Source: an uncultured bacterium (GTDB taxonomy: Bacteria > Patescibacteriota > Minisyncoccia > Phycocordibacterales > UBA6065). Taken from it: a DNA stretch of 64,000 bases. Below are positions 1 to 64,000 of the stretch, piece by piece; position 1 is the stretch's first letter; each line of letters begins with the position of its first letter. Below the pieces are notes generated by a model. It saw nothing but the letters and a program-made list of their open reading frames with translations. It was not told where the DNA came from and did not search any database. A program made the translations under genes and the position numbers. Location of the stretch: assembly GCA_966243015.1 (NCBI GenBank), contig CBIMES010000002.1, positions 48,518 to 112,517 of the forward strand, read 5' to 3'.

Positions 1-705
1 GCGACTCGCGAGGCCATGTACGAGAAGATGCGCCGCGAACTCGGCGACGGGCGGCAGGCCTACGTCATATGCGCCCGCATCGACGAGCCGGACCCAACCA
101 AGGAGAACACGGTCCTCGCAAAGTCAGTGATCGAGGAGGCCAAGCGCCTCAAGAAGAGCGTATTCCCCGACTACGAGGTCGGCGTGCTGCACGGCAAGAT
201 GAAGGATGCGGACAAGGACCGCGTCATGCGCGAGTTCAAGGCGGGCAAGATTCACATCCTCGTCGCCACGTCGGTGGTCGAGGTCGGCGTGAACGTGCCG
301 AACGCAACCGTCATCCTCATCGAGGGCGCCGAGCGATTCGGACTGTCGCAGCTGCACCAGCTCCGCGGCCGCGTCGTGAGGTCTAATCACCAGGCGCACT
401 GCTTCCTCTTCTCCGAGAGCCAGGGCGAGAAGACCCTCGAGCGCCTCAAGGCCCTCACCACCGCCAAGAACGGCTTCGAGCTCGCCGAGTTTGACCTCAA
501 GTTCCGCGGCACCGGCGAGCTGTACGGCCGCAAGCAGTGGGGCGTGTCAGACGTGGCCATGGAGGCGATCCAAAATCTCAAGATGGTCGAGGCGGCGCGA
601 GCCGAGGCAATCAGACTCGTCGACGAGGATGACACTTTCGCCACCCTCCCCCTTGTGCGCGACGAGCTCAAGAAAAGGGAGAAACAGAGGATACATTTCG
701 AGTAA
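1..705 (+). CDS. recG: ATP-dependent DNA helicase RecG, C-terminal part (5' end lies outside the window)
   Basis: The reading frame is open from nt 1. Helicase C-terminal motifs are present: ILVATSVVEVGVNVPNATV ... LHQLRGRVVR. Stop codon at 703-705. Confidence 0.8.
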   Translation, partial: ATREAMYEKMRRELGDGRQAYVICARIDEPDPTKENTVLAKSVIEEAKRLKKSVFPDYEVGVLHGKMKDADKDRVMREFKAGKIHILVATSVVEVGVNVPNATVILIEGAERFGLSQLHQLRGRVVRSNHQAHCFLFSESQGEKTLERLKALTTAKNGFELAEFDLKFRGTGELYGRKQWGVSDVAMEAIQNLKMVEAARAEAIRLVDEDDTFATLPLVRDELKKREKQRIHFE

Positions 706-738
706 ACGAAAAATCCCGCATATCACGCGGGATTTTTC

Positions 739-1542
739 CTATCGATACGGAGCGCCGAAAATCATGGGGTTAAAGAGTTGGCCTGTGTACATGTATGTGC
801 CAGATCCCCCAAGACGGAACGATCCCATATTATACGACTTCAACGTCTTTGTGTATGTCGCCGAACCGACCTCCTTGCCGTCGAGATACAACGAGAAGCG
901 CTTGGCCGAGTCATTAACCGACATGGCGGCATGATGCCACTTGCCATCATTCACGTTGACGCCGCTATTGATTGAGATAGACGTGTTGTCAGTGAACCAA
1001 ATGGCACCCGTGAAAACTCCAGAATCCTTGGTCATATAAAGCCCCGAGTGATATCCAGGCCTCAGAATCATATAACCGTCGTACGTCGAACCAGGCAGGC
1101 CAGTCGCCTTGAACCACGTTGCCATAGTGTAACCATCACCAGGATCAGTAATCTGGGCCGCTCCGGGACTCGATGTGACGGGCATATCGACATAACCCGA
1201 CGTTCCGTTAAAAACGAGAGAGTACCCACTGCCCGTAGGAGTATTGCCCACCGCCGACCACGTAGCGCCAGAGGCGATGTTTCCCGTCAAACCGTTTCCC
1301 GATGCGTCAGCGATTGTTGATCCGGCCCCTTCGCTCAAACGCCAGAAACCGCCTGCGCTTGCGCCAACAGCGCGATACAGGGAGCCCTCAAACTGTGTTC
1401 CAGCTGCGATGCGTGCCTTCTCACGAGCAGCGTTAAGACTTGCGAGGACAACGCCTGAAAGCAAAGAGATGATCGAGATGACAACCAAGAGCTCAATGAG
1501 GGTGAATGCGCGGGAAAACTTTAGAAGCGACATTGTCTTCAC
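739..1542 (-). CDS. Type IV pilin-like (prepilin N-terminal) protein fused to a LamG/concanavalin-A-like domain
   Basis: N-terminus KFSRAFTLIELLVVISIISLL is a class III (prepilin) signal with cleavage/methylation motif. The C-terminal half contains a GKWHHAAMSV...LYLDGKEVG LamG-like signature. Confidence 0.75.
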   Translation of the reverse strand: MKTMSLLKFSRAFTLIELLVVISIISLLSGVVLASLNAAREKARIAAGTQFEGSLYRAVGASAGGFWRLSEGAGSTIADASGNGLTGNIASGATWSAVGNTPTGSGYSLVFNGTSGYVDMPVTSSPGAAQITDPGDGYTMATWFKATGLPGSTYDGYMILRPGYHSGLYMTKDSGVFTGAIWFTDNTSISINSGVNVNDGKWHHAAMSVNDSAKRFSLYLDGKEVGSATYTKTLKSYNMGSFRLGGSGTYMYTGQLFNPMIFGAPYR

Positions 1543-1595
1543 ATAATCTTACAAAGCAATTGCCATGTCAACGATTCTGCGCACAGGTAAAAGAA

Positions 1596-1632
1596 AAGCC
1601 GCCTCATCGATTGTGGTCGATAGGCGGCTCGG
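1596..1632 (-). terminator. GC hairpin (gccgcct...aggcggc) followed by a T-tract on the minus strand, downstream of the PEP-CTERM gene
   Basis: An inverted repeat flanked by an A-tract and a T-tract sits immediately after the stop codon of the 1641..2246 gene. Confidence 0.5.
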
Positions 1633-1640
1633 CGGGTCGC

Positions 1641-2246
1641 TCACGCATGTCCCTTTCTGCGGCGAACCGCGACAAGGAGCGCGAGGGCGACGAGGCCGGC
1701 GAACAATCCGAACGAGGCTGGCTCAGGGACAGATGCCGACGGCGCAGATTGTCCCCACGCCATATTCGGATCAAGAGACGAGGTATACCACAGACCCACC
1801 TCCTGGACCCAAAGGCCCGAAGAGAAGTAGGACGGCACATAACCATCGCCGAGAGTAAACGAATACGGGGCATCCGGAACCGGGAGATGGGCAAAATACA
1901 GCTCATCGAATTGCCCATTTTCATCAACCGATTTGAAGGCGACATACAAATCAGGCCCGTAGAATGTGGCGTCCTTGTAGAACACAAGACTCGTCGTCCC
2001 TACCATCAGACTCCCCCCGACAAACGTCGGAACAAGGGGCGTGAGCTCACCATGCTCCTGGAAACCAGGAACGGCGAGATCGAAGTCCACGATGAAGGTC
2101 CCCGAATAGTCGGTGCCGACGGCGACCATGGGAAGATTGCTCTCCGTAACCTTGCCCGAGAACGAAAACGTCACAGGAGCCGCGAGGCTCGTGGACGGAA
2201 GGGCGCCCAGGAAGAACGCCATGACAAGTGCGATGATGTGTTTCAT
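1641..2246 (-). CDS. Secreted protein with a C-terminal PEP-CTERM sorting signal
   Basis: N-terminal signal peptide MKHIIALVMAFFLGALPSTSLA. C-terminus VPEPASFGLFAGLVALALLVAVRRRKGHA has the PEP motif, a TM helix and an Arg-rich tail. Paralogue of 12194..12820. Confidence 0.75.
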   Translation of the reverse strand: MKHIIALVMAFFLGALPSTSLAAPVTFSFSGKVTESNLPMVAVGTDYSGTFIVDFDLAVPGFQEHGELTPLVPTFVGGSLMVGTTSLVFYKDATFYGPDLYVAFKSVDENGQFDELYFAHLPVPDAPYSFTLGDGYVPSYFSSGLWVQEVGLWYTSSLDPNMAWGQSAPSASVPEPASFGLFAGLVALALLVAVRRRKGHA

Positions 2247-2351
2247 CGTGCTTTCCTTTGGTTGAGGTTAGGAATCCCCTGCCGGAATGGCAAAGAGCTT
2301 CACGTCTTCTTAATACCACATGAAAGGAAAATTGTAAATAAAGAAAAGATA

Positions 2352-2384
2352 AAAGAAAAACAGGCGCATCATGCGCCCGTTTTC
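2352..2384 (-). terminator. Rho-independent terminator hairpin for the 2405..2941 gene
   Basis: The minus strand reads gggcgcatgatgcgcc followed by tgtttttctttt. Confidence 0.55.
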
Positions 2385-2404
2385 CGACCCACGGAGAGCC
2401 CCTC

Positions 2405-2941
2405 CTAGTTGTCCCCACGCGATCCGCCGAAGAATGACCTGAACATCCCCCAGATGCGGCCGAAGACGCCCTTTGAGCCGACGTTCGCCGAGAGTTTCGC
2501 GTCAACGGCGCGGACGCTGTCGCCGACCTCGAGGTCAGCCGATGCAACGGTGCTCGTGCCAGAGGCGGCATAGAACACGGTCGTAGACGCGGTAAGAGTA
2601 TGGGCGACGCCGTCCTCGTCAGTGACGACAACAGTGCTCGTGCCAACGGAGGCGACGGTACCGACAATCATCTTGCCGCGAGCCTTCCCCTCCCAACCCT
2701 CTCTCGGACCGTCCCTGCGACCGTTGTCAGGTCGCGACGACGTGCCCATCTCCAAACGGGAGCTCGTGGCGCGGACCTCGCCGCGGAATTCGCCCTTTAC
2801 GGACGGAACTTTGGCGTCAATGTCAGCGCGAACGTTCACGCCGACACCTGCACCAACCTGAGCAGAAACGCCTTGCGCCGCGAGAAGGCAGAGGGCGACG
2901 AGAAATACAGGAGCCGCAAGCTTCAAATGTGTTTTGTTCAT
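2405..2941 (-). CDS. Secreted hypothetical protein (Thr/Ser-rich, DUF5666-like C-terminus)
   Basis: Start placed at the internal Met MNKTHLKLAAPVFLVALCLLAAQG, which begins a signal peptide. The ORF track's upstream extension has no signal peptide or ribosome-binding site. Confidence 0.6.
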   Translation of the reverse strand: MNKTHLKLAAPVFLVALCLLAAQGVSAQVGAGVGVNVRADIDAKVPSVKGEFRGEVRATSSRLEMGTSSRPDNGRRDGPREGWEGKARGKMIVGTVASVGTSTVVVTDEDGVAHTLTASTTVFYAASGTSTVASADLEVGDSVRAVDAKLSANVGSKGVFGRIWGMFRSFFGGSRGDN

Positions 2942-3077
2942 ATGTGAGCGAGGGATTACCCATGAGCGAGTGACCCTCACTCCTTATTCTACGACACAAA
3001 TACGCCGGGCGGTGCACGAAATCAACAGTTCGTCCCGAGATTGTGCTCTCGGCCACGCTGGTTTAGTATAGCCATAC

Positions 3078-3151
3078 GCGCCCATAGCTCAGTTGGTTAG
3101 AGCACAGAGCTTATACCTCTGCGGTCCATGGTTCGAATCCATGTGGGCGCA
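3078..3151 (+). tRNA. tRNA-Ile with anticodon UAU (CCA not encoded)
   Basis: Cloverleaf: acceptor GCGCCCA/TGGGCGC, D-arm GCTC..GAGC, anticodon stem CAGAG/CTCTG with loop CTTATAC (positions 34-36 = TAT), T-arm CATGG-TTCGAAT-CCATG, discriminator A. Confidence 0.85.
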
Positions 3152-3330
3152 CACCAGACAGTCACGCCACGAAACAAAAAGACCCCGTGGTCGCACACGA
3201 GGCCTTGTAGAGGGTTACCGCAACCAAGAGAGTTATGCGTGGCACTTCTCTCTGAACATTAGTACGTTCGCCTTGGGCAAAACGCTTCACCGAAACAATA
3301 TTAGCAGAGGGAAATTTCGAACTGTCGATA

Positions 3331-3360
3331 GAAGCGGCCCGCATTACGCGGGCCGCTTTC
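3331..3360 (-). terminator. GC hairpin (agcggcccgc-atta-gcgggccgct) immediately after the ftsH stop codon
   Basis: Perfect 11-bp inverted repeat abutting the stop codon at 3361. Confidence 0.5.
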
Positions 3361-5295
3361 CTATGCCTGATGCTCGATGTCCTTCTTTTTCTTCGGGACG
3401 ATACCGTGAGCGACGAGGAGCTTCTCGAAGTCCTCGCGCTCGATAGTCTCGACCTCCATAAGGGTCTCCGCAATGGCGGTAAATGCCTTCTTGTTCTCGG
3501 AAATCGCCTTCTCGGCTCGGGCCATGCTCTCGGACATGATCTTTGAGACCTCGGCGTCGACGTCGGCGGCGACACGCTCAGAGTACGCGCCCTCCTCTAC
3601 CCCGCGGCCGAAAAGCACGCGACCGCCGGCCCCCTCAAGGGCAACAGGCCCCATCTTCTCCGACATGCCGTACTTGGTGACCATGTCGCGGGCGAGCGAG
3701 GTGGACACCTGAAGGTCATTCGACGGGCCCGTGGTAAGGTCGCCGAATATCATGCGCTCGGCGACATAGCCCCCGAGGGACACGGTGATGTCATCGAGGA
3801 ACTCCTTCTTTGACTGAAGCTTGCGATCCTCGAGCGGAAGGTGCAGGACGTATCCCGCGGCGCGGCCTCGGGAGATGATAGAAATCTTGTGGACAGGGTC
3901 AGCATACTCAAGCACGGAGGAGATGATGGCGTGACCCGCCTCGTGGTAAGCCGTGATCTTCTTCTCAGCCTTCGAGAGGAGGTGGCTCTTGCGCTCGGGC
4001 CCGAGCATGACCTTCTCGATGGCACGGATAAGGTCGAACTGGGCGACCTTGGTGCGATTCTCGCGGGCAGCGAGAATGGCACCCTCGTTCATAAGCGAGT
4101 AGAGGTCGGCGCCCGAGAAGCCCGGCGTTCGCTCGGCGACAACCTTGAGGTTCACGTCCTCGGCGAACGGCTTCTTCTTCGAGTGGATCTTAAGAATCTC
4201 CTCGCGATCGTTTCGGTCAGGGTTATCGATGGTTACGCGACGGTCAAATCGGCCCGGTCGCAGAAGCGCGGGGTCGAGCACGTCGGGCCTGTTGGTCGCG
4301 GCCATGACGATGACCTTCTCGTTCGGCTCGAAGCCATCCATCTCCACGAGGATCTGATTGAGGGTCTGCTCCCTCTCGTCGTTGCCCCCGCCCGTGCCCA
4401 CGCCTCGACTGCGGCCCACGGCGTCGATCTCGTCGACGAAGATGATGGCTGGGGCGTTTTGCTTTGCCATCTTGAAGAGGTCGCGCACGCGCGAAGCACC
4501 CACGCCGACGAACATCTCGACGAACTCGGAACCCGATATGGAAAAGAACGCCACGCCCGCCTCACCTGCTACCGCACGCGCCAGAAGGGTCTTTCCCGTT
4601 CCCGGCGCGCCCATGAGAAGAATGCCCTTTGGGATGACGGCACCCACGTCGAGGAACTTCTTTGGGTTCCTGAGGAAGTCGACAATTTCCATAAGCTCCT
4701 GCTTTGCCTCCTTGGCGCCGGCGACGTCCTTGAAGGTGACGCGTTGCTTCTTGTCGTCTGGGAAGATGACGCGAGCCTTCGACTGGCCGAAGGTCATGGC
4801 CTGGACCCCCGCTCCCTTCACCTGTCGGGTCATGATCCAGACAAGGAAGCCGATGAAGATGAGCGGCACGATAAACGGCGCGAGGTTCGCGAACCAATAG
4901 CCAAAGCCCGACGGCTGCTTCACGTCAATCTTCACGGCCGTGATCTGCTGCGGAGTCACGCCATAGTTGGTGAGTGTCTCGGTGAGGGCGGTCGAGCCCT
5001 CCTTGTTTGACTCCTTCTTGGTGCCGTCGGCGTACGAGGCCACGAGCGTGTCGCCGTCGATCTCTATGGACGCCACGGCCCCCTTCGACACGTCAGACGA
5101 GAGCTCGGAGAGAGATATTCGCGCCACCTCCTGCTTCCGCTCGGACAGAGACGAGTACGCGAAAACGACGAGGAAGAGAATAATCAATCCCGTGCCAAAA
5201 TTGCCCAGAAAGCCCATGCCAGCCGGCATGCGAGGACCGTTTCCCTTCTTCTGATGCTGTGAATTATGGTCGTTGTGATGAGGTGTTTTAGGCAT
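3361..5295 (-). CDS. ftsH: ATP-dependent zinc metalloprotease FtsH
   Basis: Two N-terminal TM helices, AAA+ motifs ([16 protein letters not shown] Walker A; [11 protein letters not shown] Walker B; SRF), and the HEAGHAI zinc motif. Start placed at ATG 5295 (MPKTPHH); the ORF track's TTG at 5319 is 24 nt upstream. Confidence 0.9.
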
Positions 5296-5338
5296 ATTCC
5301 CAGTATAGCAGAAACGCAAGATGTGCTAGCATACGCGC

Positions 5339-5788
5339 ATGGCGTTCGCCGAGAACAGGAAAATCAACTTCGATTACGAGACCCTCGAGAGCTTCGAGGC
5401 CGGCATCGAGCTGACCGGGCTCGAGGTCAAGTCGCTCCGCACCCACACCTCTTCCCTCGAGGGCGCCTACGTCACGGTCCGCGGCGGAGAGGCGTTTCTC
5501 GTGAACATGAACGTGCCCCCCTACCAAGTTTCGAACACCCCGAAGGAATACGACCCCCTTCGCGTCCGCAGGCTCCTCCTCGCCAAGAAGGAGATACGAA
5601 AGCTCGCGGATATTGAGGCCGGTAAGGGCTTGACAATAGTACCTGTCAAGGTGTATAATAAAGGAAGGGTGATTAAGGTACAGGTGTCCGTCGTACGAGG
5701 CAAGAAGCAGTTCGACAAGCGACAGACCATCCTGAAGCGCGAGACCAACAGGGACGCGCGAAGGACATTGAAATACGGACAGGAATAG
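5339..5788 (+). CDS. smpB: SsrA-binding protein SmpB
   Basis: 149 aa with a typical SmpB sequence (FDYETLESFEAGIELTGLEVKSLR...KKEIRKL...VKVYNKGRVIKV), directly upstream of a tmRNA-like element. Confidence 0.9.
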   Translation: MAFAENRKINFDYETLESFEAGIELTGLEVKSLRTHTSSLEGAYVTVRGGEAFLVNMNVPPYQVSNTPKEYDPLRVRRLLLAKKEIRKLADIEAGKGLTIVPVKVYNKGRVIKVQVSVVRGKKQFDKRQTILKRETNRDARRTLKYGQE

Positions 5789-5824
5789 CGCGGACGGGCC
5801 ACGGCCCTCCGGCACACCACACAT

Positions 5825-6220
5825 GGGGATGACGGGCTTCGACACACGATTCCCTTCCCTCTGCGCGCGATAGAGCTTGAGTACCTCTGCAAACTGCTCA
5901 AACCATCAAATGCAAAATCTTCCGTTTCGCCGTATTTCGCGGCACGAGATTTCTCATTCGCTTACGCAATAGCCTAAGCGACATCGTCCTTCTGCGCGTC
6001 CGGCGCGGGAGACCGCGGTGTTATATACCCGGACTAGCTAACTCCCAGTTCCAGGGCGTCTAGCGAGACTCGCCGAAAGGCGGGATGGAAATCGGACGAG
6101 GCGCGTTTTGTCTCTTTTACAGCGCCCCGCCCTAAAGCCCTTACGGGCGAAAACTGACTACATCGCGTAGAACCATTGGGAAAGATCATGTGCACGCGCG
6201 TTCAACTCGCGCCATCTCCA
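5825..6220 (+). ncRNA. ssrA: tmRNA (ssrA), one-piece
   Basis: The 5' end GGGGATGACGGGCTTCGACA matches the tmRNA 5' consensus (GGGG.UG...GG.UUCGAC). The 3' end GCGCG-TTCAACT-CGCGC-CATCTCC-A forms a T-arm and a 7-bp acceptor stem with the 5' end, including the G3:U70 pair needed for alanylation. In-frame tag candidate ...(A)ARDFSFAYAIA-TAA at 5939-5977. Adjacent to smpB. Confidence 0.7.
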
Positions 6221-6226
6221 CAACAA

Positions 6227-6260
6227 GCAAAAGACTGCCCCTTCGGCAGTCTTTTGCTTT
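6227..6260. terminator. Bidirectional rho-independent terminator between ssrA (+) and the DUF3761 gene (-)
   Basis: 13-bp stem gcaaaagactgcc / ggcagtcttttgc, loop ccttc, with T-runs on both strands. Confidence 0.7.
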
Positions 6261-6262
6261 GT

Positions 6263-6646
6263 CTAAAGCCACTCAGCGACACCACCGTGATGAGAGCACG
6301 TGCCGCGACGATTCTGGCTAAAGCTAAACGTACCGTCCTTACATTTTGCGGTTGCGCCCGAAGGCACCGAATTATCCGCCGAATAAGCTGGAGAATGAAC
6401 CCTTTGCCCATCCACATTGGTGTAATAGTTATTATTCGACAACGCGCCGCCACTAACTTCTGACGGTTGGTCCCCAGGAGAAACGATACGCGGTGTAGCG
6501 GCAGATTCTACAGCATATATCGGAACAGCACTATTCTGAACAGGCGAAGGCTGAGAAGGAGCAGAACCATCAAACGTAGTGGTAAGCACAATTAAGATGC
6601 CCAGAAGCCAATACCTTTTCTTCGCGAACCAAGGTTTCGTGTTCAT
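6263..6646 (-). CDS. DUF3761-family small secreted protein
   Basis: N-terminal TM/signal segment. The C-terminal CKDGTFSFSQNRRGTCSHHGGV matches the DUF3761 signature. Confidence 0.7.
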   Translation of the reverse strand: MNTKPWFAKKRYWLLGILIVLTTTFDGSAPSQPSPVQNSAVPIYAVESAATPRIVSPGDQPSEVSGGALSNNNYYTNVDGQRVHSPAYSADNSVPSGATAKCKDGTFSFSQNRRGTCSHHGGVAEWL

Positions 6647-6827
6647 GCTGTAATTATATGCTTGTGTGGTAAAGAATAATCAAAGAGATCACATTGACAC
6701 GACAATAAAGATACCGTACTCTTCAAAACCAGTCCGACATCCAGCAGCCAGTCGATATACCCAACCAGCCACGGAACCCGTTCCCCGCTGGAGGGGAATA
6801 CTGTTCTTTGGAAACTCACAGCATCAC

Positions 6828-7220
6828 ATGCGAAAACCCAGCACACCGCCACGAAACGTCCTCGTCTTGCGCAAAGGAGACAAGGGTGTCAAACCCCTCT
6901 GTAACGCCCTCCTCGTCGCCGGCCTCAGTCACGGCAAACACTTCTCGGCCAGCACGGACGAGAGCATCATCACCAACTGGGTCCACAACACCGGGAAGAG
7001 CCAACTCCTCATTATCGACCCCAGCGAGGACACGGAGCTCACGACCCTAATTGCCAAGCTGAAGAAAAAGAACGCCTTTCTTTCGGTGACCGTCATAGGC
7101 ATCCCCCGGAGCAGCAGTGCAGGCATTGACCGTTTCATCGACGTCGATGTGCGCGACGCGCAGTCGCTCAAGCCGATTGTCGAGCTCGTTCGCGAGTTTA
7201 ACGGGACGCCGAAGGTTTAG
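6828..7220 (+). CDS. Hypothetical protein (130 aa)
   Basis: Start placed at the internal ATG (MRKPSTPP...). The upstream part of the ORF-track ORF is low-complexity and lies in an AT-rich presumed promoter region. A terminator follows the gene. Confidence 0.45.
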   Translation: MRKPSTPPRNVLVLRKGDKGVKPLCNALLVAGLSHGKHFSASTDESIITNWVHNTGKSQLLIIDPSEDTELTTLIAKLKKKNAFLSVTVIGIPRSSSAGIDRFIDVDVRDAQSLKPIVELVREFNGTPKV

Positions 7221-7255
7221 CGGCCCTCACATGCCAACCAGAACACCGACACCTC

Positions 7256-7283
7256 AAGCCCCGCAGTGATGCGGGGCTTTTTA
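7256..7283. terminator. Bidirectional terminator hairpin (aagccccgca-gtga-tgcggggctt followed by a T-tract)
   Basis: 10-bp perfect stem followed by ttttatt, located between convergent genes. Confidence 0.7.
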
Positions 7284-7571
7284 TTATTTATGTGCCTCTA
7301 GCTTGTCCTCGTCCTTCGCAGCCTTCTTCTCCCCTCCCCACTGCCACCTCGGCGTCTCTCCCTTTATATATGAGAGTGTAACCAAGGCCACGGACAGCAC
7401 CGCGAGCATGATGCCAAGCCTAAGCGTCTGACCTTCCCAGAGAAACGCGCCAACGAGTACCAGCGCAAGATACACGGCAATGACCGTCCACCCCTGCCAC
7501 CCCGCCGGATACCAGCCCCAGCCGTATCGCTTCCTCCTAAACCACAGCTTATTTTCAGTTTGAGTATTCAT
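7284..7571 (-). CDS. Small membrane protein (95 aa, Trp-rich, 2 TM)
   Basis: Intact ORF with two hydrophobic helices. No assignable family. Confidence 0.5.
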   Translation of the reverse strand: MNTQTENKLWFRRKRYGWGWYPAGWQGWTVIAVYLALVLVGAFLWEGQTLRLGIMLAVLSVALVTLSYIKGETPRWQWGGEKKAAKDEDKLEAHK

Positions 7572-7577
7572 ATTATG

Positions 7578-7738
7578 TAGGCACTATGTCTTTTCAGCAT
7601 ACCATGTGAATAACACACCCTCTGAAAAGACCTTGCGCAGGCCGACGGGCCGAGCAGAGCAAAAGCCCACCAGGGCTTTATGCGTGTCTTGGCAGAGGGT
7701 GTGTTATTCACATGGTACCTTGCATCACATAGTACCTA
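7578..7738 (+). repeat. Structured inverted-repeat element, copy 1 (perfect 22-bp stem 7603-7624 / 7693-7714 around a conserved ~56-nt core at 7631-7686)
   Basis: Outer arms taggcactatgt / acatagtaccta, then catgtgaataacacaccctctg / cagagggtgtgttattcacatg. The core is ~90% identical to the reverse complement of 27682-27738. Confidence 0.7.
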
Positions 7739-7739
7739 A

Positions 7740-8174
7740 ATGTATACTACGCTCATGAACACCCAGGAAAAATTCACGTATCTGTTTTCTCGCTTCGCGC
7801 TCTGTATCGTCTACGTATGGTTCGGCGCCCTCAAGCTCATCAACGCGAGCCCGGCGAACCCGCTCGTCGACGCCCTTCTCCAGAAGACCCTCCCCTTCCT
7901 CAGCTTCGGGGAGTTCATCGTCATCCTCGGCGTCTTCGAAATCCTCATCGGCGTGCTCTTTGTCATTCCCCGCATGGAACGATTCGCCCTGGTCCTGCTC
8001 GTGCCGCATATGATCACGACCGTCGCGCCGCTCTTCCTCCTCGCGCCAATGACCTGGACCGGCTTCCTCTCCCCTACCCTCGAGGGACAGTACATCATCA
8101 AGAACATCCTTATCGTCGCCCTCGCCGTCGACATCTTCATAGAGAACAAGAAAGTCCGCGCGCTCCGCGCCTAA
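7740..8174 (+). CDS. DoxX-like small integral membrane protein
   Basis: 144 aa with four predicted TM helices, an architecture consistent with the DoxX/DUF417 class. First gene of the PadR-PspC cluster. Confidence 0.5.
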   Translation: MYTTLMNTQEKFTYLFSRFALCIVYVWFGALKLINASPANPLVDALLQKTLPFLSFGEFIVILGVFEILIGVLFVIPRMERFALVLLVPHMITTVAPLFLLAPMTWTGFLSPTLEGQYIIKNILIVALAVDIFIENKKVRALRA

Positions 8175-8195
8175 TCGCCTAACCCATTACAAGCC

Positions 8196-8528
8196 ATGAA
8201 CGTCCTCAACATAGAGAAGAACAAGGCGGACATGAGAAAGGGGGTGCTCGAGTACTGCATTCTCCTCATCATCTCCCGCGGCAAGATATACGCGACCGAC
8301 ATCCTCAAGAAGCTCAAGGAGGCTGACCTCATCGTGGTCGAGGGAACGCTCTATCCCCTCCTCAACCGCCTGCGCACCGAGGGTCTCCTCAATTATTCCT
8401 GGGAGGAGTCAAAGTCAGGACCTCCGCGCAAGTACTACACCCTGACAACTGAGGGAAAGGAGCATCTCGCGCAACTCAAAGCAACCTGGAAGTCACTCGT
8501 CGAATCGCTCAGCGCGCTCATGAATTAG
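8196..8528 (+). CDS. PadR-family transcriptional regulator
   Basis: Winged-helix PadR signature: GVLEYCILLIISRGKIYATDILKKL...EGTLYPLLNRLRTEGLL...YYTLTTEGKEHL. Confidence 0.85.
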   Translation: MNVLNIEKNKADMRKGVLEYCILLIISRGKIYATDILKKLKEADLIVVEGTLYPLLNRLRTEGLLNYSWEESKSGPPRKYYTLTTEGKEHLAQLKATWKSLVESLSALMN

Positions 8529-8548
8529 AAACAACACTTACAACCATT

Positions 8549-10096
8549 ATGAAAAAAGCACTACAGATCAGCATCGGAGGGGCCGTCTTCACCATCGAGG
8601 ACGACGCATACACGCGACTCGACGACTATATATCGTCAATCAAGAAGCATTTCGAGGGAACCTCGGGGAGCGACGAGATCATCCGCGACATCGAGAGCCG
8701 CATCGCCGAGCAGCTCGCGGAGACGGGGCGCGCGGCCATTACAGCCGCGGACGTCGAAAGCGTCATCACTTCCATGGGCAGCATCAAGGACTTTGGCGGC
8801 GAGGAGAGCGACGCAGCCGAGGCAAGGACAGAAACCAGGCCAAAGAAGCTCTACCGCAGCTCTGAAGACGTCGTTATCGCGGGCGTTTGCTCGGGACTCG
8901 CGGCGTACTTCGGCATCGACGCGCTCTGGGTCCGCATCGCCTTCATCATCCTCGCCTTCAGCACGGGACTGACCATCATCGCCTACATCGTTCTCTGGAT
9001 CATCATGCCCGAGGCAAAAACACCCGCCCAGAAGCTCGAGATGTCGGGAAGCCCCGTCACCATCGAGACCCTGAGCGAGTCTGTGAAGGAGAAGGTCGAG
9101 GAGGTGCGCGAGAAGCACGGGTCGAGGGTAAAGGATATCCTGCGCGCGCCCTTCGTTTTTGCTGGCCACGTCGTTCGCTTCATCAGGCGACGCATTTTTC
9201 CCCTCATCAGGGTTATCGTCGGAGTAATCCTCGCGGCGACAAGTCTTATCGGCATACTAGCTCTCTCGTTTGTCGCTCCCCTGCTCCTCATCGATGCCGA
9301 CAAGTACGCGGGCCTGCCGCTCTCTGAAATCACGTCGAACTCTCTTATAGCCGTCACGGTCGTCGGCGCCTACTTTGCCCTCGTTATCCCGCTCGCGACG
9401 CTCTTTATTCTCTCGATAGACATCATGAGGAGAAAGACCGTCATGACCGCGGGCATCGCCCTTGCCCTGCTCTTCCTCTGGTGCGCGGCCCTCGTGAGCG
9501 GATCGGTGTCGGGATTCATGTCAGCCGAGCGGATTGACTCGTACACCCGAACGCACGAGCTGTACGAGAAAAGCGTCAAAGAGATGCCTGTGAGCGCCGC
9601 GACAAAAAACGTCCGAGTCGAGAACGGCATGCGCCTCACTTTCGTTCAGGGCGCAGACGCGGCGCTCACGGTGTCCGGTCAAACAAAGTCACTGGAAAGC
9701 GCTCGAATTTTGGAGGAGGGAGACGCCATCGTCATCCGCAGGGACCGACCGAGCTCGTTCTGCATCTTCTGCCCCTCGGCGCCAATCGAGGCAACCCTCA
9801 CCCTTCCCTCCCTCGAATCCCTCTCCGCGGGCAACGGGTCGCGCGCCGACGTTCGATCGCTCACAAGCTCGTCGAAGGTATCATTCTCGTTCGACAACGG
9901 GTCACGGGGAATCCTGTCAGTGACGGCACCAGAAATCACGATCGAGGCGCGCAACGGATCGCGGGTTGATGCGAGCGGCGCGGCCGCGACAGGAACCATC
10001 GTCGCGTCGTACGGAAGCTCCGTTGACGCAACCAGCCTCTCCCTCACCCAGATGGTCACCGACGCCACCTACGGTTCAAGCATAGAGCTCCCATAG
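8549..10096 (+). CDS. PspC-domain membrane protein with a long C-terminal extracytoplasmic extension
   Basis: PspC domain VIAGVCSGLAAYFGIDALWVRIAFIILAFSTGLTIIAYIVLWIIMPE, additional TM helices, and a Ser/Thr-rich C-terminal region. A PadR-PspC gene pair is a common arrangement. Confidence 0.75.
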   Translation: MKKALQISIGGAVFTIEDDAYTRLDDYISSIKKHFEGTSGSDEIIRDIESRIAEQLAETGRAAITAADVESVITSMGSIKDFGGEESDAAEARTETRPKKLYRSSEDVVIAGVCSGLAAYFGIDALWVRIAFIILAFSTGLTIIAYIVLWIIMPEAKTPAQKLEMSGSPVTIETLSESVKEKVEEVREKHGSRVKDILRAPFVFAGHVVRFIRRRIFPLIRVIVGVILAATSLIGILALSFVAPLLLIDADKYAGLPLSEITSNSLIAVTVVGAYFALVIPLATLFILSIDIMRRKTVMTAGIALALLFLWCAALVSGSVSGFMSAERIDSYTRTHELYEKSVKEMPVSAATKNVRVENGMRLTFVQGADAALTVSGQTKSLESARILEEGDAIVIRRDRPSSFCIFCPSAPIEATLTLPSLESLSAGNGSRADVRSLTSSSKVSFSFDNGSRGILSVTAPEITIEARNGSRVDASGAAATGTIVASYGSSVDATSLSLTQMVTDATYGSSIELP

Positions 10097-10116
10097 ACCG
10101 TGGTATAATCGTCCGC

Positions 10117-10584
10117 ATGAAGAAAAAAATAGCAATAGCTGCCGCCGCATTTGCGGCAATCGCCGGAATCACGGCCTACGTCGTCTGGTTCGTCCAGGAC
10201 AAGGACGACGTCCAGGTGGCAAACGTTAACCCCTGCTCGGTCGACGTGAGCGCGCTTATCGTCAAAGACCCCGAGATGCTTCTCAAGACCGACGAGGACA
10301 TCACGCGAGCCGTATTCACCAACTATTTCGACAAGTACAAGAGCGTCCCCGAGTGCCCTCAGGCCGGGATCAAGAACCACAACCTCGCCTCGATCGCGAC
10401 CACCACGCGCGACGGCAATCACATTCTCGCGGAAATAACCTTCGATCTCGAGCCGATCGATCTCGAGAAGACCGAATGGAAGACGCCGGAGGCGACCATC
10501 GACGGCACCTGGGTCAAAGGAAAGAAGGGCACGCTCAGCATTCAGAAGTACGAGGAGGAAAACTCATACTTCCTGGTTCTCTAG
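10117..10584 (+). CDS. Hypothetical membrane-anchored protein
   Basis: N-terminal TM anchor MKKKIAIAAAAFAAIAGITAYVVWFV. No recognisable domain. A terminator hairpin follows. Confidence 0.5.
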   Translation: MKKKIAIAAAAFAAIAGITAYVVWFVQDKDDVQVANVNPCSVDVSALIVKDPEMLLKTDEDITRAVFTNYFDKYKSVPECPQAGIKNHNLASIATTTRDGNHILAEITFDLEPIDLEKTEWKTPEATIDGTWVKGKKGTLSIQKYEEENSYFLVL

Positions 10585-10657
10585 GAACAGTCACTCAGTT
10601 CAGGAAGCCGCCGCCAGGCGGTTTTCTTGTCGTTGTCCCGCACTTCAGACCTCGGGC

Positions 10658-10683
10658 TATAATGCAAATGAGTTGCATATAAT
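10658..10683. promoter_or_regulatory. Palindromic operator candidate TGCAA-N5-TTGCA overlapping a TATAAT -10 box upstream of the ZIP transporter gene
   Basis: tataATGCAAatgagTTGCATataat. The same half-sites recur upstream of the Fur-family gene at 54908-54922. Confidence 0.5.
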
Positions 10684-10724
10684 TCTGCGTCGCGCTATAC
10701 TCGTCATCACAACAACGAACAACT

Positions 10725-11537
10725 ATGATACCCGTACTCATCGCCGCCTTCGTCATCATGCTCGCGTCCCTCTCGGGAATCCTCTTTGTGTGGAAGAGGC
10801 TCGGCAGATGGACGGAGAGCAACATCCGCTATCTCGCCACCTGCTCTATCGGAGTTTTCACGGTCATCATCGTCGGGCTCTTCGGCGAGGCCCTCGAGCA
10901 CCAGAGCGCGTGGAACGTCGCCCTCTACGCCCTCGCGGGGCTTGCGGCCATCAGCATCACCGTCAAGCTCATCCCCAACGCCCACCACCATCACGAGGGC
11001 GGCGACCACGATCACTCCCCCATCGACGCCCGACGCATGCTCCTCGGCGACGCGGTGCACAACATAGGGGACGGCCTGCTCCTCGTACCCGCCTTTGCCG
11101 CCGACCTTCACGCGGGCATCGCCGCCTCCATCGCCATCTTCTTCCACGAGTTCGTGCAGGAAACCTCAGAGTTCTTTGTACTCAAGCAGGCAGGGTACTC
11201 AACCGGGCAGGCGCTCGCCAAGAACTTCCTCGTATCGTCAACCATTCTCGTCGGAGTCGCCCTTTCGCTGGCCCTCTCTTCTGTAGACGGCCTTGCCGAC
11301 GCGCTCGTGCCGTTTGCCGCGGGCGGCTTCCTCTACGTCGTCCTTCGAGACCTCGTGCCGCACACCGTTGGCTCCATACAAAGGCACGGCAAACCGCACC
11401 TCCACCTCGGCAGCCTTATCCTGGGAGCGGCCATTATGATCCTCGTAACCCTCCTCGCACCCCACTCCCACGAGGAAGGAGACACTCACGCCGACGAATT
11501 GCCGAAGGCCGGGGAACGTGCTTTAATGGGGTCCTAG
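10725..11537 (+). CDS. zupT: ZIP-family divalent metal (zinc) transporter
   Basis: Eight TM helices, a His-rich loop HHHHEGGDHDHSP, and the ZIP signatures HNIGDGLLL and HEFVQE. Confidence 0.8.
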   Translation: MIPVLIAAFVIMLASLSGILFVWKRLGRWTESNIRYLATCSIGVFTVIIVGLFGEALEHQSAWNVALYALAGLAAISITVKLIPNAHHHHEGGDHDHSPIDARRMLLGDAVHNIGDGLLLVPAFAADLHAGIAASIAIFFHEFVQETSEFFVLKQAGYSTGQALAKNFLVSSTILVGVALSLALSSVDGLADALVPFAAGGFLYVVLRDLVPHTVGSIQRHGKPHLHLGSLILGAAIMILVTLLAPHSHEEGDTHADELPKAGERALMGS

Positions 11538-11558
11538 CCATTTAAGCATTCACTCAAT

Positions 11559-12071
11559 TTGATTAAAGACAGAATTCGCGTCAATCACCAGATTAAGGCA
11601 CCTCAGGTCCGCGTCATCGGCGCCGAGGGCGAGAACGTTGGCGTAATTTCTATCAGCGAGGCCCTCTCCATGGCCCACGCAGCGGGTCTCGACCTCATCG
11701 AGATCTCGCCTAACGCCCAGCCACCCGTAGCCAAGATCATGGACTACGGCAAGTTCCAGTACGAGGAGAGCAAGAAGCAGAAGGCCGCAAAGGCAAAGTC
11801 CCACACCGTCGAGATCAAGAGCCTCCAGGTTAAGATCGGCACCGGAGACCACGACCTCGCCCTCAAGGCAAAAAAAGCCTCAGAGTGGCTCAAGGAGGGT
11901 CAGAGAATCAAAATCGACCTCTTCCTCCCTGGTAGGTCAAAGTATATGGACCCCAAGTTCCTCGAGGAGCGCCTTCAGCGCATCTTGACCCTCATCAGCG
12001 AGGAGTACAAGATCGCCGAGAAGCCCCAGAAGAGCCCGAAAGGCCTCACCACCATCATCGAGCGAGCCTAG
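11559..12071 (+). CDS. infC: Translation initiation factor IF-3
   Basis: IF-3 N- and C-terminal domains (INHQIKAPQVRVIGAEGENVGVI...; VKIGTGDHDLALKAKKASEWLKEGQRIKIDLFLPGR). Non-ATG start (TTG at 11559, or ATT at 11562), as is typical for infC. Confidence 0.9.
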   Translation: MIKDRIRVNHQIKAPQVRVIGAEGENVGVISISEALSMAHAAGLDLIEISPNAQPPVAKIMDYGKFQYEESKKQKAAKAKSHTVEIKSLQVKIGTGDHDLALKAKKASEWLKEGQRIKIDLFLPGRSKYMDPKFLEERLQRILTLISEEYKIAEKPQKSPKGLTTIIERA

Positions 12072-12090
12072 GCCTCCAAGGTTCGCAAAA

Positions 12091-12127
12091 ATACAACACT
12101 CTTGCATAATGTGCAAGAGTGTTGTAT
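12091..12127 (+). terminator. Perfect 16-bp hairpin after infC (atacaacactcttgca-taatg-tgcaagagtgttgtat)
   Basis: Seen directly in the sequence. There is no long T-tract, so it may be a terminator or an RNA processing/regulatory hairpin. Confidence 0.45.
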
Positions 12128-12193
12128 TAATAAGGCAAAAGATCTTCGCCATTCCGGCCAAGACCTCTCAACCCACAAAAACGAAAGGTTTGG

Positions 12194-12820
12194 ATGAAAC
12201 GCGTAATCGCTCTTATCGTGGCGTTCGTCGCCACTGCCCTGCCCCTCATATCGGCGCAGGCATACCGCTATGACTTTTCGGGGACTATCGAGGAATCGAG
12301 CTACCCGACAAGCCTCCCGACGGGCACCTTATTCTCCGGGCACATCACCGTTGACTGGGACCTCCTCACGGAAATAACCTTCTTCAATGATGCGGCTTCG
12401 TCGATACAGGCAACCATAACCGGGGGAGATCTTACGGTCGGCGGCTACGATTACGACTTTATCGTCGCCTCCGCGGGGTTTAGCTTCCAGATATACTTCG
12501 GACCGGCTGACCCTGATCTCCGGTTTGACGGGTTCAGGGATACCGGAGACTCGGGGCTCACCCTCCCCGGTGCAACCGAGCCGTTCTCCTACGTATCGGG
12601 AGGAGAGATTCCCCAAAGCCTCGTCCTTGGCGAATTTCTCGCCGGCGGAACCCTGGTGATCGCGGCAGTAGACCAGGACACCTGGGAAAGCGCCTCGGCG
12701 ACAGGTTCGATAGCCCTCACGTCGGCAACCGCCATACCCGAGCCCTCAGCGGCGGGCGCCTTGGCAGGGATCCTGGCCGCCATGATTGCCGTAGGCGTCA
12801 GGGACAGAAGAAGGGCCTAA
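12194..12820 (+). CDS. Secreted protein with a C-terminal PEP-CTERM sorting signal (paralogue of 1641..2246)
   Basis: Signal peptide MKRVIALIVAFVATALPLISAQA. C-terminus IPEPSAAGALAGILAAMIAVGVRDRRRA. The N-terminal region aligns with the 1641..2246 protein (FSG..ES..P....G...SG.I.VD.DL). Confidence 0.75.
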   Translation: MKRVIALIVAFVATALPLISAQAYRYDFSGTIEESSYPTSLPTGTLFSGHITVDWDLLTEITFFNDAASSIQATITGGDLTVGGYDYDFIVASAGFSFQIYFGPADPDLRFDGFRDTGDSGLTLPGATEPFSYVSGGEIPQSLVLGEFLAGGTLVIAAVDQDTWESASATGSIALTSATAIPEPSAAGALAGILAAMIAVGVRDRRRA

Positions 12821-12977
12821 AACCCCCTCACACAGGGCCGCTGGAACAAAAACCGGCGGCCTTTTACTTTCATCCGGAAAAAAGCTGATGAATACTGGAC
12901 AAAAAGCCATAATCTGGTAGACTGTCCCCTAACAGCCTTCGGGCTTTTAATTTTTCCCAGAACACGGGAAGCAAGCT

Positions 12978-13166
12978 ATGAAAACCAACAAATCATTCGC
13001 AAAGAGGCTCAAGGTAACCAGGAACGGCAAGATTCTTGGCCGAAAGACTGGTCAGAACCACTTCAACGCTAAAGAGAGCGGCCGAAAGCAGCTCAAGAAG
13101 AGCGGCACCGTCCCTTTCCACATGACCCCAAAGGAGAAGGCTCGCTTCCTCTCGAACCTTATCTAG
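12978..13166 (+). CDS. rpmI: 50S ribosomal protein L35
   Basis: 62 aa, basic, with an L35-like sequence (KTNKSFAKRLKVTRNGKILGRK...). Positioned in the infC-rpmI-rplT arrangement. Confidence 0.8.
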   Translation: MKTNKSFAKRLKVTRNGKILGRKTGQNHFNAKESGRKQLKKSGTVPFHMTPKEKARFLSNLI

Positions 13167-13197
13167 TCCCCTTTTATAATCCCCTTACACCAACACC

Positions 13198-13545
13198 ATG
13201 GCACGAGTAAAGAAAGCAGTTAACGCCCTCAAGACCCGACGAAACGTCCTTCGAGCGGCAAAGGGCTACCGATTCCAGCGATCGAAGACCGAGCGAGCGG
13301 CAAACGACGCCCTCTCACACGCAGGCGCATACGCCTTCGCTCACCGACGAGACAAGAAGGGCGATCGACGAAGCTTCAACATCATCAAGATCAACGCCGC
13401 CCTCGACGCACAGGGCCTCTCGTACAGCAAGTTCATGGGCATGGTCAAGAAGCAGAACATCATCGTTGACCGAAAGATCCTCGCGATTCTCGCAGAGCAC
13501 AACCCAGAGACCTTCGACCGCATCGTAAAGAAGGTAACGGCGTAA
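13198..13545 (+). CDS. rplT: 50S ribosomal protein L20
   Basis: MARVKKAVNALKTRRNVLRAAKGYRFQRSK...INAALDAQGLSYSKFM...VDRKILAILA, a canonical L20. Confidence 0.9.
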   Translation: MARVKKAVNALKTRRNVLRAAKGYRFQRSKTERAANDALSHAGAYAFAHRRDKKGDRRSFNIIKINAALDAQGLSYSKFMGMVKKQNIIVDRKILAILAEHNPETFDRIVKKVTA

Positions 13546-13552
13546 GCCACAG

Positions 13553-13580
13553 AAAAACCGCCCCATGGGGCGGTTTTTCT
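13553..13580. terminator. Bidirectional terminator (aaaaccgcccca / tggggcggtttt followed by a T-tract)
   Basis: Palindromic GC stem with an A-tract on the 5' side and a T-tract on the 3' side, between convergent genes. Confidence 0.7.
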
Positions 13581-13593
13581 TTTGCCTTTTGAC

Positions 13594-13818
13594 CTATATT
13601 CCCATCTCCCTGAGAATACGGGCTCGGTCCTCAGGGGTCGTGGTCGGACGGGCCGCCTCGAGCTCGCCCACCACGCGCTGCCTCTCAGGTGACTGAGGAA
13701 GCTTGTCCGGGGCAAACGACTCGGACGCCACCTCCACCCTCTTGGTCATGGACCAGGAATAGGCCCAGATACCTGCCGCCACAAGACCGAGAACTATAAG
13801 TATAATTACTTTCCTCAT
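13594..13818 (-). CDS. Small membrane protein (74 aa)
   Basis: N-terminal TM helix. Immediately downstream of, and co-oriented with, 13831..14772. Confidence 0.4.
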   Translation of the reverse strand: MRKVIILIVLGLVAAGIWAYSWSMTKRVEVASESFAPDKLPQSPERQRVVGELEAARPTTTPEDRARILREMGI

Positions 13819-13830
13819 GAAAGAGTCGTA

Positions 13831-14772
13831 TTACGGCTTGTAGCAGAACAGGAACGAGTGGTCGACGAGAGAACTTCCGTTTCCGCTGTAATAGACTCTT
13901 TTCTGAAGAACCCCGTTAACCGCATCACAACCCGAATCACCGTTATTTCCGGTCACAGGATTGCTATAAGGGTTGTAACCTCCGCCCCACATGCCATAAA
14001 ACTGCTGTTGCACTGGTATAGAGAGATTCGTCGTATAGCAATACCAGAGTGGGTAATCCACGTCGGTCTTTCCCGCAACCTGCTTTGCGGTATACCCCGT
14101 CGGGCAGGCCTTGGTGTTGCCCGCGAGCGGGTTGGTGTACGTTGACGAGTTGTATGTGTTTCCACTAGTCCAACCGTATCCGTACATACCACCAAATTCA
14201 GCGACCTTTGAGACGTTGGCCGAAGATCCTACACAAACCCAGACGCTGTAGTCGTAATCAGTCCTTCCGAGAACCTTATAGGGGGCATATCCCGTCGGGC
14301 AGGCCTTGGTGTTGCCCGCGAGCGGGTTGGTGTAGTTTGAAGATCCGCCACCGTACATGCCTCCGAAGTAGTACTCGATTTCGGTCGTAGGGTCCTCGCA
14401 GACAGCCTGACCATTCGCGTCAATTCCTCGAAGGAACTCGCCTGGAGGGCACGTTATGGAAGTGGAAACTGGCCACGCATCGAGGCAGACCTCGTTAAGG
14501 CATATGTCGCCCGCAATAGCGAGAGTCGACGGCATCGACGAGGAACCCACTTTCACAGGACCATCAAAGAACGCATCGAGCATTGATCGGAAGCCGTTAG
14601 TCACAAGGCCGCCCGACTTGGTCTGTGTGATCGAGCTCACGTTGATGGGCGCCGGTGCGTCACCCGCCGGAGGAGTTGACGAGGGTGCCGTCCATGCCTG
14701 AATCGAGATTGCGCTTCCCAGAAGAAGCGAGAGGCAGAACATTGCGTAGAATATCGAGCTCTTTGTTTTCAT
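13831..14772 (-). CDS. Secreted Cys-rich protein with internal repeats (YTNPLAGNTKACPTGY repeated twice)
   Basis: Signal peptide MKTKSSIFYAMFCLSLLLGSAISIQA, paired cysteines, and a 44-bp perfect direct repeat inside the CDS. Confidence 0.6.
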   Translation of the reverse strand: MKTKSSIFYAMFCLSLLLGSAISIQAWTAPSSTPPAGDAPAPINVSSITQTKSGGLVTNGFRSMLDAFFDGPVKVGSSSMPSTLAIAGDICLNEVCLDAWPVSTSITCPPGEFLRGIDANGQAVCEDPTTEIEYYFGGMYGGGSSNYTNPLAGNTKACPTGYAPYKVLGRTDYDYSVWVCVGSSANVSKVAEFGGMYGYGWTSGNTYNSSTYTNPLAGNTKACPTGYTAKQVAGKTDVDYPLWYCYTTNLSIPVQQQFYGMWGGGYNPYSNPVTGNNGDSGCDAVNGVLQKRVYYSGNGSSLVDHSFLFCYKP

Positions 14773-14821
14773 CTTTATTTCCTTAAATTTGCTTGTATCA
14801 ATAATAACACCGATCGGGATT

Positions 14822-16057
14822 CTATATCTCCTCGAATCGAGCGCTGACTGGCGACTGCTTTATCCTGTACACCTTCGTCCTCGACGGCACCCCGTCCCCT
14901 GTCGCGTTCAAGGTTACGTAATACCACGTGCAGTTGATAGGGACATTCTCCGCCGAGCATGCGTTCACGATCTTCCTGTTAACCCTGAGCTTGAAAGTGG
15001 TTACCCCGTTGTACGGAAGGGTTATCGAACCCGGCGTCTCGGTGAACCCAGAGGTTCCGAGGGCGTACTCTATCGTCGTGCTCGCCGGAAGTGCCGAGGA
15101 AAGACCTCCGAACGAGATATCAACATCGCCCGTGTATCCGCCGTAGGAAACCACGGTGATTTTCTTGGTCTCGGAATCAGAGCCCGCGTCGCCAATCGTC
15201 TGAAGCTTGATGTCCTCGGGACCTCCGATGCTGAAGCCTGGCTGCTGGATGAGGACCGTGAATGAGGCGGTCTGCGTATTTGAATAGCCCGAGCCGTTCT
15301 GGCAGCTGAACTGATACGTGTAGGAACCGTTCGTGAGAGGACCCGTCATCGCGGACGAGCTGGTCGCGATGCCCGTGACCGTGGTAAAGGCGGTTCCGCC
15401 CGAAGAGGTCTTTGAAAGCGTACATGACGTGCCCACAGGCAGGTCAGACACCGTCCAGGCAAGGGAGACGTTTGATCCGTACTCGATGTCGGTCCTATCC
15501 TTTATGCTGAGTCCGCCCAGAAGCGCGTCAAACGAGACACCGGGGAATCCCGTGGCTATCTGCACGCCGCCGACGCCGGCAAAGTTCACCCAGCCCACGA
15601 CGTCACTGCCCCACGCAAAACCGACGAGACTTGGACCAGACTGGCTTATGCCGTATCCTGTACCAGCCATGCTGATCCAGCCGTCCCAGCCATAGCCGTT
15701 CGCGGACGTCGCCTTTGCCCAACCAACGATGTCAGAGCCGACCAACTTGGCATTGACGGCCTGGGTTCCGTCACCCGTCGGGAAGCCGGAGAGGCCGCCG
15801 AACTGAATCCAGCCGATATTCGGGGACCAGGCGTATCCAGAGAGATCGCCCGTGCTCGGGTTTATATTAACGCCGTAATTAACCGGCGACGCCTGCACGC
15901 CCGCAGCAGACTCGTCATGGTCGTTCGTCGAGTTGAAACTGATCCAGCCGATATTAGAAGACCACGCAAAACCCGAGAGGTTATGCTCACTGCCCGCACT
16001 CGCAAGAAAAGGGGAGAAAAGAAGGGCGAGGGCGAAGAACAAAATACTTTTTCTCAT
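14822..16057 (-). CDS. Secreted repeat protein (GFAWSSNIGWISF-type repeats repeated four times)
   Basis: Signal peptide MRKSILFFALALLFSPFLASA. Tandem aromatic repeats ([FY]AWS.NIGWI.F), followed by a Ser/Thr/Gly-rich region. Confidence 0.6.
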   Translation of the reverse strand: MRKSILFFALALLFSPFLASAGSEHNLSGFAWSSNIGWISFNSTNDHDESAAGVQASPVNYGVNINPSTGDLSGYAWSPNIGWIQFGGLSGFPTGDGTQAVNAKLVGSDIVGWAKATSANGYGWDGWISMAGTGYGISQSGPSLVGFAWGSDVVGWVNFAGVGGVQIATGFPGVSFDALLGGLSIKDRTDIEYGSNVSLAWTVSDLPVGTSCTLSKTSSGGTAFTTVTGIATSSSAMTGPLTNGSYTYQFSCQNGSGYSNTQTASFTVLIQQPGFSIGGPEDIKLQTIGDAGSDSETKKITVVSYGGYTGDVDISFGGLSSALPASTTIEYALGTSGFTETPGSITLPYNGVTTFKLRVNRKIVNACSAENVPINCTWYYVTLNATGDGVPSRTKVYRIKQSPVSARFEEI

Positions 16058-16070
16058 GGCCTAAATTGTA

Positions 16071-17441
16071 TCAGAGAAAATACTCGATGTCCCTCTCGGG
16101 AACCACGGCATTCGCACCGAGCTCGCTGCGAAGCCTCTGCGCGAGGAAAGCCGAGGACTTATTCTCCCCCATCGCCACGAACACCTTCCTGATCTTGGGA
16201 AGGGCGTGGCCTACGAAATCGACGAGATTATCAGAGTCCTTGTGAGACGAGTAACCACTGATTTTCTCGATGCGGGCGCGAACGCGCACCTTTGCGCCGT
16301 CGATTGTGACGCTGGGGCGCTTATCCTCAATCTGTCTTCCAATAGAACCGGCAACCTGATATCCCACGAGAAGGATTGTCGATTTCGGGTCATCGAGGAA
16401 CGAAGTCTCGGGATGAAGTACCCTGCCGCCGACCGACATGCCCGAACCGGCGATAATAATCTTTGGCCCCTTCATGCGATCAATCGTCTGAGACTCCTGA
16501 TGGTCCCGCACGATTCTGAGTCCAGGAAAATTGAAGATGTCGTCCCCTGCCCTGATAACGCCCTGAGTCTTATCGTTGAACTCCTCGATATGGGCGCGAT
16601 ACACGTCAGTGACCTTGATGGCGAGCGGCGAGTCAAGGAACACCGGCACACGCGGCAGGACGTTCGACTCAATGAGATTGTTGATTTCGTAGAGAATAAT
16701 CTGAGTTCTCTCGATGGAAAAGGCCGGAATCACCACCGTGCCGCCCTTCTGAAGGGTCTCGAGGACGATCGACTTGAGGCGAGCGCTGCGCACATCCTTC
16801 GGCTCGTGGTTCCTGTCGCCATAGACACTCTCCATGACCATGTAATCGGCGTCCGTCACGAACTCCGTGTCACGGAGGAGCGGCGTCGGCGAGTTCCCAA
16901 GGTCGCCCGTAAAGGCAATTTTTGTCTTCTTATCCCCCTCCCCGAGGGTTACCTCGATGATGGCTGAGCCGAGAATGTGCCCCGCGTCCTTCCAGTACAG
17001 AGACACCTCTGGGGCGAGCTGGAACGTCTCGTGATACTCAATCGTCTTCCAGAGCGAGAGGGCGCGCGCAACATCCTCCTTCTCGTACATAGGATCAAGA
17101 CCAGACTGACGAGCCTCGCGGGCAATAAGGGCCTGGGCGTCCTCAAGCATGAGGGCAGCGAGCTCCTTGGTCTCGACGGTCGAGTAGATGACGCCCGCAA
17201 AGCCAGCGCGGACGAGCTTGGGTATGCGGCCAATGTGATCCATGTGCGCATGGGTCACGAGCAGGTAATCAATCTTCGCCGGATCATAGGCAAACTCGGC
17301 ACGATTCTCCTCCATGGCGTAACGAGAGCCCTGAATAAGGCCGCAGTCCACGAGAATCAAGAGTTTCGGGGTCTTGAGCAGGAAGTTGGCGCCCGTGGCG
17401 TTACCCACCCCACTACAACATGTCAGGCTATAGTTACTCAT
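16071..17441 (-). CDS. MBL-fold metallo-hydrolase, beta-CASP RNA-metabolising family (RNase J / CPSF-like)
   Basis: HAHMDHIG (HxHxDH) motif, beta-CASP region, and a C-terminal RMMBL-like segment. Confidence 0.75.
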   Translation of the reverse strand: MSNYSLTCCSGVGNATGANFLLKTPKLLILVDCGLIQGSRYAMEENRAEFAYDPAKIDYLLVTHAHMDHIGRIPKLVRAGFAGVIYSTVETKELAALMLEDAQALIAREARQSGLDPMYEKEDVARALSLWKTIEYHETFQLAPEVSLYWKDAGHILGSAIIEVTLGEGDKKTKIAFTGDLGNSPTPLLRDTEFVTDADYMVMESVYGDRNHEPKDVRSARLKSIVLETLQKGGTVVIPAFSIERTQIILYEINNLIESNVLPRVPVFLDSPLAIKVTDVYRAHIEEFNDKTQGVIRAGDDIFNFPGLRIVRDHQESQTIDRMKGPKIIIAGSGMSVGGRVLHPETSFLDDPKSTILLVGYQVAGSIGRQIEDKRPSVTIDGAKVRVRARIEKISGYSSHKDSDNLVDFVGHALPKIRKVFVAMGENKSSAFLAQRLRSELGANAVVPERDIEYFL

Positions 17442-17853
17442 TGATTTTTTCTGATTCAGACGCCTTCATAAGCCGACCGAAAACGCCCACCGTCGCCACG
17501 GCTCCGAGGGTATCCATAACGAGATCGAGAAGAGTGTCGGCCGCGTACCCCGCCATCGCCGGATCAGAGAAGCGGAAAATAATTTCATACACCTCCCACA
17601 GCACGCCCACGACGATGGTGAGAAGCACGACTGACACAAGGGACATGCGAGCCTTGAAGAAGCGGGAGAACGGCATCTCGAGAAGCCACAGCGCCGCCAA
17701 GGCGACCCACGCACCACCGAGGAAATGCATCATGATGTCAAACCACGGCACGGTCCAGTAATAAAAGAGGTCAGAGGCGATCCAGTGCAGGGCGGCCACC
17801 ACGACCAGAAGCACGAAAGACGGAAAGAAGTATCTGTTCCAAAGCATGAGCAA
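17434..17853 (-). CDS. Hypothetical integral membrane protein (139 aa, 4 TM)
   Basis: Hydrophobic helices. Its start overlaps the stop of the upstream gene by 8 nt. A promoter-like TATACT lies just upstream. Confidence 0.5.
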   Translation of the reverse strand: MLMLWNRYFFPSFVLLVVVAALHWIASDLFYYWTVPWFDIMMHFLGGAWVALAALWLLEMPFSRFFKARMSLVSVVLLTIVVGVLWEVYEIIFRFSDPAMAGYAADTLLDLVMDTLGAVATVGVFGRLMKASESEKINE

Positions 17854-17881
17854 AGTATATCACGCACAGACAAAACCCCAC

Positions 17882-17912
17882 CGCGGCGATGCGGTGGGGT
17901 TCTCTATGGGGT
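17882..17912 (-). terminator. Terminator hairpin (ccccaccgc...gcggtgggg) downstream of ndk on the minus strand
   Basis: 9-bp GC stem followed by ttttgtctg on the minus strand. Confidence 0.55.
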
Positions 17913-18106
17913 CATCCGAATATTGTCCCTAGTGTGAACTAGGTGGGTGACCGCAGCGGCATGCCAGAGCATGAGGCAATATAGGTCTCCCTAAAAAAAT
18001 GTTATAGAGTTAATATTCGAATAACCCTGTAACCATTATAGACCTGCCCCCTTCCCGCGCAATTGGGGACATTCAGAGCGAAACAGAAAAAGAGAACGGT
18101 CTAATC

Positions 18107-18715
18107 CTATTCCAAAATACCGTCCAGGTTAGCGTCGTACAGGATTGCCTCCTGAACGTGTCGGTAATCCACGATTTCATCCGGTGAGAACCAGTGAGGG
18201 ATTTCCTGCTCCGCCTCGGCCACCGAGCCAGACGCGTGAACAAGGTTCCTGACCGAGCGGTCATCCTGGTGGCTCATTTCATACGAGTCGAGGACAAAAT
18301 CGCCGCGGATAGTTCCCACATCTGAGGTCAGCGGTTCTGTTCCCCCTGTAAGCTTACGCACAATGGCCACGGCATGGGCCCCCTCAAGGACCATAGCGAT
18401 GACAGGCCCGCTTGTAATGTACTTCTTGAGCTTGCGGAGAATGACGTTGGTGACGTCAATCGGATTGTCACCGTGAGGATGCTTGAGACCCCTGTCCGTA
18501 TAGGCCTTAATGGACTTCTCGCCCGTCTTCACGCGCCACTCTGGATCAAGCGTGTAGTGCTTCTCGACATGCTCCTCGGACACCACGAGCATTTTTATGG
18601 CGGCGATCTTAAGGCCAATGCGCTCGTAGCGCTGGATAATCTCCCCCACCAAGGTCCTCTGCACTCCGTCAGGCTTGATAACGACTAGCGTTCGCTCGTT
18701 CTTTGGGTGCTTCAT
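18107..18715 (-). CDS. ndk: Nucleoside diphosphate kinase (long form)
   Basis: VIKPDGVQRTLVGEIIQRYE...; 202 aa. Confidence 0.85.
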   Translation of the reverse strand: MKHPKNERTLVVIKPDGVQRTLVGEIIQRYERIGLKIAAIKMLVVSEEHVEKHYTLDPEWRVKTGEKSIKAYTDRGLKHPHGDNPIDVTNVILRKLKKYITSGPVIAMVLEGAHAVAIVRKLTGGTEPLTSDVGTIRGDFVLDSYEMSHQDDRSVRNLVHASGSVAEAEQEIPHWFSPDEIVDYRHVQEAILYDANLDGILE

Positions 18716-18727
18716 GATGGAATGTGA

Positions 18728-19504
18728 TTACAATTTAGTAAGTATCTGCGGACCCCGCTTGGTAATAGCGACCGTGTGCTCGAAATGGGCCGAAAGCGAG
18801 CCGTCAGCGGTTCGATATGTGTATCCGTCGCTTTTGTCGAGGCGCACCTTCGGCGAACCGACATTGATGATAGGCTCGATGGCAATAACCATGCCCGGCA
18901 CCAGAAGCTCTCCGTCACCCGGGTCGCCGTAGTTTGGCACATACGGATCCTCGTGGACGCTGTAACCAACGCCGTGACCCGCGAGTTCTTCAACGATGCC
19001 GAAGCCAAGGGGTCTTATGACCGCCTCGACGGCATGACCTATATGTCCCGTAGTATTGCCCGGCTTCGCCTCTTTGATGGCTGCCTCAAGGGCCTGCTTG
19101 GTCGCCTTCAAAAGAAGCTTGGCCTCCTTGCTCACCCTGCCCACCGGCACCGTGACCGCGCCATCGACAATCATACCCTTGTGCACGAGGCCGAGATCGA
19201 GCGAGACAATGTCGCCCTCCTTGAACACAATTTCCTTCTCATTCGGGATGCCGTGAACGACGGCATCGTTCACGGACACGATAAGGCTCGCCGGATACGG
19301 CCTCTTTGCGCCGTACGGCGTGTAGTTGAGAAAGGCCGCGGTATCACCACCCTCGGCGATGAGACGCGCCGCAAGATCATCAAGCGACTTCGCCGTAACT
19401 CCTGGCGCGACGGCGCGAGACACCTCCCTCAGAATGAAGGCGTGCCTCTTCCCTCCCTCGCGGAGAATCTTTATGTCTGCTGCTGTTTTAATCTGTACGG
19501 CCAT
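18728..19504 (-). CDS. map: Methionine aminopeptidase type I
   Basis: Pita-bread fold motifs (DIVSLDLGLVHKGMIVD...HGVGYSVHEDP...IAIEPII). Confidence 0.9.
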   Translation of the reverse strand: MAVQIKTAADIKILREGGKRHAFILREVSRAVAPGVTAKSLDDLAARLIAEGGDTAAFLNYTPYGAKRPYPASLIVSVNDAVVHGIPNEKEIVFKEGDIVSLDLGLVHKGMIVDGAVTVPVGRVSKEAKLLLKATKQALEAAIKEAKPGNTTGHIGHAVEAVIRPLGFGIVEELAGHGVGYSVHEDPYVPNYGDPGDGELLVPGMVIAIEPIINVGSPKVRLDKSDGYTYRTADGSLSAHFEHTVAITKRGPQILTKL

Positions 19505-19522
19505 AGGTAAATGCGATGGGTG

Positions 19523-20122
19523 CTACCCCTGAATGCCCAGAACCTTGAGAATGTCCTTGTGCACGTTCTCGATGGTCTGGTCTCCGTCAATATTCACGAA
19601 ATTGTAATAGGGATTCGTCTCGAAGTAGTGAACGGCCTTCATGACGTCTGTCTCGAACCAGCGCAGACGCTCGGCGATCTTCTCCTCCTTGTCGTCGTGT
19701 CTGCCGCGCTTGAGCAAGCGGGTGGTAACTTCGGCGACAGGCACGTCGAGGAAGAGAATGGTCGGCTTCTCGCGACCGTAGAACTGAAGCGCGGAATCGA
19801 GGATCGGAGCCTCGTCAGGCCTTCGGGAGACGCCGTCAAACACGAGGTGCTCTGGGCCGGTAAACTCCTCGACAAGGAGGCTTGTCCAAGTCCAGATCGG
19901 GATAAAGGCGGGCATGAGGCCTCCCGCGCCCATAACCTCCCTGGTCCGCTGGGCAGAGTAGGTTCCGCTGTCGTTCACGAACCTCCTGAATCGATCGCCC
20001 GTCTCGACGTAGATAGTCTTAACGCCCGCGTCCAGGGTCTTCAGCTTCTCAATAAGAAGCGCGGCCTGTGTACCCTTGCCAGATCCCGACCTCCCGAAGA
20101 AGACGCATGTGATTGGTTTCAT
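19523..20122 (-). CDS. adk: Adenylate kinase
   Basis: P-loop FFGRSGSGKGTQA; 199 aa. Positioned after secY as in the canonical spc cluster. Confidence 0.9.
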   Translation of the reverse strand: MKPITCVFFGRSGSGKGTQAALLIEKLKTLDAGVKTIYVETGDRFRRFVNDSGTYSAQRTREVMGAGGLMPAFIPIWTWTSLLVEEFTGPEHLVFDGVSRRPDEAPILDSALQFYGREKPTILFLDVPVAEVTTRLLKRGRHDDKEEKIAERLRWFETDVMKAVHYFETNPYYNFVNIDGDQTIENVHKDILKVLGIQG

Positions 20123-20183
20123 GGCATCAGTCTATCCTAACGGGCCCCAAAAGCAAAAGCCGCCCTTTCGGGCGGCCTTGCGA

Positions 20184-21455
20184 CTAGTATTCCCTCATCG
20201 ATACCTGCGCATCGAGTTTCTTCACGACGTCGAGTACCACTGAGACCACGATGAGAAGTCCGGTACCGCCGATGGCAAGGGTGGTGATACCCGTATAGCT
20301 TCGGAGGATGAGCGGAAGCACGGCGATGACACCGAGGAAGAGGGCTCCCACGAGAGTGATTCGAGTGACAATCTTCGAGAGGTGCTCTGCGGTCGACTGT
20401 CCCGGTCGAACGCCTGGGATAAAGGCGCCTGACTTCTGGAGGTTCTCAGAGATGGTCTGAGGGTCGAAGGTGACCGCCGTGTAGAAGTAGGTGAAGACGA
20501 AGACGAGGAGGAAGTAGGCGATGTTGTAGAGGAGGTGGTTGTTGATGAACGAGAGGCCCACGCTCGAGATGTTGGCAAGCACCGCGTTAGACGAGGTGGC
20601 AAGGAAGTTGAAGATCATCTGAGGGAAGAGGAGGATCGAGAGGGCGAAAATGATCGGAATCACACCGGCCTGGTTAAGACGAAGCGGAAGGTAGGTCGAG
20701 GTTCCGCCATAGACCCTCGCCCCCCTCACCTGCTTTGCGTAAGTGACTGGAATCGATCGCTCTGCCTCGGTCACGAAGATAACGGCGTAGATAACGGCAA
20801 GAGCGAGAACGCCGAGACCGATATACATAGGGAGCATCGAAGGATCGTACGCCGCGAACGCGCCGACGAGGTGCTGAGGAAACGCCGCGACGATACCGGC
20901 AAAGATAATAAGAGAGGTTCCGTTGCCGAGGCCGAACTCAGTGATGAGCTCGCCGAGCCACATGAGGAACATGGAGCCAGCGGCTATGACGAGGACGTTG
21001 AGAATGAGTCCAAAGGCGCTGAGGTCGGGGATAATCGCCTGTCGCTGGAGAATTACGATAAAGCTGAACGCCTGGATGAGGGCAAGAGGAAGGGCGATGC
21101 GCCTTGAGTACTGGGCAAATCGAACGCGACCCGCCTCACCCTCCTCTTGGTAGAGAGCCTTGAGGCGAGGAGACATTATAGTGAGAAGCTGCATGATGAT
21201 CGACGCCGTGATGTACGGACCGACTCCGAGCATGACAATCGAGAGATTCGAAAGACCGCCTCCCGAGAAGAGGTTAAGAAGGCCGAAGAACTGGCTGTTC
21301 TCGAAGAGAGACGCCAGTCGAACGGTGTCGATTCCCGGAATAGGAATCGCCGTGAGAAGCCTGAAGGCTACGAGGATGAACGCAACGAAGAGGATTCTCT
21401 TTCTAAGGCCCTTGTCTCTGAAAACGTGAGAAATCTTGTCTATGAATGCATTCAT
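20184..21455 (-). CDS. secY: Preprotein translocase subunit SecY
   Basis: 423 aa with 10 TM helices and a canonical SecY sequence. Confidence 0.95.
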   Translation of the reverse strand: MNAFIDKISHVFRDKGLRKRILFVAFILVAFRLLTAIPIPGIDTVRLASLFENSQFFGLLNLFSGGGLSNLSIVMLGVGPYITASIIMQLLTIMSPRLKALYQEEGEAGRVRFAQYSRRIALPLALIQAFSFIVILQRQAIIPDLSAFGLILNVLVIAAGSMFLMWLGELITEFGLGNGTSLIIFAGIVAAFPQHLVGAFAAYDPSMLPMYIGLGVLALAVIYAVIFVTEAERSIPVTYAKQVRGARVYGGTSTYLPLRLNQAGVIPIIFALSILLFPQMIFNFLATSSNAVLANISSVGLSFINNHLLYNIAYFLLVFVFTYFYTAVTFDPQTISENLQKSGAFIPGVRPGQSTAEHLSKIVTRITLVGALFLGVIAVLPLILRSYTGITTLAIGGTGLLIVVSVVLDVVKKLDAQVSMREY

Positions 21456-21473
21456 GGTTGTTCTGTAGTGTGT

Positions 21474-21908
21474 TTAAGCGTGAACCGTACCGCCCGCCTT
21501 CTCGAATACTGCCTTTGCCGATGCTGAGATCTCTACGCCTGAGACGATGAGCTTCTTGGTGATTTCGCCGCTCGTGAGAATCTTGATTCGAGGGTAGTTT
21601 CCGTCGATCTTTGAGATGATTCCCTTTGAGGCGAGAGTCCTTGGCTCCACTCGATCCCCTGCCTTGAAGTTCTTCTCGATGGCGCTCAGGGTGACGGTTA
21701 CTGGCTTTGCCACGATTGACTTGAAGGCGTATCCGCGGAGCTTAGGGAGTCGCTTGATGAAGTCTCGGAGCTCCGGTCGCTTCTTGGCGCCGGCTCGAGA
21801 GTCCTGACCCTTCTGGCCGCGTCCCGAGGTCTTGCCGCGCTTTCCGCCTCGGCCAATCTGGGCCATCTTCATATTAGGGGTCTTTCGCTTGATGTTGTGA
21901 AGCTGCAT
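21474..21908 (-). CDS. rplO: 50S ribosomal protein L15
   Basis: GRGGKRGKTSGRGQKGQ motif. Confidence 0.9.
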   Translation of the reverse strand: MQLHNIKRKTPNMKMAQIGRGGKRGKTSGRGQKGQDSRAGAKKRPELRDFIKRLPKLRGYAFKSIVAKPVTVTLSAIEKNFKAGDRVEPRTLASKGIISKIDGNYPRIKILTSGEITKKLIVSGVEISASAKAVFEKAGGTVHA

Positions 21909-21922
21909 GGTGATTGTGTTAA

Positions 21923-22531
21923 TTACGCCTTCTTCGAAGAAGCAGGTCGAGAGAGCTTGAGGCCCTGGAGTGCCGCGATAGTGGCGCGAGCGATGTTGAG
22001 CTTGTTCTTTGAAGGAGAGACAACCTTCGCCGCAACGTTGCTGATGCCTGCGAGCTCGAGAACGGTTCGAGCGGACGAACCAGCGACGAGGCCGCGGTCC
22101 TTCACAGGTCGAATCGAGACGCGAGCCGAAGCGTACTTCTCGAATACCTCGTGAGGGATAGACATGTCCTTGGTGACGTTCACCTTGACCATGTTCTTCT
22201 TTGCGTCACGGAACGCCTTGTCGATGGCGAGAGCGGTGTCTCCGGCCTTGCCGAGACCAACGCCGACCATTCCCTTCCTGTTACCCGCAACCATGGCGAC
22301 AGAGAACGCGAAGCGTCGTCCGCCAGACACGGTTCGAGACACGCGTCGGATGTTGAGCATAGTGCTGTCGTACTCAGGCTTTGCGCGAGGGGCGCGAGAG
22401 TCAGGTCGTCGTGGACCCGGTCGGCGAGGGCCGCCCTGGAATGAGCCTCGAGGACCGCGAGGAGCGATTCCCTGAGCTGCTGCAGGTGCAGCGGTCGTAG
22501 CCTTATTCTCTGTTGTGTTTTCTGGATTCAT
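21923..22531 (-). CDS. rpsE: 30S ribosomal protein S5 (with an Ala/Pro/Arg-rich N-terminal extension)
   Basis: NIRRVSRTVSGGRRFAFSVAMVAGN...VSIRPVKDRGLVAGSSARTVLELAGI. Only 14 nt separate it from rplO, so no L30 gene is present. Confidence 0.9.
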   Translation of the reverse strand: MNPENTTENKATTAAPAAAQGIAPRGPRGSFQGGPRRPGPRRPDSRAPRAKPEYDSTMLNIRRVSRTVSGGRRFAFSVAMVAGNRKGMVGVGLGKAGDTALAIDKAFRDAKKNMVKVNVTKDMSIPHEVFEKYASARVSIRPVKDRGLVAGSSARTVLELAGISNVAAKVVSPSKNKLNIARATIAALQGLKLSRPASSKKA

Positions 22532-22536
22532 ACGTA

Positions 22537-22887
22537 TTAGAATTTAAGTCCGCCCTCTCGTGCGCCGTCGGCGAGTGCCTTGACGCGACCCTTATATCCG
22601 AAACCGCCTCGGTCAAAGACGACGGCCTCAACCTTGAGAGCCACAGCCTTCTTTGCGAGCTCCTTTCCTACCGAGAAGGCAACATCAACCTTCTTGCCCT
22701 TGGTCGTCTCGAGAGACGACGCCGAGGCGAGCGTCTTCGCAGCCTCATCGTCGATGAGCTGAGCGTAGACGTATCGGTTCGATCGGAATACGGCGAGACG
22801 AGGAAGCTCCTTCGTGCCGAAAATCCTCGAGCGGATCTTCGCGTGCCTTCGTACCCTCTTCTGCTTTTTGATGTTTGGATTTGCCAT
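22537..22887 (-). CDS. rplR: 50S ribosomal protein L18
   Basis: RLAVFRSNRYVYAQLIDD...GGFGYKGRVKALADGAREGGLKF. Confidence 0.9.
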   Translation of the reverse strand: MANPNIKKQKRVRRHAKIRSRIFGTKELPRLAVFRSNRYVYAQLIDDEAAKTLASASSLETTKGKKVDVAFSVGKELAKKAVALKVEAVVFDRGGFGYKGRVKALADGAREGGLKF

Positions 22888-22912
22888 AAATGTGTTCTAT
22901 GCGTAGATGTTA

Positions 22913-23440
22913 TTACGCTGCCTTCTTACCCTGCTTTCGGCGGATAACCTCGGTCTCGTATCGGATTCCCTTACCCTTGTACGGCTCAGGCTTCTTGAGA
23001 GATCGGACCTTCGCCGCGAAGCTGCCGACGAGCTCGCTGTCGATTCCGGTGACGGTGATGAGGTTCTTGTCCGCGGTAACCTTGAGGCCGGCTGGTATAG
23101 CCACGCTTACCGGATGAGAGAAGCCGAGGGAGAGAGCGAGCTCGGTTCCCTTTACGTCAGACTTGAAGCCGATTCCCTCGACGATGAGCTTCTTGGTGAA
23201 TCCCTTAGTCACGCCCTCGATCATGTTCTTGATGTGAGATGCGTAGGTTCCCGTGAGCATGTAGTCCTCGTTTCGCTTGAGGGCCACGGTTACAGCGCCG
23301 TTCTCGGCCTTGATCTCGATGCCCGGCTTGAAATCGCGAGCGATCTCGCCCAAAGGTCCCTTGACCGCTACGGTAAGACCATTGACCTTTACCTCGGTCT
23401 TCTCAGGGATAACGATTGGTTTTTTTGCTACTCGTGACAT
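22913..23440 (-). CDS. rplF: 50S ribosomal protein L6
   Basis: SRVAKKPIVIPEKTEVKVNG...; 175 aa. Confidence 0.9.
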   Translation of the reverse strand: MSRVAKKPIVIPEKTEVKVNGLTVAVKGPLGEIARDFKPGIEIKAENGAVTVALKRNEDYMLTGTYASHIKNMIEGVTKGFTKKLIVEGIGFKSDVKGTELALSLGFSHPVSVAIPAGLKVTADKNLITVTGIDSELVGSFAAKVRSLKKPEPYKGKGIRYETEVIRRKQGKKAA

Positions 23441-23461
23441 GGGATTTTTAATAATATGAAA

Positions 23462-23854
23462 TTACCAGATGTTGAAGAGAACCTCTCCGCCGACCTTCTC
23501 CTTTCGAGCCTCGTCATCGCTGAGGATGCCCTTTGAGGTTGAGTAGAAGGTTGAGCCGTGGCCCTGCTTGATGCCGAAGATCTCTGCGTATCCCTTGTAG
23601 ACGCGCTTTGAAGGCTTCGATACGCGAACGGCGTCGCTGATGCGAGGGGTTCCGTCTGGGTTGTAGATGAGTCCGATCTCGAGGAGCTTCTGGACCTTCT
23701 TTCCCTTCTTGACGCCCGGCTTCACGTATCCCTTGCGAGCAAGAGCCTCGGCGACGTCAGCGACGAAGTTCGAGAGCGGAACGACTACGACGTCCTTCTT
23801 GACGGCGCTTCCGTTCTTGAGCTGGGTTACGAGGTTTGAAATTGAATCTCTCAT
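23462..23854 (-). CDS. rpsH: 30S ribosomal protein S8
   Basis: Start placed at MRDSISNLVTQLKNG, which matches the M.DPIADMLTRIRN consensus. The ORF-track start 30 nt upstream would overlap rpsZ. Confidence 0.9.
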   Translation of the reverse strand: MRDSISNLVTQLKNGSAVKKDVVVVPLSNFVADVAEALARKGYVKPGVKKGKKVQKLLEIGLIYNPDGTPRISDAVRVSKPSKRVYKGYAEIFGIKQGHGSTFYSTSKGILSDDEARKEKVGGEVLFNIW

Positions 23855-23877
23855 GGGATGTGTGAATGGGTATCTAA

Positions 23878-24063
23878 TTACCAAGATGACTTCTTGATGC
23901 CTGGGATGAGGCCGTCGTTAGCGAGCTCACGGAAGCAGATTCGGCAGACGCCGAAGTCTCGCATGAATCCGTTCTTTCGTCCGCAGCGGAAACATCGCCT
24001 CACGACTCGAGTCGAGAACTTTGGTTTCTTCTGTGATCGCGCTATGACTGATGTTTTCGCCAT
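23878..24063 (-). CDS. rpsZ: 30S ribosomal protein S14 type Z (zinc-binding)
   Basis: 61 aa with CFRCGRK...CRIC. Confidence 0.9.
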
Positions 24064-24167
24064 TTGAATTTTTTAGATAAAGAAAAAAGCTCTGTTGAAG
24101 CTTTCCGCCATACTATCATCATGATCCTGCTTAGTCAACGATGATATTTGGCGGAAAGACCGTTAAT

Positions 24168-24704
24168 TTAATCCTTTTTAATCGGGAAACCGAGAAGCTG
24201 GAGGAATCGCTTGGTCTCGGCCTTGTTCTTAATGTTAGTGCAAATCGTCACGCCGAGGCCGAAGACGTCCTTGAGCTCCTCCTCGGAAGCCTCAGGGAAG
24301 ATCGAGTGCTCGCGGATACCGAGGGTGTAGTTACCCATGTTATCGACGGAAGTCGACGGGAGGCCTCGGAAGTCCTTGGTTCGAGGGAGGGCGATGTGAA
24401 CGAGTTTCTCGAAGAAGTTCCACATCTTGTCGCCTCGGAGGGTAATCTGGTAACCCATTGGGTCGCCCTCTCGGGACTTATAAGAAGCAATTGACTTCTT
24501 GGCGCCGCGGAGCACCGGCTTCTGGCCGGTGATCTTGGCGAGGCGGTCAGCCGCAAGCTCAACCTTCTTCTTGTCCTTGAATGAGCCCACGCCGGCAGAG
24601 ACCACGATCTTGAGGATGCGAGGCGCCTGCATGACGTTGGTGTATCCGAACTCTGACTTCAGAGCCGCGAATGCATCATTCTGCTTTGCTTTAAGGGTTT
24701 TCAT
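24168..24704 (-). CDS. rplE: 50S ribosomal protein L5
   Basis: Canonical L5 sequence; 178 aa. Confidence 0.95.
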   Translation of the reverse strand: MKTLKAKQNDAFAALKSEFGYTNVMQAPRILKIVVSAGVGSFKDKKKVELAADRLAKITGQKPVLRGAKKSIASYKSREGDPMGYQITLRGDKMWNFFEKLVHIALPRTKDFRGLPSTSVDNMGNYTLGIREHSIFPEASEEELKDVFGLGVTICTNIKNKAETKRFLQLLGFPIKKD

Positions 24705-24710
24705 GGTGTT

Positions 24711-24935
24711 TTATTTCTTGCTTGCGAGCTTAACGTTCGATACGTCGAGTGGCATCTCCTTCTCTACGATCTGTCCCTTCTGGTTCGATCGGGTTGCGCG
24801 GAGGTGCTTCTTGACCTTGTTGACGCCTGAGACGACAACCTTGCCGAGCTTAGGGAGAGAGCGAACGACCTCGCCGGTCACGCCCTTGTCCTTGCCTGCG
24901 AGTACTATGACTTTGTCTCCTTTCTTTACGTGCAT
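24711..24935 (-). CDS. rplX: 50S ribosomal protein L24
   Basis: MHVKKGDKVIVLAGKDKGVTGEV, a KOW domain. Confidence 0.9.
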   Translation of the reverse strand: MHVKKGDKVIVLAGKDKGVTGEVVRSLPKLGKVVVSGVNKVKKHLRATRSNQKGQIVEKEMPLDVSNVKLASKK

Positions 24936-24958
24936 GGTAGTAATGTTAGTTATGCGTA

Positions 24959-25330
24959 TTAGACGATCTCAGGGGCTCGCGAAGCGATGGTCTTGAAACC
25001 CTTCTCGAGGACCTCTCGCGGAATAGGGCCGAAAACTCGACCTGCGAGAGGCTCCTTCTTCCCCTTCTCGAGAACGACGACTGCGTTCTCGTCGAAGCGG
25101 ATGTACGATCCGTCCTTTCGTCGGGTCGCGTTGACCGATCGGACGACGACGGCGTGGAGCACGTCCTTCTTCTTTACTGACTTTCGAGGCTCGGCCTTCT
25201 GGACAGAGAGCACTACGATGTCCCCCACCATTGCGTATCGCTTGGCGGCAGAGCCGAGCACCTTGAAGATGCGGCCGACCTTGGCACCTGAGTTGTCCGC
25301 GATATTTACGATTGAGCGTGGCTGTATCAT
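24959..25330 (-). CDS. rplN: 50S ribosomal protein L14
   Basis: MIQPRSIVNIADNSGAK. Confidence 0.95.
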   Translation of the reverse strand: MIQPRSIVNIADNSGAKVGRIFKVLGSAAKRYAMVGDIVVLSVQKAEPRKSVKKKDVLHAVVVRSVNATRRKDGSYIRFDENAVVVLEKGKKEPLAGRVFGPIPREVLEKGFKTIASRAPEIV

Positions 25331-25340
25331 GGTAGTTGTG

Positions 25341-25622
25341 TTATGCGGTTACGACCTTGAAGTGCTTGTCCTTCGAGATAGGTGCGCACTCGACGATGGT
25401 GACGGTCTCACCCTCCTTTCGGGTGTTGCCCGCGTCATGCGCCTTGAACTTCTTTGACACCTTCATGTATCGCTCGTACTTAGGGACCTTCACGAATCGG
25501 TCAACCTTTACGACGACCGTGTCCTTCATCTTGGTCGAGACGACGACGCCGGTGAGCTCTCGGGCCTTTGATGGGGCCTTGGTCTCGGCGACTGCTGCTT
25601 TTGTGGTTTTCTTTGTAAACAT
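25341..25622 (-). CDS. rpsQ: 30S ribosomal protein S17 (N-terminally extended)
   Basis: LTGVVVSTKMKDTVVVKVDRFVKVPKYERYMK. Only 13 nt separate it from rplP, leaving no room for L29. Confidence 0.9.
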   Translation of the reverse strand: MFTKKTTKAAVAETKAPSKARELTGVVVSTKMKDTVVVKVDRFVKVPKYERYMKVSKKFKAHDAGNTRKEGETVTIVECAPISKDKHFKVVTA

Positions 25623-25635
25623 ATAAGTAGTGGTA

Positions 25636-26064
25636 TTACGCGGTGAGCTCTCGTGAGATTACGACAGACTTTACCGGGAGCTTGGTTCCCGCCTTTCGGA
25701 AGGCCTCGCGCGCGACCGCCTCGGTAACGCCGTCAACCTCGAAGAGGACGCGACCCGGCTTAACAGGAGCGCAGTAGCCCTCGAGATCACCCTTACCCTT
25801 TCCGAGCTTAACCTCGGCAGGCTTCTTGGTGTATGGCATGTCCGGGAAGATGCGGATCCAGATCTTTCCGTTCTTTCCGATCTCTCGGGAGAGAACCTTT
25901 CGGGCAGACTCAATCTGCTGCGAGGTGATGCGGTACGCAGAGAGGGCTTTGATGCCGTATGAACCGAACGAGAGGGTCGTTCCGCGAGTCTCAAATCCCA
26001 TCTTCTTGGGATTCTTTCGCATCACGTGCCACTTTCGGTACTTAACTTTTTTTGGAAGCAACAT
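25636..26064 (-). CDS. rplP: 50S ribosomal protein L16
   Basis: MLLPKKVKYRKWH... Confidence 0.95.
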   Translation of the reverse strand: MLLPKKVKYRKWHVMRKNPKKMGFETRGTTLSFGSYGIKALSAYRITSQQIESARKVLSREIGKNGKIWIRIFPDMPYTKKPAEVKLGKGKGDLEGYCAPVKPGRVLFEVDGVTEAVAREAFRKAGTKLPVKSVVISRELTA

Positions 26065-26076
26065 ACAGGTGTTTTA

Positions 26077-26748
26077 TTAATTCTTTGACTTATTGAATAC
26101 CTCGCCCTTGTAGATCCAGACCTTGATGCCGATGTCACCATAGGTCATGTGGGCCTTCTCTCGAGCGTAGTCGATATCTGCTCGAAGGGTCTGAAGAGGG
26201 ATCTGGCCCTTCTTCATGTCCTCGACGCGGGCCATCTCGGCGCCGCCGAGTCGTCCGCCAAGGCAGATTCGAACTCCCTTCACGTCGCGGTTAGCCATGA
26301 CCTTCTCGATCATCTGCTTCATGACGCGTCGGAATGGGAGGCGCTTCTCGAGACCCTCGGCAACCATGTCAGCGACGATGGCAGCGTCAGACTCAGGAGA
26401 TCGAACCTCCTCGATGTCGATCTTGAGCTCCTGATTCTTGGCGAGCTTTGAACCGGTCTTGTTGAGGAACGCGAGAACATCCGCGCGGAGCTTCTGAGCA
26501 CCCTCACCCTGTCGGCCAATGATGATGCCTGGTCGAGAGGTCTTGATGATAAGGCGCATAGCCTTCTCGCTTCGCTCGATCTGCACGTCGCTTACGTAAG
26601 CGCCGCGGAATCGCTTGTCGAGGAACTCGCGGAGAAGAACGTCGGCCTTGAGGAAGGCCTGGTACTTGCCGTTCGGGGCGAACCACCTGGACTTCCAGTC
26701 CCTGATGATGCCGAGTCGGTGAGAATATGGGTGTACGGTGTGTGACAT
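26077..26748 (-). CDS. rpsC: 30S ribosomal protein S3
   Basis: KH domain and S3 C-terminal domain; 223 aa. Confidence 0.95.
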   Translation of the reverse strand: MSHTVHPYSHRLGIIRDWKSRWFAPNGKYQAFLKADVLLREFLDKRFRGAYVSDVQIERSEKAMRLIIKTSRPGIIIGRQGEGAQKLRADVLAFLNKTGSKLAKNQELKIDIEEVRSPESDAAIVADMVAEGLEKRLPFRRVMKQMIEKVMANRDVKGVRICLGGRLGGAEMARVEDMKKGQIPLQTLRADIDYAREKAHMTYGDIGIKVWIYKGEVFNKSKN

Positions 26749-26753
26749 ATGGT

Positions 26754-27134
26754 TTACTTGGTTGCAGCTACCTTCTTAGTCTTGGCCGGCGCCTTGATCG
26801 CCTTGGTTGCCTTTGGGGCAAGGACAAGGTGAACGTGGCTCGTCTTCTTCTTGATCGGGAAAGCCGTTCCTCGAGCGCCTGGCATGTGTCGCTTCATGGT
26901 AAGGCCGAGGTCTACGCGGCACTCCTTAACGACGAGGCCCTCAAGTGGGATGTTGAGGTTTTTTGCGTTTGCGACAGCTGAGGCAAGGAGCTTCGCGAGA
27001 GGGTCGGAAGCGCGCTTAGTGGTCACGCCAAGCATGTCCATGGCGGCGGTGACTGACTTGCCCTTGATGAGGTTCGCGACGAGGCGGACCTTTCGTGGGG
27101 ACTGTCGATAGTTTGTGAGGGATGCGGTTACCAT
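26754..27134 (-). CDS. rplV: 50S ribosomal protein L22
   Basis: SPRKVRLVANLIKGKSV..AMDML. Confidence 0.9.
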   Translation of the reverse strand: MVTASLTNYRQSPRKVRLVANLIKGKSVTAAMDMLGVTTKRASDPLAKLLASAVANAKNLNIPLEGLVVKECRVDLGLTMKRHMPGARGTAFPIKKKTSHVHLVLAPKATKAIKAPAKTKKVAATK

Positions 27135-27158
27135 AACGTTTTAGTTATAAGAAGACGA

Positions 27159-27500
27159 TTATTTCTTGTCGGTGGCAGCACCCTTGGCGGCCTGGGCAGC
27201 GGCGATCTCACCCTCCTTTTTCTTCTGCTCGAGGTCCTTCTGCATCTTACCGCCGTGCTTGTTGAACTTGCGGGTCAAAGAAAATTCGCCGAGTCGGTGG
27301 CCCACCATGTCCTCTGCCACCAGTACCTCGACGAAGTCCTTACCGTTATGAACGCCAAACTTGAAGCCCACCATCTCCGGGGAGATGACGCAGGCTCGTG
27401 ACCAAGTCTTAATAACCCCAGTCTCCTGTGGTTTCTTGCCGGCGATCTTGCTCAGAACTCGCTCGTCAACGTATGGGCCTTTTGAAAGTGATCGTGTCAT
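27159..27500 (-). CDS. rpsS: 30S ribosomal protein S19 (with a Lys/Ala-rich C-terminal tail)
   Basis: [13 protein letters not shown]...[18 protein letters not shown]. Confidence 0.9.
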
Positions 27501-27654
27501 GTATAGACGATAAATTACAGCTCGGGCGTTTGGACTATAGTCGCTAACACGACTTATTAAATGAAAAAACTAGGCTTAAACCTAGATTCCTTTACTTAGT
27601 GTCCATTCCGAAGCTAGTAAGGGCTATCCTAGCAGAAAACAAAACTAAGTCAAT

Positions 27655-27764
27655 GGGCTCGCTCTCGCCTCCCCGGAAAAGCACGCATAAAGCCCTGCTG
27701 GGCTTTTGCTCTGCTCGGCCCGGTCGGCCTGCGCAAGGCTTTTCCGGATAGGGAGAGACGAGCC
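27655..27764 (-). repeat. Structured inverted-repeat element, copy 2 (core at 27682-27738 is the reverse complement of the copy-1 core)
   Basis: Imperfect outer stem ggctcgctctcgcctccccgg / ccggatagggagagacgagcc around a core roughly 90% identical to the reverse complement of 7631-7686. Lies 150 nt upstream of rpsS on the minus strand. Confidence 0.65.
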
Positions 27765-27818
27765 TGATGCTTGAAAAATAGCGCTTTGTGAGGTATTTTC
27801 AAGGAGCAATCGATCTTT

Positions 27819-28010
27819 ATGAGTCCATCGACCCTCGAACAGGAGCTTGCGGCCCTTGGCCCGAGACCCCTGACCCAATGGGAAGACAAAATCGTGTTAC
27901 CTGACGGATCAACCAGAACATGCATATGCCACATGATTAGCGGCGTCAAAGCCCTGGCACACTGGCATTTCGCCCGACAGGAGATCCTTCAAAGACACGG
28001 CCAAGCCTGA
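27819..28010 (+). CDS. Small hypothetical protein (63 aa, contains a CICH motif)
   Basis: AAGGAG Shine-Dalgarno 12 nt upstream of the ATG; a terminator follows. No homology is assignable. Confidence 0.4.
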   Translation: MSPSTLEQELAALGPRPLTQWEDKIVLPDGSTRTCICHMISGVKALAHWHFARQEILQRHGQA

Positions 28011-28018
28011 CCCTGGCA

Positions 28019-28042
28019 GCCGCCCCTCAAGGGCGGCTTTTC
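28019..28042 (+). terminator. Terminator hairpin gccgccc-ctcaa-gggcggc followed by ttttc
   Basis: 7-bp GC stem with a T-tract after the 27819..28010 ORF. Confidence 0.55.
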
Positions 28043-28054
28043 ATGCGCGGCCAA

Positions 28055-28080
28055 GAAAAAGCCCCGTTTCTGGGGCTTTG
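28055..28080 (-). terminator. Terminator hairpin (aaagcccc / ggggcttt) for the 28094..28618 gene
   Basis: The minus strand reads aaagccccagaaacggggcttttt. Confidence 0.6.
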
Positions 28081-28093
28081 ATGGCCAAAGGGC

Positions 28094-28618
28094 CTAATTA
28101 TTAAAGACAATCTCCTGTCGGAAGGACATCAGGGGCGCCAAAGCGATCTTGCCTGAAGGCAGAACGACCTCGATTCCCTCGGAGGGCATAATGAAAATGA
28201 ACCCTCCCCTTTCATTCGAGTCCCGGTCGGCATCCGCGAGCAGCGTGAGAATCACAGCCTCGTCTTTCGATATCGAGAGGCCAAGTTCCTTGAATACGAG
28301 GAAGCTGTCCCCGTCTTTCTCGACGATGCCGTCAGGGATTGAGATTCGGGCCAGAGCCTTGCCGTCCTTATCCGCCAAGGAAAACCTCGACATGTTCTTG
28401 AGAACCTCGGGCTTTTTGTCTAGCCGGAACATGATCGAACTTACCGTCACACCCGATTCGAACGCACGAAGCGACAGACAGAACACGGGATTGGACCTTG
28501 TCCCCACGGAAATGCTGGTCCTCGACAATTCACCCTTGCGAACGGACAGATGTTCTTCAGGAAGCGCGTAACAAAAGGCTCCGAAAAAGAGCCCGATAAG
28601 GCAGAGTAGTTGTTTCAT
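28094..28618 (-). CDS. Secreted hypothetical protein (174 aa) with weak similarity to the 33175..33813 lipoprotein
   Basis: Signal peptide MKQLLCLIGLFFGAFCYA. LRAFESGV...LADKDG...IPDG segments loosely align with LRAFHSVSLVDADG... of the 33175..33813 protein. Confidence 0.55.
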   Translation of the reverse strand: MKQLLCLIGLFFGAFCYALPEEHLSVRKGELSRTSISVGTRSNPVFCLSLRAFESGVTVSSIMFRLDKKPEVLKNMSRFSLADKDGKALARISIPDGIVEKDGDSFLVFKELGLSISKDEAVILTLLADADRDSNERGGFIFIMPSEGIEVVLPSGKIALAPLMSFRQEIVFNN

Positions 28619-28715
28619 GGTGAAAGAGCGGATGTTTGCATGGTTTATAACACAAAACCGTTGCTACGGCAATTTTAGTAGCGACGGTTCCTTTATTTTA
28701 AGGCGTTTAATTGTC

Positions 28716-29132
28716 CTACCCCCTCTTTCTCCTGTAGCTCGCCTTTGACTCGCGGGTGATAGCGAGAATCGAGATGACGGCAATATACGAGGCGCTTACC
28801 TCTGGCGGCATCTTGTATTCGATATCGGTGAGGGCCTGTGCCGTGATCATGCCCATAATGAGAACCGTCCAGAGGATCGCATAGAGCTCGCCCGGGTGAA
28901 AGCCCTCGTGAACCCTGTGCCATCGACGAAACTCCTTTTCGGCACTGTAAATCGCCAAAGAGGCGCAATAGATACCCGCGATTGTCAGGATTACGTGATT
29001 CTCGTCGAGAATGTTGTGATTGAGAAAATCATAGATAATTGCAGCAAAGAAAGCGACCGTCCAGAAGTTGACCAAACCGCGCCAGAAGCCGAACTTGCCG
29101 ACCCTTTCTGACAGATTGAGGATGAATGCCAT
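28716..29132 (-). CDS. Small integral membrane protein (138 aa, 4 TM)
   Basis: Four hydrophobic helices and a basic C-terminus; no family assigned. Confidence 0.5.
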   Translation of the reverse strand: MAFILNLSERVGKFGFWRGLVNFWTVAFFAAIIYDFLNHNILDENHVILTIAGIYCASLAIYSAEKEFRRWHRVHEGFHPGELYAILWTVLIMGMITAQALTDIEYKMPPEVSASYIAVISILAITRESKASYRRKRG

Positions 29133-29162
29133 GCCTTCATGATATCACGGGCAACGAAAAAC

Positions 29163-29190
29163 CCGCCTTTCGGCGGGTTTCTCTCTTGGT
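29163..29190 (-). terminator. Rho-independent terminator directly after rplB (aaacccgcc-gaaa-ggcgggttt followed by ttttcg on the minus strand)
   Basis: 9-bp GC stem with a T-run, sitting between rplB and the inserted genes. Confidence 0.65.
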
Positions 29191-29207
29191 TGAATGAGTC
29201 GAGAAGA

Positions 29208-30059
29208 CTAGTTCTGCCCCTTTGCCTTTCCGACCTTTCGGCGGGAGACAATGAAGACGTTCGAGTACTTCTTTGGAGTTCGGGTCTTCTGGCCCTTTCC
29301 TGCTGGCTTACCCCATCGGGTCTTGAGCCTTCGGAGACCTCGTCCCTGTCGTCCTTCACCTCCACCGTATGGATGGTCTACTGGGTTCTGTGCAGTACCT
29401 CGGACGGTCGGTCGAATGCCGAGCCATCGTGATCGTCCTGCCTTACCCGAGTTGACGAGCCAGTGCTCATCGTTCGATACCTGTCCGATAGTCGCGAAGC
29501 ACTCCTCGTGCACCTTTCGTACCTCTGAAGACGGCATCTTGATCTGGGTATATCCAGCGTCGTTACCGATGATCTGGGCGAAGATTCCAGCCGCTCGGCC
29601 GATCTTTGCTCCGCCCTGAGGCTTGACCTCGATGTTGTAAACGAAGGTTCCTACAGGAATCTTCTTGAGAGGGAGCGCGTTTCCTGCCGCTACCGCTGCC
29701 GCTGCACCTGCGACGAGGGTCGTGCCGACCTTAACTCCCTTAGGGAGAAGGACGTAGCGTCGCTCGCCGTCTCGGTATGCCGCGAGTCCGATGAAGCCCG
29801 ATCGGTTTGGATCGTACTCGACAGACTTGATGGTAAATGGGATGTCTCGCTTGTCGTACGAGAAGGAGACGTCTCGGAAGAGCCTCTTGTGTCCGCCTCC
29901 CTTGTGGCGAACAGTGATGCGACCGTGGTGGTTTCGTCCTACCTTTCGGGTGCCGCCGTGAGTGAGGGCCTTAACAGGATCCTTCGAGGTGATGTACTCC
30001 TTGAAGTTAATCGTCTGCATGTGCCTTCGGCTCGGGCTCGTTGGTTTATATGTTTTCAT
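29208..30059 (-). CDS. rplB: 50S ribosomal protein L2
   Basis: 283 aa with a canonical L2 sequence (GRNHHGRITVRHKGGGHKR). Confidence 0.95.
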   Translation of the reverse strand: MKTYKPTSPSRRHMQTINFKEYITSKDPVKALTHGGTRKVGRNHHGRITVRHKGGGHKRLFRDVSFSYDKRDIPFTIKSVEYDPNRSGFIGLAAYRDGERRYVLLPKGVKVGTTLVAGAAAAVAAGNALPLKKIPVGTFVYNIEVKPQGGAKIGRAAGIFAQIIGNDAGYTQIKMPSSEVRKVHEECFATIGQVSNDEHWLVNSGKAGRSRWLGIRPTVRGTAQNPVDHPYGGGEGRQGRGLRRLKTRWGKPAGKGQKTRTPKKYSNVFIVSRRKVGKAKGQN

Positions 30060-30084
30060 GGCCTTGTTGTTAATTTATGAGGGA

Positions 30085-30546
30085 TTACGCGAACTCGATG
30101 ACATCTCCCTTCTTGAGGTAGACGTACGCCTTCTTGGCAGAAGTGGTCTTGCCGGTCCTACCGCGAGCCCACATGGTCTTTGCAGGGATCGATACGACAG
30201 ACACCTTTACCGGGGTCACCTTGTAAGTGTCCTTGATTGCCTGAGCAATCTGCTGGGCATTCGCCGATACGGCGACGTTGAAGGTGTAGACGTTGTTGTT
30301 CTCAGAGAGAATCGCGGCCTTCTCGGTAACGCGAGGACCCTTAAGCACGGCACCCTTCGATGCAACAGTGGTCTTTGCGTCGGCTTTCTTCTCGGCCTGA
30401 GCAACGGCCTTTGGAGCCTTCTCGATAGCCCTCTCCTTTGCAGGAACCTTCTTGTTGACGGCCTTCTTGAGAGGCTTGTCGGTCTTAACCTCTGCCTTTG
30501 CCTTTACCTCCTGATCCTTCTTCTCCTTTCGTGAAAATAGTGCCAT
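30085..30546 (-). CDS. rplW: 50S ribosomal protein L23 (with a Lys-rich N-terminal extension)
   Basis: C-terminal L23 domain YKVTPVKVSVVSIPAKTMW... Confidence 0.85.
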   Translation of the reverse strand: MALFSRKEKKDQEVKAKAEVKTDKPLKKAVNKKVPAKERAIEKAPKAVAQAEKKADAKTTVASKGAVLKGPRVTEKAAILSENNNVYTFNVAVSANAQQIAQAIKDTYKVTPVKVSVVSIPAKTMWARGRTGKTTSAKKAYVYLKKGDVIEFA

Positions 30547-30552
30547 AGAAGT

Positions 30553-31215
30553 TTAGTTAAGCTTAGCCTCGATAACCTTGAGAGCCTCGGCTGGGTTCTC
30601 GAAGACAACGAATTTGCTGTTAAGGAGGTCGAGGAGATTGAGGTTTCGAGCCTCGTCAACTACGACCGAGCCGATGTTCTGGAAGCTCTTCTCGGTGTTC
30701 ACGTCCTTCTTCGCGAGAGCGATGAAAGCAGCGTTCTTTCGCTTGGTAGCGAGAGTCTCGAAGCCCTTTGCCTTTGAGAGGCCAACGAGAGCCGCCTTTG
30801 CGTCCTTCGTCTTTGGAGCGTCGAATGAGAGAGAGTCGACGAAGAGAACCTCGCCGTCCTTCCACTTCTTCGAGAGAAGGGTAAGGAACGCCTTCGCCTT
30901 TACGGCCTTGTTGACCTTTCGGGCGTAGTTCTTGTCGTTTCGAGGACCGTGTGCGACACCTCCACCAACCCAGATAGGAGATCGGGTCGATCCGTGTCGC
31001 GCGCGACCGGTTCCCTTCTGCCTCCATGGCTTCTTGCCTCCTCCGCTTACCTCACCTCGGGTCTTGGTGTGAGCGATAGGCTGTCGAGCGTTCGACATCA
31101 TCGATACCATTACCTGGTGAACGAGGTCGGCGTTCCACGAGAGACCGAATGCCTCTGCCGAGAGCGCGATCTTTCCTGCCGACTTACCCTCCTTGTTGTA
31201 GATTGTTGCGTCCAT
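30553..31215 (-). CDS. rplD: 50S ribosomal protein L4
   Basis: 220 aa with an L4 sequence. Confidence 0.9.
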   Translation of the reverse strand: MDATIYNKEGKSAGKIALSAEAFGLSWNADLVHQVMVSMMSNARQPIAHTKTRGEVSGGGKKPWRQKGTGRARHGSTRSPIWVGGGVAHGPRNDKNYARKVNKAVKAKAFLTLLSKKWKDGEVLFVDSLSFDAPKTKDAKAALVGLSKAKGFETLATKRKNAAFIALAKKDVNTEKSFQNIGSVVVDEARNLNLLDLLNSKFVVFENPAEALKVIEAKLN

Positions 31216-31229
31216 ATATTTGAAATTAT

Positions 31230-31838
31230 TTATGCAACGATAGATACGAGAGTTCCCCTTCGACCAGGAAGAGAACCGTGAATAACAATCTCGTTGGTCT
31301 CAGGGCGAACCTGGAGAACCTTAAGATTCTTGACGGTGACCATGTCGCCACCCATGCGGCCGGCCATGCGCATGCCCTTGGCAACGCGTCCGCCCGCTCG
31401 TGCGCCTCCGCCGATAGAACCCGCCTCTCGCTCAGAGTGCTTCTGACCGTGGGTTCGGGAACCTCCCTTGAAGTGATGGCGCTTAACCACACCCTGGAAG
31501 CCCTTACCCTTTGACTCTGATCGCACAGAGATAACATCTCCCTCCGCAAAGGTTGAGAGATCTACCTTGTCGCCCTTCTTGAACTTAGCGGCCTCTTCTG
31601 CGGATACGCAGAACTCGCTGAGGTGAAGGAAATTGCCGAGACCCTTCTGGGCCTTGTTGATGCGAGCCTCCTTCTGCTCGCCGTAGCCTACCTGGAGGGC
31701 GTTGTAGCCGTCGGTAGACTCGGTTTTGACCTGCGTGATGACAACAGGGCCTGCCGAGAGGATAGTCGCGGGAAAAGCGCGACCGTCCGCATCGAAGACC
31801 TGAGTCATATTCTTCTTAGTGCCGAGTATGAACTTCAT
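31230..31838 (-). CDS. rplC: 50S ribosomal protein L3
   Basis: Start placed at MKFILGTKKNMTQVF, matching the MKGILG.K.GMTQ.F consensus. The ORF-track N-terminal extension is not supported. Confidence 0.9.
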   Translation of the reverse strand: MKFILGTKKNMTQVFDADGRAFPATILSAGPVVITQVKTESTDGYNALQVGYGEQKEARINKAQKGLGNFLHLSEFCVSAEEAAKFKKGDKVDLSTFAEGDVISVRSESKGKGFQGVVKRHHFKGGSRTHGQKHSEREAGSIGGGARAGGRVAKGMRMAGRMGGDMVTVKNLKVLQVRPETNEIVIHGSLPGRRGTLVSIVA

Positions 31839-31984
31839 GTTATGCGCGAGCATGGGTCTGGGGGACCCAGAGGCTCTCTTAACCAACCTATTAAATTAAA
31901 AAGAAGCCCTTGCTTCTCGTGGGCATGATACTACCTTAAAAGGTCGATTTATGCAAATTGGGCCGCCTGAAGCGCGTCCACCAA

Positions 31985-32016
31985 AGAAAAGGGCCGCTAG
32001 CGCAAGCTAGCGGCCC
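31985..32016 (-). terminator. Terminator for 32031..33020 (gggccgctagc-loop-gctagcggccc followed by a T-tract on the minus strand)
   Basis: 11-bp perfect stem. The stem sequence is nearly identical to the hairpin at 33137-33159. Confidence 0.65.
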
Positions 32017-32030
32017 GAACCCTTGGTGCG

Positions 32031-33020
32031 TTATCTGACGGGAATGCCATCCTTTAAAAGGGTGAAAAGGAAGGTCTTCTTGTAGTCGTAATGCGGAGCG
32101 AATACCGCGTCCGTGCCGACGGCCTCAAGCTTGAGCAGATAGGTCACGGTAACCCGGTATTTGGGTTCTGACGCCGTCCCGATTGATTCGACTCGCGTTG
32201 TGGGTGAGCCCAGAATCGTCGTTTCGACATTAACATTCCGAACAGCTAGGTCCTTTGACTTTACCAACCCTGCAGCCCGACCGCCATTTACCGTGGTCAC
32301 CCCCTCCCCTTGCAGGCTGGCGGATATGACCGTCGATGAGCTTTTCGCGTTACGAACATCAACCTTGACGACAAAATCGCGCTTGGAACGGGCGGGGATT
32401 TCCCAGTCCACGTCCTCAAATACGATTTCGTCATTCATCACGTCTGCCATGGCAATGAAATCATTACCCTGGTAGAGATAAGCCCTGGTTACCATCGCGG
32501 AACCGCCCGAAGTCTTAACCAGAATCCGAACATCATCGACAGTCCTCTTTTTAAGGGAAGAAAGCGTGAAGTTCAGAATCGGAACCAGGTCAACCTCATC
32601 ATCCTCTGCGCCGTAAGAGGCCACGGCAAAACTGGGACCAGTCTGCTGCGAGGCGTAAAGACAGAGATCGACGGGCACAGGCTTCTTCCAGAACTTGGAC
32701 GGAAGCCGGACGGCTGAACTGATTCGATTGACCCCAGTCGCGTGACGGCTTTCCAGAAACGGATCGGGCAGCTGCCAGGTCGGAGACCAGACAGCGCCTT
32801 CAAACGAAACCCGATAAACCTCCCTGCCGGGATTGACGACCTCATACGACACCGAGACGGGGAGCGTGATTTCATTGTTCTCCTGAAGCTTGAAATAGCC
32901 CGCAGGATAACCACCTACGACCACGCCCGAAGACGGGACGCTGTAAGAGACCTTGAGCTGGGCAAAAGCGTTCGTGACGCTGATAACAATGGCAAAGAAC
33001 AGGACGGGCAGTAGTTTCAT
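32031..33020 (-). CDS. Secreted hypothetical protein (329 aa), paralogue B of the inserted family
   Basis: Signal peptide MKLLPVLFFAIVISVTNAFA. The N-terminal domain SVPSSGVVVGGYPAGYFKLQENNEITLPV...PG aligns with residues ~325-380 of the 35862..37175 protein. Confidence 0.6.
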   Translation of the reverse strand: MKLLPVLFFAIVISVTNAFAQLKVSYSVPSSGVVVGGYPAGYFKLQENNEITLPVSVSYEVVNPGREVYRVSFEGAVWSPTWQLPDPFLESRHATGVNRISSAVRLPSKFWKKPVPVDLCLYASQQTGPSFAVASYGAEDDEVDLVPILNFTLSSLKKRTVDDVRILVKTSGGSAMVTRAYLYQGNDFIAMADVMNDEIVFEDVDWEIPARSKRDFVVKVDVRNAKSSSTVISASLQGEGVTTVNGGRAAGLVKSKDLAVRNVNVETTILGSPTTRVESIGTASEPKYRVTVTYLLKLEAVGTDAVFAPHYDYKKTFLFTLLKDGIPVR

Positions 33021-33131
33021 GTAGATATTCGGCCATCAGAGCGGAAGTGCTCTGGTGCGGCTTTCCTGTCTTTAATTATAGCATAAATCTATTAAAAGTC
33101 AATAATGACATAATCACCCCACCCGCCAAAT

Positions 33132-33159
33132 AAAAAGCCGCCAGCTTGAAGCTAGCGGC
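33132..33159 (-). terminator. Terminator for the 33175..33813 gene (gccgc[t/c]agc stem, tttttattt on the minus strand)
   Basis: Stem gccgccagc / gctagcggc with one mismatch, followed by a T-tract. Confidence 0.6.
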
Positions 33160-33174
33160 CGAGGACCACAGTCC

Positions 33175-33813
33175 TTATTTCTTGACCTTTTCGGAGATGA
33201 TAGTAACCACCTGCTTGAAGGGCAGCCCAGGGCCAGACACCTCCTTACCCTGACTGTCGATACAGACGACGCCCTCGGGACACATTTCAAAGACGTAACT
33301 GGCGCCATCGGGATTCGAGATGAAGGAATAACGCGGGCTCGCCTGGATACTGAGCCATCGCTTCGCATCCTTGGGAATCATGTATTTGAGACCCTTAAAG
33401 TCGAGCAGGAGCCTGTCCCCTTCCGTCCGGAACGACGTGTCGTCGACAGGCGTCTCGGACACGAATCGACCGTCGGCATCAACCAGCGAGACGGAGTGGA
33501 ATGCCCTGAGGAATCGCCACATGTCCTGGCCAACATCTATCCTGACGCTCGTGAGCACCATGTCCAGACCATGAGCCTCCACGCTAAACGACAACACCGG
33601 CGACGACTCGCCTTTCGGCGAAATGGCGGAACGCGCGAGCGACCCCTTCTCAACCGCAACCGACGTCGGGACCCGCAACTGGACCTCATAATCCCGCTTC
33701 GACTCGGGACGGCTCGCGCATGCGGTGAAAAACACGGACGCCGGGACAAGAAGGAGCACGAGCGAAGGAATCCCATCACACTTCCAGTGGAACTTTTTTA
33801 TAACCGATTTCAT
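33175..33813 (-). CDS. Putative lipoprotein (212 aa)
   Basis: Signal peptide with a lipobox-like LVPASVFFTAC. No assignable domain. Confidence 0.55.
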   Translation of the reverse strand: MKSVIKKFHWKCDGIPSLVLLLVPASVFFTACASRPESKRDYEVQLRVPTSVAVEKGSLARSAISPKGESSPVLSFSVEAHGLDMVLTSVRIDVGQDMWRFLRAFHSVSLVDADGRFVSETPVDDTSFRTEGDRLLLDFKGLKYMIPKDAKRWLSIQASPRYSFISNPDGASYVFEMCPEGVVCIDSQGKEVSGPGLPFKQVVTIISEKVKK

Positions 33814-33986
33814 GAGGTTCTAAACACCCAGGGCATATGCCACCCTCGACGCACCCGCGCCAAGAGCTTTGGGAATGATTCTGGAATCGAATTTGCCACA
33901 AACCAGCACAAAGTCAATTCGCGCAAGAAAAAAACCGCCTTTCGGTGGTTCTTTCTGTCTTTCGAATAAGTTCAGAGACACGAGAA

Positions 33987-34022
33987 AATAAGGACCACCG
34001 CCGAAGCGGTGGTCCTTATTTT
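33987..34022 (-). terminator. Rho-independent terminator immediately after rpsJ (12-bp stem aaggaccaccgc / gcggtggtcctt, then uuauuuuc)
   Basis: Perfect 12-bp inverted repeat abutting the rpsJ stop codon at 34023. Confidence 0.65.
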
Positions 34023-34388
34023 CTAAATCATCTTCACGTCGATGTTCACGCCTGAAGGCAATGACATGTTGGTGAGGGCCTCGATGATCTTCTGGTTAGG
34101 ATTCAAGATATCGATGAGTCGCTTGTGAACTCGCATCTCAAACTGCTCTCGCGCATTTTTGTAGACGAACGACGAGCGGTTCACCGTGTACTTCTTGATC
34201 TCCGTTGGGAGTGGCACCGGACCGAGCACCTCTACGTCGTAGCGGAGAGCGGTGTCGATGATCTGCTTTACCGACGCATCGAGAATCTTGCTCTCGTACG
34301 CTCGGACGCGGATTCGGAGTCGCGGAGTTGCGTCCGCTTTTGCCACCGCCTTCTTCTTAGTTGTTTTCTTTGTTTCTGCTACTGCCAT
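34023..34388 (-). CDS. rpsJ: 30S ribosomal protein S10 (with a Lys-rich N-terminal extension)
   Basis: LRIRVRAYESKILDASVKQIIDTA... Confidence 0.9.
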   Translation of the reverse strand: MAVAETKKTTKKKAVAKADATPRLRIRVRAYESKILDASVKQIIDTALRYDVEVLGPVPLPTEIKKYTVNRSSFVYKNAREQFEMRVHKRLIDILNPNQKIIEALTNMSLPSGVNIDVKMI

Positions 34389-34428
34389 ATAAGTGCTAGT
34401 CTACGTATTTCCTGCTTTTTAGCAAGTA

Positions 34429-35625
34429 TTACGCGATGATCTTGGTTACGACGCCTGCACCGACGGTCTTTCCACCCTCTCGGATGGTGAAGCGCTGCTT
34501 GTCCTCGAGAACGATCGGAGCGTGGAGCTTTACCTTGAAGGTAACGGTGTCTCCAGGCATAACCATCTCTACGCCAGGGGCGAGGGTAACCTCACCGGTA
34601 ACGTCAGTGGTTCGAACGTAGAACTGAGGCTTGTATCCGTTGAAGAATGGGGTGTGTCGTCCGCCCTCCTCCTTCTTGAGGATGAGAACCTCAGCCTCGA
34701 ACTCGGTGTGTGGAGTTACTGAGCCTGGCTTAGCGAGAACCTGACCTCGGTGTACGGCGTCCTTTGCGGTACCTCGGAGGAGAACTCCCGCGTTGTCACC
34801 TGCCATACCAGACTGGAGCTGCTTGTTGAACATCTCGATTCCGGTGATGGTGGTCTTGGTGGTGTCCTTGATACCAACGATCTCGACTTCCTCGCCAACC
34901 TTGATGGTACCGCGCTCGATTCGGCCGGTAACCACGGTTCCTCGACCCTCGATCGAGAAGATGTCCTCGATAGGCATGAGGAATGGCTTGTCGGTCTCTC
35001 GCTCTGGAAGAGGGATGTAGGTGTCGAGAGTAGACATGAGCTCCTTGATCTTCTTTGACCACTCGTCAGTGTTGTCGGCAGCCTCAAGAGCCTTGAGAGC
35101 TGAGCCGCGGATGACAGGAGTGTTTGCTCCGTCGAAGCCGTACTTGGTGAGGAGGTCTCGAACCTCGCCCTCGACGAGATCAATGAGATCCTTGTCCTCT
35201 ACTGCGTCGCACTTGTTAAGGAAGACGACCATTCGAGGTACTCCAACCTGCTTTGCGAGGAGGATGTGCTCTCGAGTCTGAGGCATAGGGCCGTCGATAG
35301 CGGATACCACGAGGATAGAGCCGTCCATCTGAGCGGCACCCGTGATCATGTTCTTGATGTAGTCAGCGTGACCTGGGGCGTCGATGTGAGCGTAATGTCG
35401 GGTATCTGACTCGTACTCAACGTGGGCGAGAGAGATGGTAACGACCTTCGATGCGTCTCGAACAGTACCGCCCTTCGCGATATCTGCGTACGCCTTGTTC
35501 TTTGCGAGACCGTCTCGAGCCTGTACCGCGAGGATCGCGGTGGTAAGGGTCGTCTTGCCGTGGTCAACGTGGCCGATAGTACCTACGTTAACGTGAGGCT
35601 TAGTTCGTGTGAATTCACCTGCCAT
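34429..35625 (-). CDS. tuf: Elongation factor Tu
   Basis: 398 aa with [18 protein letters not shown] and NKCD motifs. Confidence 0.97.
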
Positions 35626-35810
35626 AGTATTTTTGGTAAGTAATGAAGATGTACGCGCGAGATTGGCACATCCTCATGACCTACAAATTAATGTTCTAAG
35701 CTGTTAAATAATGCTTTTCCAACTGAAACCAATTGAAAAAGCGCGCAAAATGCGTACCCCGTATCATAGCAAAGTGAGAGAGGAAGTCAAACATTACCCT
35801 TCCCGACGAC

Positions 35811-35844
35811 AAGCCAAAAGCCGCCCGAGGCGGCTTTTGGCTTG
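35811..35844 (-). terminator. Terminator for 35862..37175 (15-bp stem aagccaaaagccgcc / ggcggcttttggctt)
   Basis: Perfect long inverted repeat after the stop codon. Confidence 0.65.
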
Positions 35845-35861
35845 AATGTGGTCAACGTGAG

Positions 35862-37175
35862 CTATCTGAGAGCGTTAACCAGCCTTACCAGATCCTCAAT
35901 GGCGAACGCAACCGAGGCGAGGCTGGAATGTGATTCGACGCTTGATGTCACCGGCAGGGTCTTCCAGACGGTGTTTGGGGAAGACGATGCAAGAACCGTC
36001 GCCTGGGCCCTGCCGTCAGAATCCATGTAGTTTATCTTCTCAAGCTCAACCTGATAGATACCGCTCGCGCCCGGAGACAGGAAAAACGTGTGATACACAG
36101 GAACCTTCACCTGATTGTTTTCCTGCACCTTAAAGGCGACGCCGCTTGGCAAACCTGACGTCACGACACCGACTGACGGCACCGAGAAATACGAGAGCGC
36201 GCCATCAACGGGGGTTTTTACGCCATTCCTATAGACCGAGAACACGAACGAGCCCGGCTGCGAGAACGAATAATCATCTTCCCTGGCAAGAATCGATACG
36301 TTAAAGGTTGCCCTTACCGTCGTGGTAGCGCCGAACTGTGTAGACATACCGACGTGTTTTTCAATCGACGGGGTGCCGACAAGAGAGAACTCCGGTCCCG
36401 CGCCAACGCTGTTCGGCACGGGAGCCACGGCAGACCTCGCAGCAGGCGCCTTGTCCGCAGATACAATACCCATGTATATATAGAGCTCGACAAGGTTAAA
36501 CAAACTCATGTTTGCGGGCGCGCCCAGGGCTATCTCCCGCGCCTGCTGAGCCTTGGCGGGGGTAATGATGCCTACGCCTATAAAAGTCTCCGCAAGATCA
36601 GTGGCTGCCTTGTTCTGGGCTTGCGGAGGGGTAGATGTTGCGACTGGGGCGCTTTCGACAATCGAGAAAGACCCGCTCTGCTTATATCCCGTGGCAGTGC
36701 TCAGATACACGATGTAGTCACTCGCCACAGGAGTCGACGTCGCGATCTTCCAAGAAAACGATCCCGCGCTTGAGACCTTGCCGCTCGCCACTGGATTGCC
36801 CACAGTCTTGGACAGGACATTTTTGGTTGGGCCCGTTGATTTTCGATACACCGCGAGGCCAAGGCTGTTATTCGAAGTCGTGAGACCAGAAACCTCCCAC
36901 GAGATAGTCACCGTGTCGCCAACTTTGTAAGCCTCTCCTCCTGCGGGAGCCAGCGAATTAATGACCGGCTTTGCGCTCAAGGACGGCGCAGGAGCAGGCT
37001 TGGCCACCGTACTGTTAAGCACGGGCTTCGCCACCACGGTCGCCTTAGCGGGTGTAGACACCTTGGTTGGCAGCACATTGCCCCGGATCATTGTCTGAGC
37101 AGAGGTTGCCGAGACCGAGAGACCACACACGAGAAGCACCGCCGAGACCGACGCGACCGCAATAACGTTCTTCAT
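35862..37175 (-). CDS. Secreted hypothetical protein (437 aa), paralogue A of the inserted family
   Basis: Signal peptide MKNVIAVASVSAVLLVCGLSVSATSA, Ser/Thr/Ala-rich. Its C-terminal domain SVPSVGVVTSGLPSGVAFKVQENNQVKVPV...PG is shared with the 32031..33020 protein. Confidence 0.6.
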   Translation of the reverse strand: MKNVIAVASVSAVLLVCGLSVSATSAQTMIRGNVLPTKVSTPAKATVVAKPVLNSTVAKPAPAPSLSAKPVINSLAPAGGEAYKVGDTVTISWEVSGLTTSNNSLGLAVYRKSTGPTKNVLSKTVGNPVASGKVSSAGSFSWKIATSTPVASDYIVYLSTATGYKQSGSFSIVESAPVATSTPPQAQNKAATDLAETFIGVGIITPAKAQQAREIALGAPANMSLFNLVELYIYMGIVSADKAPAARSAVAPVPNSVGAGPEFSLVGTPSIEKHVGMSTQFGATTTVRATFNVSILAREDDYSFSQPGSFVFSVYRNGVKTPVDGALSYFSVPSVGVVTSGLPSGVAFKVQENNQVKVPVYHTFFLSPGASGIYQVELEKINYMDSDGRAQATVLASSSPNTVWKTLPVTSSVESHSSLASVAFAIEDLVRLVNALR

Positions 37176-37204
37176 GAAAAGATAAAAAGAGCTGATAAAT
37201 AAAA

Positions 37205-37252
37205 AACTCGCCCAACTACTCTTGATTCGTAAAGTGTTTGGGCGAGTTCTCT
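37205..37252 (-). promoter_or_regulatory. 5'-leader hairpin (11-bp stem aactcgcccaa / ttgggcgagtt, 25-nt loop) followed by a U-tract, ~25 nt upstream of the 35862..37175 start; candidate attenuator
   Basis: It sits between the promoter at 37267-37294 and the ATG at 37175 on the minus strand. Confidence 0.45.
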
Positions 37253-37266
37253 AAACTCACTCCATA

Positions 37267-37294
37267 AGTATAGTCGAAATTTTGAAAAAGTCAA
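37267..37294 (-). promoter_or_regulatory. Sigma70-like promoter TTGACT-N16-TATACT for the inserted secreted-protein gene
   Basis: The minus strand reads ttgact ttttcaaaatttcgac tatact. It lies downstream of the fusA terminator. Confidence 0.5.
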
Positions 37295-37308
37295 GATGTC
37301 GCAGACAG

Positions 37309-37336
37309 CAAAAGCCACCCTTTCGGGTGGCTTTTG
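37309..37336 (-). terminator. Rho-independent terminator after fusA (caaaagccaccc-gaaa-gggtggcttttg)
   Basis: 12-bp stem with a T-run. Confidence 0.65.
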
Positions 37337-37354
37337 TGTAAGTCGTGGTCAAAA

Positions 37355-39499
37355 TTACTTTCGAGCGGCAACGATCTCCTTCTCGACGTTTGGCGGAACA
37401 ACCTCGTAGTGGTCGAACTCCATGGTCGATGATCCCTGACCAGAGGTCATAGATCGGAGGGCGGTCGTGTATCCGAACATCTCTGAGAGAGGAACCTTTG
37501 CGGTGATGACCTGGGCCTGTCCTCGCATAGTGGTTCCCTCGATGAGTCCTCGCTTCGAAGCAATCGATCCAGTGATGTCTCCCATGAACTTCTCAGGGGC
37601 GATGATCTCGACCTTCATGATTGGCTCGAGGATAACTGGCTTAGCTCGCTTTGCCGCGTCCTGGAACGCCATCGATCCCGCGATCTTGTAGGCGATTTCA
37701 GACGAGTCAACGTCGTGGTACGAACCGAAAGTAAGCTCACACGATATGTTGACCATCCTGAATCCTGCGACAACGCCACGATCCATAGCCTCCTTAACAC
37801 CCTTCTCGACCGCTGGGATGAACTCGTTTGGAATAACTCCTCCCTTGATCGAATTGATGAACTCGAACTCCTCGTATCGAGACACGTTCTTCGGAACCTT
37901 CTCGCCCTCTGGCAATGGCTCCATGGGCTTGAGGGTGATTCGGGCGTGACCGTACTGACCCTTACCTCCAGACTGCTTAACATGCTTATAGTCAGCCTCG
38001 GCAGTGCCCTGAATGGTCTCTCGGTATGCCACCTGAGGCTTACCGACGTTTGCCTCGACGCCGAACTCTCGCTTCATTCGGTCGACCATGATCTCGAGGT
38101 GGAGCTCACCCATTCCCGCGATGAGGGTCTCGCCGGTCTCTGGGTTAGCAGTGATCCTAAAGGTTGGATCCTCGTTCGCAAGCTTGCGGAGAGCGCTACC
38201 CATCTTCTCCTGGTCACCCTTGGTCTTTGGCTCAATGCGCATCGAGATAACTGGCTCAACGAACTTGATGGCCTCGAGAACAATCGGGTTGTTCTCGTCG
38301 CAGAGGGTGTGTGAGGTGAGGGCCTCCTTGAGACCTACCGCAGCGGCAATCTCTCCAGCGAACACGCGCTGAACCTCCTCCTTCTTGTCCGCCTGAAGTC
38401 GGACGATTCGCGAGAGTCGCTCCTTCTTGCCGGTGGTTGAGTTGTAGATGTACGAACCTGCCTCCACGCTACCCGAGTAGACACGGAAGAAGGTGAGCTG
38501 ACCGACGAATGGATCGTTCTGAAGCTTGAAGGCAAGCGCGGAGAACGGCTCCTTGTCGTCAGCGTGTCGGAGAATCTCCTCACCGGTGTTAGGATTAATA
38601 CCCTTAACCGCCGGGATGTCGAGCGGTGACGGGAGGTAATCAACGACAGCGTCGAGAACGAGCTGAACGCCCTTGTTCTTGAGCGCGGTACCGGTCATGA
38701 CCGGGAAGATCTTGCAGGCGAGAACCGCCTTTCGAAGCATCTTCTTGAGGGTTGGGACATCGAACTCCTTGCCCTCGAGGTACTCGGTCATCATCGCATC
38801 GTCTGTCTCGGCAATCTTCTCGACGAGCTCTGATCGGTACTTCTTTGCCTCGTCTACCATGTCGGCAGGAATCTCGTTCTCGATGACGTTCATGCCCATC
38901 TCGCCCTCGAAGGTGTAAAACTTCATCTTGAGGAGGTCGATGACTCCCTTGAAGTTCTCCTCTGCTCCCACAGGGATCTGGATTCGAACGCCGTTCTTGT
39001 TGAGTCGGTCGAGGATAGACTTGTACGACTTCTCGAACGAAGCTCCCATTCGGTCGAGCTTGTTGATGAAGCAGATTCGAGGAACGTTAGACTCGTCCGC
39101 GTATCGCCAGTTTGTCTCTGACTGTGGCTCCACTCCCGCAACGCCGTCGAACACGACGACTGCACCGTCGAGCACTCGAAGCGATCGCTTTACCTCTACG
39201 GTGAAGTCGATGTGGCCCGGGGTGTCGATAACGTTGAAGCGGTGCTTCATGCTGTTGTCGCCCTTTGGCATATAGGTAGGGTTCCAGAAGCAGGTGATGG
39301 CAGCAGCCGTGATAGTGATGCCTCGCTCTCGCTCCTGCTCCATCCAGTCGGTGACGGTCTCACCCTCGTGAACCTCACCGATCTTGTGGGTCATACCGGT
39401 GTAGTAGAGGATTCGCTCCGAGGTGGTCGTCTTTCCCGCGTCGATATGGGCGATGACTCCGAAGTTACGTACTTTGTCGAGTGGATAATCTCTATTCAT
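37355..39499 (-). CDS. fusA: Elongation factor G
   Basis: 714 aa with AHIDAGKTT and DTPGHIDF motifs. Confidence 0.97.
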   Translation of the reverse strand: MNRDYPLDKVRNFGVIAHIDAGKTTTSERILYYTGMTHKIGEVHEGETVTDWMEQERERGITITAAAITCFWNPTYMPKGDNSMKHRFNVIDTPGHIDFTVEVKRSLRVLDGAVVVFDGVAGVEPQSETNWRYADESNVPRICFINKLDRMGASFEKSYKSILDRLNKNGVRIQIPVGAEENFKGVIDLLKMKFYTFEGEMGMNVIENEIPADMVDEAKKYRSELVEKIAETDDAMMTEYLEGKEFDVPTLKKMLRKAVLACKIFPVMTGTALKNKGVQLVLDAVVDYLPSPLDIPAVKGINPNTGEEILRHADDKEPFSALAFKLQNDPFVGQLTFFRVYSGSVEAGSYIYNSTTGKKERLSRIVRLQADKKEEVQRVFAGEIAAAVGLKEALTSHTLCDENNPIVLEAIKFVEPVISMRIEPKTKGDQEKMGSALRKLANEDPTFRITANPETGETLIAGMGELHLEIMVDRMKREFGVEANVGKPQVAYRETIQGTAEADYKHVKQSGGKGQYGHARITLKPMEPLPEGEKVPKNVSRYEEFEFINSIKGGVIPNEFIPAVEKGVKEAMDRGVVAGFRMVNISCELTFGSYHDVDSSEIAYKIAGSMAFQDAAKRAKPVILEPIMKVEIIAPEKFMGDITGSIASKRGLIEGTTMRGQAQVITAKVPLSEMFGYTTALRSMTSGQGSSTMEFDHYEVVPPNVEKEIVAARK

Positions 39500-39623
39500 A
39501 AATTAGTGGCTAACGATGTTGGAACCCCCATTCCTTAAATAAAAAGCCAAGAGGAGACTCTTGCTAGGTAGGGATAGAGTATAGTAAAAGACGCCGAAAA
39601 TCAAGAAAGAACCTTTATGTCAG

Positions 39624-40229
39624 CTATTTGTAGAGCTTGGCACACTGTCGACATGATCCTATCTCGCACGCAGCCCCGTCACCTGTTGTGTTGATAGGGT
39701 CAGCCCAGTAGAATTTACCCCAATAACCTCCCAGTACTGCGCACTGCGCGAACGTCGGTTGGCCTGCGGCTTCTTCAGGGATATATCCGATCTGGAAGCT
39801 GTCTGTGCCGTACGAACTCACATCAACCACGTTCCCATTCTTATCTGTGACGAGACCTGCGATGAGCGCCACGGGCGATGCGTAAATGTAAGCGTTTGCC
39901 TCGCGCGTAGGCACAGGATCAATTGGAACCTTAGCCATATAAGGCGCGAGCGCGGTGTTCAAAGCATCATTACCTTTGTGATTGACGGCACACGTCTGAC
40001 TCGACGTCATACCGAGACAGGCCCCTTTTGTAACAGGATACGATCCCCCATGATCCAAGGCATAGAGATAAAGGGCCTTCGATATCTGGTCCATATCGGC
40101 AACGCGTTTTGCGTTCCTCGCCTTAAGTCGCGCCGCGTTCAGGCTCGAGAGCACGACGCTCGACAGCAAAGCGATGATCGAAATGACAACAAGAAGTTCA
40201 ATGAGTGTGAAGCCCTCTCTGCGATTCAT
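39624..40229 (-). CDS. Type IV pilin-like (prepilin N-terminal methylation domain) protein
   Basis: Start placed at MNRREGFTLIELLVVISIIALLSSVVL. The upstream ATG lies inside the rpsG terminator hairpin. Cys-containing C-terminal domain. Confidence 0.7.
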   Translation of the reverse strand: MNRREGFTLIELLVVISIIALLSSVVLSSLNAARLKARNAKRVADMDQISKALYLYALDHGGSYPVTKGACLGMTSSQTCAVNHKGNDALNTALAPYMAKVPIDPVPTREANAYIYASPVALIAGLVTDKNGNVVDVSSYGTDSFQIGYIPEEAAGQPTFAQCAVLGGYWGKFYWADPINTTGDGAACEIGSCRQCAKLYK

Positions 40230-40255
40230 ATGAATCGATGATACCACCGTTGAAA

Positions 40256-40287
40256 CAGCAAAAGCCACCATGTGGTGGCTTTTGCTG
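40256..40287 (-). terminator. Perfect 15-bp palindromic hairpin after rpsG (cagcaaaagccacca / tggtggcttttgctg)
   Basis: Seen directly in the sequence. The T-run is short (ttt), so it may be only a partial terminator. Confidence 0.5.
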
Positions 40288-40313
40288 TTTAAAACAATTC
40301 AGTAATTACCAAA

Positions 40314-40784
40314 TTACCAAGCAAAGTGAGCGAAGGCCTTGTTTGCCTCTGCCATCTTGTGCACGTTCTCGCGCTTCTTGACCGCCTCGCCCTCGTTCTT
40401 CGAAGCGGCGATAATCTCCTCGGCGAGCTTAACGGCGATAGGCTGCCCCTTCTTCGCTCGAGCCGCGGTAACGATCCACTTCATAGAGAGAGCCTGGCGT
40501 CGCTCAGGTCGAACCTCGACAGGGACCTGGTAGTTTGCGCCTCCGACTCGTCGCGACCTGACCTCAACCTGAGGGGCAGTGTTCTTGAGAGCGGCCTCGA
40601 GAACCTCGATAGGGTTCTCGACCTTTGCCTTGTCCTTGATAACCTCGAGGCAGTCGTACACGGCGGTTCGCGCGGTGTTCTTCTTGCCGTCGTACATGAC
40701 GTAGTTGATGAGCTTGTTTACTCGATCGTTGTCGAACTTGATGTCGCCGCCAATCGGCTTCCTTGCCTTAATTTTTCGTCGCAT
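40314..40784 (-). CDS. rpsG: 30S ribosomal protein S7
   Basis: 156 aa with a canonical S7 sequence. Confidence 0.95.
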   Translation of the reverse strand: MRRKIKARKPIGGDIKFDNDRVNKLINYVMYDGKKNTARTAVYDCLEVIKDKAKVENPIEVLEAALKNTAPQVEVRSRRVGGANYQVPVEVRPERRQALSMKWIVTAARAKKGQPIAVKLAEEIIAASKNEGEAVKKRENVHKMAEANKAFAHFAW

Positions 40785-40816
40785 AGATAGTTGTTGTTAG
40801 ATGAGAAAAAATGGCC

Positions 40817-41233
40817 TTACTTAGCCGCCTTTGGCTTCTTGGTGCCGTACTGGCTTCGACCCTTTCGTCGGGTCTCAACGCCCGCTGCGTCGAGCACTCC
40901 TCGAACCACTGAATAGCGGAGACCGACGTCCTTGACTCGTCCACCTCGAAGGAGAACCACTGAGTGCTCCTGAAGGTTGTGGCCCATGCCTGGAACGTAG
41001 GCGGTAACCTCCATGCCGTTAGAGAGTCGAACTCGCGCGATCTTTCGGATTGCTGAGTTTGGCTTCTTTGGGGTCTTGGTGGTCACCTTGATGCACACGC
41101 CTCGCTTGAACGGCGAGAAGAAGTATCGTGGCTTGTTCTTGAGAACGTTGAAGCTCTTGGTGAGAGCGACCGACTTGGACTTGCGCTTGATTGAGCTGCG
41201 CTTCCTCTTTACCAGCTGGTGAATGGTTGGCAT
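40817..41233 (-). CDS. rpsL: 30S ribosomal protein S12
   Basis: [11 protein letters not shown]...KKPNSAIRK... Confidence 0.95.
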
Positions 41234-41462
41234 TCGTAATTATATGGCTAACTATATAAATATTTCCCGTGAGACAGAGTGTTCGCTTCGCAGGCTCGGG
41301 GCTTGAGATGGCCTATGGCCGCGCCACCGTCCTGTTACTCACCTGTCCCTCAATAAATAGCGTCTGGGACGCAGGTCAGAGATTACTACAAAAGAAGGTT
41401 TTCGGCAAATTTCCAGACTGTTTTTGCTTTACGGAGGGAAAAACCCTAGTATAGGGAAATCT

Positions 41463-42386
41463 ATGGCATCCAACGAAGAAAACCTCCCTCTCAAGCTCAT
41501 CCAGCGAAACGCGGACGAGCTTAACCTCAAGAACCCCCTCATGGTCGAGGGTGAGGCAGCCTTGTTCGCGGAATACCCTTCCCCTGTAGAGAGCGCCGTT
41601 GTCTTCCTACCCAAGAGCAAAGCCCTCATTAATATGACCCTCGCCCTGGTTTCGGGAATCGTCAAAGAGGACGGCATCATCGTCCTTGCAGGGACGAACA
41701 ATGCGGGCATTCGCTCGGCGAACAACGCCTACGAGACGCAGGTGGGCCCTGTCGAGAAGAAATTCGTGGGCAATCACTCGGCCCTCTATGTGGGCAAGAA
41801 CAAGAAGCTCGGCGCAGGCAAGAAAATCGCTGATTTCCTCTCATTCTCGAAGCTCTCGTATAAAGACACCGATCTAGACGTCGCCAGCCTCCCCGGCGTA
41901 TTCAGCGCAGACGGACTCGACGAGGGAACCAGACTCCTCCTCGACACCATCCCTTACGAGAAAAGGGCGAAGCGCGTGCTTGATATTGCCTGCGGCGCGG
42001 GAATTATCGGCGCAATATACAAAAAGAAATCACCTGAAAGCGACCTCACGCTCTCTGACGTGAGCCCCCTTGCTGTTGCCGCCGCCAAAGAGACCCTTAC
42101 AAAAAACACGATCGATGGATCTGTCGTACTCTCGGACGGGTTCTCGCGCATAAGCGGCACGTTCGACCTCATGGTGGCAAATCCCCCATTCCACACGGGA
42201 GTAAAAACCGATTATTCGTTTATTGAGAACTTCGCGGCAAATGCGCGCAGGCACTTGAATAAGAGCGGGGAAATATACCTCGTCGCAAACGCATTCCTCC
42301 CCTACAAGGAAAAGCTCGAACGCATCGGGCCAACCGAAATGGTCGCGGAGACCCCGAAATTTATCGTGTGGCGAACGGTCGCGTAG
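41463..42386 (+). CDS. Class I SAM-dependent methyltransferase, RsmC/RlmG-like (rRNA m2G type)
   Basis: VLDIACGAGIIG (SAM-binding motif) and ANPPFH (N2-guanine/N6-adenine catalytic motif). Start placed at MASNEEN (ATG 41463). Confidence 0.65.
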   Translation: MASNEENLPLKLIQRNADELNLKNPLMVEGEAALFAEYPSPVESAVVFLPKSKALINMTLALVSGIVKEDGIIVLAGTNNAGIRSANNAYETQVGPVEKKFVGNHSALYVGKNKKLGAGKKIADFLSFSKLSYKDTDLDVASLPGVFSADGLDEGTRLLLDTIPYEKRAKRVLDIACGAGIIGAIYKKKSPESDLTLSDVSPLAVAAAKETLTKNTIDGSVVLSDGFSRISGTFDLMVANPPFHTGVKTDYSFIENFAANARRHLNKSGEIYLVANAFLPYKEKLERIGPTEMVAETPKFIVWRTVA

Positions 42387-43182
42387 AAATCGCCTGAGCA
42401 TAGACACTCTCTATCTCAGCGGCGACAAGAGACTTGGCGAAAACGTAGACCGAATCGATGAGAAGGTTTCGCCCACACCCATTGGTACACGCGGCCAGGG
42501 CACCAAGCGTGGCGTTAAATGACGCGGGCACACCTGAGTTGGTTGAAGACAGGGTTGTGCCATCAAGCTTTCCGTCGACATACACCTTAAGAGTGGAGCC
42601 ATCATAGGTCCCCGCCAGGTGATACCAGCGTCCAGACTGTATTGCAGTAGAACCAGTCACCGACACTGCCGATCCATTCCAGATCCTAAAGGACGCCCTT
42701 CCCCCGCCAGTCACCTGGAGACTGTAGCCATTGTAGGCGCCGCAACAGTCTCGGTCGTTCGAGAAAATGTAGTTATATCCCGACGTCGTGTACTTGACCC
42801 AACCCATGACGGTAATGCTCCCGGCCATTGAGGAAAGAGAGACGTTCGACCCTGCGTTTACGTAAGGGGTGGTCCCAGACGAGGAGACGGAACAGCCCTT
42901 ACCAGTAGGCGTATCGGTCGAAAACGCCGCGCCGCCAGTCAAGGTGCCCGTATTGCCGTTGCCAGAGAGGTCGTTGGCGACAGTGCCGCTGCACTCGTCG
43001 AACTCCCATATACCCATAGCCTCGTCACCCGCGGCGTGATACACATTTGCGGCAAACTGCCGAGAGGCAGCAAGAGCGGCCTTCGATCGAGAAGCATTCA
43101 CGCTCGATATAACAACGCTCGAAAGAAGCGCGACAATGGCAATGACGACAAGAAGCTCGATGAGGGTGAATCCCCTTTTCAT
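42361..43182 (-). CDS. Type IV pilin-like protein fused to a LamG/concanavalin-A-like domain (second copy)
   Basis: Start placed at MKRGFTLIELLVVIAIVALLSSV. LamG-like region GRWYHLAGTYDGSTLKVYVDGKLDG. The ORF-track 73-aa N-terminal extension is rejected. Confidence 0.75.
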   Translation of the reverse strand: MKRGFTLIELLVVIAIVALLSSVVISSVNASRSKAALAASRQFAANVYHAAGDEAMGIWEFDECSGTVANDLSGNGNTGTLTGGAAFSTDTPTGKGCSVSSSGTTPYVNAGSNVSLSSMAGSITVMGWVKYTTSGYNYIFSNDRDCCGAYNGYSLQVTGGGRASFRIWNGSAVSVTGSTAIQSGRWYHLAGTYDGSTLKVYVDGKLDGTTLSSTNSGVPASFNATLGALAACTNGCGRNLLIDSVYVFAKSLVAAEIESVYAQAISTRPFATR

Positions 43183-43201
43183 ACAGTACAGTGTACCCAA
43201 C

Positions 43202-43819
43202 TTAAAGCCCTGTGAACACCCTGAAGAGGAGGGGCACGAGCGGCGAGAAGAACTGCCAGAAGAAGACGAGGAAGATGATGACGCCGAGGAAACCAAGCCT
43301 TTCAACCCTCTCGCGGAACGCCACGAAGCGCTGAGGCAGAAGAGTCGTGAGCACCTTCGATCCGTCGAGAGGAGGAATGGGGACGAGATTAAAAACGGCA
43401 AGCGTCAGGTTGATGATGACGATAATCTGAGACAACACCCCGAGAGGGCTCTCGAGAAGACCCTGTGGCCACACATAAAGGCGAATAAACGTGCCGAAGA
43501 TGAGGGCAATGATGATATTGGACAGAGGCCCCGCGGCGGCAACAAGCCCCTCTCCCCATCGCCTGTTACGGAGATTGTAGGGATTATACGGAACAGGCTT
43601 CGCCCAACCGAAGACAATACCCCCTGGCAAAAGAAGGGTTATGACGGGAAACACGATTGTTCCCATTATGTCTATGTGCCTGAGCGGATTCAGGGTGAGC
43701 CTGCCTTCGTAGGCGGCAGTCTTGTCGCCGAGAGCCAGGGCTGCGTATCCATGGGCTATCTCATGGATAATGACCGAAAACAGGAGGATGACGAGGGAGA
43801 AAATGAGTTGTAGATCCAT
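43202..43819 (-). CDS. Site-2 protease family (peptidase M50) membrane metalloprotease
   Basis: HEIAHG (HExxH) and the FNLVPIPPLDG motif; multiple TM helices. Confidence 0.8.
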   Translation of the reverse strand: MDLQLIFSLVILLFSVIIHEIAHGYAALALGDKTAAYEGRLTLNPLRHIDIMGTIVFPVITLLLPGGIVFGWAKPVPYNPYNLRNRRWGEGLVAAAGPLSNIIIALIFGTFIRLYVWPQGLLESPLGVLSQIIVIINLTLAVFNLVPIPPLDGSKVLTTLLPQRFVAFRERVERLGFLGVIIFLVFFWQFFSPLVPLLFRVFTGL

Positions 43820-43881
43820 AAAGTCTTGCTAAAGCAATAATCTCATGATAGCATGGCCAGCACTTCCTAGACATCATATTT

Positions 43882-44124
43882 ATGGCAAAGATTTGTCCAA
43901 TCACTAAGCGAACCTCACTCGTCGGCGGCGGATACTCAAACGCCACCCGAGCAACCCAGTACAATCCTACGGGCAAGGTTCGACGATACCTCAACCTTCA
44001 GTCAAAGAAGGTCTACATCCCTGAGCTCAAGAAGAGCATCCGACTCACCCTCTCTACCCGAGCGATCAAGACCATCAACAAGAACGGCGCGTTCGCAACC
44101 CTCAAGAAGGCAGGCCTCATCTAA
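43882..44124 (+). CDS. rpmB: 50S ribosomal protein L28
   Basis: MAKICPITKRTSLVGGGYSNATRAT...RRYLNLQ; 80 aa. Confidence 0.85.
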   Translation: MAKICPITKRTSLVGGGYSNATRATQYNPTGKVRRYLNLQSKKVYIPELKKSIRLTLSTRAIKTINKNGAFATLKKAGLI

Positions 44125-44126
44125 AA

Positions 44127-44156
44127 CGAAAACCGCCGCAAGGCGGTTTTTTCTTT
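44127..44156 (+). terminator. Terminator (aaaaccgcc-gcaa-ggcggtttttt)
   Basis: 9-bp stem with a T-tract after rpmB. Confidence 0.7.
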
Positions 44157-44197
44157 GACTTGCCGTTTGATCGAAGGAGGGGTAAGGTGAAAAAAGA

Positions 44198-44716
44198 ATG
44201 AGCTCCCAAACAAAACCCATCGTAGCGACCCTGTGCTACCTCATAGAAATCAGGGGCGGCAAGCAGAAAATCCTGCTCGCCCGGAAAGCTCGAACGCCAA
44301 AGGCCGTTAAATACGGCATTGCCAATCGCCTCAATGGCTATGGAGGGCACAAGGAAGACGGCGAGACGGTTCGCAGGTGCTGCATCCGCGAGCTTCGCGC
44401 AGAATCCGGAATCGCGGTGGAAAGCCGAAACCTCAAAGAGGTCGCCCGCATCACCTACGACAACAATGGTGACACCCAAGTGCTCGTCCACGTCTTTAAG
44501 GCTACCAAGCACAAGGGGGAACCAAGGAACTCGAACGAGATGACGGACCCTCGCTGGTATTCGACCGAGAACATCCCCTACGACCAGATGCCGTCTGGGG
44601 ACAAGCTCGTGCTCCCCCACATCATAAAAGGCGAGAAAGTGGAGGGGTTGATACGATACGACGAGAACAGGAACATCACCGATTACGAGATACACCTTGT
44701 CGACGATTTCTCCTGA
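44198..44716 (+). CDS. NUDIX hydrolase
   Basis: Nudix box GGHKEDGETVRRCCIRELRAESGI (G.{5}E.{7}REUxEExGU). Confidence 0.75.
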   Translation: MSSQTKPIVATLCYLIEIRGGKQKILLARKARTPKAVKYGIANRLNGYGGHKEDGETVRRCCIRELRAESGIAVESRNLKEVARITYDNNGDTQVLVHVFKATKHKGEPRNSNEMTDPRWYSTENIPYDQMPSGDKLVLPHIIKGEKVEGLIRYDENRNITDYEIHLVDDFS

Positions 44717-44752
44717 CGTCGACCCAAGGCGGGAGTCTGAAACTCCCGCCTT

Positions 44753-45640
44753 TTATTTTATTCTGAACGACTCCCCATAAGACTCAAATCCTATGGTCCC
44801 CACTTCATCCGTTCGAAGCGCCTTTACGTCCAAGCGATCAAAAAGCGACACGACCTCGTCATTCGGATGGTGATACGAGTTGTCCTTACCCACCGAGAAA
44901 ATAACCCAGCGTGGATCAACCCCACGCACGAAAGATTCCGCAGAAGATGTGCGGGAGCCATGATGACCTGCCTTCAAGATATCGCTCCGGATGAGCGTAC
45001 CACCCAAAGAAAGAACAGAGCCCTCGGCAGCTTTGGGCGCATCGCCGGTAAGCATGACAGACGAACCCCCATAGACAAGACGGCCCATGATCGATGCGTC
45101 ATTCGGATCCTTGAGATCAGATACGTCCGCTATCGGAAACAGAATCTCAAATACCACACCGTCGCCAAAATCAACACGCATGCCGCGTCGGGCAATGACA
45201 GACCGAACCCCCTTCCCAGCGCGAATGCGACGAATCTCGTCATCGATAGCATTGGACGATTCAATACCCGGCTCCATAAAAACACCGACCGAATAGCGAT
45301 TGAGAACGGGAGGAAAGCCACCGATATGATCAGCATCAGGATGGGTCTCTACCAATATATCGATATGACGATCGTCCCACGGCATGACCTCAGATAACCT
45401 GCGCAGCACGCCGACCGACCTGCCGCCGTCGACAAGCATATCGCGGCCGGACGGGGTGCGAACGTATATTGCGTCACCCTGACCAACATCGAGAAAGAAG
45501 ACATCAAGCGGACGAGGTGAAACGGCGGCGTGAAACGCAATGAATGAGACAGTACACACCATGCATGAAACGATAAGAGTGAAACGTCGAAACCGTTGCA
45601 TCAGGCCATGATTGCATGCGGGTGATAAAGAGCCCATCAA
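44753..45640 (-). CDS. ComEC/Rec2-type metallo-beta-lactamase domain protein (stand-alone)
   Basis: FFLDVGQGDA...THPDADHIGG...GHHGS motifs typical of the ComEC C-terminal MBL domain. N-terminal TM anchor. Confidence 0.75.
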   Translation of the reverse strand: MMGSLSPACNHGLMQRFRRFTLIVSCMVCTVSFIAFHAAVSPRPLDVFFLDVGQGDAIYVRTPSGRDMLVDGGRSVGVLRRLSEVMPWDDRHIDILVETHPDADHIGGFPPVLNRYSVGVFMEPGIESSNAIDDEIRRIRAGKGVRSVIARRGMRVDFGDGVVFEILFPIADVSDLKDPNDASIMGRLVYGGSSVMLTGDAPKAAEGSVLSLGGTLIRSDILKAGHHGSRTSSAESFVRGVDPRWVIFSVGKDNSYHHPNDEVVSLFDRLDVKALRTDEVGTIGFESYGESFRIK

Positions 45641-45643
45641 TGT

Positions 45644-45659
45644 ATAATGAAATCATTAT
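45644..45659. promoter_or_regulatory. Fur-box-like palindrome ATAATGA-AA-TCATTAT overlapping the TGTATAAT -10 element of the sod promoter
   Basis: 7-2-7 inverted repeat 25 nt upstream of the sod ATG; it resembles Fur/PerR/Zur boxes. Confidence 0.5.
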
Positions 45660-45683
45660 CAAATCACTCACAGAAACACATAT

Positions 45684-46292
45684 ATGAAGAAGTTTGAAGA
45701 AAAGACATTCAACATACCCTCACTCAAAGGAATATCCGCGGGAAACATCGAGGAGCACCTCAAGCTCTACTCGGGCTACGTAAAGCACGCGAATCTCATC
45801 ATCGAGAAAATCGCGGAACTCACCGCCACCGCCGAAAGCGCCGACAAGAATGCTTACGCAATTAACGAGATGCAGCGACGGTTCGGCTTCGAGTTCGACG
45901 GCATGCGCAACCACGAGTACTATTTTGCGCACCTCGAGGGTGGGGCCCAGACACTTGCCGACGGAAGCTCGCTCAAGGCGGCTATCGAGTCTGAATGGGG
46001 CTCGTTCGACGGATGGCTCGCCCGCTTCAAGGCCCTCGCCCTCACCCGAGGAATCGGCTGGGCAATCCTCTACTACGACGCACACAGCGATCGCCTTGTG
46101 AACGCCTGGATCGACGAGCAGCATCTTGGCCACCTCACGGGCCTCAAACCCGTTCTCGCTCTCGACGTCTGGGAACACTCGTTCGTGGCCGACTATAAGC
46201 CATCGGGCAAGAAGGCATACGTCGAGGACTTCTTCGCGAACCTTAACTGGTCAACTGCCGAGAAGAATTTCTCCGACGCCAGCGGACGATAA
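45684..46292 (+). CDS. sodA: Fe/Mn-family superoxide dismutase
   Basis: C-terminal DVWEHSF..DY motif and overall SodA/SodB-like sequence; 202 aa. Confidence 0.75.
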   Translation: MKKFEEKTFNIPSLKGISAGNIEEHLKLYSGYVKHANLIIEKIAELTATAESADKNAYAINEMQRRFGFEFDGMRNHEYYFAHLEGGAQTLADGSSLKAAIESEWGSFDGWLARFKALALTRGIGWAILYYDAHSDRLVNAWIDEQHLGHLTGLKPVLALDVWEHSFVADYKPSGKKAYVEDFFANLNWSTAEKNFSDASGR

Positions 46293-47727
46293 AATAGACA
46301 TAGGACGCATAAGCGAGTACAAGCAGAGGCTCTCCGATGGAGAGCCTTATTGCTGCAAACGGCAGTGGGCCAAAATACGCGACGACCTCGAGCATATAGG
46401 AGATAAGCAAGCTCGTCGCCATGACGAACGGCATCGCCAGGGACGCGCTCGCGAAACCCATCATACCGACAAGGAAACCGCCGAGCATGACCCAGGGCAC
46501 ACACGGTAGTACGAGGACATTCGTGACGAGCGAGATGATAGATATCTCGCCCATGGCATACAGAATAAAAGGCAGGGTAAATATCTGCGTCGCGACAGTC
46601 GTCACAAGAATCTCGCGTAGGCCAAATCTCTCGGGAACCCATGTCATCCACTCGGCCACGATAGGTGACACATAGATAAGCGCGAGCGTCGCGAGAAAGC
46701 TCAACTGGAATCCAATGTCGAACGCAAGAATGCGCGGATTCTGTAACACCATGATGAAGGCGGCGCAGGTAAGCGCTCGAACCACGTCGTATCTCCTGCC
46801 CACGCCACGCACCAAAATAACAACGAGCGTCATGACCGACGCACGAATCGTCGTCGAAGAAGCGCCTGTCATGAGGGCAAAGAGCACGATCGAGACAGCG
46901 CCCGCACCGAGACCAAGAGAGCGTGGAAGAAACGAGAAAGCCCTCACCAGACTCTCGGCGACAACGGACACATTCGACCCCGAAAGCACGAGAATATGCG
47001 TGAGACCCGACCTGCGAAAGTCATCACTCACATCCTGGGGCAGAGACCCTTTCTCGCCCAAGAGAATGCCCGCGACAAGAGACGCATGCGGCTCGGGCAT
47101 GGTCACCTCGATGTTTTCCATGAACGCTGACTTGAGGGTAATGAGGGCACTGACAAGCGTGTTGCCTTGGGAACGAGCAAGGATCTCGACCCTCGCCCTC
47201 TTCATCACGTACCTCACGTCGTCTTTGGCGAGATATGACACGTAATCAAACTCGGGCCCTCCTTCGTAGGTGAAGAAATTCTCGGGAAGCTCGAGTGTCG
47301 CCTCGACGCGCAGGCGATCTCCATACGCATATTCGGGATACCTGTCAGTCGACACGGACACCCGATCAATACTGCCATCAGGCTGGAAGCAGAATCTCTG
47401 CGTCACCTCCTTCATTTCCGGTTCGGCGCAGACAACTCCCTCGAGCACGACCGTGAAGCCAAGAGAAGGGTCGAGAACATGGTCGTGGATACCGGCCGCA
47501 GAGATTCTCTCCATGCCAAACGCGCAGATAAAAATCGAGCACACAATCGTGAACACCGCAGGAGGGGCCGATCGACAACCAACACGTACCCATCGTGCGT
47601 ACGCATACAAGAAAGCACAAACTGACATAAACCCCATGCAAACAGAACGGGGCACAGGCACGTGTGACGCGAAAAGCGTGCCCATGAAAAACGAGAGGGT
47701 TAGGGAATAGAATAAGGGACCTTTCAT
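46243..47727 (-). CDS. comEC: ComEC/Rec2 competence membrane protein (DUF4131 plus competence core, lacking the MBL domain)
   Basis: Polytopic membrane protein with a ComEC core. The MBL domain is encoded separately at 44753..45640. Confidence 0.7.
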   Translation of the reverse strand: MKGPLFYSLTLSFFMGTLFASHVPVPRSVCMGFMSVCAFLYAYARWVRVGCRSAPPAVFTIVCSIFICAFGMERISAAGIHDHVLDPSLGFTVVLEGVVCAEPEMKEVTQRFCFQPDGSIDRVSVSTDRYPEYAYGDRLRVEATLELPENFFTYEGGPEFDYVSYLAKDDVRYVMKRARVEILARSQGNTLVSALITLKSAFMENIEVTMPEPHASLVAGILLGEKGSLPQDVSDDFRRSGLTHILVLSGSNVSVVAESLVRAFSFLPRSLGLGAGAVSIVLFALMTGASSTTIRASVMTLVVILVRGVGRRYDVVRALTCAAFIMVLQNPRILAFDIGFQLSFLATLALIYVSPIVAEWMTWVPERFGLREILVTTVATQIFTLPFILYAMGEISIISLVTNVLVLPCVPWVMLGGFLVGMMGFASASLAMPFVMATSLLISYMLEVVAYFGPLPFAAIRLSIGEPLLVLAYASYVYFIVRWRRRNSSRQLTS

Positions 47728-47774
47728 AGCCCCTTACGCTACCCGACAGAGAGTGAAACCAAGCTCAAGATTAT

Positions 47775-48482
47775 TTAAAATCCCCATGAACGAGCGATCT
47801 CGCGCTCATCCTCGGCGCTCACCGACTTCTTGAAGCGGGCGCCCCGCACGCCCTTCACCCGCGCCTCACACTCGGCCCAGGTCGCGTGCCGCTGGAACTT
47901 GCCGTCGACGACAGAGAGGTACGAGTATGCCTTCACCGACGACGATGACGACTTCTTTTTCTTCTGGGCTAAACCCGCGGCAGACGCGCGGACAGAGAGA
48001 TCGATTGTGTATGAAGAAGCATCGCCCACATAGAGGGCGGGCGGGTCCTGATCGGCAAAACCAGTCGCAATCTCGTCGCAGCGCTCGTTCCCAGGCACTC
48101 CGGCATGACCGTCGACATGATCCCAGGTAACCTTCAAACCCCTCGTGGCAGCGAGAAGACCCTCCCAAAGATCCTTATTGCCGACCTCCTGCTTGCCTGC
48201 GGTAATCCAGCCGTTACGTTGCCAACCCTTAACCCACGAGGTGATGCCTTGGATGACGTATTTGGAGTCGCAACGCACCGTGATGTCATCGGAGCTGTCG
48301 GCATACGCCCTCACCCAATCAAGGGCGCTGATGGCGGCCATCAGCTCCATCCTGTTGTTGGTCGTGCTTGCCTCCCGCCCGCCGAGCTCGACGACGCGAG
48401 AACCCGTCTGAATAACCGTGCCCCAGCCGCCCGGGCCGGGATTTCCTCGAGAAGAACCGTCGGTATAGATAAGCGTAGACAT
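47775..48482 (-). CDS. rnhA: Ribonuclease HI with a C-terminal RNA/DNA hybrid-binding (HBD, Cauli_VI-like) domain
   Basis: RNase H motifs DGSSRGNPGPGGWG, TNNRMEL, DSKYV, GHAGVPGNERCD. The C-terminal region YSYLSVVDGKFQRHATWAECEARVKGVRGARFKKSVSAEDE matches the HBD signature. Confidence 0.8.
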   Translation of the reverse strand: MSTLIYTDGSSRGNPGPGGWGTVIQTGSRVVELGGREASTTNNRMELMAAISALDWVRAYADSSDDITVRCDSKYVIQGITSWVKGWQRNGWITAGKQEVGNKDLWEGLLAATRGLKVTWDHVDGHAGVPGNERCDEIATGFADQDPPALYVGDASSYTIDLSVRASAAGLAQKKKKSSSSSVKAYSYLSVVDGKFQRHATWAECEARVKGVRGARFKKSVSAEDEREIARSWGF

Positions 48483-48485
48483 GAC

Positions 48486-50165
48486 CTAGAGTATATCAAC
48501 AATTCTCAATCTGAGTTCGGGATAGCTCTTGAACATTGATTTCTCGAGATGAACGGCGACGTCGATAATCGCCTGTGGCACGACGTGCTTCGGCAGCATA
48601 TCCTTCGTCAGAAAGAACTGGATGGCGGTGAGCTTTCGGCCTTTCCTGTCGAGGAAGGTGATCTCCGTGTGATTACCCTCCTTGCCGAACTGCTTCACCC
48701 CGTCGACCGTCGCTCCCTTGATGAGAAATACGGGGCGCTCGTTGCCTGTGCCGAACGGCGAGAGCCTCTCTATGTCCTTATACAGATCCCAGACCACCTC
48801 GTCGACGGATATAAGGGCGTCTGCGTACTTGATAATCTCTTTGTTCGTGTGGTCGAGGGACGCCCACGCCTTCTCGAGCGCATCCTCGAGATAATGCACC
48901 GCGTCCTCCTTCACCTCGAACCCGCCCGAGGCCGCGTGGCCGCCGTAACCAATAAATGAGTCAGCGGCTTTCTCCATGATCGAGAACACGCTCGCGTTCC
49001 CCGCATTGCCCGAGCGACACGATCCCTTGATGACGCCCTCGCCGTCCCTGCCCCAGAGAAACGCGGGCATACCGTACTCCTCGGCAAGCGTGTTGGCAAC
49101 GAGACCCATGAGCGACGGTCTCCACGTCGGATTGCCGAGCACAATAACGTGACGGTTTTCCATATCGCGCTCTGACAGAATCTTTCTCGCCTCCTTCACA
49201 AGAGCAGCCACGGTTCCCTTTCGTTCGGCATTCACCGCCTCAAGCTTGTCGGCGCACTTCGCGCCCACTTCACGATCATCAGTCGAGAGCAGAAGAAAGG
49301 CATGCTCAGGCTCGCCCATACGCGACGCGGCATTGATGCGGGGCGAGATGGTGAAGCCGATGTCATCCTCAGTGAGATGCTCTGGCTTAACGCGCAGCCT
49401 AAAGAAAAGTTCGAGTAGACCAGGGCGTTTGGTCATGCGCAAAACCTTCAAACCATAATGAGCGAAAATGCGGTTCTCGCCCGTGAGCGGCACCATGTCA
49501 GAAAGCGTGGCGATACCCACCATGTCGAGCCACCACTTCTCCCAGCCAACGGGAACCCTGAACTCCTCGCCATGCCTCTTGAGAAACGCTTGGGCGAACT
49601 TGAAAATCACGCCCGAACCGCAAAGCATCTTCTCGGGATAGGCGCAGCCCTCCATCTTTGGGTTGAGAATGGCGTAGGCATCGGGAACCGTGCCGTGCGG
49701 CATATGATGATCAGTAATGATGAGATCCATGCCAAGCTCCTTGGCGCGGGCCGCCTCCTCGATATCGGCGATGCCGCAATCAATAGTGATGATGAGTGAC
49801 GCGCCCTTTTCCTTGAAACCATCAATCGCCTTCATGTTGAGGCCGAAGCCCTCGTCGTGACGATGCGGTATATAGTTCTCGAAATTGGTGTAGCCGATTT
49901 TCTTGAGAAGATCGTGAAGGACAACTGCCCCCGGAATGCCGTCAGCGTCATAGTCGCTGAAGACGACGATTTTCTCCCCCGCCTTCACGGCCCGATAGAC
50001 GCGATCGACGGCCCTGTCCATGTCCTTCATGAGGAACGGGTCGTGAATTTGCGCGTCGTAATTAGGCGAGAGGAAGGACTCAATGGCCTTCTCGTCCTGA
50101 ATGCCGCGATGGTAGAGGAGACCCGAGACAATGTCCCCCTTTTTCTCTCGGACGGTGTAATGCAT
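48486..50165 (-). CDS. recJ: Single-stranded-DNA-specific exonuclease RecJ
   Basis: DHH (VVFSDYDADGI; ITDHH) and DHHA1 domains. Start placed at the internal Met (MHYTV) to avoid a 51-nt divergent overlap with the HIT gene. Confidence 0.8.
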   Translation of the reverse strand: MHYTVREKKGDIVSGLLYHRGIQDEKAIESFLSPNYDAQIHDPFLMKDMDRAVDRVYRAVKAGEKIVVFSDYDADGIPGAVVLHDLLKKIGYTNFENYIPHRHDEGFGLNMKAIDGFKEKGASLIITIDCGIADIEEAARAKELGMDLIITDHHMPHGTVPDAYAILNPKMEGCAYPEKMLCGSGVIFKFAQAFLKRHGEEFRVPVGWEKWWLDMVGIATLSDMVPLTGENRIFAHYGLKVLRMTKRPGLLELFFRLRVKPEHLTEDDIGFTISPRINAASRMGEPEHAFLLLSTDDREVGAKCADKLEAVNAERKGTVAALVKEARKILSERDMENRHVIVLGNPTWRPSLMGLVANTLAEEYGMPAFLWGRDGEGVIKGSCRSGNAGNASVFSIMEKAADSFIGYGGHAASGGFEVKEDAVHYLEDALEKAWASLDHTNKEIIKYADALISVDEVVWDLYKDIERLSPFGTGNERPVFLIKGATVDGVKQFGKEGNHTEITFLDRKGRKLTAIQFFLTKDMLPKHVVPQAIIDVAVHLEKSMFKSYPELRLRIVDIL

Positions 50166-50216
50166 GGCAGGTATTTTATCATGCGCCCGCCCTTGATTTC
50201 GTGATATTCTTTCCGT

Positions 50217-50582
50217 ATGGAAAACTGCATATTCTGCAAGATAGTGGTCGGAGAAATCCCCTGCCACAAGATATACGAGGACGGCGATTTCCTCGCCTTT
50301 CTCGATATCAGGCCGCTTTCAGCGGGTCATACCCTCGTCATACCAAAAACCCATCATCGCTGGGTGTGGGACGTGCCAAATGCAGGCGCATATTTCGAGA
50401 TAGCCAAGAAGATCGCGCTCGCCCAGAAGAAGGCCTTCGGCACCGACGAAGTGTTCTCGAAGGTATTCGGCGAGGAGGTTCCCCACGCGCATATCTGGGT
50501 GTATCAGAATCCGGCGATATCGAAGCTCGATGCGAAGGATTTTGAGGCTCATGCAGAAGCAATCAAAGCAGCACTTGTGTAG
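50217..50582 (+). CDS. HIT-family (histidine triad) hydrolase
   Basis: CIFCKI and the HAHIWV (HxHxHxx) motif. Confidence 0.8.
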   Translation: MENCIFCKIVVGEIPCHKIYEDGDFLAFLDIRPLSAGHTLVIPKTHHRWVWDVPNAGAYFEIAKKIALAQKKAFGTDEVFSKVFGEEVPHAHIWVYQNPAISKLDAKDFEAHAEAIKAALV

Positions 50583-50681
50583 ACAAGTGACTCGGCTCAC
50601 ATTCACACAGTCGACATCAATAAATATTAAACGGCTCACCGTAGTGAGCCGTTTAATATGGCCTTGTTAAGGCTTTATATC

Positions 50682-51413
50682 CTAGGAGCAAGCGCAGTAG
50701 TCATTGCCCGATCCAGAGCACACAGACACGGCGGCGGGATTCGGGATGCAGCTGATGAAACCCGGCTCGACAAAACAAGGACCGCTCGGACCCGTAAACT
50801 TCCAAGGGCACACGCTTCCGTACATGCCGTTTCCTCCGCCGCACTCTGGCCTTCCGTACGTTGTGCAGAAACTAACCGTACCCATCGGATAGGAGAAATA
50901 GACAGCATTCGGATCAGTGTAAGGAGTTGAGGTGGTATATGAAGATATGCAGGTGGTATACGGCTGTTGAACAGGCATAATCGCACAGCTGTTCTTCGAG
51001 GCCTGGGCCTGACCCGTGACGAGAGAGGCTCCGAACGCGGACTGATCGGCGGACGAGTCGGCGTAGTACACGTAGGAATCATCCTTGCTGTCAGGGATAG
51101 CGGAGATGTATCCCCCGCTCACGAGCTCCTGCATGCTCGCATTGAAAGCCTGGGTACCCTCAAGTGCGATTGAGTCTCCCGTGCCACCCGCACAATAATT
51201 GCCGCCACAGTTGTAATTGCGTGGCACCTTTCCCGTGGCGCTCTTCTTGATACTGATCGCCGTCTCGACCTGGTGAACCTGTGACTTCTTGTTTGCGTCG
51301 CTGGCCTTGGCACGCGCCGAGGCGGTCGAGTACATGGTAACGCTCGAAACAAGGGACACGATCGATACTACGACCAAGAGCTCAATAAGAGTGAAGCCGC
51401 GCCTGAGAAACAT
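50682..51413 (-). CDS. Type IV pilin-like protein, Cys-rich C-terminal domain
   Basis: N-terminus MFLRRGFTLIELLVVVSIVSLVSSV, with many paired cysteines. Co-oriented with, and immediately downstream of, pgk. Confidence 0.7.
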   Translation of the reverse strand: MFLRRGFTLIELLVVVSIVSLVSSVTMYSTASARAKASDANKKSQVHQVETAISIKKSATGKVPRNYNCGGNYCAGGTGDSIALEGTQAFNASMQELVSGGYISAIPDSKDDSYVYYADSSADQSAFGASLVTGQAQASKNSCAIMPVQQPYTTCISSYTTSTPYTDPNAVYFSYPMGTVSFCTTYGRPECGGGNGMYGSVCPWKFTGPSGPCFVEPGFISCIPNPAAVSVCSGSGNDYCACS

Positions 51414-51423
51414 GTATGTGAAA

Positions 51424-52551
51424 TTATCGCTTTAATACCTCAATGCCAGGGAGCGTGCCGTCCGCAAGAAACTGAAGCATGGCGCCGCCGCCCGTCGAGA
51501 CGAAGGAGAACTTGTCGAGAAGGTCTGCCTTCGAGACAACGGCGATGGTGTCTCCACCACCGATAATGGTCTTTACGCCACTTTCGACAAGGGCCTTGGC
51601 GAGACCCTCGGTTCCCTCGGAGAAACCGTGCTCGTAATCGCCGAGAGGGCCGTTCCAGAGAACGAACTGCGCGTCAGTGAGGATGTCAGAGAGTTCGCCA
51701 ATGGTCTTTGGGCCAGCGTCCATGATCTTGTCATCAGGACTAATACCCTCGGCACCCTTCACCTCGCGTGCGGACACGCTTGCCGCAACGACGTCAGTCG
51801 GAACAATGAGGCGAGGATTCGCCTCGATATGCTTGAGGTTCACGTGAACCTTGGAAACCATGGACTGACCGATCTCGTAGCCCTTCTCCTTGAAAATGTC
51901 GTTCGAGAGCGCCCCTCCGACGAACACATAGTCGGCGATGCCAAGGAACTTCTCGATGAGAGGAAGCTTGGTATCGAACTTCGCGCCGCCGAGCACAAAG
52001 AGAAACGGATGCGGAGGGTTGAACGCCTGCGAAAGCTGCTCAATCTCCTGCGCCATGAGGAATCCGGCAAAGGCCGGGAGGAGCTTTGGCACAGACACGA
52101 CCGAAGCGTGGGCTCGATGCGACACGGCAAAGGCATCGTTCACGTAGATATCGGCAAGGCTCGCGAGCTTCGAGGCGAACACGGGATTATTCTCTTTCTC
52201 GCCCGGATTGAGACGCAGATTCTCGAGCATGACAATCTCCCCTTCTGCCAGAGAGGAAACCACGCTTGGAGCGTCATCGAGATTCGAGATGAACGCCTTA
52301 ACAGGGACGAACTGCTGCAAATACGTGGCGACACGAGCAAGGGTCTTCACCGACTCGCTTTCGAGGTGGCTCATAATGATGACTCTCGCACCAGCCTCCC
52401 TGAGGAAGCGAAGCGTCTGAAGAGATCGCTGAATGCGGAAATCGTCGCGAACCTCACCCTCGACGATCGGAACATTGAAATCGAGGCGAAGCAGCACGCG
52501 CTTGCCGCGAAGGTCCTTCTCGTCAGCGATTTTCTTAATTTCCGTTGGCAT
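51424..52551 (-). CDS. pgk: Phosphoglycerate kinase
   Basis: 375 aa with a canonical PGK sequence (RLDFNVP...; GGGA...). Confidence 0.95.
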   Translation of the reverse strand: MPTEIKKIADEKDLRGKRVLLRLDFNVPIVEGEVRDDFRIQRSLQTLRFLREAGARVIIMSHLESESVKTLARVATYLQQFVPVKAFISNLDDAPSVVSSLAEGEIVMLENLRLNPGEKENNPVFASKLASLADIYVNDAFAVSHRAHASVVSVPKLLPAFAGFLMAQEIEQLSQAFNPPHPFLFVLGGAKFDTKLPLIEKFLGIADYVFVGGALSNDIFKEKGYEIGQSMVSKVHVNLKHIEANPRLIVPTDVVAASVSAREVKGAEGISPDDKIMDAGPKTIGELSDILTDAQFVLWNGPLGDYEHGFSEGTEGLAKALVESGVKTIIGGGDTIAVVSKADLLDKFSFVSTGGGAMLQFLADGTLPGIEVLKR

Positions 52552-53308
52552 AGGTGATGATGTTACCGAACCCCTCGATGTCGAGGCTCTGTCGGCCGAT
52601 AAGAAGGCCGCTCACCTCCCCATCCGAGAGAATCTTCTGGGCATTCTCGAAATTGACCGAACCGCCGTAGAGCACAGGAGTCCTCAGACCCTCCTGCTTG
52701 CCCGCCGCCTCGGCGACGATTTTCTTTATATAGATGCACATCTCGTGAATATCGACCGGCGAGAGAGCCGTGTCATAGCTTTTGCCGATCGCCCAGACGG
52801 GCTCGTAGGCAATGGTTATCGATCGGAGGTGCTTCTTGTCGATGAGGGCGATGGCGGCCAGCACCTGCTCTCGCACCGTACGGAGGTAATGCGCGTGATT
52901 GTCGCGCTCCTTCTCGCCGACGCAGAGAATGACGCCGAGGCCGGCGGCGACGGCCATCTTCACCTTCTCGGCAATAACAGCGTCCGTGTCCCCTGCCGCC
53001 CGTCGCTCGCTGTGGCCGATGATCGCCCACTCAGCGCCGGCGCTCGCTACCTGAGAGGCGCTGACTGCGCCCGTGAACGAGCCTCGATCGCGATGATCTA
53101 CGTCCTGGGCGCCGAACGAAATGGCCTTTTCCCTGCCACGAGAGACGCCCTCGATGAACGGGGCCGGAGGACAGACGATAACCGAGACTTTCGGCGACTT
53201 CTGGGCGACACGCTCGACCGCCGAAGCAAGCTTTTTAGCATCTTCCAGGGTATCAGGATTCATCTTCCAGTTTCCGACAATGGTGAACTTCTTCTTGGCT
53301 GATTTCAT
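52535..53308 (-). CDS. tpiA: Triosephosphate isomerase
   Basis: IVGNWKMN...; AYEPVWAIG; YGGSV. Confidence 0.95.
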   Translation of the reverse strand: MKSAKKKFTIVGNWKMNPDTLEDAKKLASAVERVAQKSPKVSVIVCPPAPFIEGVSRGREKAISFGAQDVDHRDRGSFTGAVSASQVASAGAEWAIIGHSERRAAGDTDAVIAEKVKMAVAAGLGVILCVGEKERDNHAHYLRTVREQVLAAIALIDKKHLRSITIAYEPVWAIGKSYDTALSPVDIHEMCIYIKKIVAEAAGKQEGLRTPVLYGGSVNFENAQKILSDGEVSGLLIGRQSLDIEGFGNIITYANGN

Positions 53309-53329
53309 GCAAGGAAGTATATCACCAAA

Positions 53330-54481
53330 TCAGTGGTGATGATGGTGGGAATGCGAGTGAGAGTGACCCTGGTGGGAAGAGGTCGATCCGGGCCTCACTA
53401 TAAGCAAAATCGAGATAATCGTGGTCACGGGAACCGCCAGAATGAGGCCAATAGAGCCCACAAGAGTTCGCATGATCTCGGTGGCCATTATCTCCCTGTT
53501 CAATATGGAAAGGATGTCGGCGCTTGATTGATAGAACAAGAGAAGAAGAGGCAGGGCTGCGCCCACATAGGCAATAGCAAGGGCGGTGACAAGGGCACCA
53601 ATGTGCTCACGGCCAATGCGCGTGGCCTTTTTGAAGATCTCCCGCCTGGTGAGATGGGGACCCGCGGCATGAAGCTCGTCGACGGCGACCGACTGACCGA
53701 TGGCACTGTCGTAGAGCACTCCCAGAAGGCCGATGATTATGGCGCCAAGAAGAAGGCCCGAGAGGTTAATCGCCCCGCCCGCATTGAGGTTGAGGTACAT
53801 GGCGTGCTCGTCTCCATAGCCCGTGAGCATTCCCCAGCGAACCGAGACATACGCCAGGACTCCCGTAATGATGACGGTAAAGATCATGCCGAGGACGGCA
53901 GAGGTGGTTGACCTGTTGATGCCGTGGGTAATGTACGAACCAACGAGAATGATAAGCGATGCCACCGCGATCGAGACGAAAATCGGCGAATATCCCGCAA
54001 GCACCGCCGGCAGGAGAACATAGATAATAAGGAGGACGCTTCCCGCAAGCGAGACGAGGCCGCGAATACCCTGCCATCCGCCAAAGGCAATAATCACGAG
54101 CAGGAACAGGGCCGTGAAGAAGATAAGTGACGGAGACCTGTCGGGTTCGCCAAACATATACAACTCCTGACCCTCTACCGTCTGAAGTCGATGGACGAAT
54201 ATCTTGTCACCCGCGTCGACGCGAACATAATCATTCTCGATCTCGACGCTCTTCCCCTTTGCCGCACCCTCGAGGATTTCGATGAGGAGTCTCTGATACG
54301 GAGCGGTGACCTTGGTGCCCGGAACGACACGATCCTCGTCCTCGCGCACGGACTCGACGCGAGCCCTCACGGTTTCCTGAACGTCCTGGTGAAGCTCCTG
54401 CGCTGACACGAAAGACGCGCCCCACATAACAAAGAGCGCGAGGATCGCCGCCGACGCCTTGATTATCGAGAGGTTACGCAT
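53330..54481 (-). CDS. YibE/F-family membrane protein with a His-rich C-terminal tail
   Basis: Signal/TM segment, periplasmic N-terminal domain, about seven TM helices, and a C-terminus HQGHSHSHSHHHHH. Overlaps the upstream Fur-family gene by 19 nt. Confidence 0.65.
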   Translation of the reverse strand: MRNLSIIKASAAILALFVMWGASFVSAQELHQDVQETVRARVESVREDEDRVVPGTKVTAPYQRLLIEILEGAAKGKSVEIENDYVRVDAGDKIFVHRLQTVEGQELYMFGEPDRSPSLIFFTALFLLVIIAFGGWQGIRGLVSLAGSVLLIIYVLLPAVLAGYSPIFVSIAVASLIILVGSYITHGINRSTTSAVLGMIFTVIITGVLAYVSVRWGMLTGYGDEHAMYLNLNAGGAINLSGLLLGAIIIGLLGVLYDSAIGQSVAVDELHAAGPHLTRREIFKKATRIGREHIGALVTALAIAYVGAALPLLLLFYQSSADILSILNREIMATEIMRTLVGSIGLILAVPVTTIISILLIVRPGSTSSHQGHSHSHSHHHHH

Positions 54482-54888
54482 GATGAGCAGGTTCCGAACA
54501 ACTCGAATGAGTGCTTCGAGATAGTCTTGAATTTCTTGGAGTTCTTGAGAATCTCATCGCCCAGGCGAGTGAACGCGCAGAGCTCAAATCCTTCGACGAG
54601 GCCGCAGCGGAGGCACACAATGTGATGATGGTGATCGTCGGCAAGCTCGTACGAAAGAGCGTCGGCGCCGAGGGAGAGAGACCTTACAATGTCGGCATCC
54701 TCAAATGACTTAAGCGTTCGGTACACCGTCACCGTATCAATGGACGAGTCCTTCTTGGAAAGCGCCTTGAGAAGGTCTTTGACGGTAAGAGGCTTGGGTG
54801 CCGAGCGCAAAGTCGATAGAACCAGCAGGCGCACAGGGGTGGCCTTGAGCTTTGCGTCATTGAGGAGCTTCTTGTCGTGAGTGTTCAT
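54463..54888 (-). CDS. Fur-family metalloregulator (Fur/Zur/PerR-like)
   Basis: Winged-helix N-terminus, HHHHIVCLRCG...C..C metal-binding motifs; 141 aa. Confidence 0.8.
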   Translation of the reverse strand: MNTHDKKLLNDAKLKATPVRLLVLSTLRSAPKPLTVKDLLKALSKKDSSIDTVTVYRTLKSFEDADIVRSLSLGADALSYELADDHHHHIVCLRCGLVEGFELCAFTRLGDEILKNSKKFKTISKHSFELFGTCSSCVTSR

Positions 54889-54907
54889 GCGTCCATGCTA
54901 TCCCAGA

Positions 54908-54922
54908 TGCAACATGTTTGCA
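54908..54922. promoter_or_regulatory. Palindromic operator candidate TGCAA-catgt-TTGCA 20-35 nt upstream of the Fur-family gene start
   Basis: Same half-sites as 10663-10677 upstream of the ZIP transporter gene. Confidence 0.5.
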
Positions 54923-54979
54923 ATGTAAAACGGACTCGCGCAAGGGCAAATCCGTTCCAGGCACATATTGATTAATTGT

Positions 54980-56707
54980 TTATGGCCGCGAAGCGACTGT
55001 CATGACCTCTTCGATGCTCGTCAGACCTTGGGCTGCGGCGAGAACACCGTCCTCTATAAGAGTGAGCATCCCCTCCTTCTTGGCGCGCTCCTCGAGAGCG
55101 TCAGCCTTGGCACCCTTCATGACGAGCTCCTTGAGCGCGGGCGACATTCTGAGGACCTCGAAGAGGCCGATGCGTCCGGCGTACCCGTCAGTGCCCGCAG
55201 CAGCCTTCGGCGTGCCGAAGAGAACCTTGTCCCAACCATCGCGAGAGCCGATGATCTTCTCCGAGCGAAGAAGTGAGAGCAGCCTGTCGAGATCGGCGAC
55301 CCGACCCAGCGCGGCAAGCTCCGCTTTGGTAAGGGGCCTGCGATTGCGAGCGTCAGCGAGCCTGCGCACGAGCCTCTGGCTCACCACCGTCGACAGCGTC
55401 GACGAAAGCATGAATGGGTCAAGCCCCGTCTCAAGCATCTGAACGACAGCGGCGGAAGCGGAGTGAGACCTCACCATAGAGAGGATGAGTCGGCCGGACA
55501 GGGCGGCATGAGCGGCGAGCGACGTAGTGTCGGCATCGCGCACCTCCCCCACCATGATCACGTCAGCGTCCTGCCTGACGGCAGAGCGAAGACCCGCGGC
55601 GAACGTGAGGCCGATATCTGGCCTAACCTGGGTCTGAGAGACGCGAGGCATCTGGTACTCAATAGGGTCCTCGACCGTCGAGACGCTCGTATCAGGAGAA
55701 TTGACAATATCAATCATCGTATACAAAGTGGTCGAAGTGCCAGAAGACGCCGGGCCAGAGACGAGAATCATGCCCGACCCCTTTTTGAGAGCACCATGCA
55801 CACGCTCGAGCGCCTCGCCACGAAGGCCCAGATGCTCGAGGGTGAATCCCGAGGCGCTCTCACGCATGAGGCGGATGACCGTCTTCTCGCCATGCGCGGT
55901 AGGAGCGATCGATACGCGCAGCGAAACCTTCTCGTGATTCATCTCAACCTTGAAGCGACCGTCCTGGGGCACATCCCTCTCCCCGACCCTCAGCTTGGCG
56001 AGCGACTTGATGCGCGCGGCAAGACCGATCTCGGTCTCTTTAGGCAAGACCATGGCATCGTGAAGCGAGCCGTTGATACGGTAGCGAACCAACAGATCCC
56101 TCTCGAGAGGCTCTATGTGTATATCGGAAGCGTTCTGAACAATCGCGTGCTTGAGAAGGGTGTCGAGAACACGGACCACCGACAAATCGTCGGCAAGCCT
56201 GAGAGAGCTAACGCCCGCCTGATTCCTGAGAATGCCCGTCTCCTTCCTTATAATGTCTCCAAACTCTGACTTGAGGCCTCTCTGATAGCGAAGAAGCGCC
56301 GATTTCATTGACTCAGCGTCCGTAAAGCGAGGCAAAACCTTGAGACCCACCTTCTTTGCCAAGAAATCAATGGACGAGAGAGCCCGAAGATCGAGCAGGG
56401 CAACCTCCAGAGCGACCTCTCCCTTCTTGTAGGCGATGACGTTGTGGTTTCGAGCAATAGGCTCAGGAATAAGAGAAAGCGTCTCAAAATCAATCTTCTT
56501 CGAAGAAAGGTCGACGAAGGGAATGCCGAGAATGTATGACTGAACGCGGCGGAAGTCATCTTCCGAAAGGTGACCCTCGCTTACGAGGACCTCACCGAGG
56601 CTCTTGCCCGTATCCTGGGCATCCCTCTGGTACTCGGAAATGTCCCTGCGGGACACGAGACCCGAGCTGATGATGAAGTCCCTGAGCTGTGCGTCGCCAA
56701 TGAGCAT
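54980..56707 (-). CDS. GspE/PilB-family secretion ATPase homologue with degenerate catalytic motifs (predicted non-catalytic paralogue)
   Basis: T2SE N-terminal domain and ATPase core are present. Walker A reads GPASSGTST (no Lys), the His box reads LSMVRSHS, and the tetracysteine motif is absent. Asp box VEDPIEY and Walker B DVIMVGEVRD are conserved. Confidence 0.7.
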   Translation of the reverse strand: MLIGDAQLRDFIISSGLVSRRDISEYQRDAQDTGKSLGEVLVSEGHLSEDDFRRVQSYILGIPFVDLSSKKIDFETLSLIPEPIARNHNVIAYKKGEVALEVALLDLRALSSIDFLAKKVGLKVLPRFTDAESMKSALLRYQRGLKSEFGDIIRKETGILRNQAGVSSLRLADDLSVVRVLDTLLKHAIVQNASDIHIEPLERDLLVRYRINGSLHDAMVLPKETEIGLAARIKSLAKLRVGERDVPQDGRFKVEMNHEKVSLRVSIAPTAHGEKTVIRLMRESASGFTLEHLGLRGEALERVHGALKKGSGMILVSGPASSGTSTTLYTMIDIVNSPDTSVSTVEDPIEYQMPRVSQTQVRPDIGLTFAAGLRSAVRQDADVIMVGEVRDADTTSLAAHAALSGRLILSMVRSHSASAAVVQMLETGLDPFMLSSTLSTVVSQRLVRRLADARNRRPLTKAELAALGRVADLDRLLSLLRSEKIIGSRDGWDKVLFGTPKAAAGTDGYAGRIGLFEVLRMSPALKELVMKGAKADALEERAKKEGMLTLIEDGVLAAAQGLTSIEEVMTVASRP

Positions 56708-56762
56708 ATATAGTGTGCCGAAGCATCATTATTCTACAGCACAAAGCGCAAGCGAGGAACCT

Positions 56763-56791
56763 TTGACGCTGACTTTGACATATGCTAGAAT
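56763..56791 (+). promoter_or_regulatory. Sigma70-like promoter TTGACG-N17-TAGAAT for nusA
   Basis: Consensus-like hexamers ~65 nt upstream of the nusA ATG. Confidence 0.5.
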
Positions 56792-56854
56792 TATGACATC
56801 ACTAAGTTCGCCTCCCGGCGGACTTTGTTGTTATAAGCCTGAAAAACCAAACCC

Positions 56855-58015
56855 ATGTTTGACCTTAAAGTAATACATTCGGTGCTCGGACAGCTCGAAG
56901 AGGAGCGCGGCATTCCGAAGCAGAAAATCATCGAGGCCATCGAGGCGGCACTCGCTACAGCCTACAAGAAGGAGTACGGCAAGCGCGGACAGATTGTCCG
57001 GGCGACCTTCGACCTCAATACCGGAGCAACCGAGTTCCTCCAGGTGAAAATCGCCGTCGACGACACCCTTGTCATCGACATTCCTGAGGGGGAGGAGATT
57101 CCTGAGATGTCGGCCGACGACGATCGCATGCGATTCAACCCAGAGCATCACATCTGGATTGAGGATGCGCGAAAGATCAAGAAGGACGTCCAGCTCGAGG
57201 AGGAGATGCTCTTCCCTCTCGAGCCAAAGGACGATTTCGGCCGCATCGCCGCACAGACCGCAAAGCAGGTTATCATCCAGAAGATCCGCGAAGCCGAGAA
57301 AACCTCTGTTCTCGGTGAGTACGGCAAGCGCGAGGGCGAGATTGTGTCAGGCACCGTCCAGCGTATCGAGCGAGGCACCATCTTCGTCGACATGGGACGA
57401 GCGGTGGGAATCCTGCCATTCGAGGAGCAGATCAGGAGCGAGCACTTCAAGCAGGGCGAGCGCATCCGCGCATACCTCTTCCGCGTCGAGGAATCCCCTC
57501 GAGGCGTCCTCCTCAAGCTCTCGAGGTCGCACCCTAAGTTCCTCGAGAAGCTCTTCGCTATCGAGGCTCCCGAGATTGCCAACGGCACCGTCGAGGTAAA
57601 GGCAATCGCCCGAGAGGCAGGCTCCCGCTCGAAGATTGCCGTGACCTCAAACGACGCGCATATCGACCCTATTGGCTCGCTCGTCGGACAGCGGGGAGTC
57701 CGAGTCAACACCGTCACCTCCGAGCTCGGAGGTGAGAAGGTGGACATCATCGAATGGTCATCAGACGCCAAGAAGTTCATCACCGACGCCCTCTCCCCTG
57801 CGGAGGTTTCCAATATCACCCTCGACGAGGAAACCAAGACCGCGGTAGTCGAGGTCAGCGAGGACCAGCAGTCTCTTGCCATCGGCAAGGGCGGACAGAA
57901 CGTCCGACTTGCCGCGAAGCTTGTCGGCTGGAAGATTGACATCAAGGCCGGCACCGCGCCCGCAAGCAAGAATTCCAACGAGTCCGCCGAGGAGTCGGAG
58001 GATGAGACCGCCTAA
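56855..58015 (+). CDS. nusA: Transcription termination/antitermination factor NusA
   Basis: N-terminal domain, S1 domain and two KH domains; acidic C-terminus. Confidence 0.9.
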   Translation: MFDLKVIHSVLGQLEEERGIPKQKIIEAIEAALATAYKKEYGKRGQIVRATFDLNTGATEFLQVKIAVDDTLVIDIPEGEEIPEMSADDDRMRFNPEHHIWIEDARKIKKDVQLEEEMLFPLEPKDDFGRIAAQTAKQVIIQKIREAEKTSVLGEYGKREGEIVSGTVQRIERGTIFVDMGRAVGILPFEEQIRSEHFKQGERIRAYLFRVEESPRGVLLKLSRSHPKFLEKLFAIEAPEIANGTVEVKAIAREAGSRSKIAVTSNDAHIDPIGSLVGQRGVRVNTVTSELGGEKVDIIEWSSDAKKFITDALSPAEVSNITLDEETKTAVVEVSEDQQSLAIGKGGQNVRLAAKLVGWKIDIKAGTAPASKNSNESAEESEDETA

Positions 58016-58036
58016 TAACCAATAACGCACACAACC

Positions 58037-58564
58037 ATGAGCATGAATCTTCTCCACGACATCTCCCGCGGCACCGCCGACGAGATCAATGTCATCATCG
58101 AGATTCCCAAGGGCTCGAAGAACAAGTACGAAATCGACAAGAGGACCGGCATCATCGCCCTCGACCGAGTGGCGCACACCGCCCAGGACTTCCCTTTCGA
58201 CTACGGCTTCGTTCCCCAGACTCTCTGGGACGACGGCGACGCGCTCGACGTAGTGGTCCTTACGACCTACCCGCTTCACCCAGGAATCCTCGTCCGCGTG
58301 CGACCAGTGGCAATCATGAGCATGATCGACGGAGGCGACTCTGACGACAAGGTCATTGCGGTTCCTTCTGATGACCCTCGATTCGACGACATCCGCGACC
58401 TCGGCGACGTAAACAAGCACACCCTCAAGGAAATCGAGCACTTCTACGCGACCTACAAGAAGATCCAGAACAAGGTAGTGGAGGTGAAGGGCTTCAGAGG
58501 CGCACAGGAGGCCAAGGAGGCGTTCGAGAGGTCGGCCAAGCTCTACGAGGAATCAAAGAAGTAA
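58037..58564 (+). CDS. ppa: Inorganic pyrophosphatase (family I)
   Basis: EIPKGSKNKYEID...DGDALDVVVL... Confidence 0.9.
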   Translation: MSMNLLHDISRGTADEINVIIEIPKGSKNKYEIDKRTGIIALDRVAHTAQDFPFDYGFVPQTLWDDGDALDVVVLTTYPLHPGILVRVRPVAIMSMIDGGDSDDKVIAVPSDDPRFDDIRDLGDVNKHTLKEIEHFYATYKKIQNKVVEVKGFRGAQEAKEAFERSAKLYEESKK

Positions 58565-58655
58565 AGGAAAGGTCAAGGGACCGAAAACAAAAAGGAGGCT
58601 TTACACAAGCCTCCTTTTTGCTATACTGGCTGACATATCAATTTAAGTTACCATA

Positions 58656-58895
58656 ATGGACCAGCAGAATCAGGCACCAGTACAGACCGCGGAGAAGAAG
58701 TCATTCGGACCCCTCATCGGCATCATTGTTATCGTTATCGCTCTCGCCGTAGGCGCATTCTACGTATGGGGCGGCAAGATCTCTTCGACCGAGGAGGCTC
58801 CTGCAAATGACTCGACCGCAACCAGCACCGCTACCACCACGGTCCAGGTTGTCGAGGTGAACGTTACGGCATCAACCGGAACCACCACCCGATAG
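58656..58895 (+). CDS. Small single-TM protein (79 aa), paralogue of 59845..60126
   Basis: KKSFGPLIGIIVIVIALAVGAFYVWGG in one protein aligns with KSFGALIGIVVVIALIVSGGVYFI in the other. Confidence 0.5.
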   Translation: MDQQNQAPVQTAEKKSFGPLIGIIVIVIALAVGAFYVWGGKISSTEEAPANDSTATSTATTTVQVVEVNVTASTGTTTR

Positions 58896-58992
58896 TCGCT
58901 CGCGCTCATCGCGCCTGAAAAAGGAACCCAAAAGGGTTCCTTTTTCGTTGTACAATACACAGGTACACATTAATCAAAGCACACGCACCAAC

Positions 58993-59817
58993 ATGAAGAA
59001 GACATTTGTCATCGCAGCAATTCTTGCCCTCGGGGCAAGCGTCGCGAGCGCGCAGGAGAACTCGGCATCGGGCCCAAGGCCCCAGCCGGCAAACGCAGGA
59101 ATAAGAGCCGACCTCAGGGCGAGCGCCACGGTCAACGGACCGGCACCGATGAAGGCTGAGGCCCGCATCATGGCAACGACAAGCAAGATGGTTCCGCGCG
59201 AGGCGATTGACGCCCGGATGTCGAACATCGAGACCCGCGTCGAGAAAGGCATGCAGAAACTCGAGGAGAAAAAGGATCGAATCGCCTCGACGACCGAGGC
59301 AAAGCTCCAAGACATGCGAGCGAAGCTCGAGACCAAGAGCGCCCAGATCGAGGGACGGGCGTCATCGACCAAGACCCGCGTAGAAGAGGCGAGGGAGAAG
59401 CTCGAGGGCCGCATCGAGAGAAGGGCATCTTCAACCGAAGCGCGACTCGAGGCCCGACAGGAGAAAATCGAGGTTCGCCTCGCTGCGTCGACGAAGAACG
59501 CGAGCGACAAAGCCGCGCAGGTGGTCGAGCGACTGACTGACATCAAGGGAAAGATAGAAGCTCGTATCGATAAAATCGAGGAGGCGGGAACGGATGTCGC
59601 GAACGCCCGCCAGGCGCTCGTGACCGCGACTGTGAAAATCGACGCCGCGGACGCTTCGGTAAAGGCACTCGCAGAGATTACCATAGACAACTCGAACCCC
59701 CAGGCGTCACTCGAAGCCTTTAAAACAGCACTCGCAACGACACACGCCACAATCCGAGACGCGCAGGCGAGTCTCAACGCCGTCGTGCAGATTCTCAAGT
59801 CGTCAGCCCAGGAATAG
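58993..59817 (+). CDS. Secreted coiled-coil repeat protein (apolipoprotein/LEA-like periodic repeats)
   Basis: Start placed at MKKTFVIAAILALGASVASAQE (signal peptide). Repeats of the form RASST..R.EEAREKLEG. Confidence 0.6.
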   Translation: MKKTFVIAAILALGASVASAQENSASGPRPQPANAGIRADLRASATVNGPAPMKAEARIMATTSKMVPREAIDARMSNIETRVEKGMQKLEEKKDRIASTTEAKLQDMRAKLETKSAQIEGRASSTKTRVEEAREKLEGRIERRASSTEARLEARQEKIEVRLAASTKNASDKAAQVVERLTDIKGKIEARIDKIEEAGTDVANARQALVTATVKIDAADASVKALAEITIDNSNPQASLEAFKTALATTHATIRDAQASLNAVVQILKSSAQE

Positions 59818-59844
59818 CAACCTTACACATATAATATAGAAAAC

Positions 59845-60126
59845 ATGGACCCACTTCAGACCACCACCCCGCCGGCAAGCGAGCCAAAGTCATTCGGAGC
59901 CCTTATCGGCATCGTCGTTGTCATCGCCCTCATTGTATCTGGCGGAGTCTACTTCATTACCCAGCGCTCGACGGACAACACCGACTCAAATGCCACGTCG
60001 ACACAAGGCGAGCTTCCGCCCCTCTCCCAAGAGGACGACGTCGACTCGATCGAGAGCGACCTCAACGCCACAGTTATCTCTGACGAGGATTTCTCGTCCT
60101 TTGACTCAGAATTCAACGCGCAGTAG
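59845..60126 (+). CDS. Small single-TM protein (93 aa) with an acidic C-terminus
   Basis: Paralogue of 58656..58895. Confidence 0.5.
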   Translation: MDPLQTTTPPASEPKSFGALIGIVVVIALIVSGGVYFITQRSTDNTDSNATSTQGELPPLSQEDDVDSIESDLNATVISDEDFSSFDSEFNAQ

Positions 60127-60221
60127 CGAGACGCGGAAGGCGCTCGCGGGGCATATGCCCCGCGAGCGCCTTTTTATGGACAAAAGATACCTTTGAGGCT
60201 AGACTGTCGACACACAAATAT

Positions 60222-61145
60222 ATGAAACATCATTCATACAAAGCAATCATTAAAAAGCTCCCTGAAACCTCTGAGGTGGAGATCAAGAGCTCGCTCAGCG
60301 CGGACGAGTTCGACGCCGCCATCCACGAGACCCTTCTCGACTTTAAGGACGGCGTTACCATCGACGGCTTCCGCAAGGGCGCGGCGCCAGATAAAATCGT
60401 ACGCCAGAAAATCGGAGAGGCGACCCTCCTCGCCGAGGCGGCAGAACGCGCGATCGGCCACGCGTACGGACACATCCTCGAGGACGAGAAGATCGACGCC
60501 ATCGGCTCGCCGAAGGTAACCATCTCGAAGATGGCTGAGGGCAACGAGCTCGAGTTCACCATCCTCACCGCAGTGCTCCCCGTCATCGAGAAATTCGACT
60601 ACAAGAAAATCTCAAAGACCGAGAACCAGAAGAAAGTCGACGCGGTCGAGGTCACGGATGAGGAGCTCGCCAAGGAGAAAGAGAAGGAGCCCGAGGTGAC
60701 CAAGGAGGCACTCCTCAAGGCAAAGGAATACCGAGCGAAGGAGAAGAGGCGCCTCGAGCTCGTCGACGCCCTCACCAAAGAGCTCGACACTGTCATCCCG
60801 CAGGTGCTCGTCGAGTCCGAGCTCAATCAGATGATCGCCCAGATGCGCGGGGACATCGAGCGCATGGGACTCAGCTTCGCCGACTACCTCAAGCACCTCA
60901 AGAAGACCGAGGAGGGACTCAGGAGCGAGTGGCGACCAGACGCAGAGAAGCGCGTGAAGCTCGACCTCATCATCGCCCACGTCGCCGAGAAGGAGAAGCT
61001 CTCGCCGGATGCGGAGAAAGTCGAGAAGGAGGTGAAGCACGCTCAGGAGCATTACAAGGACATCGACGCTGACCGAGCGAAAAGCTACTTCTCGAACATG
61101 TTCCTCAATCAGGCAGTGTTCGAGTTCCTCGAGAGCCAAAAATAA
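60222..61145 (+). CDS. tig: Trigger factor, short form (no recognisable PPIase domain)
   Basis: N-terminal ribosome-binding domain with DGFRKGAAP (GFRxGxxP signature), followed by clpP. 307 aa, against about 430 aa for a typical trigger factor. Confidence 0.7.
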   Translation: MKHHSYKAIIKKLPETSEVEIKSSLSADEFDAAIHETLLDFKDGVTIDGFRKGAAPDKIVRQKIGEATLLAEAAERAIGHAYGHILEDEKIDAIGSPKVTISKMAEGNELEFTILTAVLPVIEKFDYKKISKTENQKKVDAVEVTDEELAKEKEKEPEVTKEALLKAKEYRAKEKRRLELVDALTKELDTVIPQVLVESELNQMIAQMRGDIERMGLSFADYLKHLKKTEEGLRSEWRPDAEKRVKLDLIIAHVAEKEKLSPDAEKVEKEVKHAQEHYKDIDADRAKSYFSNMFLNQAVFEFLESQK

Positions 61146-61171
61146 AATTCTTCTCAAGAGAACCTCACTCA

Positions 61172-61210
61172 AAAATAAAATCCGCATCATACGATGCGGA
61201 TTTTATTTTT
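61172..61210. terminator. Bidirectional terminator (aaaatccgcatc-atac-gatgcggatttt, followed by tatttttcc)
   Basis: 12-bp stem with flanking A and T tracts, between tig and rsmE. Confidence 0.7.
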
Positions 61211-61246
61211 CCTTCAGGTTTGCTTGAGAAATTGTTTCGAAAAAAA

Positions 61247-61945
61247 TTATCTCGCGAGCACGAGCGTCGAGACGGCGACCGCCGCAGTCTCGGCACGGAG
61301 CACAGGCGTCGGCAAAGTGACGATCGTCGCTCCCTTCCCTTCGAACTCAGCCACCTCCCTCTCTGACCAACCACCCTCGGGACCAACGCACACGACGAGA
61401 TCACCCGAGGCATTCGAAAACGCATCCTTGGTCTCAACCCCTCCCGTGTGCAGCACGATCATCTCCCTCGACTCAGCGGCGAGAAACTCGTCGAGAGACT
61501 GGGGCTCACGAATGTCGGGAAGCTCGGCGCGACCAGACTGCTCGCATGCCTCGATGACAATCCTCCGTGCGCGATCCATATTGAACCCCTTCTTCTCGCT
61601 CCTCTCGGACACGAGCGGGATGAACTCTCGGACACCCAGCTCGGTCCCCTTCTGGATTACCCACTCAACATTGTCCTTTTTGATAAGAGAGAAAGCGAGG
61701 CTTAGGTTACACGTTGAATAACGTTTCACATCTGATGTTTCGAGTACCCGAAACACAAGCTCTTTGCGGGTAAGTGAAACGGCCTCACATATATAGTCGA
61801 CGGCCCCACCGTTGAATAAAATAAATTTTATCCCGTCATGAAACCGGAAAACCGACTTCATCTGATGCAGGAGCGCATCATTTGAGAGAGTATTTATTTT
61901 ATCTTTATCTATATTTGAATCGACAAAAAATCTGTGTAACCTCAT
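61247..61945 (-). CDS. rsmE: 16S rRNA (uracil1498-N3)-methyltransferase RsmE family
   Basis: SPOUT-class motifs (LVVCVGPEGGWSEREV; PTPVLRAETAAV). Start placed at MRLHRFFVD; the ORF-track extension upstream runs into an AT-rich promoter region. Confidence 0.75.
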   Translation of the reverse strand: MRLHRFFVDSNIDKDKINTLSNDALLHQMKSVFRFHDGIKFILFNGGAVDYICEAVSLTRKELVFRVLETSDVKRYSTCNLSLAFSLIKKDNVEWVIQKGTELGVREFIPLVSERSEKKGFNMDRARRIVIEACEQSGRAELPDIREPQSLDEFLAAESREMIVLHTGGVETKDAFSNASGDLVVCVGPEGGWSEREVAEFEGKGATIVTLPTPVLRAETAAVAVSTLVLAR

Positions 61946-62031
61946 GTGGAACAGTCTACACGGTTCAAGGCAATTTGCACTTCCCCGCCTTTTCTTATAT
62001 TGTTTCGCAGTATCACTAACAGACAAAAACC

Positions 62032-62619
62032 ATGTCCATACTCATCCCCACCGTCATCGAAAAGACAAACCTCGGCGAGCGAGCGTACGACATCTACTCG
62101 CGACTCCTCAAGGAGAACATCATCTTCATCTCGGGCCCCATCGACGACCACGTCGCCAACACCGTCATCGCGCAGCTCCTTTTCCTCCAGTCAGAGGACT
62201 CAAAGAAAGACATCTCGCTCTACGTGAACTCGCCGGGAGGATCGGTGACCGCGGGTCTCGCCATCATCGACACCATGAACCACATCAAGAACGACGTCTC
62301 GACTGTCTGCGTTGGCATGGCAGCCTCGATGGGTGCGGTCATCCTCTCCGCTGGAAAGAAGGGAAAGCGATACGCGCTCCCAAACGCGGAGGTCATGATT
62401 CACCAGCCGCTCGGAGGAGTCGAGGGTCAGGCAGCGGACATCGCAATCACCGCAAAGCACATTCTCAAGACCAGGGAGAAGCTCAACAAGATGCTTTCGG
62501 AGAACACGGGCAAGCCTCTCTCGCAAATTGAGAGGGACGTCGACCGAGACTTTTTCATGGATGCCGAGGAGGCGAAGAAGTACGGAATCATCGACAAGAT
62601 CGCGCCGAGCATGAAATAG
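62032..62619 (+). CDS. clpP: ATP-dependent Clp protease proteolytic subunit
   Basis: Catalytic triad context GMAASMG and a canonical ClpP sequence; 195 aa. Confidence 0.95.
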
Positions 62620-62640
62620 AAAAAGAAATTTCCCACCAAG

Positions 62641-62676
62641 AAAAACCACCGAGGCAGTCTCGGTGGTTTTTCTTGC
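62641..62676 (+). terminator. Terminator (aaaaaccaccgag-gcagt-ctcggtggttttt)
   Basis: 13-bp stem with a T-tract after clpP. Confidence 0.7.
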
Positions 62677-62831
62677 CATTTCAAATTTTGCGTTGTAGTA
62701 TAAAATCGTTATCATTTTTACATTACGGCTCGACTGCCCAAAGCTCTCTCCCGAGGACCTCTCGGAACTTCCCTCACCCACTCCCCGCACTCAACCTCGC
62801 GCGAACTGAAAGACAGGCAAGCCACACGAAC

Positions 62832-64000
62832 ATGTCATTTAACACAATCGTGCTCATCTCACTTGCGGTGGGCATCACGATCGGATACTGGGCGAGAATT
62901 CTCGTCTCGAGTCGCAAGCGAAACTCTCTCGAGATCGAGATCAAAGAGATGGAGCTAAAGGCGCAGGAGGCCGCGAAAAAAATTCTCCTCGAGGCAGAAC
63001 AGAACGCGGCCGACACCCTCAAGGAACTGAGGCGAGAGGCAAAGGAAAAAGAGGAGAAGCTGAAGGTCGCCGAGGAGCGCGTGGTAAAGAAGGAGGACTC
63101 TCTTGAAAAGCGGGAGGCTGATCTCGATGCCGAAATCGAGAGCCTCAAGGCGAAAGCGCAGGAGGTCCGCGACATCAAGGAGCGCGCCGACAAGCTGCTC
63201 GCCGAGCGAGAGTCCCTTCTTCAGAAGACCGCTCGCCTGAGCGAGGCCGAGGCCAAGGAGCAAATCATCAGGGCAGCTGAGACTAGATACCAAGAGGACC
63301 TCGTCGCGCGCATGCAGAAGCTCGAACTCAACAACCAGGAGACGCTCGAGGGTCGAGCACGGGACATTATCACGACTGCCATTCACCGACTCGGAAACTC
63401 GGTCGCCTCCGACGTGTTCTCCACCACGATCCACCTCCCGAACGAGGAGATCAAGGGAAAGATCATTGGCAAGGAAGGCAGAAACATCAAGAGCTTCGAG
63501 CGCGTGACCGGCGTCGAAGTCATCGTCGACGACACCCCGGGCACAATTGTCCTCTCGTCATTCGACCCCGTTCGCCGACAGGTGGCACGCATGACCCTCG
63601 AGGCCCTCATGGCCGATGGTCGCATCCAGCCAGCCAAGATCGAGAAACTCTACGAGGAGGCGCAGCAGAAGATCGGAAAGATCATGAAGGAGAAGGGCGA
63701 GCAGGCCGCCTTCGAATGTGGGGTGCTCAACCTCGACCCGCGCATCATAGCTATTCTCGGCCGACTGTATTTCCGAACCTCATATGGCCAGAACGTGCTT
63801 CAGCACTCCGTGGAAATGGCACATATTGCGGGAATGATTGCCGAGGAGCTCGGCGCAAACGTGCAGGTGGCCAAGGCAGGTGCCCTCGTCCACGACATCG
63901 GCAAGGCCCTCGACCACGAAGTCCAGGGTACCCACGTCGAAATTGGCCGCAGAATTCTGCAGAAATTCGGTGCCGACGAGGCGATCATCAAGGCAATGCA
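62832..64000 (+). CDS. rny: Ribonuclease Y (N-terminal ~389 aa; the gene runs off the window end)
   Basis: The ORF track missed it because there is no in-window stop. N-terminal TM helix, coiled-coil region, KH domain (KIIGKEGRNIKSFERVTGVEVIVDD), and the start of an HD domain (HSVEMAHIAGMIA...HDIGK). Confidence 0.85.
   Translation, partial: MSFNTIVLISLAVGITIGYWARILVSSRKRNSLEIEIKEMELKAQEAAKKILLEAEQNAADTLKELRREAKEKEEKLKVAEERVVKKEDSLEKREADLDAEIESLKAKAQEVRDIKERADKLLAERESLLQKTARLSEAEAKEQIIRAAETRYQEDLVARMQKLELNNQETLEGRARDIITTAIHRLGNSVASDVFSTTIHLPNEEIKGKIIGKEGRNIKSFERVTGVEVIVDDTPGTIVLSSFDPVRRQVARMTLEALMADGRIQPAKIEKLYEEAQQKIGKIMKEKGEQAAFECGVLNLDPRIIAILGRLYFRTSYGQNVLQHSVEMAHIAGMIAEELGANVQVAKAGALVHDIGKALDHEVQGTHVEIGRRILQKFGADEAIIKAM

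Follow-up and report, generated by a model that had tools for sequence, protein, structure and literature searches.

The two genes and their products

The window, that is, the whole 64-kb stretch of DNA that was analysed, corresponds to about 48.5-112.5 kb of a 237-kb contig and carries two paralogous genes, called gene 1 and gene 2 here, the products of which are small secreted proteins with similar C-termini. The genes and the terminal segments of their products are as follows.

1641..2246, minus strand: gene 1, an ORF for a 201-aa secreted protein with a PEP-CTERM-type tail
2181..2246, minus strand: gene 1 signal peptide, MKHIIALVMAFFLGALPSTSLA, followed by AP; basic n-region, hydrophobic core and SLA/A cleavage site, by inspection
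1644..1730, minus strand: gene 1 PEP-CTERM-type tail; VPEPAS, the helix FGLFAGLVALALLVAV and RRRK
12194..12820, plus strand: gene 2, an ORF for the 208-aa paralogue with a PEP-CTERM-type tail
12194..12262, plus strand: gene 2 signal peptide, MKRVIALIVAFVATALPLISAQA, followed by YR; AQA/Y cleavage site, by inspection
12734..12817, plus strand: gene 2 PEP-CTERM-type tail; IPEPSA, the helix AGALAGILAAMIAVGV and RDRRRA

Protein 1 ends in ...SVPEPASFGLFAGLVALALLVAVRRRKGHA and protein 2 in ...AIPEPSAAGALAGILAAMIAVGVRDRRRA, each followed by the stop codon. The first-pass annotation had described these tails as tripartite (a PEP motif, a hydrophobic helix and an Arg cluster), and both ORFs and both tails were recovered exactly, in position and strand as well as in the residues quoted. 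In both proteins [VI]PEP is followed by about 20 hydrophobic or small residues and then by an Arg cluster, with the stop codon three residues or fewer past RRRK in the one and one residue past RDRRR in the other. The hydrophobic windows of the two tails cover residues 172-190 and 180-198, and an AlphaFold helix covers residues 176-199; a further AlphaFold helix, at residues 2-18, lies in the gene 1 signal peptide. Both signal peptides, read by eye, consist of MK and a hydrophobic core, and the ectodomain of both proteins is β-rich and carries the N-terminal motif of small PEP-CTERM proteins. The N-terminal domains had also been claimed to be homologous, which is borne out by a BLASTP identity of 29% over the full length of the two proteins (E=5e-12). 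A six-frame regular-expression scan of the 64 kb gave no further tails with PEP, helix and basic cluster, and among the real genes of the window only these two encode a signal peptide together with a C-terminal helix and a basic tail. We regard it as established that genes 1 and 2 are real, expressed-looking and selected genes whose products are secreted, C-terminally anchored surface proteins.

Transcription units and a shared upstream motif

The following signals surround the two genes.

2355..2385, read 2385-2355, minus strand: strong terminator upstream of gene 1
2247..2338, minus strand: gene 1 promoter and 5'UTR; TTTACA (2333-2338), 17 nt, TGgTATTAA (2310-2318)
2281..2295, minus strand: 15-nt 5'UTR motif of gene 1, CTTTGCCATTCCGGC, common to gene 2
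2251-2259, minus strand: gene 1 Shine-Dalgarno sequence, AAAGGAAAG
1589..1628, minus strand: terminator-like hairpin and T-run after gene 1, GCCGCCT...AGGCGGC, TTTTCTTTT, read from the sequence
1571-1543, minus strand: promoter-like site of the pilin gene, past the gene 1 hairpin
12082..12130, plus strand: gene 2 promoter-like region, TTCGCA-17-CATAAT
12096-12122, plus strand: palindrome with 11-bp arms in the gene 2 promoter-like region
12120-12130, plus strand: TGTTGTATTAA, in the gene 2 promoter-like region
12144..12158, plus strand: 15-nt 5'UTR motif of gene 2, CTTCGCCATTCCGGC, common to gene 1
12834..12863, plus strand: terminator-like hairpin after gene 2; 11-bp stem with 8 GC pairs, then a T-run

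These signals show genes 1 and 2 as predicted single-gene units, each of them bounded by a promoter-like site and a terminator-like hairpin of its own. The 5'UTR of gene 1 is about 60 nt long. The 15-mer common to both 5'UTRs is CTTYGCCATTCCGGC, which can be written CTT[TC]GCCATTCCGGC; within the window the exact motif occurs only upstream of genes 1 and 2 (0.34 occurrences are expected at two mismatches or fewer), and in 98 fetched loci it was found only upstream of copies or orthologues of the PEP genes, apart from one stray match in L074. About 110 nt upstream of gene 1 and its first 90 or so coding nucleotides are about 95% identical to the orthologue locus L011, and past that point the gene is near synonymous saturation relative to its orthologue. 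No RNA element was detected in this conserved 5'UTR, where fold z-scores were -1.6, -1.8 and +0.7 and no Rfam family matched. The layout is analogous to that of the PEP-CTERM genes described by Haft 2006, which typically form single-gene operons with a shared upstream motif; the 15-nt motif, however, differs from the motif of that study, and there is no proteobacterial sigma-54 site. The gap between infC and rpmI-rplT is 14-23 bp in six related Paceibacteria; given this close spacing, and the promoter-like sites and the hairpin that gene 2 has of its own, gene 2 is a 0.9-kb insertion into infC-rpmI-rplT.

The host and the integrity of the contig

The SecY protein of the window is 83% identical to that of a 'Candidatus Parcubacteria' MAG and 60-69% identical to those of Campbell-, Zambryskii- and Adlerbacteria-type MAGs, while its identity to proteobacterial SecY is only about 43%. 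In addition, rpsE is directly followed by rplO with no L30 gene between them, and the window contains four type IV pilin genes, PilB and ComEC; no biosynthetic clusters were found in it. Judged by these markers, the host is a Parcubacteria/Patescibacteria (CPR) bacterium, and the earlier description of a pilin-rich, reduced genome fits the CPR-type SecY, the many pilin genes and the missing L30 gene. The identical gene 1 protein is present on 16 contigs from several assemblies, and the same junctions and gene order were assembled independently in ENA ERZ27393189, ERZ27394141 and ERZ27393942 and in several Logan runs. The GC3 values of genes 1 and 2 are 0.66 and 0.70, and that of the housekeeping genes is 0.71. 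Contamination or misassembly is very unlikely because of the CPR-type SecY, the repeated independent assembly and the matching GC3.

Membership of the PEP-CTERM class

Two models describe the PEP-CTERM domain, TIGR02595 with a curated cut-off of 16 bits and PF07589 with a Pfam gathering cut-off of 20.7 bits. The assignment of the tails to this class, made in the first-pass annotation, is supported only narrowly by these models: protein 1 narrowly passes TIGR02595 (16.5 bits) but misses PF07589 (19.8 bits), and protein 2 is below the cut-off of both (not listed for TIGR02595; 14.4 bits for PF07589). An orthologue of protein 1 from a sister species, P0002, scores 16.3 and 20.3 bits, and a more distant CPR relative, P0007, scores 19.5 and 19.3 bits, in the same order. 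TIGR02595 is therefore passed by three of the four CPR sequences, and the PF07589 cut-off is reached by none of the four. Models of other sorting signals were also searched with proteins 1 and 2, and none reaches its own cut-off: LPXTG (TIGR01167) gives 12.8 bits against 15.9, MYXO-CTERM (TIGR03901) 16.9 against 20, and Heimdall-CTERM 14.9 against 24.

An exhaustive HMMER search of 1.84 billion representative proteins, with a profile built from both paralogues and the orthologue, gave 44 matches at E<1e-3, of which only the two clusters of the window itself were below E=1e-30. The full-length matches are proteins of about 200-240 aa with a signal peptide, a variable middle and, in all of them, a VPEPS...RRR tail, and they have in common the N-terminal motif [VI]TYxFSGxV...P.G..FSGxFxxD (in short form, TYxFSG...G..FSGxFxxD). 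The NCBI annotation calls two of these remote relatives PEP-CTERM proteins from Acidobacteriota, and one relative sits in a metabolic context of proteobacterial type. Most of the remote relatives are metagenomic singletons. The two top matches of the profile, giants of 6,400 and 1,897 aa, are probably spurious and were treated as repeat or compositional matches; the 1,897-aa protein, the one of the two that was scanned, is a DUF11/Cna-B repeat protein.

An alignment of 21 sequences (A2), made up of three CPR proteins and 18 outgroup matches, was compared with the domain models. TIGR02595 matched 12 of the 21 at E<0.01, named PEP-CTERM families were matched by 13-14 of them, and PEP is invariant in all 21, as it is in both paralogues, the orthologue and P0007. 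Furthermore, an HMM built solely from the tails of the 18 outgroup PEP-CTERM proteins gave 27.5 bits for protein 1 (E=4.8e-7), 18.9 for protein 2 (E=2.3e-4) and 31.6 for the orthologue, and among the 4,742 other ORFs taken from 524 kb of CPR DNA the top score was 8.7 bits, in a test that is not fully independent because the profile used to pick the outgroup set itself contained the CPR tails. Full-length remote homology to clear PEP-CTERM proteins adds weight to the assignment, and proteins 1 and 2 are probably divergent but genuine members of the PEP-CTERM class. PEP-CTERM-class surface proteins are here in an unexpected phylum.

Distribution and neighbourhood

The neighbours of the two genes that bear on their distribution are the following.

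739..1542, minus strand: type IV pilin with a LamG domain, the next gene downstream of gene 1 (Pfam N_methyl and Laminin_G_3)
13594..16057, minus strand: three secreted proteins of 74, 313 and 411 aa with no family match, about 0.8 kb from gene 2 (the genes of the two larger ones about 1 kb from it)
13831-14772, minus strand: the 313-aa secreted protein
14822-16057, minus strand: the 411-aa secreted protein

No NCBIfam model matched the 313- and 411-aa proteins, and their sole Pfam match was a weak, sub-threshold one to DUF5979 on the 411-aa protein. P0002, the one orthologue found, is 64% identical to protein 1, and the order FtsH, PEP gene, LamG pilin and RecG is kept at its locus; the adjacency of gene 1 and the LamG pilin is thus retained in the sister species (loci L011 and L012). 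P0007, the best small remote match, is 32% identical to protein 2 and is encoded on a 9.2-kb contig of 44% GC (L099). Immediately upstream of P0007 on this contig, the 411-aa protein has a homologue of 41% identity and the 313-aa protein an N-terminal homologue; after P0007 come PilB (59% identical to the PilB of the window), PilC and two pilins. From the content of this contig it follows that the family is present in at least two well-separated CPR-type lineages with a recurring neighbourhood of surface and pilus genes. The genomes with these proteins are that of the 237-kb contig (ENA ERZ27393189 NODE_17_length_237223), whose proteins have identical counterparts in GenBank, that of the sister species (Logan SRR33465453/52) and that of the BAND20-1 organism (scaffold_1102, ERZ28572067).

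Further relatives were found neither in GTDB representative genomes (profile of alignment A1) nor in JGI metagenomes (alignments A1 and A5), and none came from the IMG/VR scan, from tblastn against phages or from tblastn against plasmids with a PEP-CTERM relative as the query. Since the IMG/VR scan and the phage tblastn were both empty, there is no sign of carriage by phages. A chimeric query for the paralogues and their flanking genes returned only giant multi-LamG proteins. As far as these sequences tell, the family is rare, its close relatives extremely so, yet it is spread beyond one lineage, and it is not the product of a one-off recent transfer.

Conservation of the tail

The segments of the proteins differ in their conservation between the paralogues and between gene 1 and its orthologue.

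Signal peptide: paralogue identity 52%, orthologue identity 91%, orthologue dN/dS 0.63 (dS only 0.06)
N-motif: paralogue identity 40%, orthologue identity 74%, orthologue dN/dS 0.19
Middle: paralogue identity 15%, orthologue identity 54%, orthologue dN/dS 0.34
Tail: paralogue identity 39%, orthologue identity 75%, orthologue dN/dS 0.16

Over the whole gene dN/dS of the orthologue pair is 0.33, and both tail and middle have a dS of about 1.1-1.2, as against the low value of the signal peptide. In VPEPAS of this pair five of the six codons carry synonymous changes and there are no replacements. Ten of about 27 tail positions (P-E-P, G, A-G, A, V-R and R) are invariant in the four CPR sequences, the overall invariance being 13%, and this comparison takes in the lineage whose PilB is only 59% identical. 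In these alignments no other part of the protein is as well conserved between CPR lineages as the tail. The conservation of the tail follows the PEP-CTERM consensus and is residue-specific beyond the needs of a generic anchor, which points to a membrane-embedded partner that would read the tail. The argument from selection is suggestive rather than decisive, because every anchor is under constraint in its helix of small residues and in its positive-inside cluster, and this inflates the conservation of the tail.

Search for an exosortase

The part of the genome covered is about 81 kb, namely the 64-kb window with 8.4 kb to its left and 8.6 kb to its right. Exosortases of the EpsH/Xrt type have eight transmembrane helices and CxG, NxxR and HxxxG motifs. 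No exosortase was found by Pfam annotation of the ORFs of the window or in the roughly 17 kb of flanks, and the polytopic membrane ORFs of the window are, without remainder, SecY, ComEC, YibE/F, PspC, ZIP, DUF417, DUF2238 and an M50 protease. A bona fide XrtA from the Nitratidesulfovibrio vulgaris plasmid pDV, chosen following Haft 2006, was used as a phmmer --max query against six-frame ORFs of the window, the flanks and 25 related CPR loci and gave nothing below E=2. Annotation and homology search thus agree with the earlier statement that the window contains no exosortase gene. Genes for glycosyltransferases, exopolysaccharide (EPS) synthesis or the outer membrane were likewise not found in the 81 kb, and no paper in the searchable literature links an exosortase or PEP-CTERM with CPR/Patescibacteria or mentions the accessions of the samples.

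CPR bacteria are not known to have an outer membrane. Haft 2006 found an outer membrane in every PEP-CTERM organism and a correlation with EPS biosynthesis genes; only genomes with more than two copies were counted, with a median of eight per genome, and genomes with two copies or fewer were regarded as possibly degenerate or false positive. The number of PEP-CTERM copies in the 81 kb is two.

Comparison with known sorting systems

The PEP-CTERM/exosortase (XrtA/EpsH) system, for example that of N. vulgaris pDV (NC_005863), comprises proteins with a signal peptide, a diverse small ectodomain, a near-invariant PEP, a helix and a terminal basic cluster, all of which are also present here. On pDV, however, the PEP-CTERM genes are near the exosortase, EpsI, PrsK, glycosyltransferases and polysaccharide export genes, none of which is in the 81 kb, whereas the neighbours of the CPR genes are type IV pilus genes and unannotated surface genes. 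The CPR system differs further in its host, which is presumed to be without an outer membrane, in its two copies and in having no sigma-54-type upstream motif. Among named PEP-CTERM families, PepA (NF033554, floc-associated), NF038129 and the FxDxF family consist of proteins of about 200-260 aa with a layout similar to that of proteins 1 and 2, and these are the models that 13-14 of the 21 members of A2 match below threshold. Residues 84-198 of protein 1 align to PepA (E=0.006), with the similarity mostly in the C-terminal third. Membership of these families was rejected: protein 1 scores 16.4 and 14.1 bits against cut-offs of 80 (NF033554) and 65 (NF038129), and protein 2 scores 11.1 bits against the cut-off of 65 for NF038129.

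A precedent in a cell with one membrane is the PGF-CTERM/archaeosortase A system of archaea, which employs an enzyme of the exosortase superfamily and to which the best explanation offered below is comparable. In the one-membrane archaeal cell the PGF-CTERM tail is reportedly removed and the protein stays on the surface. [quoted passage not shown] The motif there is PGF, while it is PEP in proteins 1 and 2, and no archaeosortase or PGF-CTERM models were among the matches listed for the CPR proteins.

[quoted passage not shown] Proteins 1 and 2 were rejected as LPXTG substrates, with no LPXTG-like motif in either tail and with the TIGR01167 score given above below its cut-off. The sole match to an LPXTG regular expression in the window is an unrelated secreted protein (35862-37175) without a helix or a basic tail; the window has no LPXTG-type tail among its genes and no sortase gene. 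They were also rejected as MYXO-CTERM/myxosortase substrates, in which an invariant Cys is expected: there is no Cys in either tail, and TIGR03901 falls short, as described above.

Proposed mechanism and alternatives

The best explanation of the whole, to which we give about an even chance, is that genes 1 and 2 are PEP-CTERM-class paralogues of a Parcubacteria bacterium, the products of which are first anchored and then cut at the surface by an exosortase. The proteins would be exported by Sec and lose their signal peptides, after which the C-terminal helix would keep them in the cytoplasmic membrane and the Arg cluster on its inner side, a transient anchoring in which the uncut form would be a type I membrane-anchored surface protein. 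The PEP motif would then lie at the outer face and be cut there by a transpeptidase of the exosortase superfamily, encoded elsewhere in the genome, beyond the 81 kb read, and the cut ectodomain would be passed to an acceptor at the surface. Whether a dedicated sorting enzyme processes the two proteins at all is, in our estimate, evenly balanced.

The alternative that survives best, though we consider it clearly the less probable, is that the tails have a PEP-CTERM ancestry and no exosortase, and serve only as the C-terminal membrane anchor of type I proteins in a single-membrane cell; PEP and GxxAGxxA would then have been kept for helix capping, helix packing or dimerisation. The exosortase missing from the 81 kb, the lack of EPS genes in view, the small genome, the mere two copies, HMM scores that are borderline or failing and the silence of the searchable literature on a CPR exosortase are all consistent with it, and a precedent exists in Chlorobium tepidum, which has two PEP-CTERM proteins and no EpsH (Haft 2006). 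What argues against it is the tail itself: PEP and the ten tail positions do not vary between CPR lineages with ectodomains of 15-30% identity, the PEP codons show only synonymous changes, and the residue-specific conservation is closer to the PEP-CTERM consensus than a generic anchor requires.

It is improbable, moreover, that the resemblance is convergent and that these are ordinary tail-anchored CPR surface proteins whose PEP ahead of the helix has nothing to do with the PEP-CTERM class. The domain is short, its scores are at or just under the threshold, and the generic helix-plus-basic part also weakly matches the MYXO-CTERM, LPXTG and Heimdall-CTERM models, as convergence would have it; the homology, however, extends beyond the tail to the N-terminal motif and to full-length matches of about 200-240 aa with clear PEP-CTERM tails, and the outgroup-only tail HMM sets three CPR proteins at least 10 bits above the 4,742 other CPR ORFs. 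An assembly or binning artefact that joined genes of a diderm bacterium to CPR sequence was considered only because PEP-CTERM is typical of diderms, found no support and is hardly credible, as both genes are inside the 237-kb contig, flanked by CPR housekeeping genes, with the same junctions in the three ENA assemblies and several Logan runs, GC3 like that of their neighbours and synteny in the sister species.

Returning to the best explanation, PEP-CTERM-class proteins that are anchored and then cut by an exosortase, their recurring place beside type IV pilus and other surface genes suggests that they serve cell-surface contact or adhesion in what is presumably an epibiotic cell. A bolder proposal, which we regard as unlikely, is that some Patescibacteria, with one membrane, tiny genomes and no EPS genes in view, run a PEP-CTERM-type pathway of their own that is tied to type IV pilus and surface clusters instead of EPS loci, the enzyme being either an unrecognised, highly divergent relative of the exosortases and archaeosortases or a different enzyme. 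With such a pathway the epibiont might use the proteins to attach to the exosortase-dependent matrix of a diderm host or to become woven into it.

Significance

The domain type itself is already known, and the NCBI pipeline would name three of the four CPR proteins PEP-CTERM. What is new is a conserved small family of Patescibacteria that lies beside pilus and surface genes instead of EPS loci, with no enzyme in the 81 kb. PEP-CTERM/exosortase sorting has so far been defined by a strict link to outer membranes and exopolysaccharide loci, and the conservation of a PEP-CTERM-type tail among CPR bacteria would carry the system into a phylum whose cells have one membrane and minimal genomes; alternatively, it would mean that the tail can persist for a long time without its enzyme. 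The small family, with its shared regulatory motif and conserved neighbourhood, offers a handle on how surface proteins are displayed beside pili in ultra-small epibionts.

Upstream Regions of the Two PEP-CTERM-Tailed Protein Genes

Between the window (2150-2350, minus strand) and the sister-species locus carrying the orthologue of gene 1, the gene of the 201-aa PEP-CTERM-tailed protein, about 200 nt are approximately 95% identical (4680-4877 in the latter, L011), and in gene 1 this stretch takes in the promoter and the 5' UTR as well as the codons for the signal peptide. The dS between the two species is 0.06 in the signal-peptide codons and about 1.2 in the gene body. Such identity despite the divergence of the gene body points to nucleotide-level constraint or else to recent gene conversion. 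Neither an Rfam match nor a significant RNA fold was found in the conserved stretch. The adjacent gene is as follows:

2405-2980, minus strand, secreted protein of about 178-191 aa, between ftsH and gene 1

It is closed by a strong terminator (2385-2355), its product has no family match, and it is missing at the corresponding position of the sister species.

The promoter region of gene 2, the paralogue of gene 1, contains a perfect palindrome with 11-bp arms (12096-12122, plus strand; ACACTCTTGCA-TAATG-TGCAAGAGTGT), possibly an operator, possibly the scar of an insertion; the upstream region of gene 1, although otherwise related, lacks it.

A Secreted Protein with Repeated Motifs and Its Homologues

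14822-16057, minus strand, secreted protein of 411 aa in which GWAWSxNIGWISF-type motifs recur
L099 (another CPR-type contig) 2-1258 and 1281-2555, its homologues

At their C-termini these proteins carry similar motifs (..ARFEEI, ..PSYEER and ..PSFQEI), and the ending may be another conserved C-terminal signal. None of them has an NCBIfam match, and the sole Pfam match of the 411-aa protein is a weak, sub-threshold one to DUF5979.

RNA Genes

3078-3152, plus strand, tRNA-Ile with anticodon UAU (ARAGORN; Rfam tRNA, 72.6 bits)
5825-6221, plus strand, tmRNA (Rfam, 83.5 bits), adjoining smpB

For decoding AUA, a UAU anticodon is unusual in bacteria; the normal one is a lysidine-modified CAU. The tag peptide encoded by the tmRNA is AKSSVSPYFAARDFSFAYAIA.

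Ribosomal-Protein Operons

The rplO (L15) gene directly follows rpsE (S5) at 21908-21923 with no rpmD (L30) gene between them, an arrangement typical of CPR bacteria. The str/S10 ribosomal-protein superoperon (27500-40314, minus strand) is broken up: unannotated genes for secreted or membrane proteins, together with a pilin gene, lie within it.

Gaps in the str/S10 superoperon
S10-L3, 2137 bp, two genes
L2-S19, 1708 bp, two genes
EF-G-EF-Tu, 1730 bp, 437-aa secreted protein
S7-EF-G, 815 bp, pilin

At S10-L3 and L2-S19, most related CPR loci show gaps of 7-220 bp. Among the closer relatives, four also show a gap of 0.7-1.6 kb at L2-S19, and in one the S10-L3 gap reaches about 1 kb. These interruptions are the same habit as the insertion of gene 2 into infC-rpmI-rplT.

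Follow-up and report, generated by a model that had tools for sequence, protein, structure and literature searches.

Genomic context of the two copies

The window, i.e. the whole stretch of 64,000 nucleotides that was analysed, contains two copies of a 57-nt block in opposite orientations, at 7631-7686 on the plus strand (copy 1) and at 27682-27738 on the minus strand (copy 2), both detected by repeat search and pairwise alignment. Copy 1 is located between a divergent gene encoding 95 aa and ykgB, which is itself followed by the gene of a PadR regulator; copy 2 is located in the rplB-rpsS junction. Each block forms the core of a long hairpin, whose helices are called here P1 (the closing stem) to P4. 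The mapped features are listed below with the evidence for each.

7284-7571, minus strand: divergent 95-aa gene beside copy 1
7578-7738, plus strand: whole hairpin of copy 1, with outer stem, internal loop, long inner stem and core (RNA fold, inverted repeat)
7578-7589, plus strand: 5' strand of the outer stem of copy 1, pairing with 7727-7738 (fold)
7583-7610, minus strand: promoter-like TTCACA-16-CATAGT inside the 5' arm of copy 1, facing the divergent 95-aa gene (promoter scan)
7600-7630, plus strand: 5' arm of P1 of copy 1, putative inverted copy of the native ykgB promoter region (comparison with the relative L033)
7631-7686, plus strand: core of copy 1, three-way junction with P2, mini-P3 and P4 (alignment, fold, covariance model)
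7633-7636 / 7654-7657, plus strand: P2 of copy 1, UUGC/GCAG (fold)
7640-7651, plus strand: mini-P3 hairpin of copy 1, GGCC-GACG-GGCC (fold)
7659-7683, plus strand: P4 hairpin of copy 1, GCAAAAGCCC-ACCA-GGGCUUU-A-UGC, 10 bp with a bulged A (family comparison)
7687-7717, plus strand: 3' arm of P1 of copy 1, native ykgB upstream sequence from about 7703 onward (L033 alignment)
7720-7748, plus strand: promoter-like TTGCAT-17-TATACT for ykgB (seen by eye, below the scan threshold; region conserved in L033)
7727-7738, plus strand: 3' strand of the outer stem of copy 1, inside the ykgB promoter region (sequence, fold, L033 alignment)
27626-27653, minus strand: rpsS promoter TTGACT-16-(TG)TAGGAT, directly 3' of copy 2 (kept in relatives without the element)
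27648-27772, minus strand: whole hairpin of copy 2 (RNA fold; covariance model, 94 bits over 27666-27753)
27682-27738, minus strand: core of copy 2 with P2, mini-P3 and P4 (repeat search, alignment)
27685-27709, minus strand: P4 hairpin of copy 2 (sequence, fold)
27775-27802, minus strand: TTGAAA-16-TATTTT, candidate promoter for an RNA from copy 2, its end lying about 5 nt before the hairpin (promoter scan)

The placement of both copies upstream of genes in the same relative orientation agrees with the original prediction, made from the sequence alone. The gene following copy 1, described there as DoxX-like with a start at 7740, encodes a DUF417/YkgB-family membrane protein and starts at 7755 according to gene callers; it would be leaderless if the promoter-like site at 7720-7748 is used. 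The promoter scan also detected a mirror promoter-like site near copy 2, on the plus strand, facing a 63-aa ORF (27819-28010).

The resemblance between the copies is beyond chance. Two arm pairs linking them were found by repeat search in the window, 7646-7686 with 27682-27722 (41 nt, 98% complementary) and 7621-7649 with 27720-27748. A 29-position pattern with up to three mismatches matched only the two known sites, for an expectation of 0.00 in shuffles, and a filter-free covariance-model scan of the 64 kb retrieved only copy 1 (101 bits; 101.4 bits over 7616-7702) and copy 2, the next-best matches (23 bits or less) being plain terminator hairpins. The two inverted cores initially predicted are therefore real, but their identity, first put at about 90%, is about 96% by alignment, with one 1-nt indel and one substitution between the blocks.

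MFE folds of both copies produce the same three-way junction. Copy 1 is enclosed by arms at 7600-7631 and 7686-7717, which are 94% complementary over 32 nt with 25 bp in one perfect stretch, and by an outer stem of 11-12 bp, giving an RNA MFE of -90.3 kcal/mol (z = -10.3); the closing stem of copy 2 is about 25 bp long with two small interruptions (MFE -70.2 kcal/mol, z = -6.8). The arms of the two stems are unrelated in pairwise alignment. Arm complementarity, folds and alignment hence bear out the description of long enclosing stems that differ between copies. The AAAAG linker reported between stem and core is, by contrast, the innermost part of the stem itself, AAGAC/GUCUU in copy 1 and GGAAAAGC/GCUUUUCC in copy 2.

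A family of elements in Patescibacteria

We searched one genome per GTDB species for AGCAAAAGCCCNNNNGGGCTTTATG and found eight loci, all in MAGs of Patescibacteria; a metagenome scan for the core provided seven further contigs. A covariance model of the core (not of the full-length element) was used for the family search. It recovered all members and added three diverged ones, L012 74-258 (L012b), L007 2995-3184 (L007b) and L036 16592-16680. Additional copies thus exist, with about a dozen distinct core homologues in other Patescibacteria.

The common fold consists, in order, of P1, a joiner of 1-2 nt, P2 (3 bp, UGC/GCA), a 3 x 2 internal loop (RCA/GA), P3, a 2-nt joiner (KA), P4 (GCAAAAGCCC-ANCA-GGGCUUU-A-UGC), GU and the 3' strand of P1. 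The near-invariant parts of the core are the junction strands (UUGCRCAG ... CGAGCAKAG) and P4 with its bulged A. P4 is the most conserved module of the family, being invariant in 13 of the 16 distinct members. Only about 5-10 bp of P1 beside the core (GAAAAG(R)C / G(Y)CUUUUC) look element-borne. RNase Y is only about 70% identical between genomes sharing the core; a 35-nt block is almost invariant in these genomes and between paralogues.

Two classes can be distinguished. Class A, the mini form, has the full 57-nt core inside a locus-specific stem and includes the window copies, L001 (with another unrelated stem of about 27 bp), L009 (the orthologue of copy 2) and L036. Class B, the long form of 180-270 nt, comprises L002-L006, L008, L010 and L012-L015; the two ends of its core are retained (UUGCRCAG and CGAGCAKAGCAAAAGCCCANCAGGGCUUUAUGCGUG), and 90-175 nt, with a 17-bp helix carrying extra domains, stand in place of the 4-bp P3 hairpin.

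In the window, only a tmRNA and one tRNA passed the gathering thresholds of Rfam 15. Nothing relevant was retrieved at E <= 10 for copy 1, for the long form of L003 or for L007b, the loci yielding only tRNAs and tmRNA, so that the Rfam scan identified no known element. Nor did we find any description of the element in full-text literature on non-coding RNAs of Patescibacteria/CPR.

The element is non-coding, as originally proposed. Non-triplet indels (of 8 nt and others) separate the long forms, and the 1-nt indel between the window copies shifts the frame, so that no reading frame is conserved across copies or homologues; the small ORFs that can be read (60 aa in L003, 47-50 aa in the window) are ruled out by these frame-breaking indels. 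The element is neither a tRNA nor a tmRNA; the long forms contain a tag-like AACGACGAA stretch recalling tmRNA or two-piece tmRNA, and both ARAGORN and Rfam were negative. A domain of L004 and L007 (GUGAAAGGUGUAC...GUAAGGA) recalls the S-domain of RNase P; RNase P and SRP RNA were rejected for the wrong size and for lack of covariance-model support. A duplicated tmRNA 3' end, as in the att site of an island, was also rejected, the tmRNA located 1.4 kb upstream of copy 1 sharing nothing with the core. The neighbours of the copies, which are housekeeping genes or small hypothetical ones, do not suit a retron or another ncRNA associated with reverse transcriptase.

Covariation in the core helices

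In an alignment of 16 distinct members that was fitted to the model, which biases the pair counts toward the structure, 93.5% of the cells are paired versus 72% in shuffles, and pairing falls to 33-53% when the 3' partners are slid. Double changes affect 25 of the 33 pairs in this alignment, a number reached by none of 500 shuffles. P4 is 100% paired with double changes in 5 of its 10 pairs; they also occur in two of the three pairs of P2 and in all three pairs at the base of P3. P1 displays "covariation" in 14 of 16 pairs, which alone is not evidence for selection at the RNA level because arms may arise by duplication.

P4 is fully compensated in the three diverged members, its bulged A and helix lengths being kept. 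In L012b, a second paralogue situated 7.7 kb from the first L012 copy, GCAAAAGCCC/GGGCUUUAUGC is changed to GUAAAAUUGU/ACGAUUUAUAC (written out, GUAAAAUUGU-ACCA-ACGAUUU-A-UAC). L007b has GCAAAACUC/GAGUUUAUGC (written out, GCAAAACUC-AGCA-GAGUUU-A-UGC). L036, a class A member, combines CGC/GCG in P2 with GGAAAUUCGC/GCGAAUUAUCC in P4, the 3' side reading GCGAAUU-A-UCC.

RNAalifold applied to seven class B sequences predicted 58 pairs, and compensatory double changes are seen at 16 of these. The 17-bp P3 helix (GGAAAUUAGAAAACAAC/GAUUGUUUUCUUGAUUUCC) changes from GGA/UCC to GUC/GAC among members, and compensated inner helices were also obtained (GCCC/GGGC, GCAC/GUGC, GCCU/AGGC). Compensatory changes in P2, P3 and P4, together with the strand asymmetry described below, support the structural constraint of RNA type that had been suspected.

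Origin of the closing-stem arms

Two sites could be compared in filled and empty states. L033, which has neither the core nor the left arm of copy 1, carries upstream of ykgB the sequence GTTGTTCACATGGTACCTTGCATAACAAGGTACCATAATCTATACT, corresponding to the outer two-thirds of the right arm of copy 1; the alignment of the right arm to L033 begins at GTT(A/G)TTCACATGGTACC and continues as far as the start codon. The left arm of copy 1 corresponds to an inverted copy of this native right flank, and bears the promoter-like site directed toward the 95-aa gene. The YkgB protein of L033 is 83% identical to that of the window, and L033 comes from the same sample as L009. At the second site, L035, without the L036 element, keeps the outer 3' arm sequence (A/G)CCTTTTGCTTTT upstream of adk; the stretch (A)AACCTTTTGCTTTTAGTC found there is the outer 3' arm of L036, whose 5' arm is its complement.

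Judged from these two comparisons, the outer part of P1 is evidently made from the 3' flank. Since the 3' arm is native and the 5' arm an inverted copy at both sites, arm complementarity would be largely due to duplication, not to compensatory evolution. The stems do vary and stay complementary, but as an argument for a function at the RNA or DNA-structure level this is weaker than it first seems. The inverted duplication extends significantly beyond the paired stem in copy 1 only, where similarity beyond the inner stem was matched by 8 of 2000 shuffles, and not in copy 2, L001, L009 or L036.

Filled and empty sites

Nine contigs of the same species are identical across both elements (a tenth was not anchored). 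At the copy 2 site, five relatives with an S19 protein 88-96% identical keep the rpsS promoter and leader without the element. Among the relatives examined, only L009 carries the copy 2 element, and its upstream sequence is unrelated to that of the window. The copy 1 site upstream of ykgB is empty in L033, L034, L035 and L036. The class A copy of L036 is located between a small ORF and adk, a spacer that is empty in L035. The RNase Y-HU locus, on the other hand, is occupied in the diverged genomes L004, L005/L012 and L007, with compensated divergence. It therefore seems that some copies are stably inherited and that others come and go. In the window's own genome, the RNase Y-HU and cca loci (the class B sites of L012) lack the element and contain only ordinary terminators.

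The cores of copy 1 and copy 2 differ at two positions, and those of copy 2 and its orthologue L009 at about six. Copy 2 thus resembles copy 1 more than its own orthologue, and copy 1 is probably a recent derivative of copy 2, formed after the species split.

The genes beside the copies encode DUF3761, DUF417/YkgB, PadR, small hypothetical or housekeeping proteins, with no transposase, integrase or reverse transcriptase among them. In 9 of 15 tabulated instances, the 3' neighbour is the 3' end of a convergent gene, whose stop codon lies at -5 to +12 nt from the modelled 3' end of the element. An attenuator or upstream element, as first suggested, is consequently not the general case. A riboswitch or another cis-regulatory leader was rejected on the same ground, and also because the downstream neighbours are unrelated and because orthologous genes lack the element in relatives.

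Strand asymmetry and transcription signals

The sense strand of the element is the plus strand for copy 1 and the minus strand for copy 2. It has the lower MFE in 13 of 15 members, the difference being typically 4-17 kcal/mol; in the other two, the antisense strand folds better. The modelled helices contain 13 G.U versus 5 A.C pairs (p ~ 0.05), and U.G pairs are invariant in the class B P3 and in an inner helix. Taken together, pair counts and MFE asymmetry moderately favour a folded transcript of the sense strand.

Promoter-like sites in sense orientation are present just upstream of three members, copy 2, L008 (TTCAAA-17-GATAAT) and L015 (TTGGTA-16-GATAAT); the scan called none on the sense strand for copy 1. 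In L001, L009 and L012b, only about 20-25 nt separate the upstream terminator from P1, so several copies may be silent or transcribed by read-through only. Nor is there a terminator after the closing helix. The core does contain the conserved hairpin (P4) noted originally as terminator-like, but an intrinsic terminator scan called neither P4 nor P1 on either strand of both copies. P4 is followed by UUUAU on the sense strand and by UUUUGCU on the antisense strand.

A proposed small structured RNA and its rivals

These data are best interpreted as an uncatalogued family of structured RNA elements dispersed in genomes of Patescibacteria, with the two window copies as its minimal form (class A). 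The genomes of these bacteria are about 1 Mb in size with very little non-coding DNA, and to our knowledge almost nothing is known of their regulatory RNAs. With its covarying multi-helix structure, its near-invariant 35-nt block and no entry in Rfam, the element is a concrete candidate for a new class of functional RNA in this group. A family of structured intergenic repeats or small RNAs is a known kind of thing; the combination of a near-invariant asymmetric three-way junction, a swappable third arm and closing stems built at each locus is not.

We propose, with a probability of roughly 45%, that the element is a small stable RNA whose invariant junction and P4 would constitute a recognition module for a conserved partner. 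Its sense strand folds into the three-way junction, set on the long closing stem P1. Junction and P4 together would form the functional module and most likely bind a conserved cellular partner such as a protein, with P3 as a dispensable third arm, either a 4-bp hairpin (class A) or a 17-bp helix with domains of 90-175 nt (long forms). P1 could act as a stability or processing stem, because 25-32 bp of double-stranded RNA is an RNase III-type substrate. Its outer part, instead of being inherited with the core, would be made anew at every locus through a snap-back event in which the 3' flank is copied into the 5' flank, and new copies would occasionally arise at new intergenic sites. A sporadic presence among close relatives is, however, unusual for a housekeeping RNA.

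Paralogues that share a conserved module and differ elsewhere are known among sibling or protein-sequestering sRNAs (Qrr1-5, CsrB/C, 6S-1/6S-2), a likeness in logic only. Unlike in Qrr or CsrB/C, no seed-target complementarity or repeated protein-binding motif was found in the element; within the window, no complementarity of 12 nt or more exceeded chance, a single 13-nt match to an arm being at chance level.

The small-RNA reading has first to be weighed against a selfish, non-autonomous mobile element, whose folded core would be recognised by a trans-acting enzyme as RNA or as a single-stranded DNA hairpin, with insertion or replication producing an inverted target duplication and no cellular function. 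We consider this rather unlikely, although several data fit it: both window sites are empty in close relatives, as is the L036 site in L035, the arms derive from local sequence, and near-identical cores occur at unrelated loci with unrelated arms (2 of 57 positions between copies 1 and 2). The interiors of L003 and L006 are likewise nearly identical (three differences by eye) with different P1 arms and neighbours. The greater proximity of copy 1 to copy 2 than of copy 2 to L009 suggests a recent intragenomic copy, and the window, L012 and L007 each harbour more than one copy within 8-20 kb. Other data speak against it. Copies have no gene for transposition, integration or reverse transcription nearby and no shared termini. 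By reading the sequence, no direct target-site duplication was seen flanking either hairpin, the flank being duplicated in inverted form at copy 1 and L036, and we know of no bacterial element that makes inverted target duplications of 20-45 bp. Copy number is low in the source genome, with two copies in about 84 kb (the 64 kb window and a further 20 kb). Scans of viral collections covered 2.9 million contigs; two of the three found no family member, and the third, whose pattern was too loose, gave 120 matches at chance level. Lastly, the occupation of the RNase Y-HU locus across diverged genomes, with compensatory evolution, is as expected of a vertically inherited functional RNA, and the L012 paralogues are old and structurally compensated, not recent copies.

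Classical repeats offer a related comparison. ERIC/IRU, REP/BIME, pneumococcal BOX, Neisseria Correia elements and MITEs are likewise short, non-coding, intergenic and multi-copy, with long transcribed hairpins; their presence also differs between related strains, and internal insertions give rise to modular size variants. In these families, the whole unit is conserved, arms included, and copies usually number tens to hundreds. The Patescibacteria element differs in that only its asymmetric, covarying centre is conserved, with locus-specific arms and a low copy number. REP, BIME and ERIC were therefore rejected, the palindromic part being here the non-conserved one. MITEs or non-autonomous IS were rejected as well, and with them the initial MITE-like label: the arms of copy 1, copy 2, L001, L036 and L012b, i.e. 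the would-be terminal inverted repeats, are mutually unrelated, and only the centre aligns.

A more speculative idea, which we regard as unlikely, is that the element is either a novel type of bacterial genetic element, a protein-less RNA module spreading between genes and building its stem by inverted duplication of the flank, or the RNA subunit of an undescribed ribonucleoprotein of Patescibacteria. If the module does spread in this manner, stem building would sometimes provide the adjacent gene with a promoter in mirror image, copy 1 being an example.

The element could also act in cis as a boundary, a stable hairpin on either strand that would block read-through, protect 3' ends against exonucleases or serve as an RNase III site, with P4 as a bidirectional terminator-like hairpin. 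All copies are intergenic, the convergent stop codons mentioned above lie close to the 3' end, and at such sites antisense P4 reads AAAGCCC-NNNN-GGGCUUUUGCU, which is terminator-shaped. Copy 2 and L009 moreover have a gene or a terminator on their upstream side and the rpsS promoter on the other, and copy 1 lies exactly between two divergent promoters. A plain hairpin would suffice for this role, however, leaving unexplained the near-invariant asymmetric junction, the bulged A and loop and the 90-175 nt covarying domains. Besides the silence of the terminator scan on both strands of P4, ordinary terminators are already present just upstream of the element in L009, L001 and the window, relatives do without it at the same junctions, and the strand asymmetry of the long forms favours the strand antisense to the neighbouring genes. 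We consider a cis-acting boundary improbable.

Still more doubtful is a 6S-like RNA that would bind RNA polymerase as an open-promoter mimic, with P1 as closing stem, the junction as bubble and P3 as terminal stem. The long forms do look like rods of 180-270 nt, with a closing helix of 16-26 bp, a second helix of 17 bp and, between invariant G-C pairs, an asymmetric bubble whose 3' strand carries a hairpin; 6S RNA occurs as two paralogues per genome in Firmicutes. But no match to Rfam 6S (ssrS, RF00013) was obtained even at E = 10, and the window copies, with a P3 of 4 bp only, do not have the second duplex of 6S RNAs. 6S RNA is conserved in shape rather than in sequence, whereas the junction sequence of the element is almost invariant and its loci are not stable, an extreme invariance of the bubble and a sporadic distribution that are atypical of 6S.

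A DNA-level protein-binding site, recombination site or cruciform (attC-like, Xer-type or a duplicated PadR operator) is highly improbable. In its favour, the copies are inverted and 20 kb apart, the copy 1 arms carry promoter/operator sequence where L033 has the palindrome ATGGTACCTTG-CATAA-CAAGGTACCAT, with PadR after ykgB, and the rplB-rpsS junction with copy 2 bears different small genes in every relative examined. Against it, the element conserves an asymmetric centre instead of its ends, the opposite of integron attC, is present once per variable region, has no recombinase or integrase adjoining it (the sole Phage_integrase-family gene seen lies outside the window, about 18 kb past its end), shows multi-helix covariation, G.U pairs and strand asymmetry that point to a folded single strand, and in its long forms has no promoter or operator context.

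Possible snap-back growth of the palindromes

Quasipalindrome template switching does not define a family of elements; it is an established source of mutations, in which a snap-back event copies one hairpin arm onto the other and can thereby perfect or lengthen an inverted repeat (PMC7202029). Such a process would explain both the perfect 25-bp arms and a 5' arm made of inverted flank, and we infer from the filled and empty sites that it built the outer arms of P1. A stem assembled from neighbouring DNA would offer a clear case, in nature, of a palindrome growing by snap-back, and copy 1 would illustrate how a divergent promoter can arise in this way. Even if the family were only a low-copy selfish repeat, its copies would still mark hot spots of gene flux, such as the rplB-rpsS junction and the region downstream of tmRNA. 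In L035, an 18-bp inverted copy of the tmRNA 3' end is found beyond the terminator of that gene, which suggests that snap-back events are common in these genomes.

The rpsS leader and the rplB–rpsS junction

Copy 2 of the element lies upstream of rpsS, which has a promoter and leader of its own. The features of this region of the window are:

27501-27653, - strand: rpsS promoter (TTGACT-16-TGnTAGGAT) and leader
27570-27585, - strand: hairpin CTAGG-N-CCTAG followed by a run of 5–7 U, within the leader
27819-28010, + strand: 63-aa ORF, whose Shine-Dalgarno sequence (AAGGAG) is good

The leader, about 125 nt long, is strongly conserved across every relative examined (L026-L031), and a search of Rfam with it gave no match. 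It may act as a ribosomal-protein leader or attenuator.

The rplB and rpsS genes ordinarily adjoin in the S10 operon. Here they are separated by small hypothetical genes (27820-29200 in the window), and the set of these genes differs in each relative (L016-L032). The window carries genes of 138, 174 and 63 aa at this junction; relatives carry 213- and 140-aa genes, a 140-aa gene with a DUF805 gene, a 59-aa gene, or a 337-aa pilin-like gene. The junction is a gene-flux hot spot within a core operon. The 63-aa ORF, for which Pfam gave no match, is served by a promoter-like site at 27771-27799 that mirrors the site facing copy 2.

The ykgB promoter and the tmRNA–ykgB region

At the start region of ykgB (7740-7757), downstream of copy 1, the listed ORF has its first ATG at 7740, overlapped by a -10-like TATACT at 7743-7748. 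Gene callers place the start at the ATG at 7755, in which case the mRNA would be leaderless. In L033, a relative lacking the element at this position, a near-perfect 11-bp inverted repeat, ATGGTACCTTG-CATAA-CAAGGTACCAT, spans the ykgB promoter (~1628-1654) and is a likely operator of PadR, the regulator whose gene follows immediately downstream. A degenerate form of this repeat is kept in the window (7714-7738), where it now lies within the right arm of copy 1.

Three small genes, one DUF3761 and two hypothetical, separate tmRNA from ykgB in the window (5825-6223, 6224-7577), a set unlike that of the relative L035 (8552-9022). L035 carries, just past the tmRNA terminator, an inverted 18-bp copy of the 3′ end of tmRNA (GAGATGGCGCGAGTTGAA).

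Other candidate structured RNAs and repeats

Further features were noted outside the window and elsewhere within it:

L037 (same genome, ~7 kb past the window end) 16790-17170, - strand: gene-free stretch (~380 nt) in convergent orientation to the gene for the CCA-adding enzyme
L035 18694-18864 and L036 17100-17264 (two relatives): conserved nested hairpin immediately after secY
Window 1450-1512, 40155-40217, 43114-43176 and 51339-51401: four 63-nt direct repeats, 70–75% identical
Window 60137-60172, intergenic: perfect overlapping 23-nt palindrome, AAGGCGCTCGCGGGGCATATGCCCCGCGAGCGCCTT

The gene-free stretch has a promoter-like TTTACA-17-TACAAT and a strong terminator, gave no match in Rfam, and may be another unannotated RNA; the equivalent place in L012 is taken by the long form of the element. 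The post-secY hairpin (GAGCC...AAACCGUCAA...UUGACGGUUU...GGCUC) is not related to the element. The 63-nt repeats are probably coding, because, on the reverse strand, they resemble a prepilin-type protein's hydrophobic N-terminal segment. The palindrome, which looks like a bidirectional terminator, was the top match of the covariance model outside the element family.

Follow-up and report, generated by a model that had tools for sequence, protein, structure and literature searches.

Gene order and layout of the cluster

Within the window, a 64,000-nt stretch of the genome of an uncultured, ultra-small patescibacterium of Paceibacteria type, Pfam searches place the str-S10-spc genes on the minus strand in the order rpsL-rpsG-(pilin)-fusA-(437 aa)-tuf-rpsJ-(212 aa)(329 aa)-rplCDWB-(138 aa)(174 aa)-593-nt spacer-rpsS...map (Table 1). 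This gene order upholds the reading of the first-pass annotation, in which accessory genes occupy the four junctions rpsG/fusA, fusA/tuf, rpsJ/rplC and rplB/rpsS. Elsewhere the genes are closely packed: rpsL and rpsG are separated by 32 nt free of hairpins, tuf and rpsJ by a conserved, terminator-free spacer of 40 nt, and the genes of rplC-rplD-rplW-rplB by 6-25 nt, while the cluster shows no break from rpsS to map (18728). The 593-nt spacer lies between the 174-aa gene and rpsS. From the sequence, we predict that the ribosomal-protein cluster is divided into about seven blocks under separate control, interspersed with genes for unrelated surface proteins.

Table 1. Features of the cluster and its junctions, in minus-strand order (positions within the window).
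Feature	Position	Strand	Remarks
rpsL	40817-41233	-	unit 1; Pfam S12, E=6e-31
rpsG	40314-40784	-	unit 1; Pfam S7, E=6e-56
rpsG terminator	40252-40286	-	13-bp stem, -22.8 kcal/mol, then GUUUC
Cargo 1, type IV pilin-like gene	39624-40229	-	rpsG/fusA; Pfam N_methyl, E=5.8e-8
fusA promoter-like site TTGATT-N15-TATACT	39578-39604	-	conserved in L207 and L209
fusA 5' leader hairpin + U tract	39537-39563	-	conserved in L207 and L209
fusA	37355-39499	-	unit 2; Pfam EF-G domains
fusA terminator	37304-37337	-	-22.3 kcal/mol; kept in L207 with compensatory changes
437-aa gene promoter TTGACT-N16-TATACT	37267-37294	-	unit 3
437-aa gene leader hairpin + U6	37194-37251	-	nearly invariant in L207 and L209
Cargo 2, 437-aa secreted protein	35862-37175	-	fusA/tuf; unit 3; Kre9_KNH Ig-like domain, Pfam E=7.7e-7
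437-aa gene terminator	35808-35843	-	-27.2 kcal/mol
tuf promoter TTGACT-N14-TGCTATGAT	35763-35790	-	
tuf 5' hairpin	35703-35746	-	
tuf two-tier leader hairpin, UCUCGCGCG loop	35636-35684	-	conserved
tuf	34429-35625	-	unit 4; Pfam
rpsJ	34023-34388	-	unit 4; Pfam
rpsJ terminator 1	33984-34022	-	-28.6 kcal/mol
rpsJ terminator 2	33924-33956	-	-12.0 kcal/mol
Cargo 3a, 212-aa putative lipoprotein	33175-33813	-	rpsJ/rplC; beta-sandwich fold
212-aa gene terminator	33126-33160	-	
329-aa gene promoter TTGACT-N16-TATAAT	33075-33102	-	unit 5
Cargo 3b, 329-aa secreted protein	32031-33020	-	rpsJ/rplC; unit 5
329-aa gene terminator	31981-32016	-	-25 kcal/mol
rplC promoter-like site (TTGCAT-N17-TAGTAT) + leader hairpin + U tract	31893-31956	-	conserved in L209 (cargo-free there) and L001
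rplC-rplD-rplW-rplB	29208-31886 (rplB 29208-30059)	-	unit 6; Pfam
rplB terminator	29152-29183	-	-22.4 kcal/mol
Cargo 4a, 138-aa membrane protein	28716-29132	-	rplB/rpsS
138-aa gene terminator	28649-28689	-	
Cargo 4b, 174-aa secreted protein	28094-28618	-	rplB/rpsS
174-aa gene hairpin + U terminator	28051-28080	-	
Second hairpin 3' of 174-aa gene	28015-28042	-	no U tract
63-codon ORF	27819-28010	+	probably not a gene
Structured element (~110 nt), copy 1	27651-27761	-	dispersed
rpsS promoter TTGACT-N14-TGCTAGGAT	27626-27653	-	conserved in L209 and L001
rpsS leader hairpin + U6	27559-27586	-	conserved in L209 and L001
rpsS	27159-27500	-	first gene of unit 7; Pfam
rpsS-rplV-rpsC-rplP-rpsQ-rplN-rplX-rplE-rpsN-rpsH-rplF-rplR-rpsE-rplO-secY-adk-map	18728-27500	-	unit 7, contiguous; Pfam
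Promoter-like site before rpsN	24138-24110	-	
Structured element (~110 nt), copy 2	7608-7717	+	dispersed

Predicted terminators, promoters and leaders at the junctions

Seven sigma70-like promoters lie at the junctions, along with 11 hairpin terminator-like sites, ten of which have a U tract. Hairpins followed by U tracts, with energies of -12 to -29 kcal/mol, were found 3' of rpsG, fusA, rpsJ (two), rplB and every inserted gene, in agreement with the GC hairpins and T-tracts described earlier; the exceptions are the second hairpin 3' of the 174-aa gene, which lacks a U tract, and the hairpin 3' of the pilin gene, which is weak (-6.3 kcal/mol). The promoter previously proposed for the 437-aa gene was likewise located. 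Relatives keep the promoters and leaders that precede fusA, the 437-aa gene, tuf, rplC and rpsS, and L209 shares the leader in front of rpsL. The leader of the 437-aa gene is nearly invariant in L209 despite a protein identity of 34%, and the tuf leader hairpin preserves its shape with differing stem sequences in 18/18 Paceibacteria loci and gave no match in an Rfam search.

Since promoters and leaders are kept in relatives, and promoters and terminators are concentrated at the same junctions across 56 loci (see below), transcription in several units is very likely. The earlier count of at least six units is replaced by seven promoter-defined ones, of which unit 7 is possibly split again before rpsN. 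In many relatives the leader hairpin sits at the extreme 5' end, directly before the AUG and with no obvious SD sequence, and attenuation accounts for the leader hairpins no better than a 5' stabiliser followed by a U-rich initiation region does. They could instead be attenuators, in which case the units would be more coupled than described here.

Accessory genes in the window

All six cargo proteins are predicted to be envelope or secreted proteins, each with a signal peptide, a lipobox or a transmembrane/pilin leader: one is pilin-like, three are secreted or lipoprotein beta-sandwich/Ig-like proteins, one is a further secreted protein and one a small membrane protein. The pilin-like protein also gives a T2SSG match of 20.1 bits, slightly under the Pfam cut-off of 21, and its gene is missing from the close relative L207. 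Its proposed start at 40229 (MNRREG/FTLIELLVV) is preferred; a start at 40271 was rejected, as it would overlap the rpsG terminator. Paralogues of this gene occur elsewhere in the window.

The 437-aa protein has just four homologue clusters among 5.8e9 proteins, and those with a readable context (self, P0002 and P0004; P0003, on a 1.9-kb contig, was left out) all lie at fusA/tuf, with 74% and 34% identity in relatives. For the 212-aa protein, the Pfam search gave nothing and no homologue cluster was found among 5.8e9 sequences; its AlphaFold2 model (pLDDT 84) matches cohesin/Ig-like folds, and its domain also occurs in proteins of about 650 aa with PG_binding_1. It is paralogous to the 174-aa protein (29% identity, E=2e-12), and the N-terminal region of the 329-aa protein resembles the C-terminal region of the 437-aa protein (45% over 51 aa). 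A homologue of the 138-aa protein, 61% identical, is also found at rplB/rpsS in L025.

The first-pass annotation had all inserts but one co-oriented with the cluster. The co-orientation stands and the exception does not: the small plus-strand ORF has no homologue beyond its own species (209 loci) and is missing among the called genes of L201, and with this ORF treated as non-coding the six supported cargo genes all run in the direction of the cluster. Two of them, the 437-aa and 329-aa genes, have their own promoter. The pilin and 138-aa genes begin 22 and 19 nt past the preceding terminator, which leaves no space for a promoter, so they are probably transcribed by read-through; these starts do not support full independence of each inserted gene. 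Upstream of the 174-aa gene the sole candidate is a weak promoter-like site, and the 110 nt preceding the 212-aa gene contain no clear promoter.

Assembly integrity

Beyond the general risk attached to MAGs, nothing suggests that metagenome misassembly joined the inserts to ribosomal genes. The 437-aa protein is present, sequence-identical, on 13 contigs from several samples (ENA and Logan), L201, L202 and L203 share the gene order around its gene, and dozens of unrelated MAGs have the same junctions occupied. Short contigs each cross single junctions, and the whole arrangement lies on one 110-kb contig. We therefore consider an assembly chimera excluded for practical purposes.

The same junctions are open across Patescibacteria

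Comparison loci were retrieved via one rplC query and are dominated by Paceibacteria-like MAGs, with labels as deposited, some of them doubtful. With gene boundaries estimated from tblastn hits, gaps of more than 300 nt in 56 Patescibacteria (CPR) loci were found at rplB/rpsS (32/43), fusA/tuf (22/25), rplE/rpsN (13/27), rpsG/fusA (8/20) and rpsJ/rplC (15/49), and were almost absent from the remaining junctions, nearly all of which had none. The tuf/rpsJ junction was open in one of 44 CPR loci, and the rplC-rplD-rplW-rplB block was almost never split (55 CPR loci). Terminator-like sites, counted if no more than 100 nt past the stop codon, followed rplB in 23/51 CPR loci, rplE in 15/33, fusA in 10/25, rpsJ in 16/49, rpsG in 5/20 and tuf in 6/44, and any other gene in at most 5%. 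A strict promoter pattern (TTGAC-N17-19-TAnnnT) preceded rpsS in 29/43, rpsN in 12/28, tuf in 15/42, rplC in 6/54 and rpsL in 3/20 CPR loci, and each of the other genes in at most one locus; none was found 5' of fusA, where the -35 box is TTGATT. Outside CPR, none of 23 loci had a gap of more than 300 nt at rplB/rpsS, a terminator-like site 3' of rplB or the strict promoter pattern 5' of rpsS.

Some boundaries are free of cargo. In L207 the empty rpsG/fusA junction keeps a promoter, a leader and a terminator equivalent to that of rpsG here, and in L209 the rpsJ/rplC junction keeps the second rpsJ terminator together with a promoter and leader. Because such junctions still carry these elements, the boundaries would have preceded the cargo, and, contrary to what the first-pass annotation implied, it was not the inserts that fragmented the operon. 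Nor is the layout peculiar to this genome: the conservation of open junctions across the lineage indicates that it is typical of that entire lineage, neither an assembly error nor a one-off. The cargo itself is highly varied, with 102 different Pfam families across 134 gap ORFs, and the nearest genome, L001, has the same four junctions filled with different genes. At rpsG/fusA, the gene in L001 is ORF6N (phage-type).

A proposed modular cluster with permissive spacers

The explanation that we favour, with a probability of roughly 0.7, is a modular cluster with permissive spacers as a lineage trait. In Paceibacteria-type Patescibacteria (CPR), str-S10-spc retains its ancestral order and orientation and would no longer form two or three long operons. 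Its putative modules are rpsL-rpsG, fusA, tuf-rpsJ, rplC-rplD-rplW-rplB, rpsS...rplE and rpsN onwards, each predicted to have its own sigma70-type promoter and a 5' leader in which a small hairpin comes first and a U-rich tract next, and most to close with a strong intrinsic terminator; these signals are read from sequence and conservation, from which we also infer their efficiency and use. A gene between one terminator and the next promoter would have no polar effect, so that in evolutionary terms the spacers may be permissive landing sites, where accessory genes would be gained, kept for a while, diverge fast and be replaced. Cargo can also pass vertically, as the 437-aa homologues at fusA/tuf suggest. 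The pilin, 138-aa and 174-aa genes would most likely depend for expression on partial read-through of the terminator, which would then serve as a step-down valve.

Alternatively, envelope and attachment genes may have been selected into the cluster for strong, growth-coupled transcription driven by ribosomal promoters through leaky terminators. This would account for the shared orientation and the membrane or secreted nature of all six cargo genes, for the two starts too close behind a terminator to leave space for a promoter, and for the recurrence of PG_binding, PKD and Kre9_KNH proteins at junctions of other Paceibacteria. However, clade-wide cargo is mixed and includes diacylglycerol kinase, toxins, kinases and biosynthetic enzymes; envelope proteins or hydrophobic N-termini are not enriched in it (29% versus 46% of flanking genes), its co-orientation with the cluster (70%) is not above that of flanking genes (78%), and two cargo genes here have their own consensus promoter and conserved leader. 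We regard such selection as unlikely to be the chief cause of the cargo's presence. Since clade-wide cargo is not richer in envelope proteins than its flanks, the modular reading in turn leaves the all-envelope cargo of this window unexplained.

The near-orphan status of the 437-aa and 212-aa proteins, together with the phage-type gene of L001, would fit recently acquired horizontal islets or mobile-element remnants. Against this, GC content is flat at 0.52-0.56 and equal to that of the neighbours, direct repeats flanking the cargo were not found, Pfam detects no integrase or transposase domain in the cargo genes of the window, and these genes are paralogous to one another. The 437-aa orthologues at the same junction, down to 34% identity, moreover indicate vertical descent, and such an origin is quite improbable. 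That the cargo represents lineage-specific ribosome or translation factors, functionally coupled to their neighbours, as its persistent placement beside translation genes might imply, is very improbable, given that the export or membrane leaders on all cargo predict departure from the cytoplasm, that the modelled 212-aa fold is an extracellular beta-sandwich and that close relatives carry differing cargo.

Relation to known arrangements

Insertions of bfd-bfr, tusDCB, ilv-leu and nrdHEF between cluster units, with flanking order and orientation kept, have been described, and insertions make up most of the traced rearrangement events (PMC6735719; Brandis 2021, PMC8046335). Contiguity in almost all bacteria, the premise of the first-pass annotation, was somewhat overstated. 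The present arrangement shares with those cases unrelated genes between units and intact flanks. It differs in that those insertions lie mostly between canonical operons (nrdHEF sits within rpoBC) with a scattered distribution among families (PMC6735719; PMC8046335), whereas the breaks here interrupt the canonical str, S10 and spc operons themselves (rpsG/fusA, fusA/tuf, rpsJ/rplC, rplB/rpsS and rplE/rpsN), recur at fixed positions across a phylum-level group with their own promoters and leaders, and persist while the cargo turns over.

Archaea have two universal cores, uL3-uL4-uL23-uL2 and uS19-uL22-uS3...uL15, which form separate clusters in Asgard and some other Archaea, and uS10 invariably lies apart from the uL3 cluster (PMC10833476). 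The patescibacterial breaks rpsJ/rplC and rplB/rpsS coincide exactly with these boundaries. Archaeal EF-1alpha and S10 stay linked, a linkage paralleled by tuf-rpsJ. Unlike in Archaea, the patescibacterial modules are collinear and adjacent, 0.2-7 kb apart rather than dispersed, and the genes are bacterial in sequence; nothing points to common descent of the arrangement.

The E. coli S10 operon has a leader subject to L4-mediated attenuation. The leaders here resemble it in that a promoter, a leader hairpin and a U run follow one another ahead of the first cistron, but have no sequence or Rfam similarity to it, and every module has one, even the non-ribosomal 437-aa gene.

A dispersed structured element upstream of rpsS

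The structured repeat noted earlier at rplB/rpsS is one copy of a dispersed element of about 110 nt, in which a long variable stem lies under a conserved three-way-junction cap, and this copy lies directly against the rpsS promoter, at its -35 box. Covariation is strong over 118 metagenomic copies; a comparison with Rfam 15 gave no match, and no transposase is associated with the element. REP, ERIC and Correia-type elements are dispersed intergenic palindromic repeats whose arms are conserved between copies. The element resembles them in being multi-copy, intergenic, present in either orientation and built on long hairpins. It differs in its arms, which diverge even between the two copies of one genome, and in that its conserved, covarying part is the 55-nt three-way-junction cap.

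Gene order and junction signals of the str-S10-spc cluster in the window

The str-S10-spc cluster is the textbook case of a gene order that resists change, the most conserved in bacteria, and its long operons underpin models of coordinated ribosomal protein (r-protein) synthesis. We identified the genes in the window by ORF listing and Pfam scans, and we read and folded each spacer and scanned it for promoter consensus sequences. Pfam matches showed that the canonical order and orientation, rpsL-rpsG-fusA-tuf-rpsJ-rplCDWB-rpsS-rplV-rpsC-rplP, are kept, except that rpmC is absent between rplP and rpsQ, and that rpsS leads into an unbroken minus-strand run (rplV-rpsC-rplP-rpsQ-rplN-rplX-rplE-rpsN-rpsH-rplF-rplR-rpsE-rplO-secY-adk-map). 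The spacing typical of the canonical operon, short and free of terminators and internal promoters, is not kept throughout the cluster. Four junctions of 0.6-1.9 kb together carry 11 terminator-like hairpins and seven promoter-like sites, and ORF listing and Pfam placed six accessory genes (the cargo) there, exactly where the first-pass annotation had located four insertions.

Features of the cluster, its junctions and the structured element (window coordinates unless a relative's locus, L, is named)
Feature	Coordinates	Strand	Basis or remark
rpsL	40817-41233	-	Pfam
rpsG	40314-40784	-	Pfam
Terminator-like hairpin+U after rpsG	40252-40286	-	folding
Pilin-like gene	39624-40229	-	Pfam; N_methyl motif, weak T2SSG domain
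Promoter-like site of fusA, weaker	39604-39578	-	conserved in relatives
Leader of fusA	39537-39563	-	
fusA	37355-39499	-	Pfam
Terminator-like hairpin+U after fusA	37304-37337	-	folding
Promoter-like site of 437-aa gene	37294-37267	-	strong, TTGACT-type
Leader hairpin + U6 of 437-aa gene	37194-37251	-	
437-aa protein	35862-37175	-	Pfam; Kre9_KNH Ig-like domain
Terminator-like hairpin+U after 437-aa gene	35808-35843	-	folding
Promoter-like site of tuf	35790-35763	-	strong, TTGACT-type
Leader hairpin of tuf	35636-35684	-	
tuf	34429-35625	-	Pfam
rpsJ	34023-34388	-	Pfam
Two terminator-like hairpin+U after rpsJ	33984-34022, 33924-33956	-	folding
212-aa gene	33175-33813	-	ORF, no Pfam match
Terminator-like hairpin+U after 212-aa gene	33126-33160	-	folding
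Promoter-like site of 329-aa gene	33102-33075	-	strong, TTGACT-type
329-aa gene	32031-33020	-	ORF, no Pfam match
Terminator-like hairpin+U after 329-aa gene	31981-32016	-	folding
Promoter-like site of rplC, weaker	31956-31928	-	conserved in relatives
Leader of rplC	31893-31918	-	
rplC, rplD, rplW, rplB	29208-31886	-	Pfam
Terminator-like hairpin+U after rplB	29152-29183	-	folding
138-aa membrane protein	28716-29132	-	
Terminator-like hairpin+U after 138-aa gene	28649-28689	-	folding
174-aa secreted protein	28094-28618	-	
Terminator-like hairpin+U after 174-aa gene	28051-28080	-	folding
Second hairpin after 174-aa gene	28015-28042	-	folding; no U tract
Spacer, 593 nt			between 174-aa gene and rpsS
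Structured element copy	27651-27761	-	rplB/rpsS spacer
Promoter-like site of rpsS	27653-27626	-	strong, TTGACT-type
Leader of rpsS	27559-27586	-	
rpsS	27159-27500	-	Pfam
rplE/rpsN spacer, 104 nt	24064-24167		promoter-like TTGACT-N17-TAGTAT
Structured element copy	7608-7717	+	window
Structured element copies in relatives	L010 9809-9919; L018 10519-10627; L003 9643-9754		
Structured element copies in relatives	L002 16990-17100; L005 4815-4929; L038 711-821		
Structured element, metagenome stretches	L081-L200		pattern scan

The signature of an intrinsic terminator, a GC-rich stem-loop followed by a U tract, is present at the window junctions, and the sites that carry it have folding energies of -12 to -29 kcal/mol. 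The terminators proposed by the first-pass annotation were recovered after rpsG, fusA, rpsJ, rplB and the cargo genes so listed in the table; the second hairpin 3' of the 174-aa gene lacks the U tract. The promoter that it had proposed for the 437-aa gene was likewise found. For rpsL, we picked out by eye only a weak promoter candidate. The pilin-like gene starts 22 nt past the rpsG terminator and the 138-aa gene 19 nt past the rplB terminator, distances too short for either gene to hold a promoter of its own, and we therefore count seven promoter-defined predicted transcription units, where the first-pass annotation had predicted at least six. The pilin-like, 138-aa and 174-aa genes are probably read-through passengers behind r-protein terminators. 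Misassembly could be ruled out, since 13 contigs, drawn from several ENA and Logan samples, encode an identical 437-aa protein; one of them (L201, 110 kb) repeats the entire rpsL-to-rplP arrangement, and short contigs independently bridge single junctions.

Long spacers recur at the same junctions in Patescibacteria

A scan with the L3 protein, restricted to one genome per species, gave 80 loci. The closest were metagenome-assembled genomes labelled Patescibacteria group, Paceibacterota, Parcubacteria, Nomurabacteria or Kaiserbacteria, and the best match (77% L3 identity) was L001, a 649-kb contig labelled only "bacterium". Cluster genes were placed in these loci by tblastn and the spacers then measured in 56 Patescibacteria (CPR) and 23 non-CPR loci. 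Among the Patescibacteria, spacers longer than 300 nt were found at rplB/rpsS in 32/43 loci (median 787 nt), at fusA/tuf in 22/25 (median 1008 nt), at rpsG/fusA in 8/20 and at rpsJ/rplC in 15/49, while rplE/rpsN was a fifth hot spot (13/27). The remaining 18 junctions exceeded 300 nt in five loci only, three of them at rplP/rpsQ, and none of the 23 non-CPR loci had such a spacer at rplB/rpsS.

Two independent sequence signals matched this pattern. Terminator-like hairpins no more than 100 nt from the stop codon were present in Patescibacteria loci 3' of rplB (23/51), rplE (15/33), fusA (10/25), rpsJ (16/49), rpsG (5/20) and tuf (6/44), and 3' of every remaining gene in at most 5%. A strict promoter pattern (TTGAC-N17-19-TAnnnT, at most 150 nt upstream) preceded rpsS in 29/43 loci, rpsN in 12/28, tuf in 15/42, rplC in 6/54 and rpsL in 3/20; it was found in at most one locus for each other cluster gene and never upstream of fusA, the -35 box of which is TTGATT. 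Because long spacers, terminator-like hairpins and promoter patterns concentrate at the same junctions, we regard the split cluster as a trait of the lineage and not as peculiar to the window genome.

Boundaries persist where cargo is absent

Only four homologue clusters of the 437-aa protein were found among 5.8 billion sequences, and in all three for which the genomic context was read (the protein itself, P0002 and P0004) the gene lies between fusA and tuf. In L207, a contig encoding a 74% identical orthologue, the rpsG/fusA junction is empty, yet the rpsG terminator and the fusA promoter and leader are retained. Similarly, rpsJ/rplC is empty in L209, which encodes a 34% identical homologue, yet the terminator of rpsJ is still there, as are the promoter and leader hairpin of rplC. 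Alignments further showed that the tuf promoter with its leader of ~150 nt, as well as the rpsS promoter and leader, are conserved as far as L001. The first-pass annotation had pictured the accessory genes as breaking up the operon; since empty junctions in relatives keep terminator and promoter, the direction of this causal picture should be reversed. In this lineage the cluster is built of modules, and the spacers between them hold the cargo. The description of this organisation we regard as solid; the mechanism we infer.

The cargo is heterogeneous and turns over

The gap ORFs of the clade match 102 Pfam families, among them diacylglycerol kinase, PG_binding_1, PKD, Kre9_KNH, MazF-type toxins and two-component systems. 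This heterogeneity rules out one inserted gene common to the clade, and recurrence is limited to small families, for instance diacylglycerol kinase, which occupies rplB/rpsS in four loci. Clade-wide comparison of cargo with flanking genes revealed no excess of hydrophobic N-termini or envelope proteins and no excess of co-orientation. L001 carries different genes in the same four junctions while L209 shares part of its cargo with L001 and part with the window, which indicates vertical persistence combined with gain, loss and rapid divergence. A mobile island was rejected in view of missing direct repeats around the cargo, a GC content that is flat across the region and the existence of vertical orthologues; Pfam found no integrase, transposase or recombinase domain in the window cargo, and there is no tRNA inside the region.

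Judged from sequence, all six cargo proteins of the window would leave the cytoplasm, their export signals comprising a prepilin leader, signal peptides, a lipobox-like FFTAC motif and hydrophobic helices. The N-terminus of the pilin-like protein, MNRREG/FTLIELLVVISIIALL (the slash marking the G/F cleavage site), is a prepilin leader with the conserved Glu5 and a hydrophobic helix (PF07963, E = 5.8e-8), and a candidate globular pilin/T2SS-G domain scores 20.1 bits against PF08334, the cut-off being 21. Further prepilin-like paralogues of this protein are encoded at 1324-1506, 42361-43401 and 51009-51416 (minus strand); the 42361-43401 gene, directly upstream of the cluster, encodes both an N_methyl leader and a Laminin_G_3 domain.

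The 212-aa and 174-aa proteins are paralogues at different junctions (29% identity over 191 residues, E = 2e-12), and similarity also links the C-terminal region of the 437-aa protein to the N-terminal region of the 329-aa protein. Given that cargo is paralogous across junctions and that L209 has none at rpsJ/rplC, the cargo at this junction may stem from neighbouring cargo that was duplicated. A profile of the 212/174-aa pair detected the domain in 58 representative proteins, and 6/7 scanned proteins of ~600-690 aa with this domain have an N-terminal peptidoglycan-binding domain. AlphaFold2 modelled the 212-aa protein (pLDDT 84) as a beta-sandwich, and the cohesin/Ig-like matches of this model were weak.

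Leaders share a hairpin and U-rich design

The leaders of fusA, rplC and rpsS start with a short GC hairpin that is followed by a U-rich run. Together with the rpsS upstream regions of L002-L056, they show a design common to r-protein units in this lineage, in which the promoter is followed by a short GC hairpin close to or at the 5' end, a U-rich run and AUG, often without a recognisable Shine-Dalgarno sequence. Most Paceibacteria have an rpsS leader made up of promoter, 5-6-bp hairpin, U5-7 and AUG, with no obvious Shine-Dalgarno sequence, and the hairpin is often AGCUC/GAGCU, with compensatory variants. Our tentative reading is that the hairpin stabilises the 5' end and is joined by a U-rich initiation region; the hairpins may instead act in attenuation.

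Upstream of tuf lies a two-tier hairpin of ~50 nt, the loop of which keeps UCUCG(C/U)(G/A)(C/U)G. When the sequences of 18 loci were folded separately, the shape was the same in 18/18 Paceibacteria loci examined, with stem sequences differing throughout. We regard the hairpin as a candidate for cis-regulation of tuf-rpsJ. The leader of the 437-aa gene has near-invariant nucleotides in L207 and L209, despite the low protein identity in L209 (34%), and looks like an attenuator or regulatory leader. The rpsL leader, roughly 150 nt within 41234-41420 (minus strand), is conserved with L209 and opens with the hairpin GCGUCCCAGACGC, after which comes an AU-rich run; it had no match in Rfam. For the spacer, the leaders and the structured element described below, no Rfam 15 covariance model scored at or close to the gathering threshold, the hits being chance-level ones to terminator-like hairpins. 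rpsJ starts 40 nt past tuf, and Rfam detected no known r-protein leader such as S10/L4 upstream of it, either at the gathering threshold or at E<=5.

A structured element with a conserved three-way junction

The spacer upstream of rpsS harbours a structured element of ~110 nt. The small plus-strand ORF of the first-pass annotation (27819-28010) is without support as a gene, and a minus-strand ORF at 27650-27949 is spurious, as it overlaps the element. Its outer stem of about 20-37 bp differs in sequence between the two window copies and is topped by a conserved three-way junction formed by CUUGCGNAG, a 4-bp hairpin (loop GRCYG), CGAGCAKAGYAA, a 6-7-bp hairpin (loop ANYA) and UAURYG. The spacer copy includes a 57-nt stretch that shares 96% identity with 7631-7686; its identity to a site immediately ahead of rpsS in L010 is 79%. 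Using a covariance model, we found further copies at r-protein junctions of L002, L003, L005, L010 and L018; the copy in L038 lies about 2 kb upstream of rpsL, and in L209 reading by eye revealed a copy at the corresponding position ahead of the rpsS promoter. In the window, L209 and L010, the element adjoins the -35 box of this promoter. Rfam 15 contained no match.

A pattern scan of metagenome contigs returned at least 120 stretches with the element, often with several copies per contig among the matches listed. In the 118 copies analysed among these matches, 92% of cells pair, compared with 62% in shuffles, double changes occur in 41/42 pairs, and G-U pairs outnumber A-C pairs 208 to 39. 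This last imbalance points to RNA, or at least to a specific strand, in the given orientation. Copies occur in either orientation relative to neighbouring genes.

A dispersed repeat of the REP/MITE type should have arms conserved between copies and an associated transposase, but the arms of the two window copies differ and it is the core that is 96% identical; the neighbouring ORFs include Phage_integrase in 3/149 cases and no transposase among the 25 commonest Pfam families. A link with a single gene family, or with r-protein genes in particular, was rejected, as the neighbours are diverse housekeeping genes and, among the matches listed, only 9/118 copies lie within 1.5 kb of a gene homologous to a translation gene of the window. 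An intrinsic terminator would require a U-rich tail, found in only 5/95 copies, and the reading as an independently transcribed sRNA gene was dismissed, since a consensus promoter lies upstream of 2/117 copies. A phage element was rejected, with 0 hits in viral contigs. Speculatively, the position next to the -35 box of the rpsS promoter would fit an insulating or processing device between units.

Relation to known rearrangements of the cluster

In Gammaproteobacteria and Bacilli, insertions between the operons of this cluster have been described (PMC6735719, PMC8046335). As in the insertion-type rearrangement of Brandis, the window has unrelated genes between units and flanking collinearity is kept. 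Unlike the documented insertions, however, the CPR breaks lie inside canonical operons, at fixed sites across a phylum-level group and with their own promoters and leaders; sites internal to operons as defined in E. coli and Bacillus are, in the CPR lineage, unit boundaries with terminator and promoter even if empty. The archaeal universal clusters are uL3-uL4-uL23-uL2 and uS19...uL15, with uS10 detached, and the CPR breaks at rpsJ/rplC and rplB/rpsS match these boundaries (PMC10833476). Literature searches yielded no specific account of split r-protein operons, or of the motif of the structured element, in CPR.

The most far-reaching interpretation, to which we assign a probability of 0.4, is that Patescibacteria, or at least Paceibacteria, may have re-partitioned the cluster into modules with archaeal-like boundaries (uS10 / uL3-uL2 / uS19...), their own promoters and a shared hairpin+U leader design. 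The spacers would then be long-lived landing pads for fast-evolving genes, the one at rplB/rpsS would hold an apparently undescribed, lineage-wide three-way-junction RNA of ~110 nt that may insulate or process transcripts, and tuf would have a second apparently undescribed conserved leader hairpin. A whole major lineage dividing the cluster at constant positions, with a promoter and leader for each part, would imply that CPR must balance r-protein output differently; no leader of a known autoregulatory type was seen. The split would also expose natural neutral sites within an essential locus, and r-protein marker sets and synteny-based binning checks should not take such gaps for chimeras. The conserved promoters, leaders and RNA motifs are targets for metatranscriptomic tests in uncultured organisms.

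Other genes in the window

The rplP/rpsQ slot from which rpmC (L29) is missing is a gap of 13 nt (25623-25635). tblastn with L29 of L003 did not find rpmC in the window, L001, L209, L010 or L018; the gene is in place in 26 other Patescibacteria loci. rpmD (L30) is absent between rpsE and rplO (21909-21922), as expected for CPR bacteria. rplW (30085-30546, minus strand) encodes 153 aa, with the L23 domain in residues 67-152 and a Lys/Ala-rich N-terminal extension of ~65 residues. On the plus strand, the window encodes a tRNA-Ile with anticodon UAU (3078-3152), which is uncommon in bacteria, and a tmRNA (5825-6221) with the tag AKSSVSPYFAARDFSFAYAIA.
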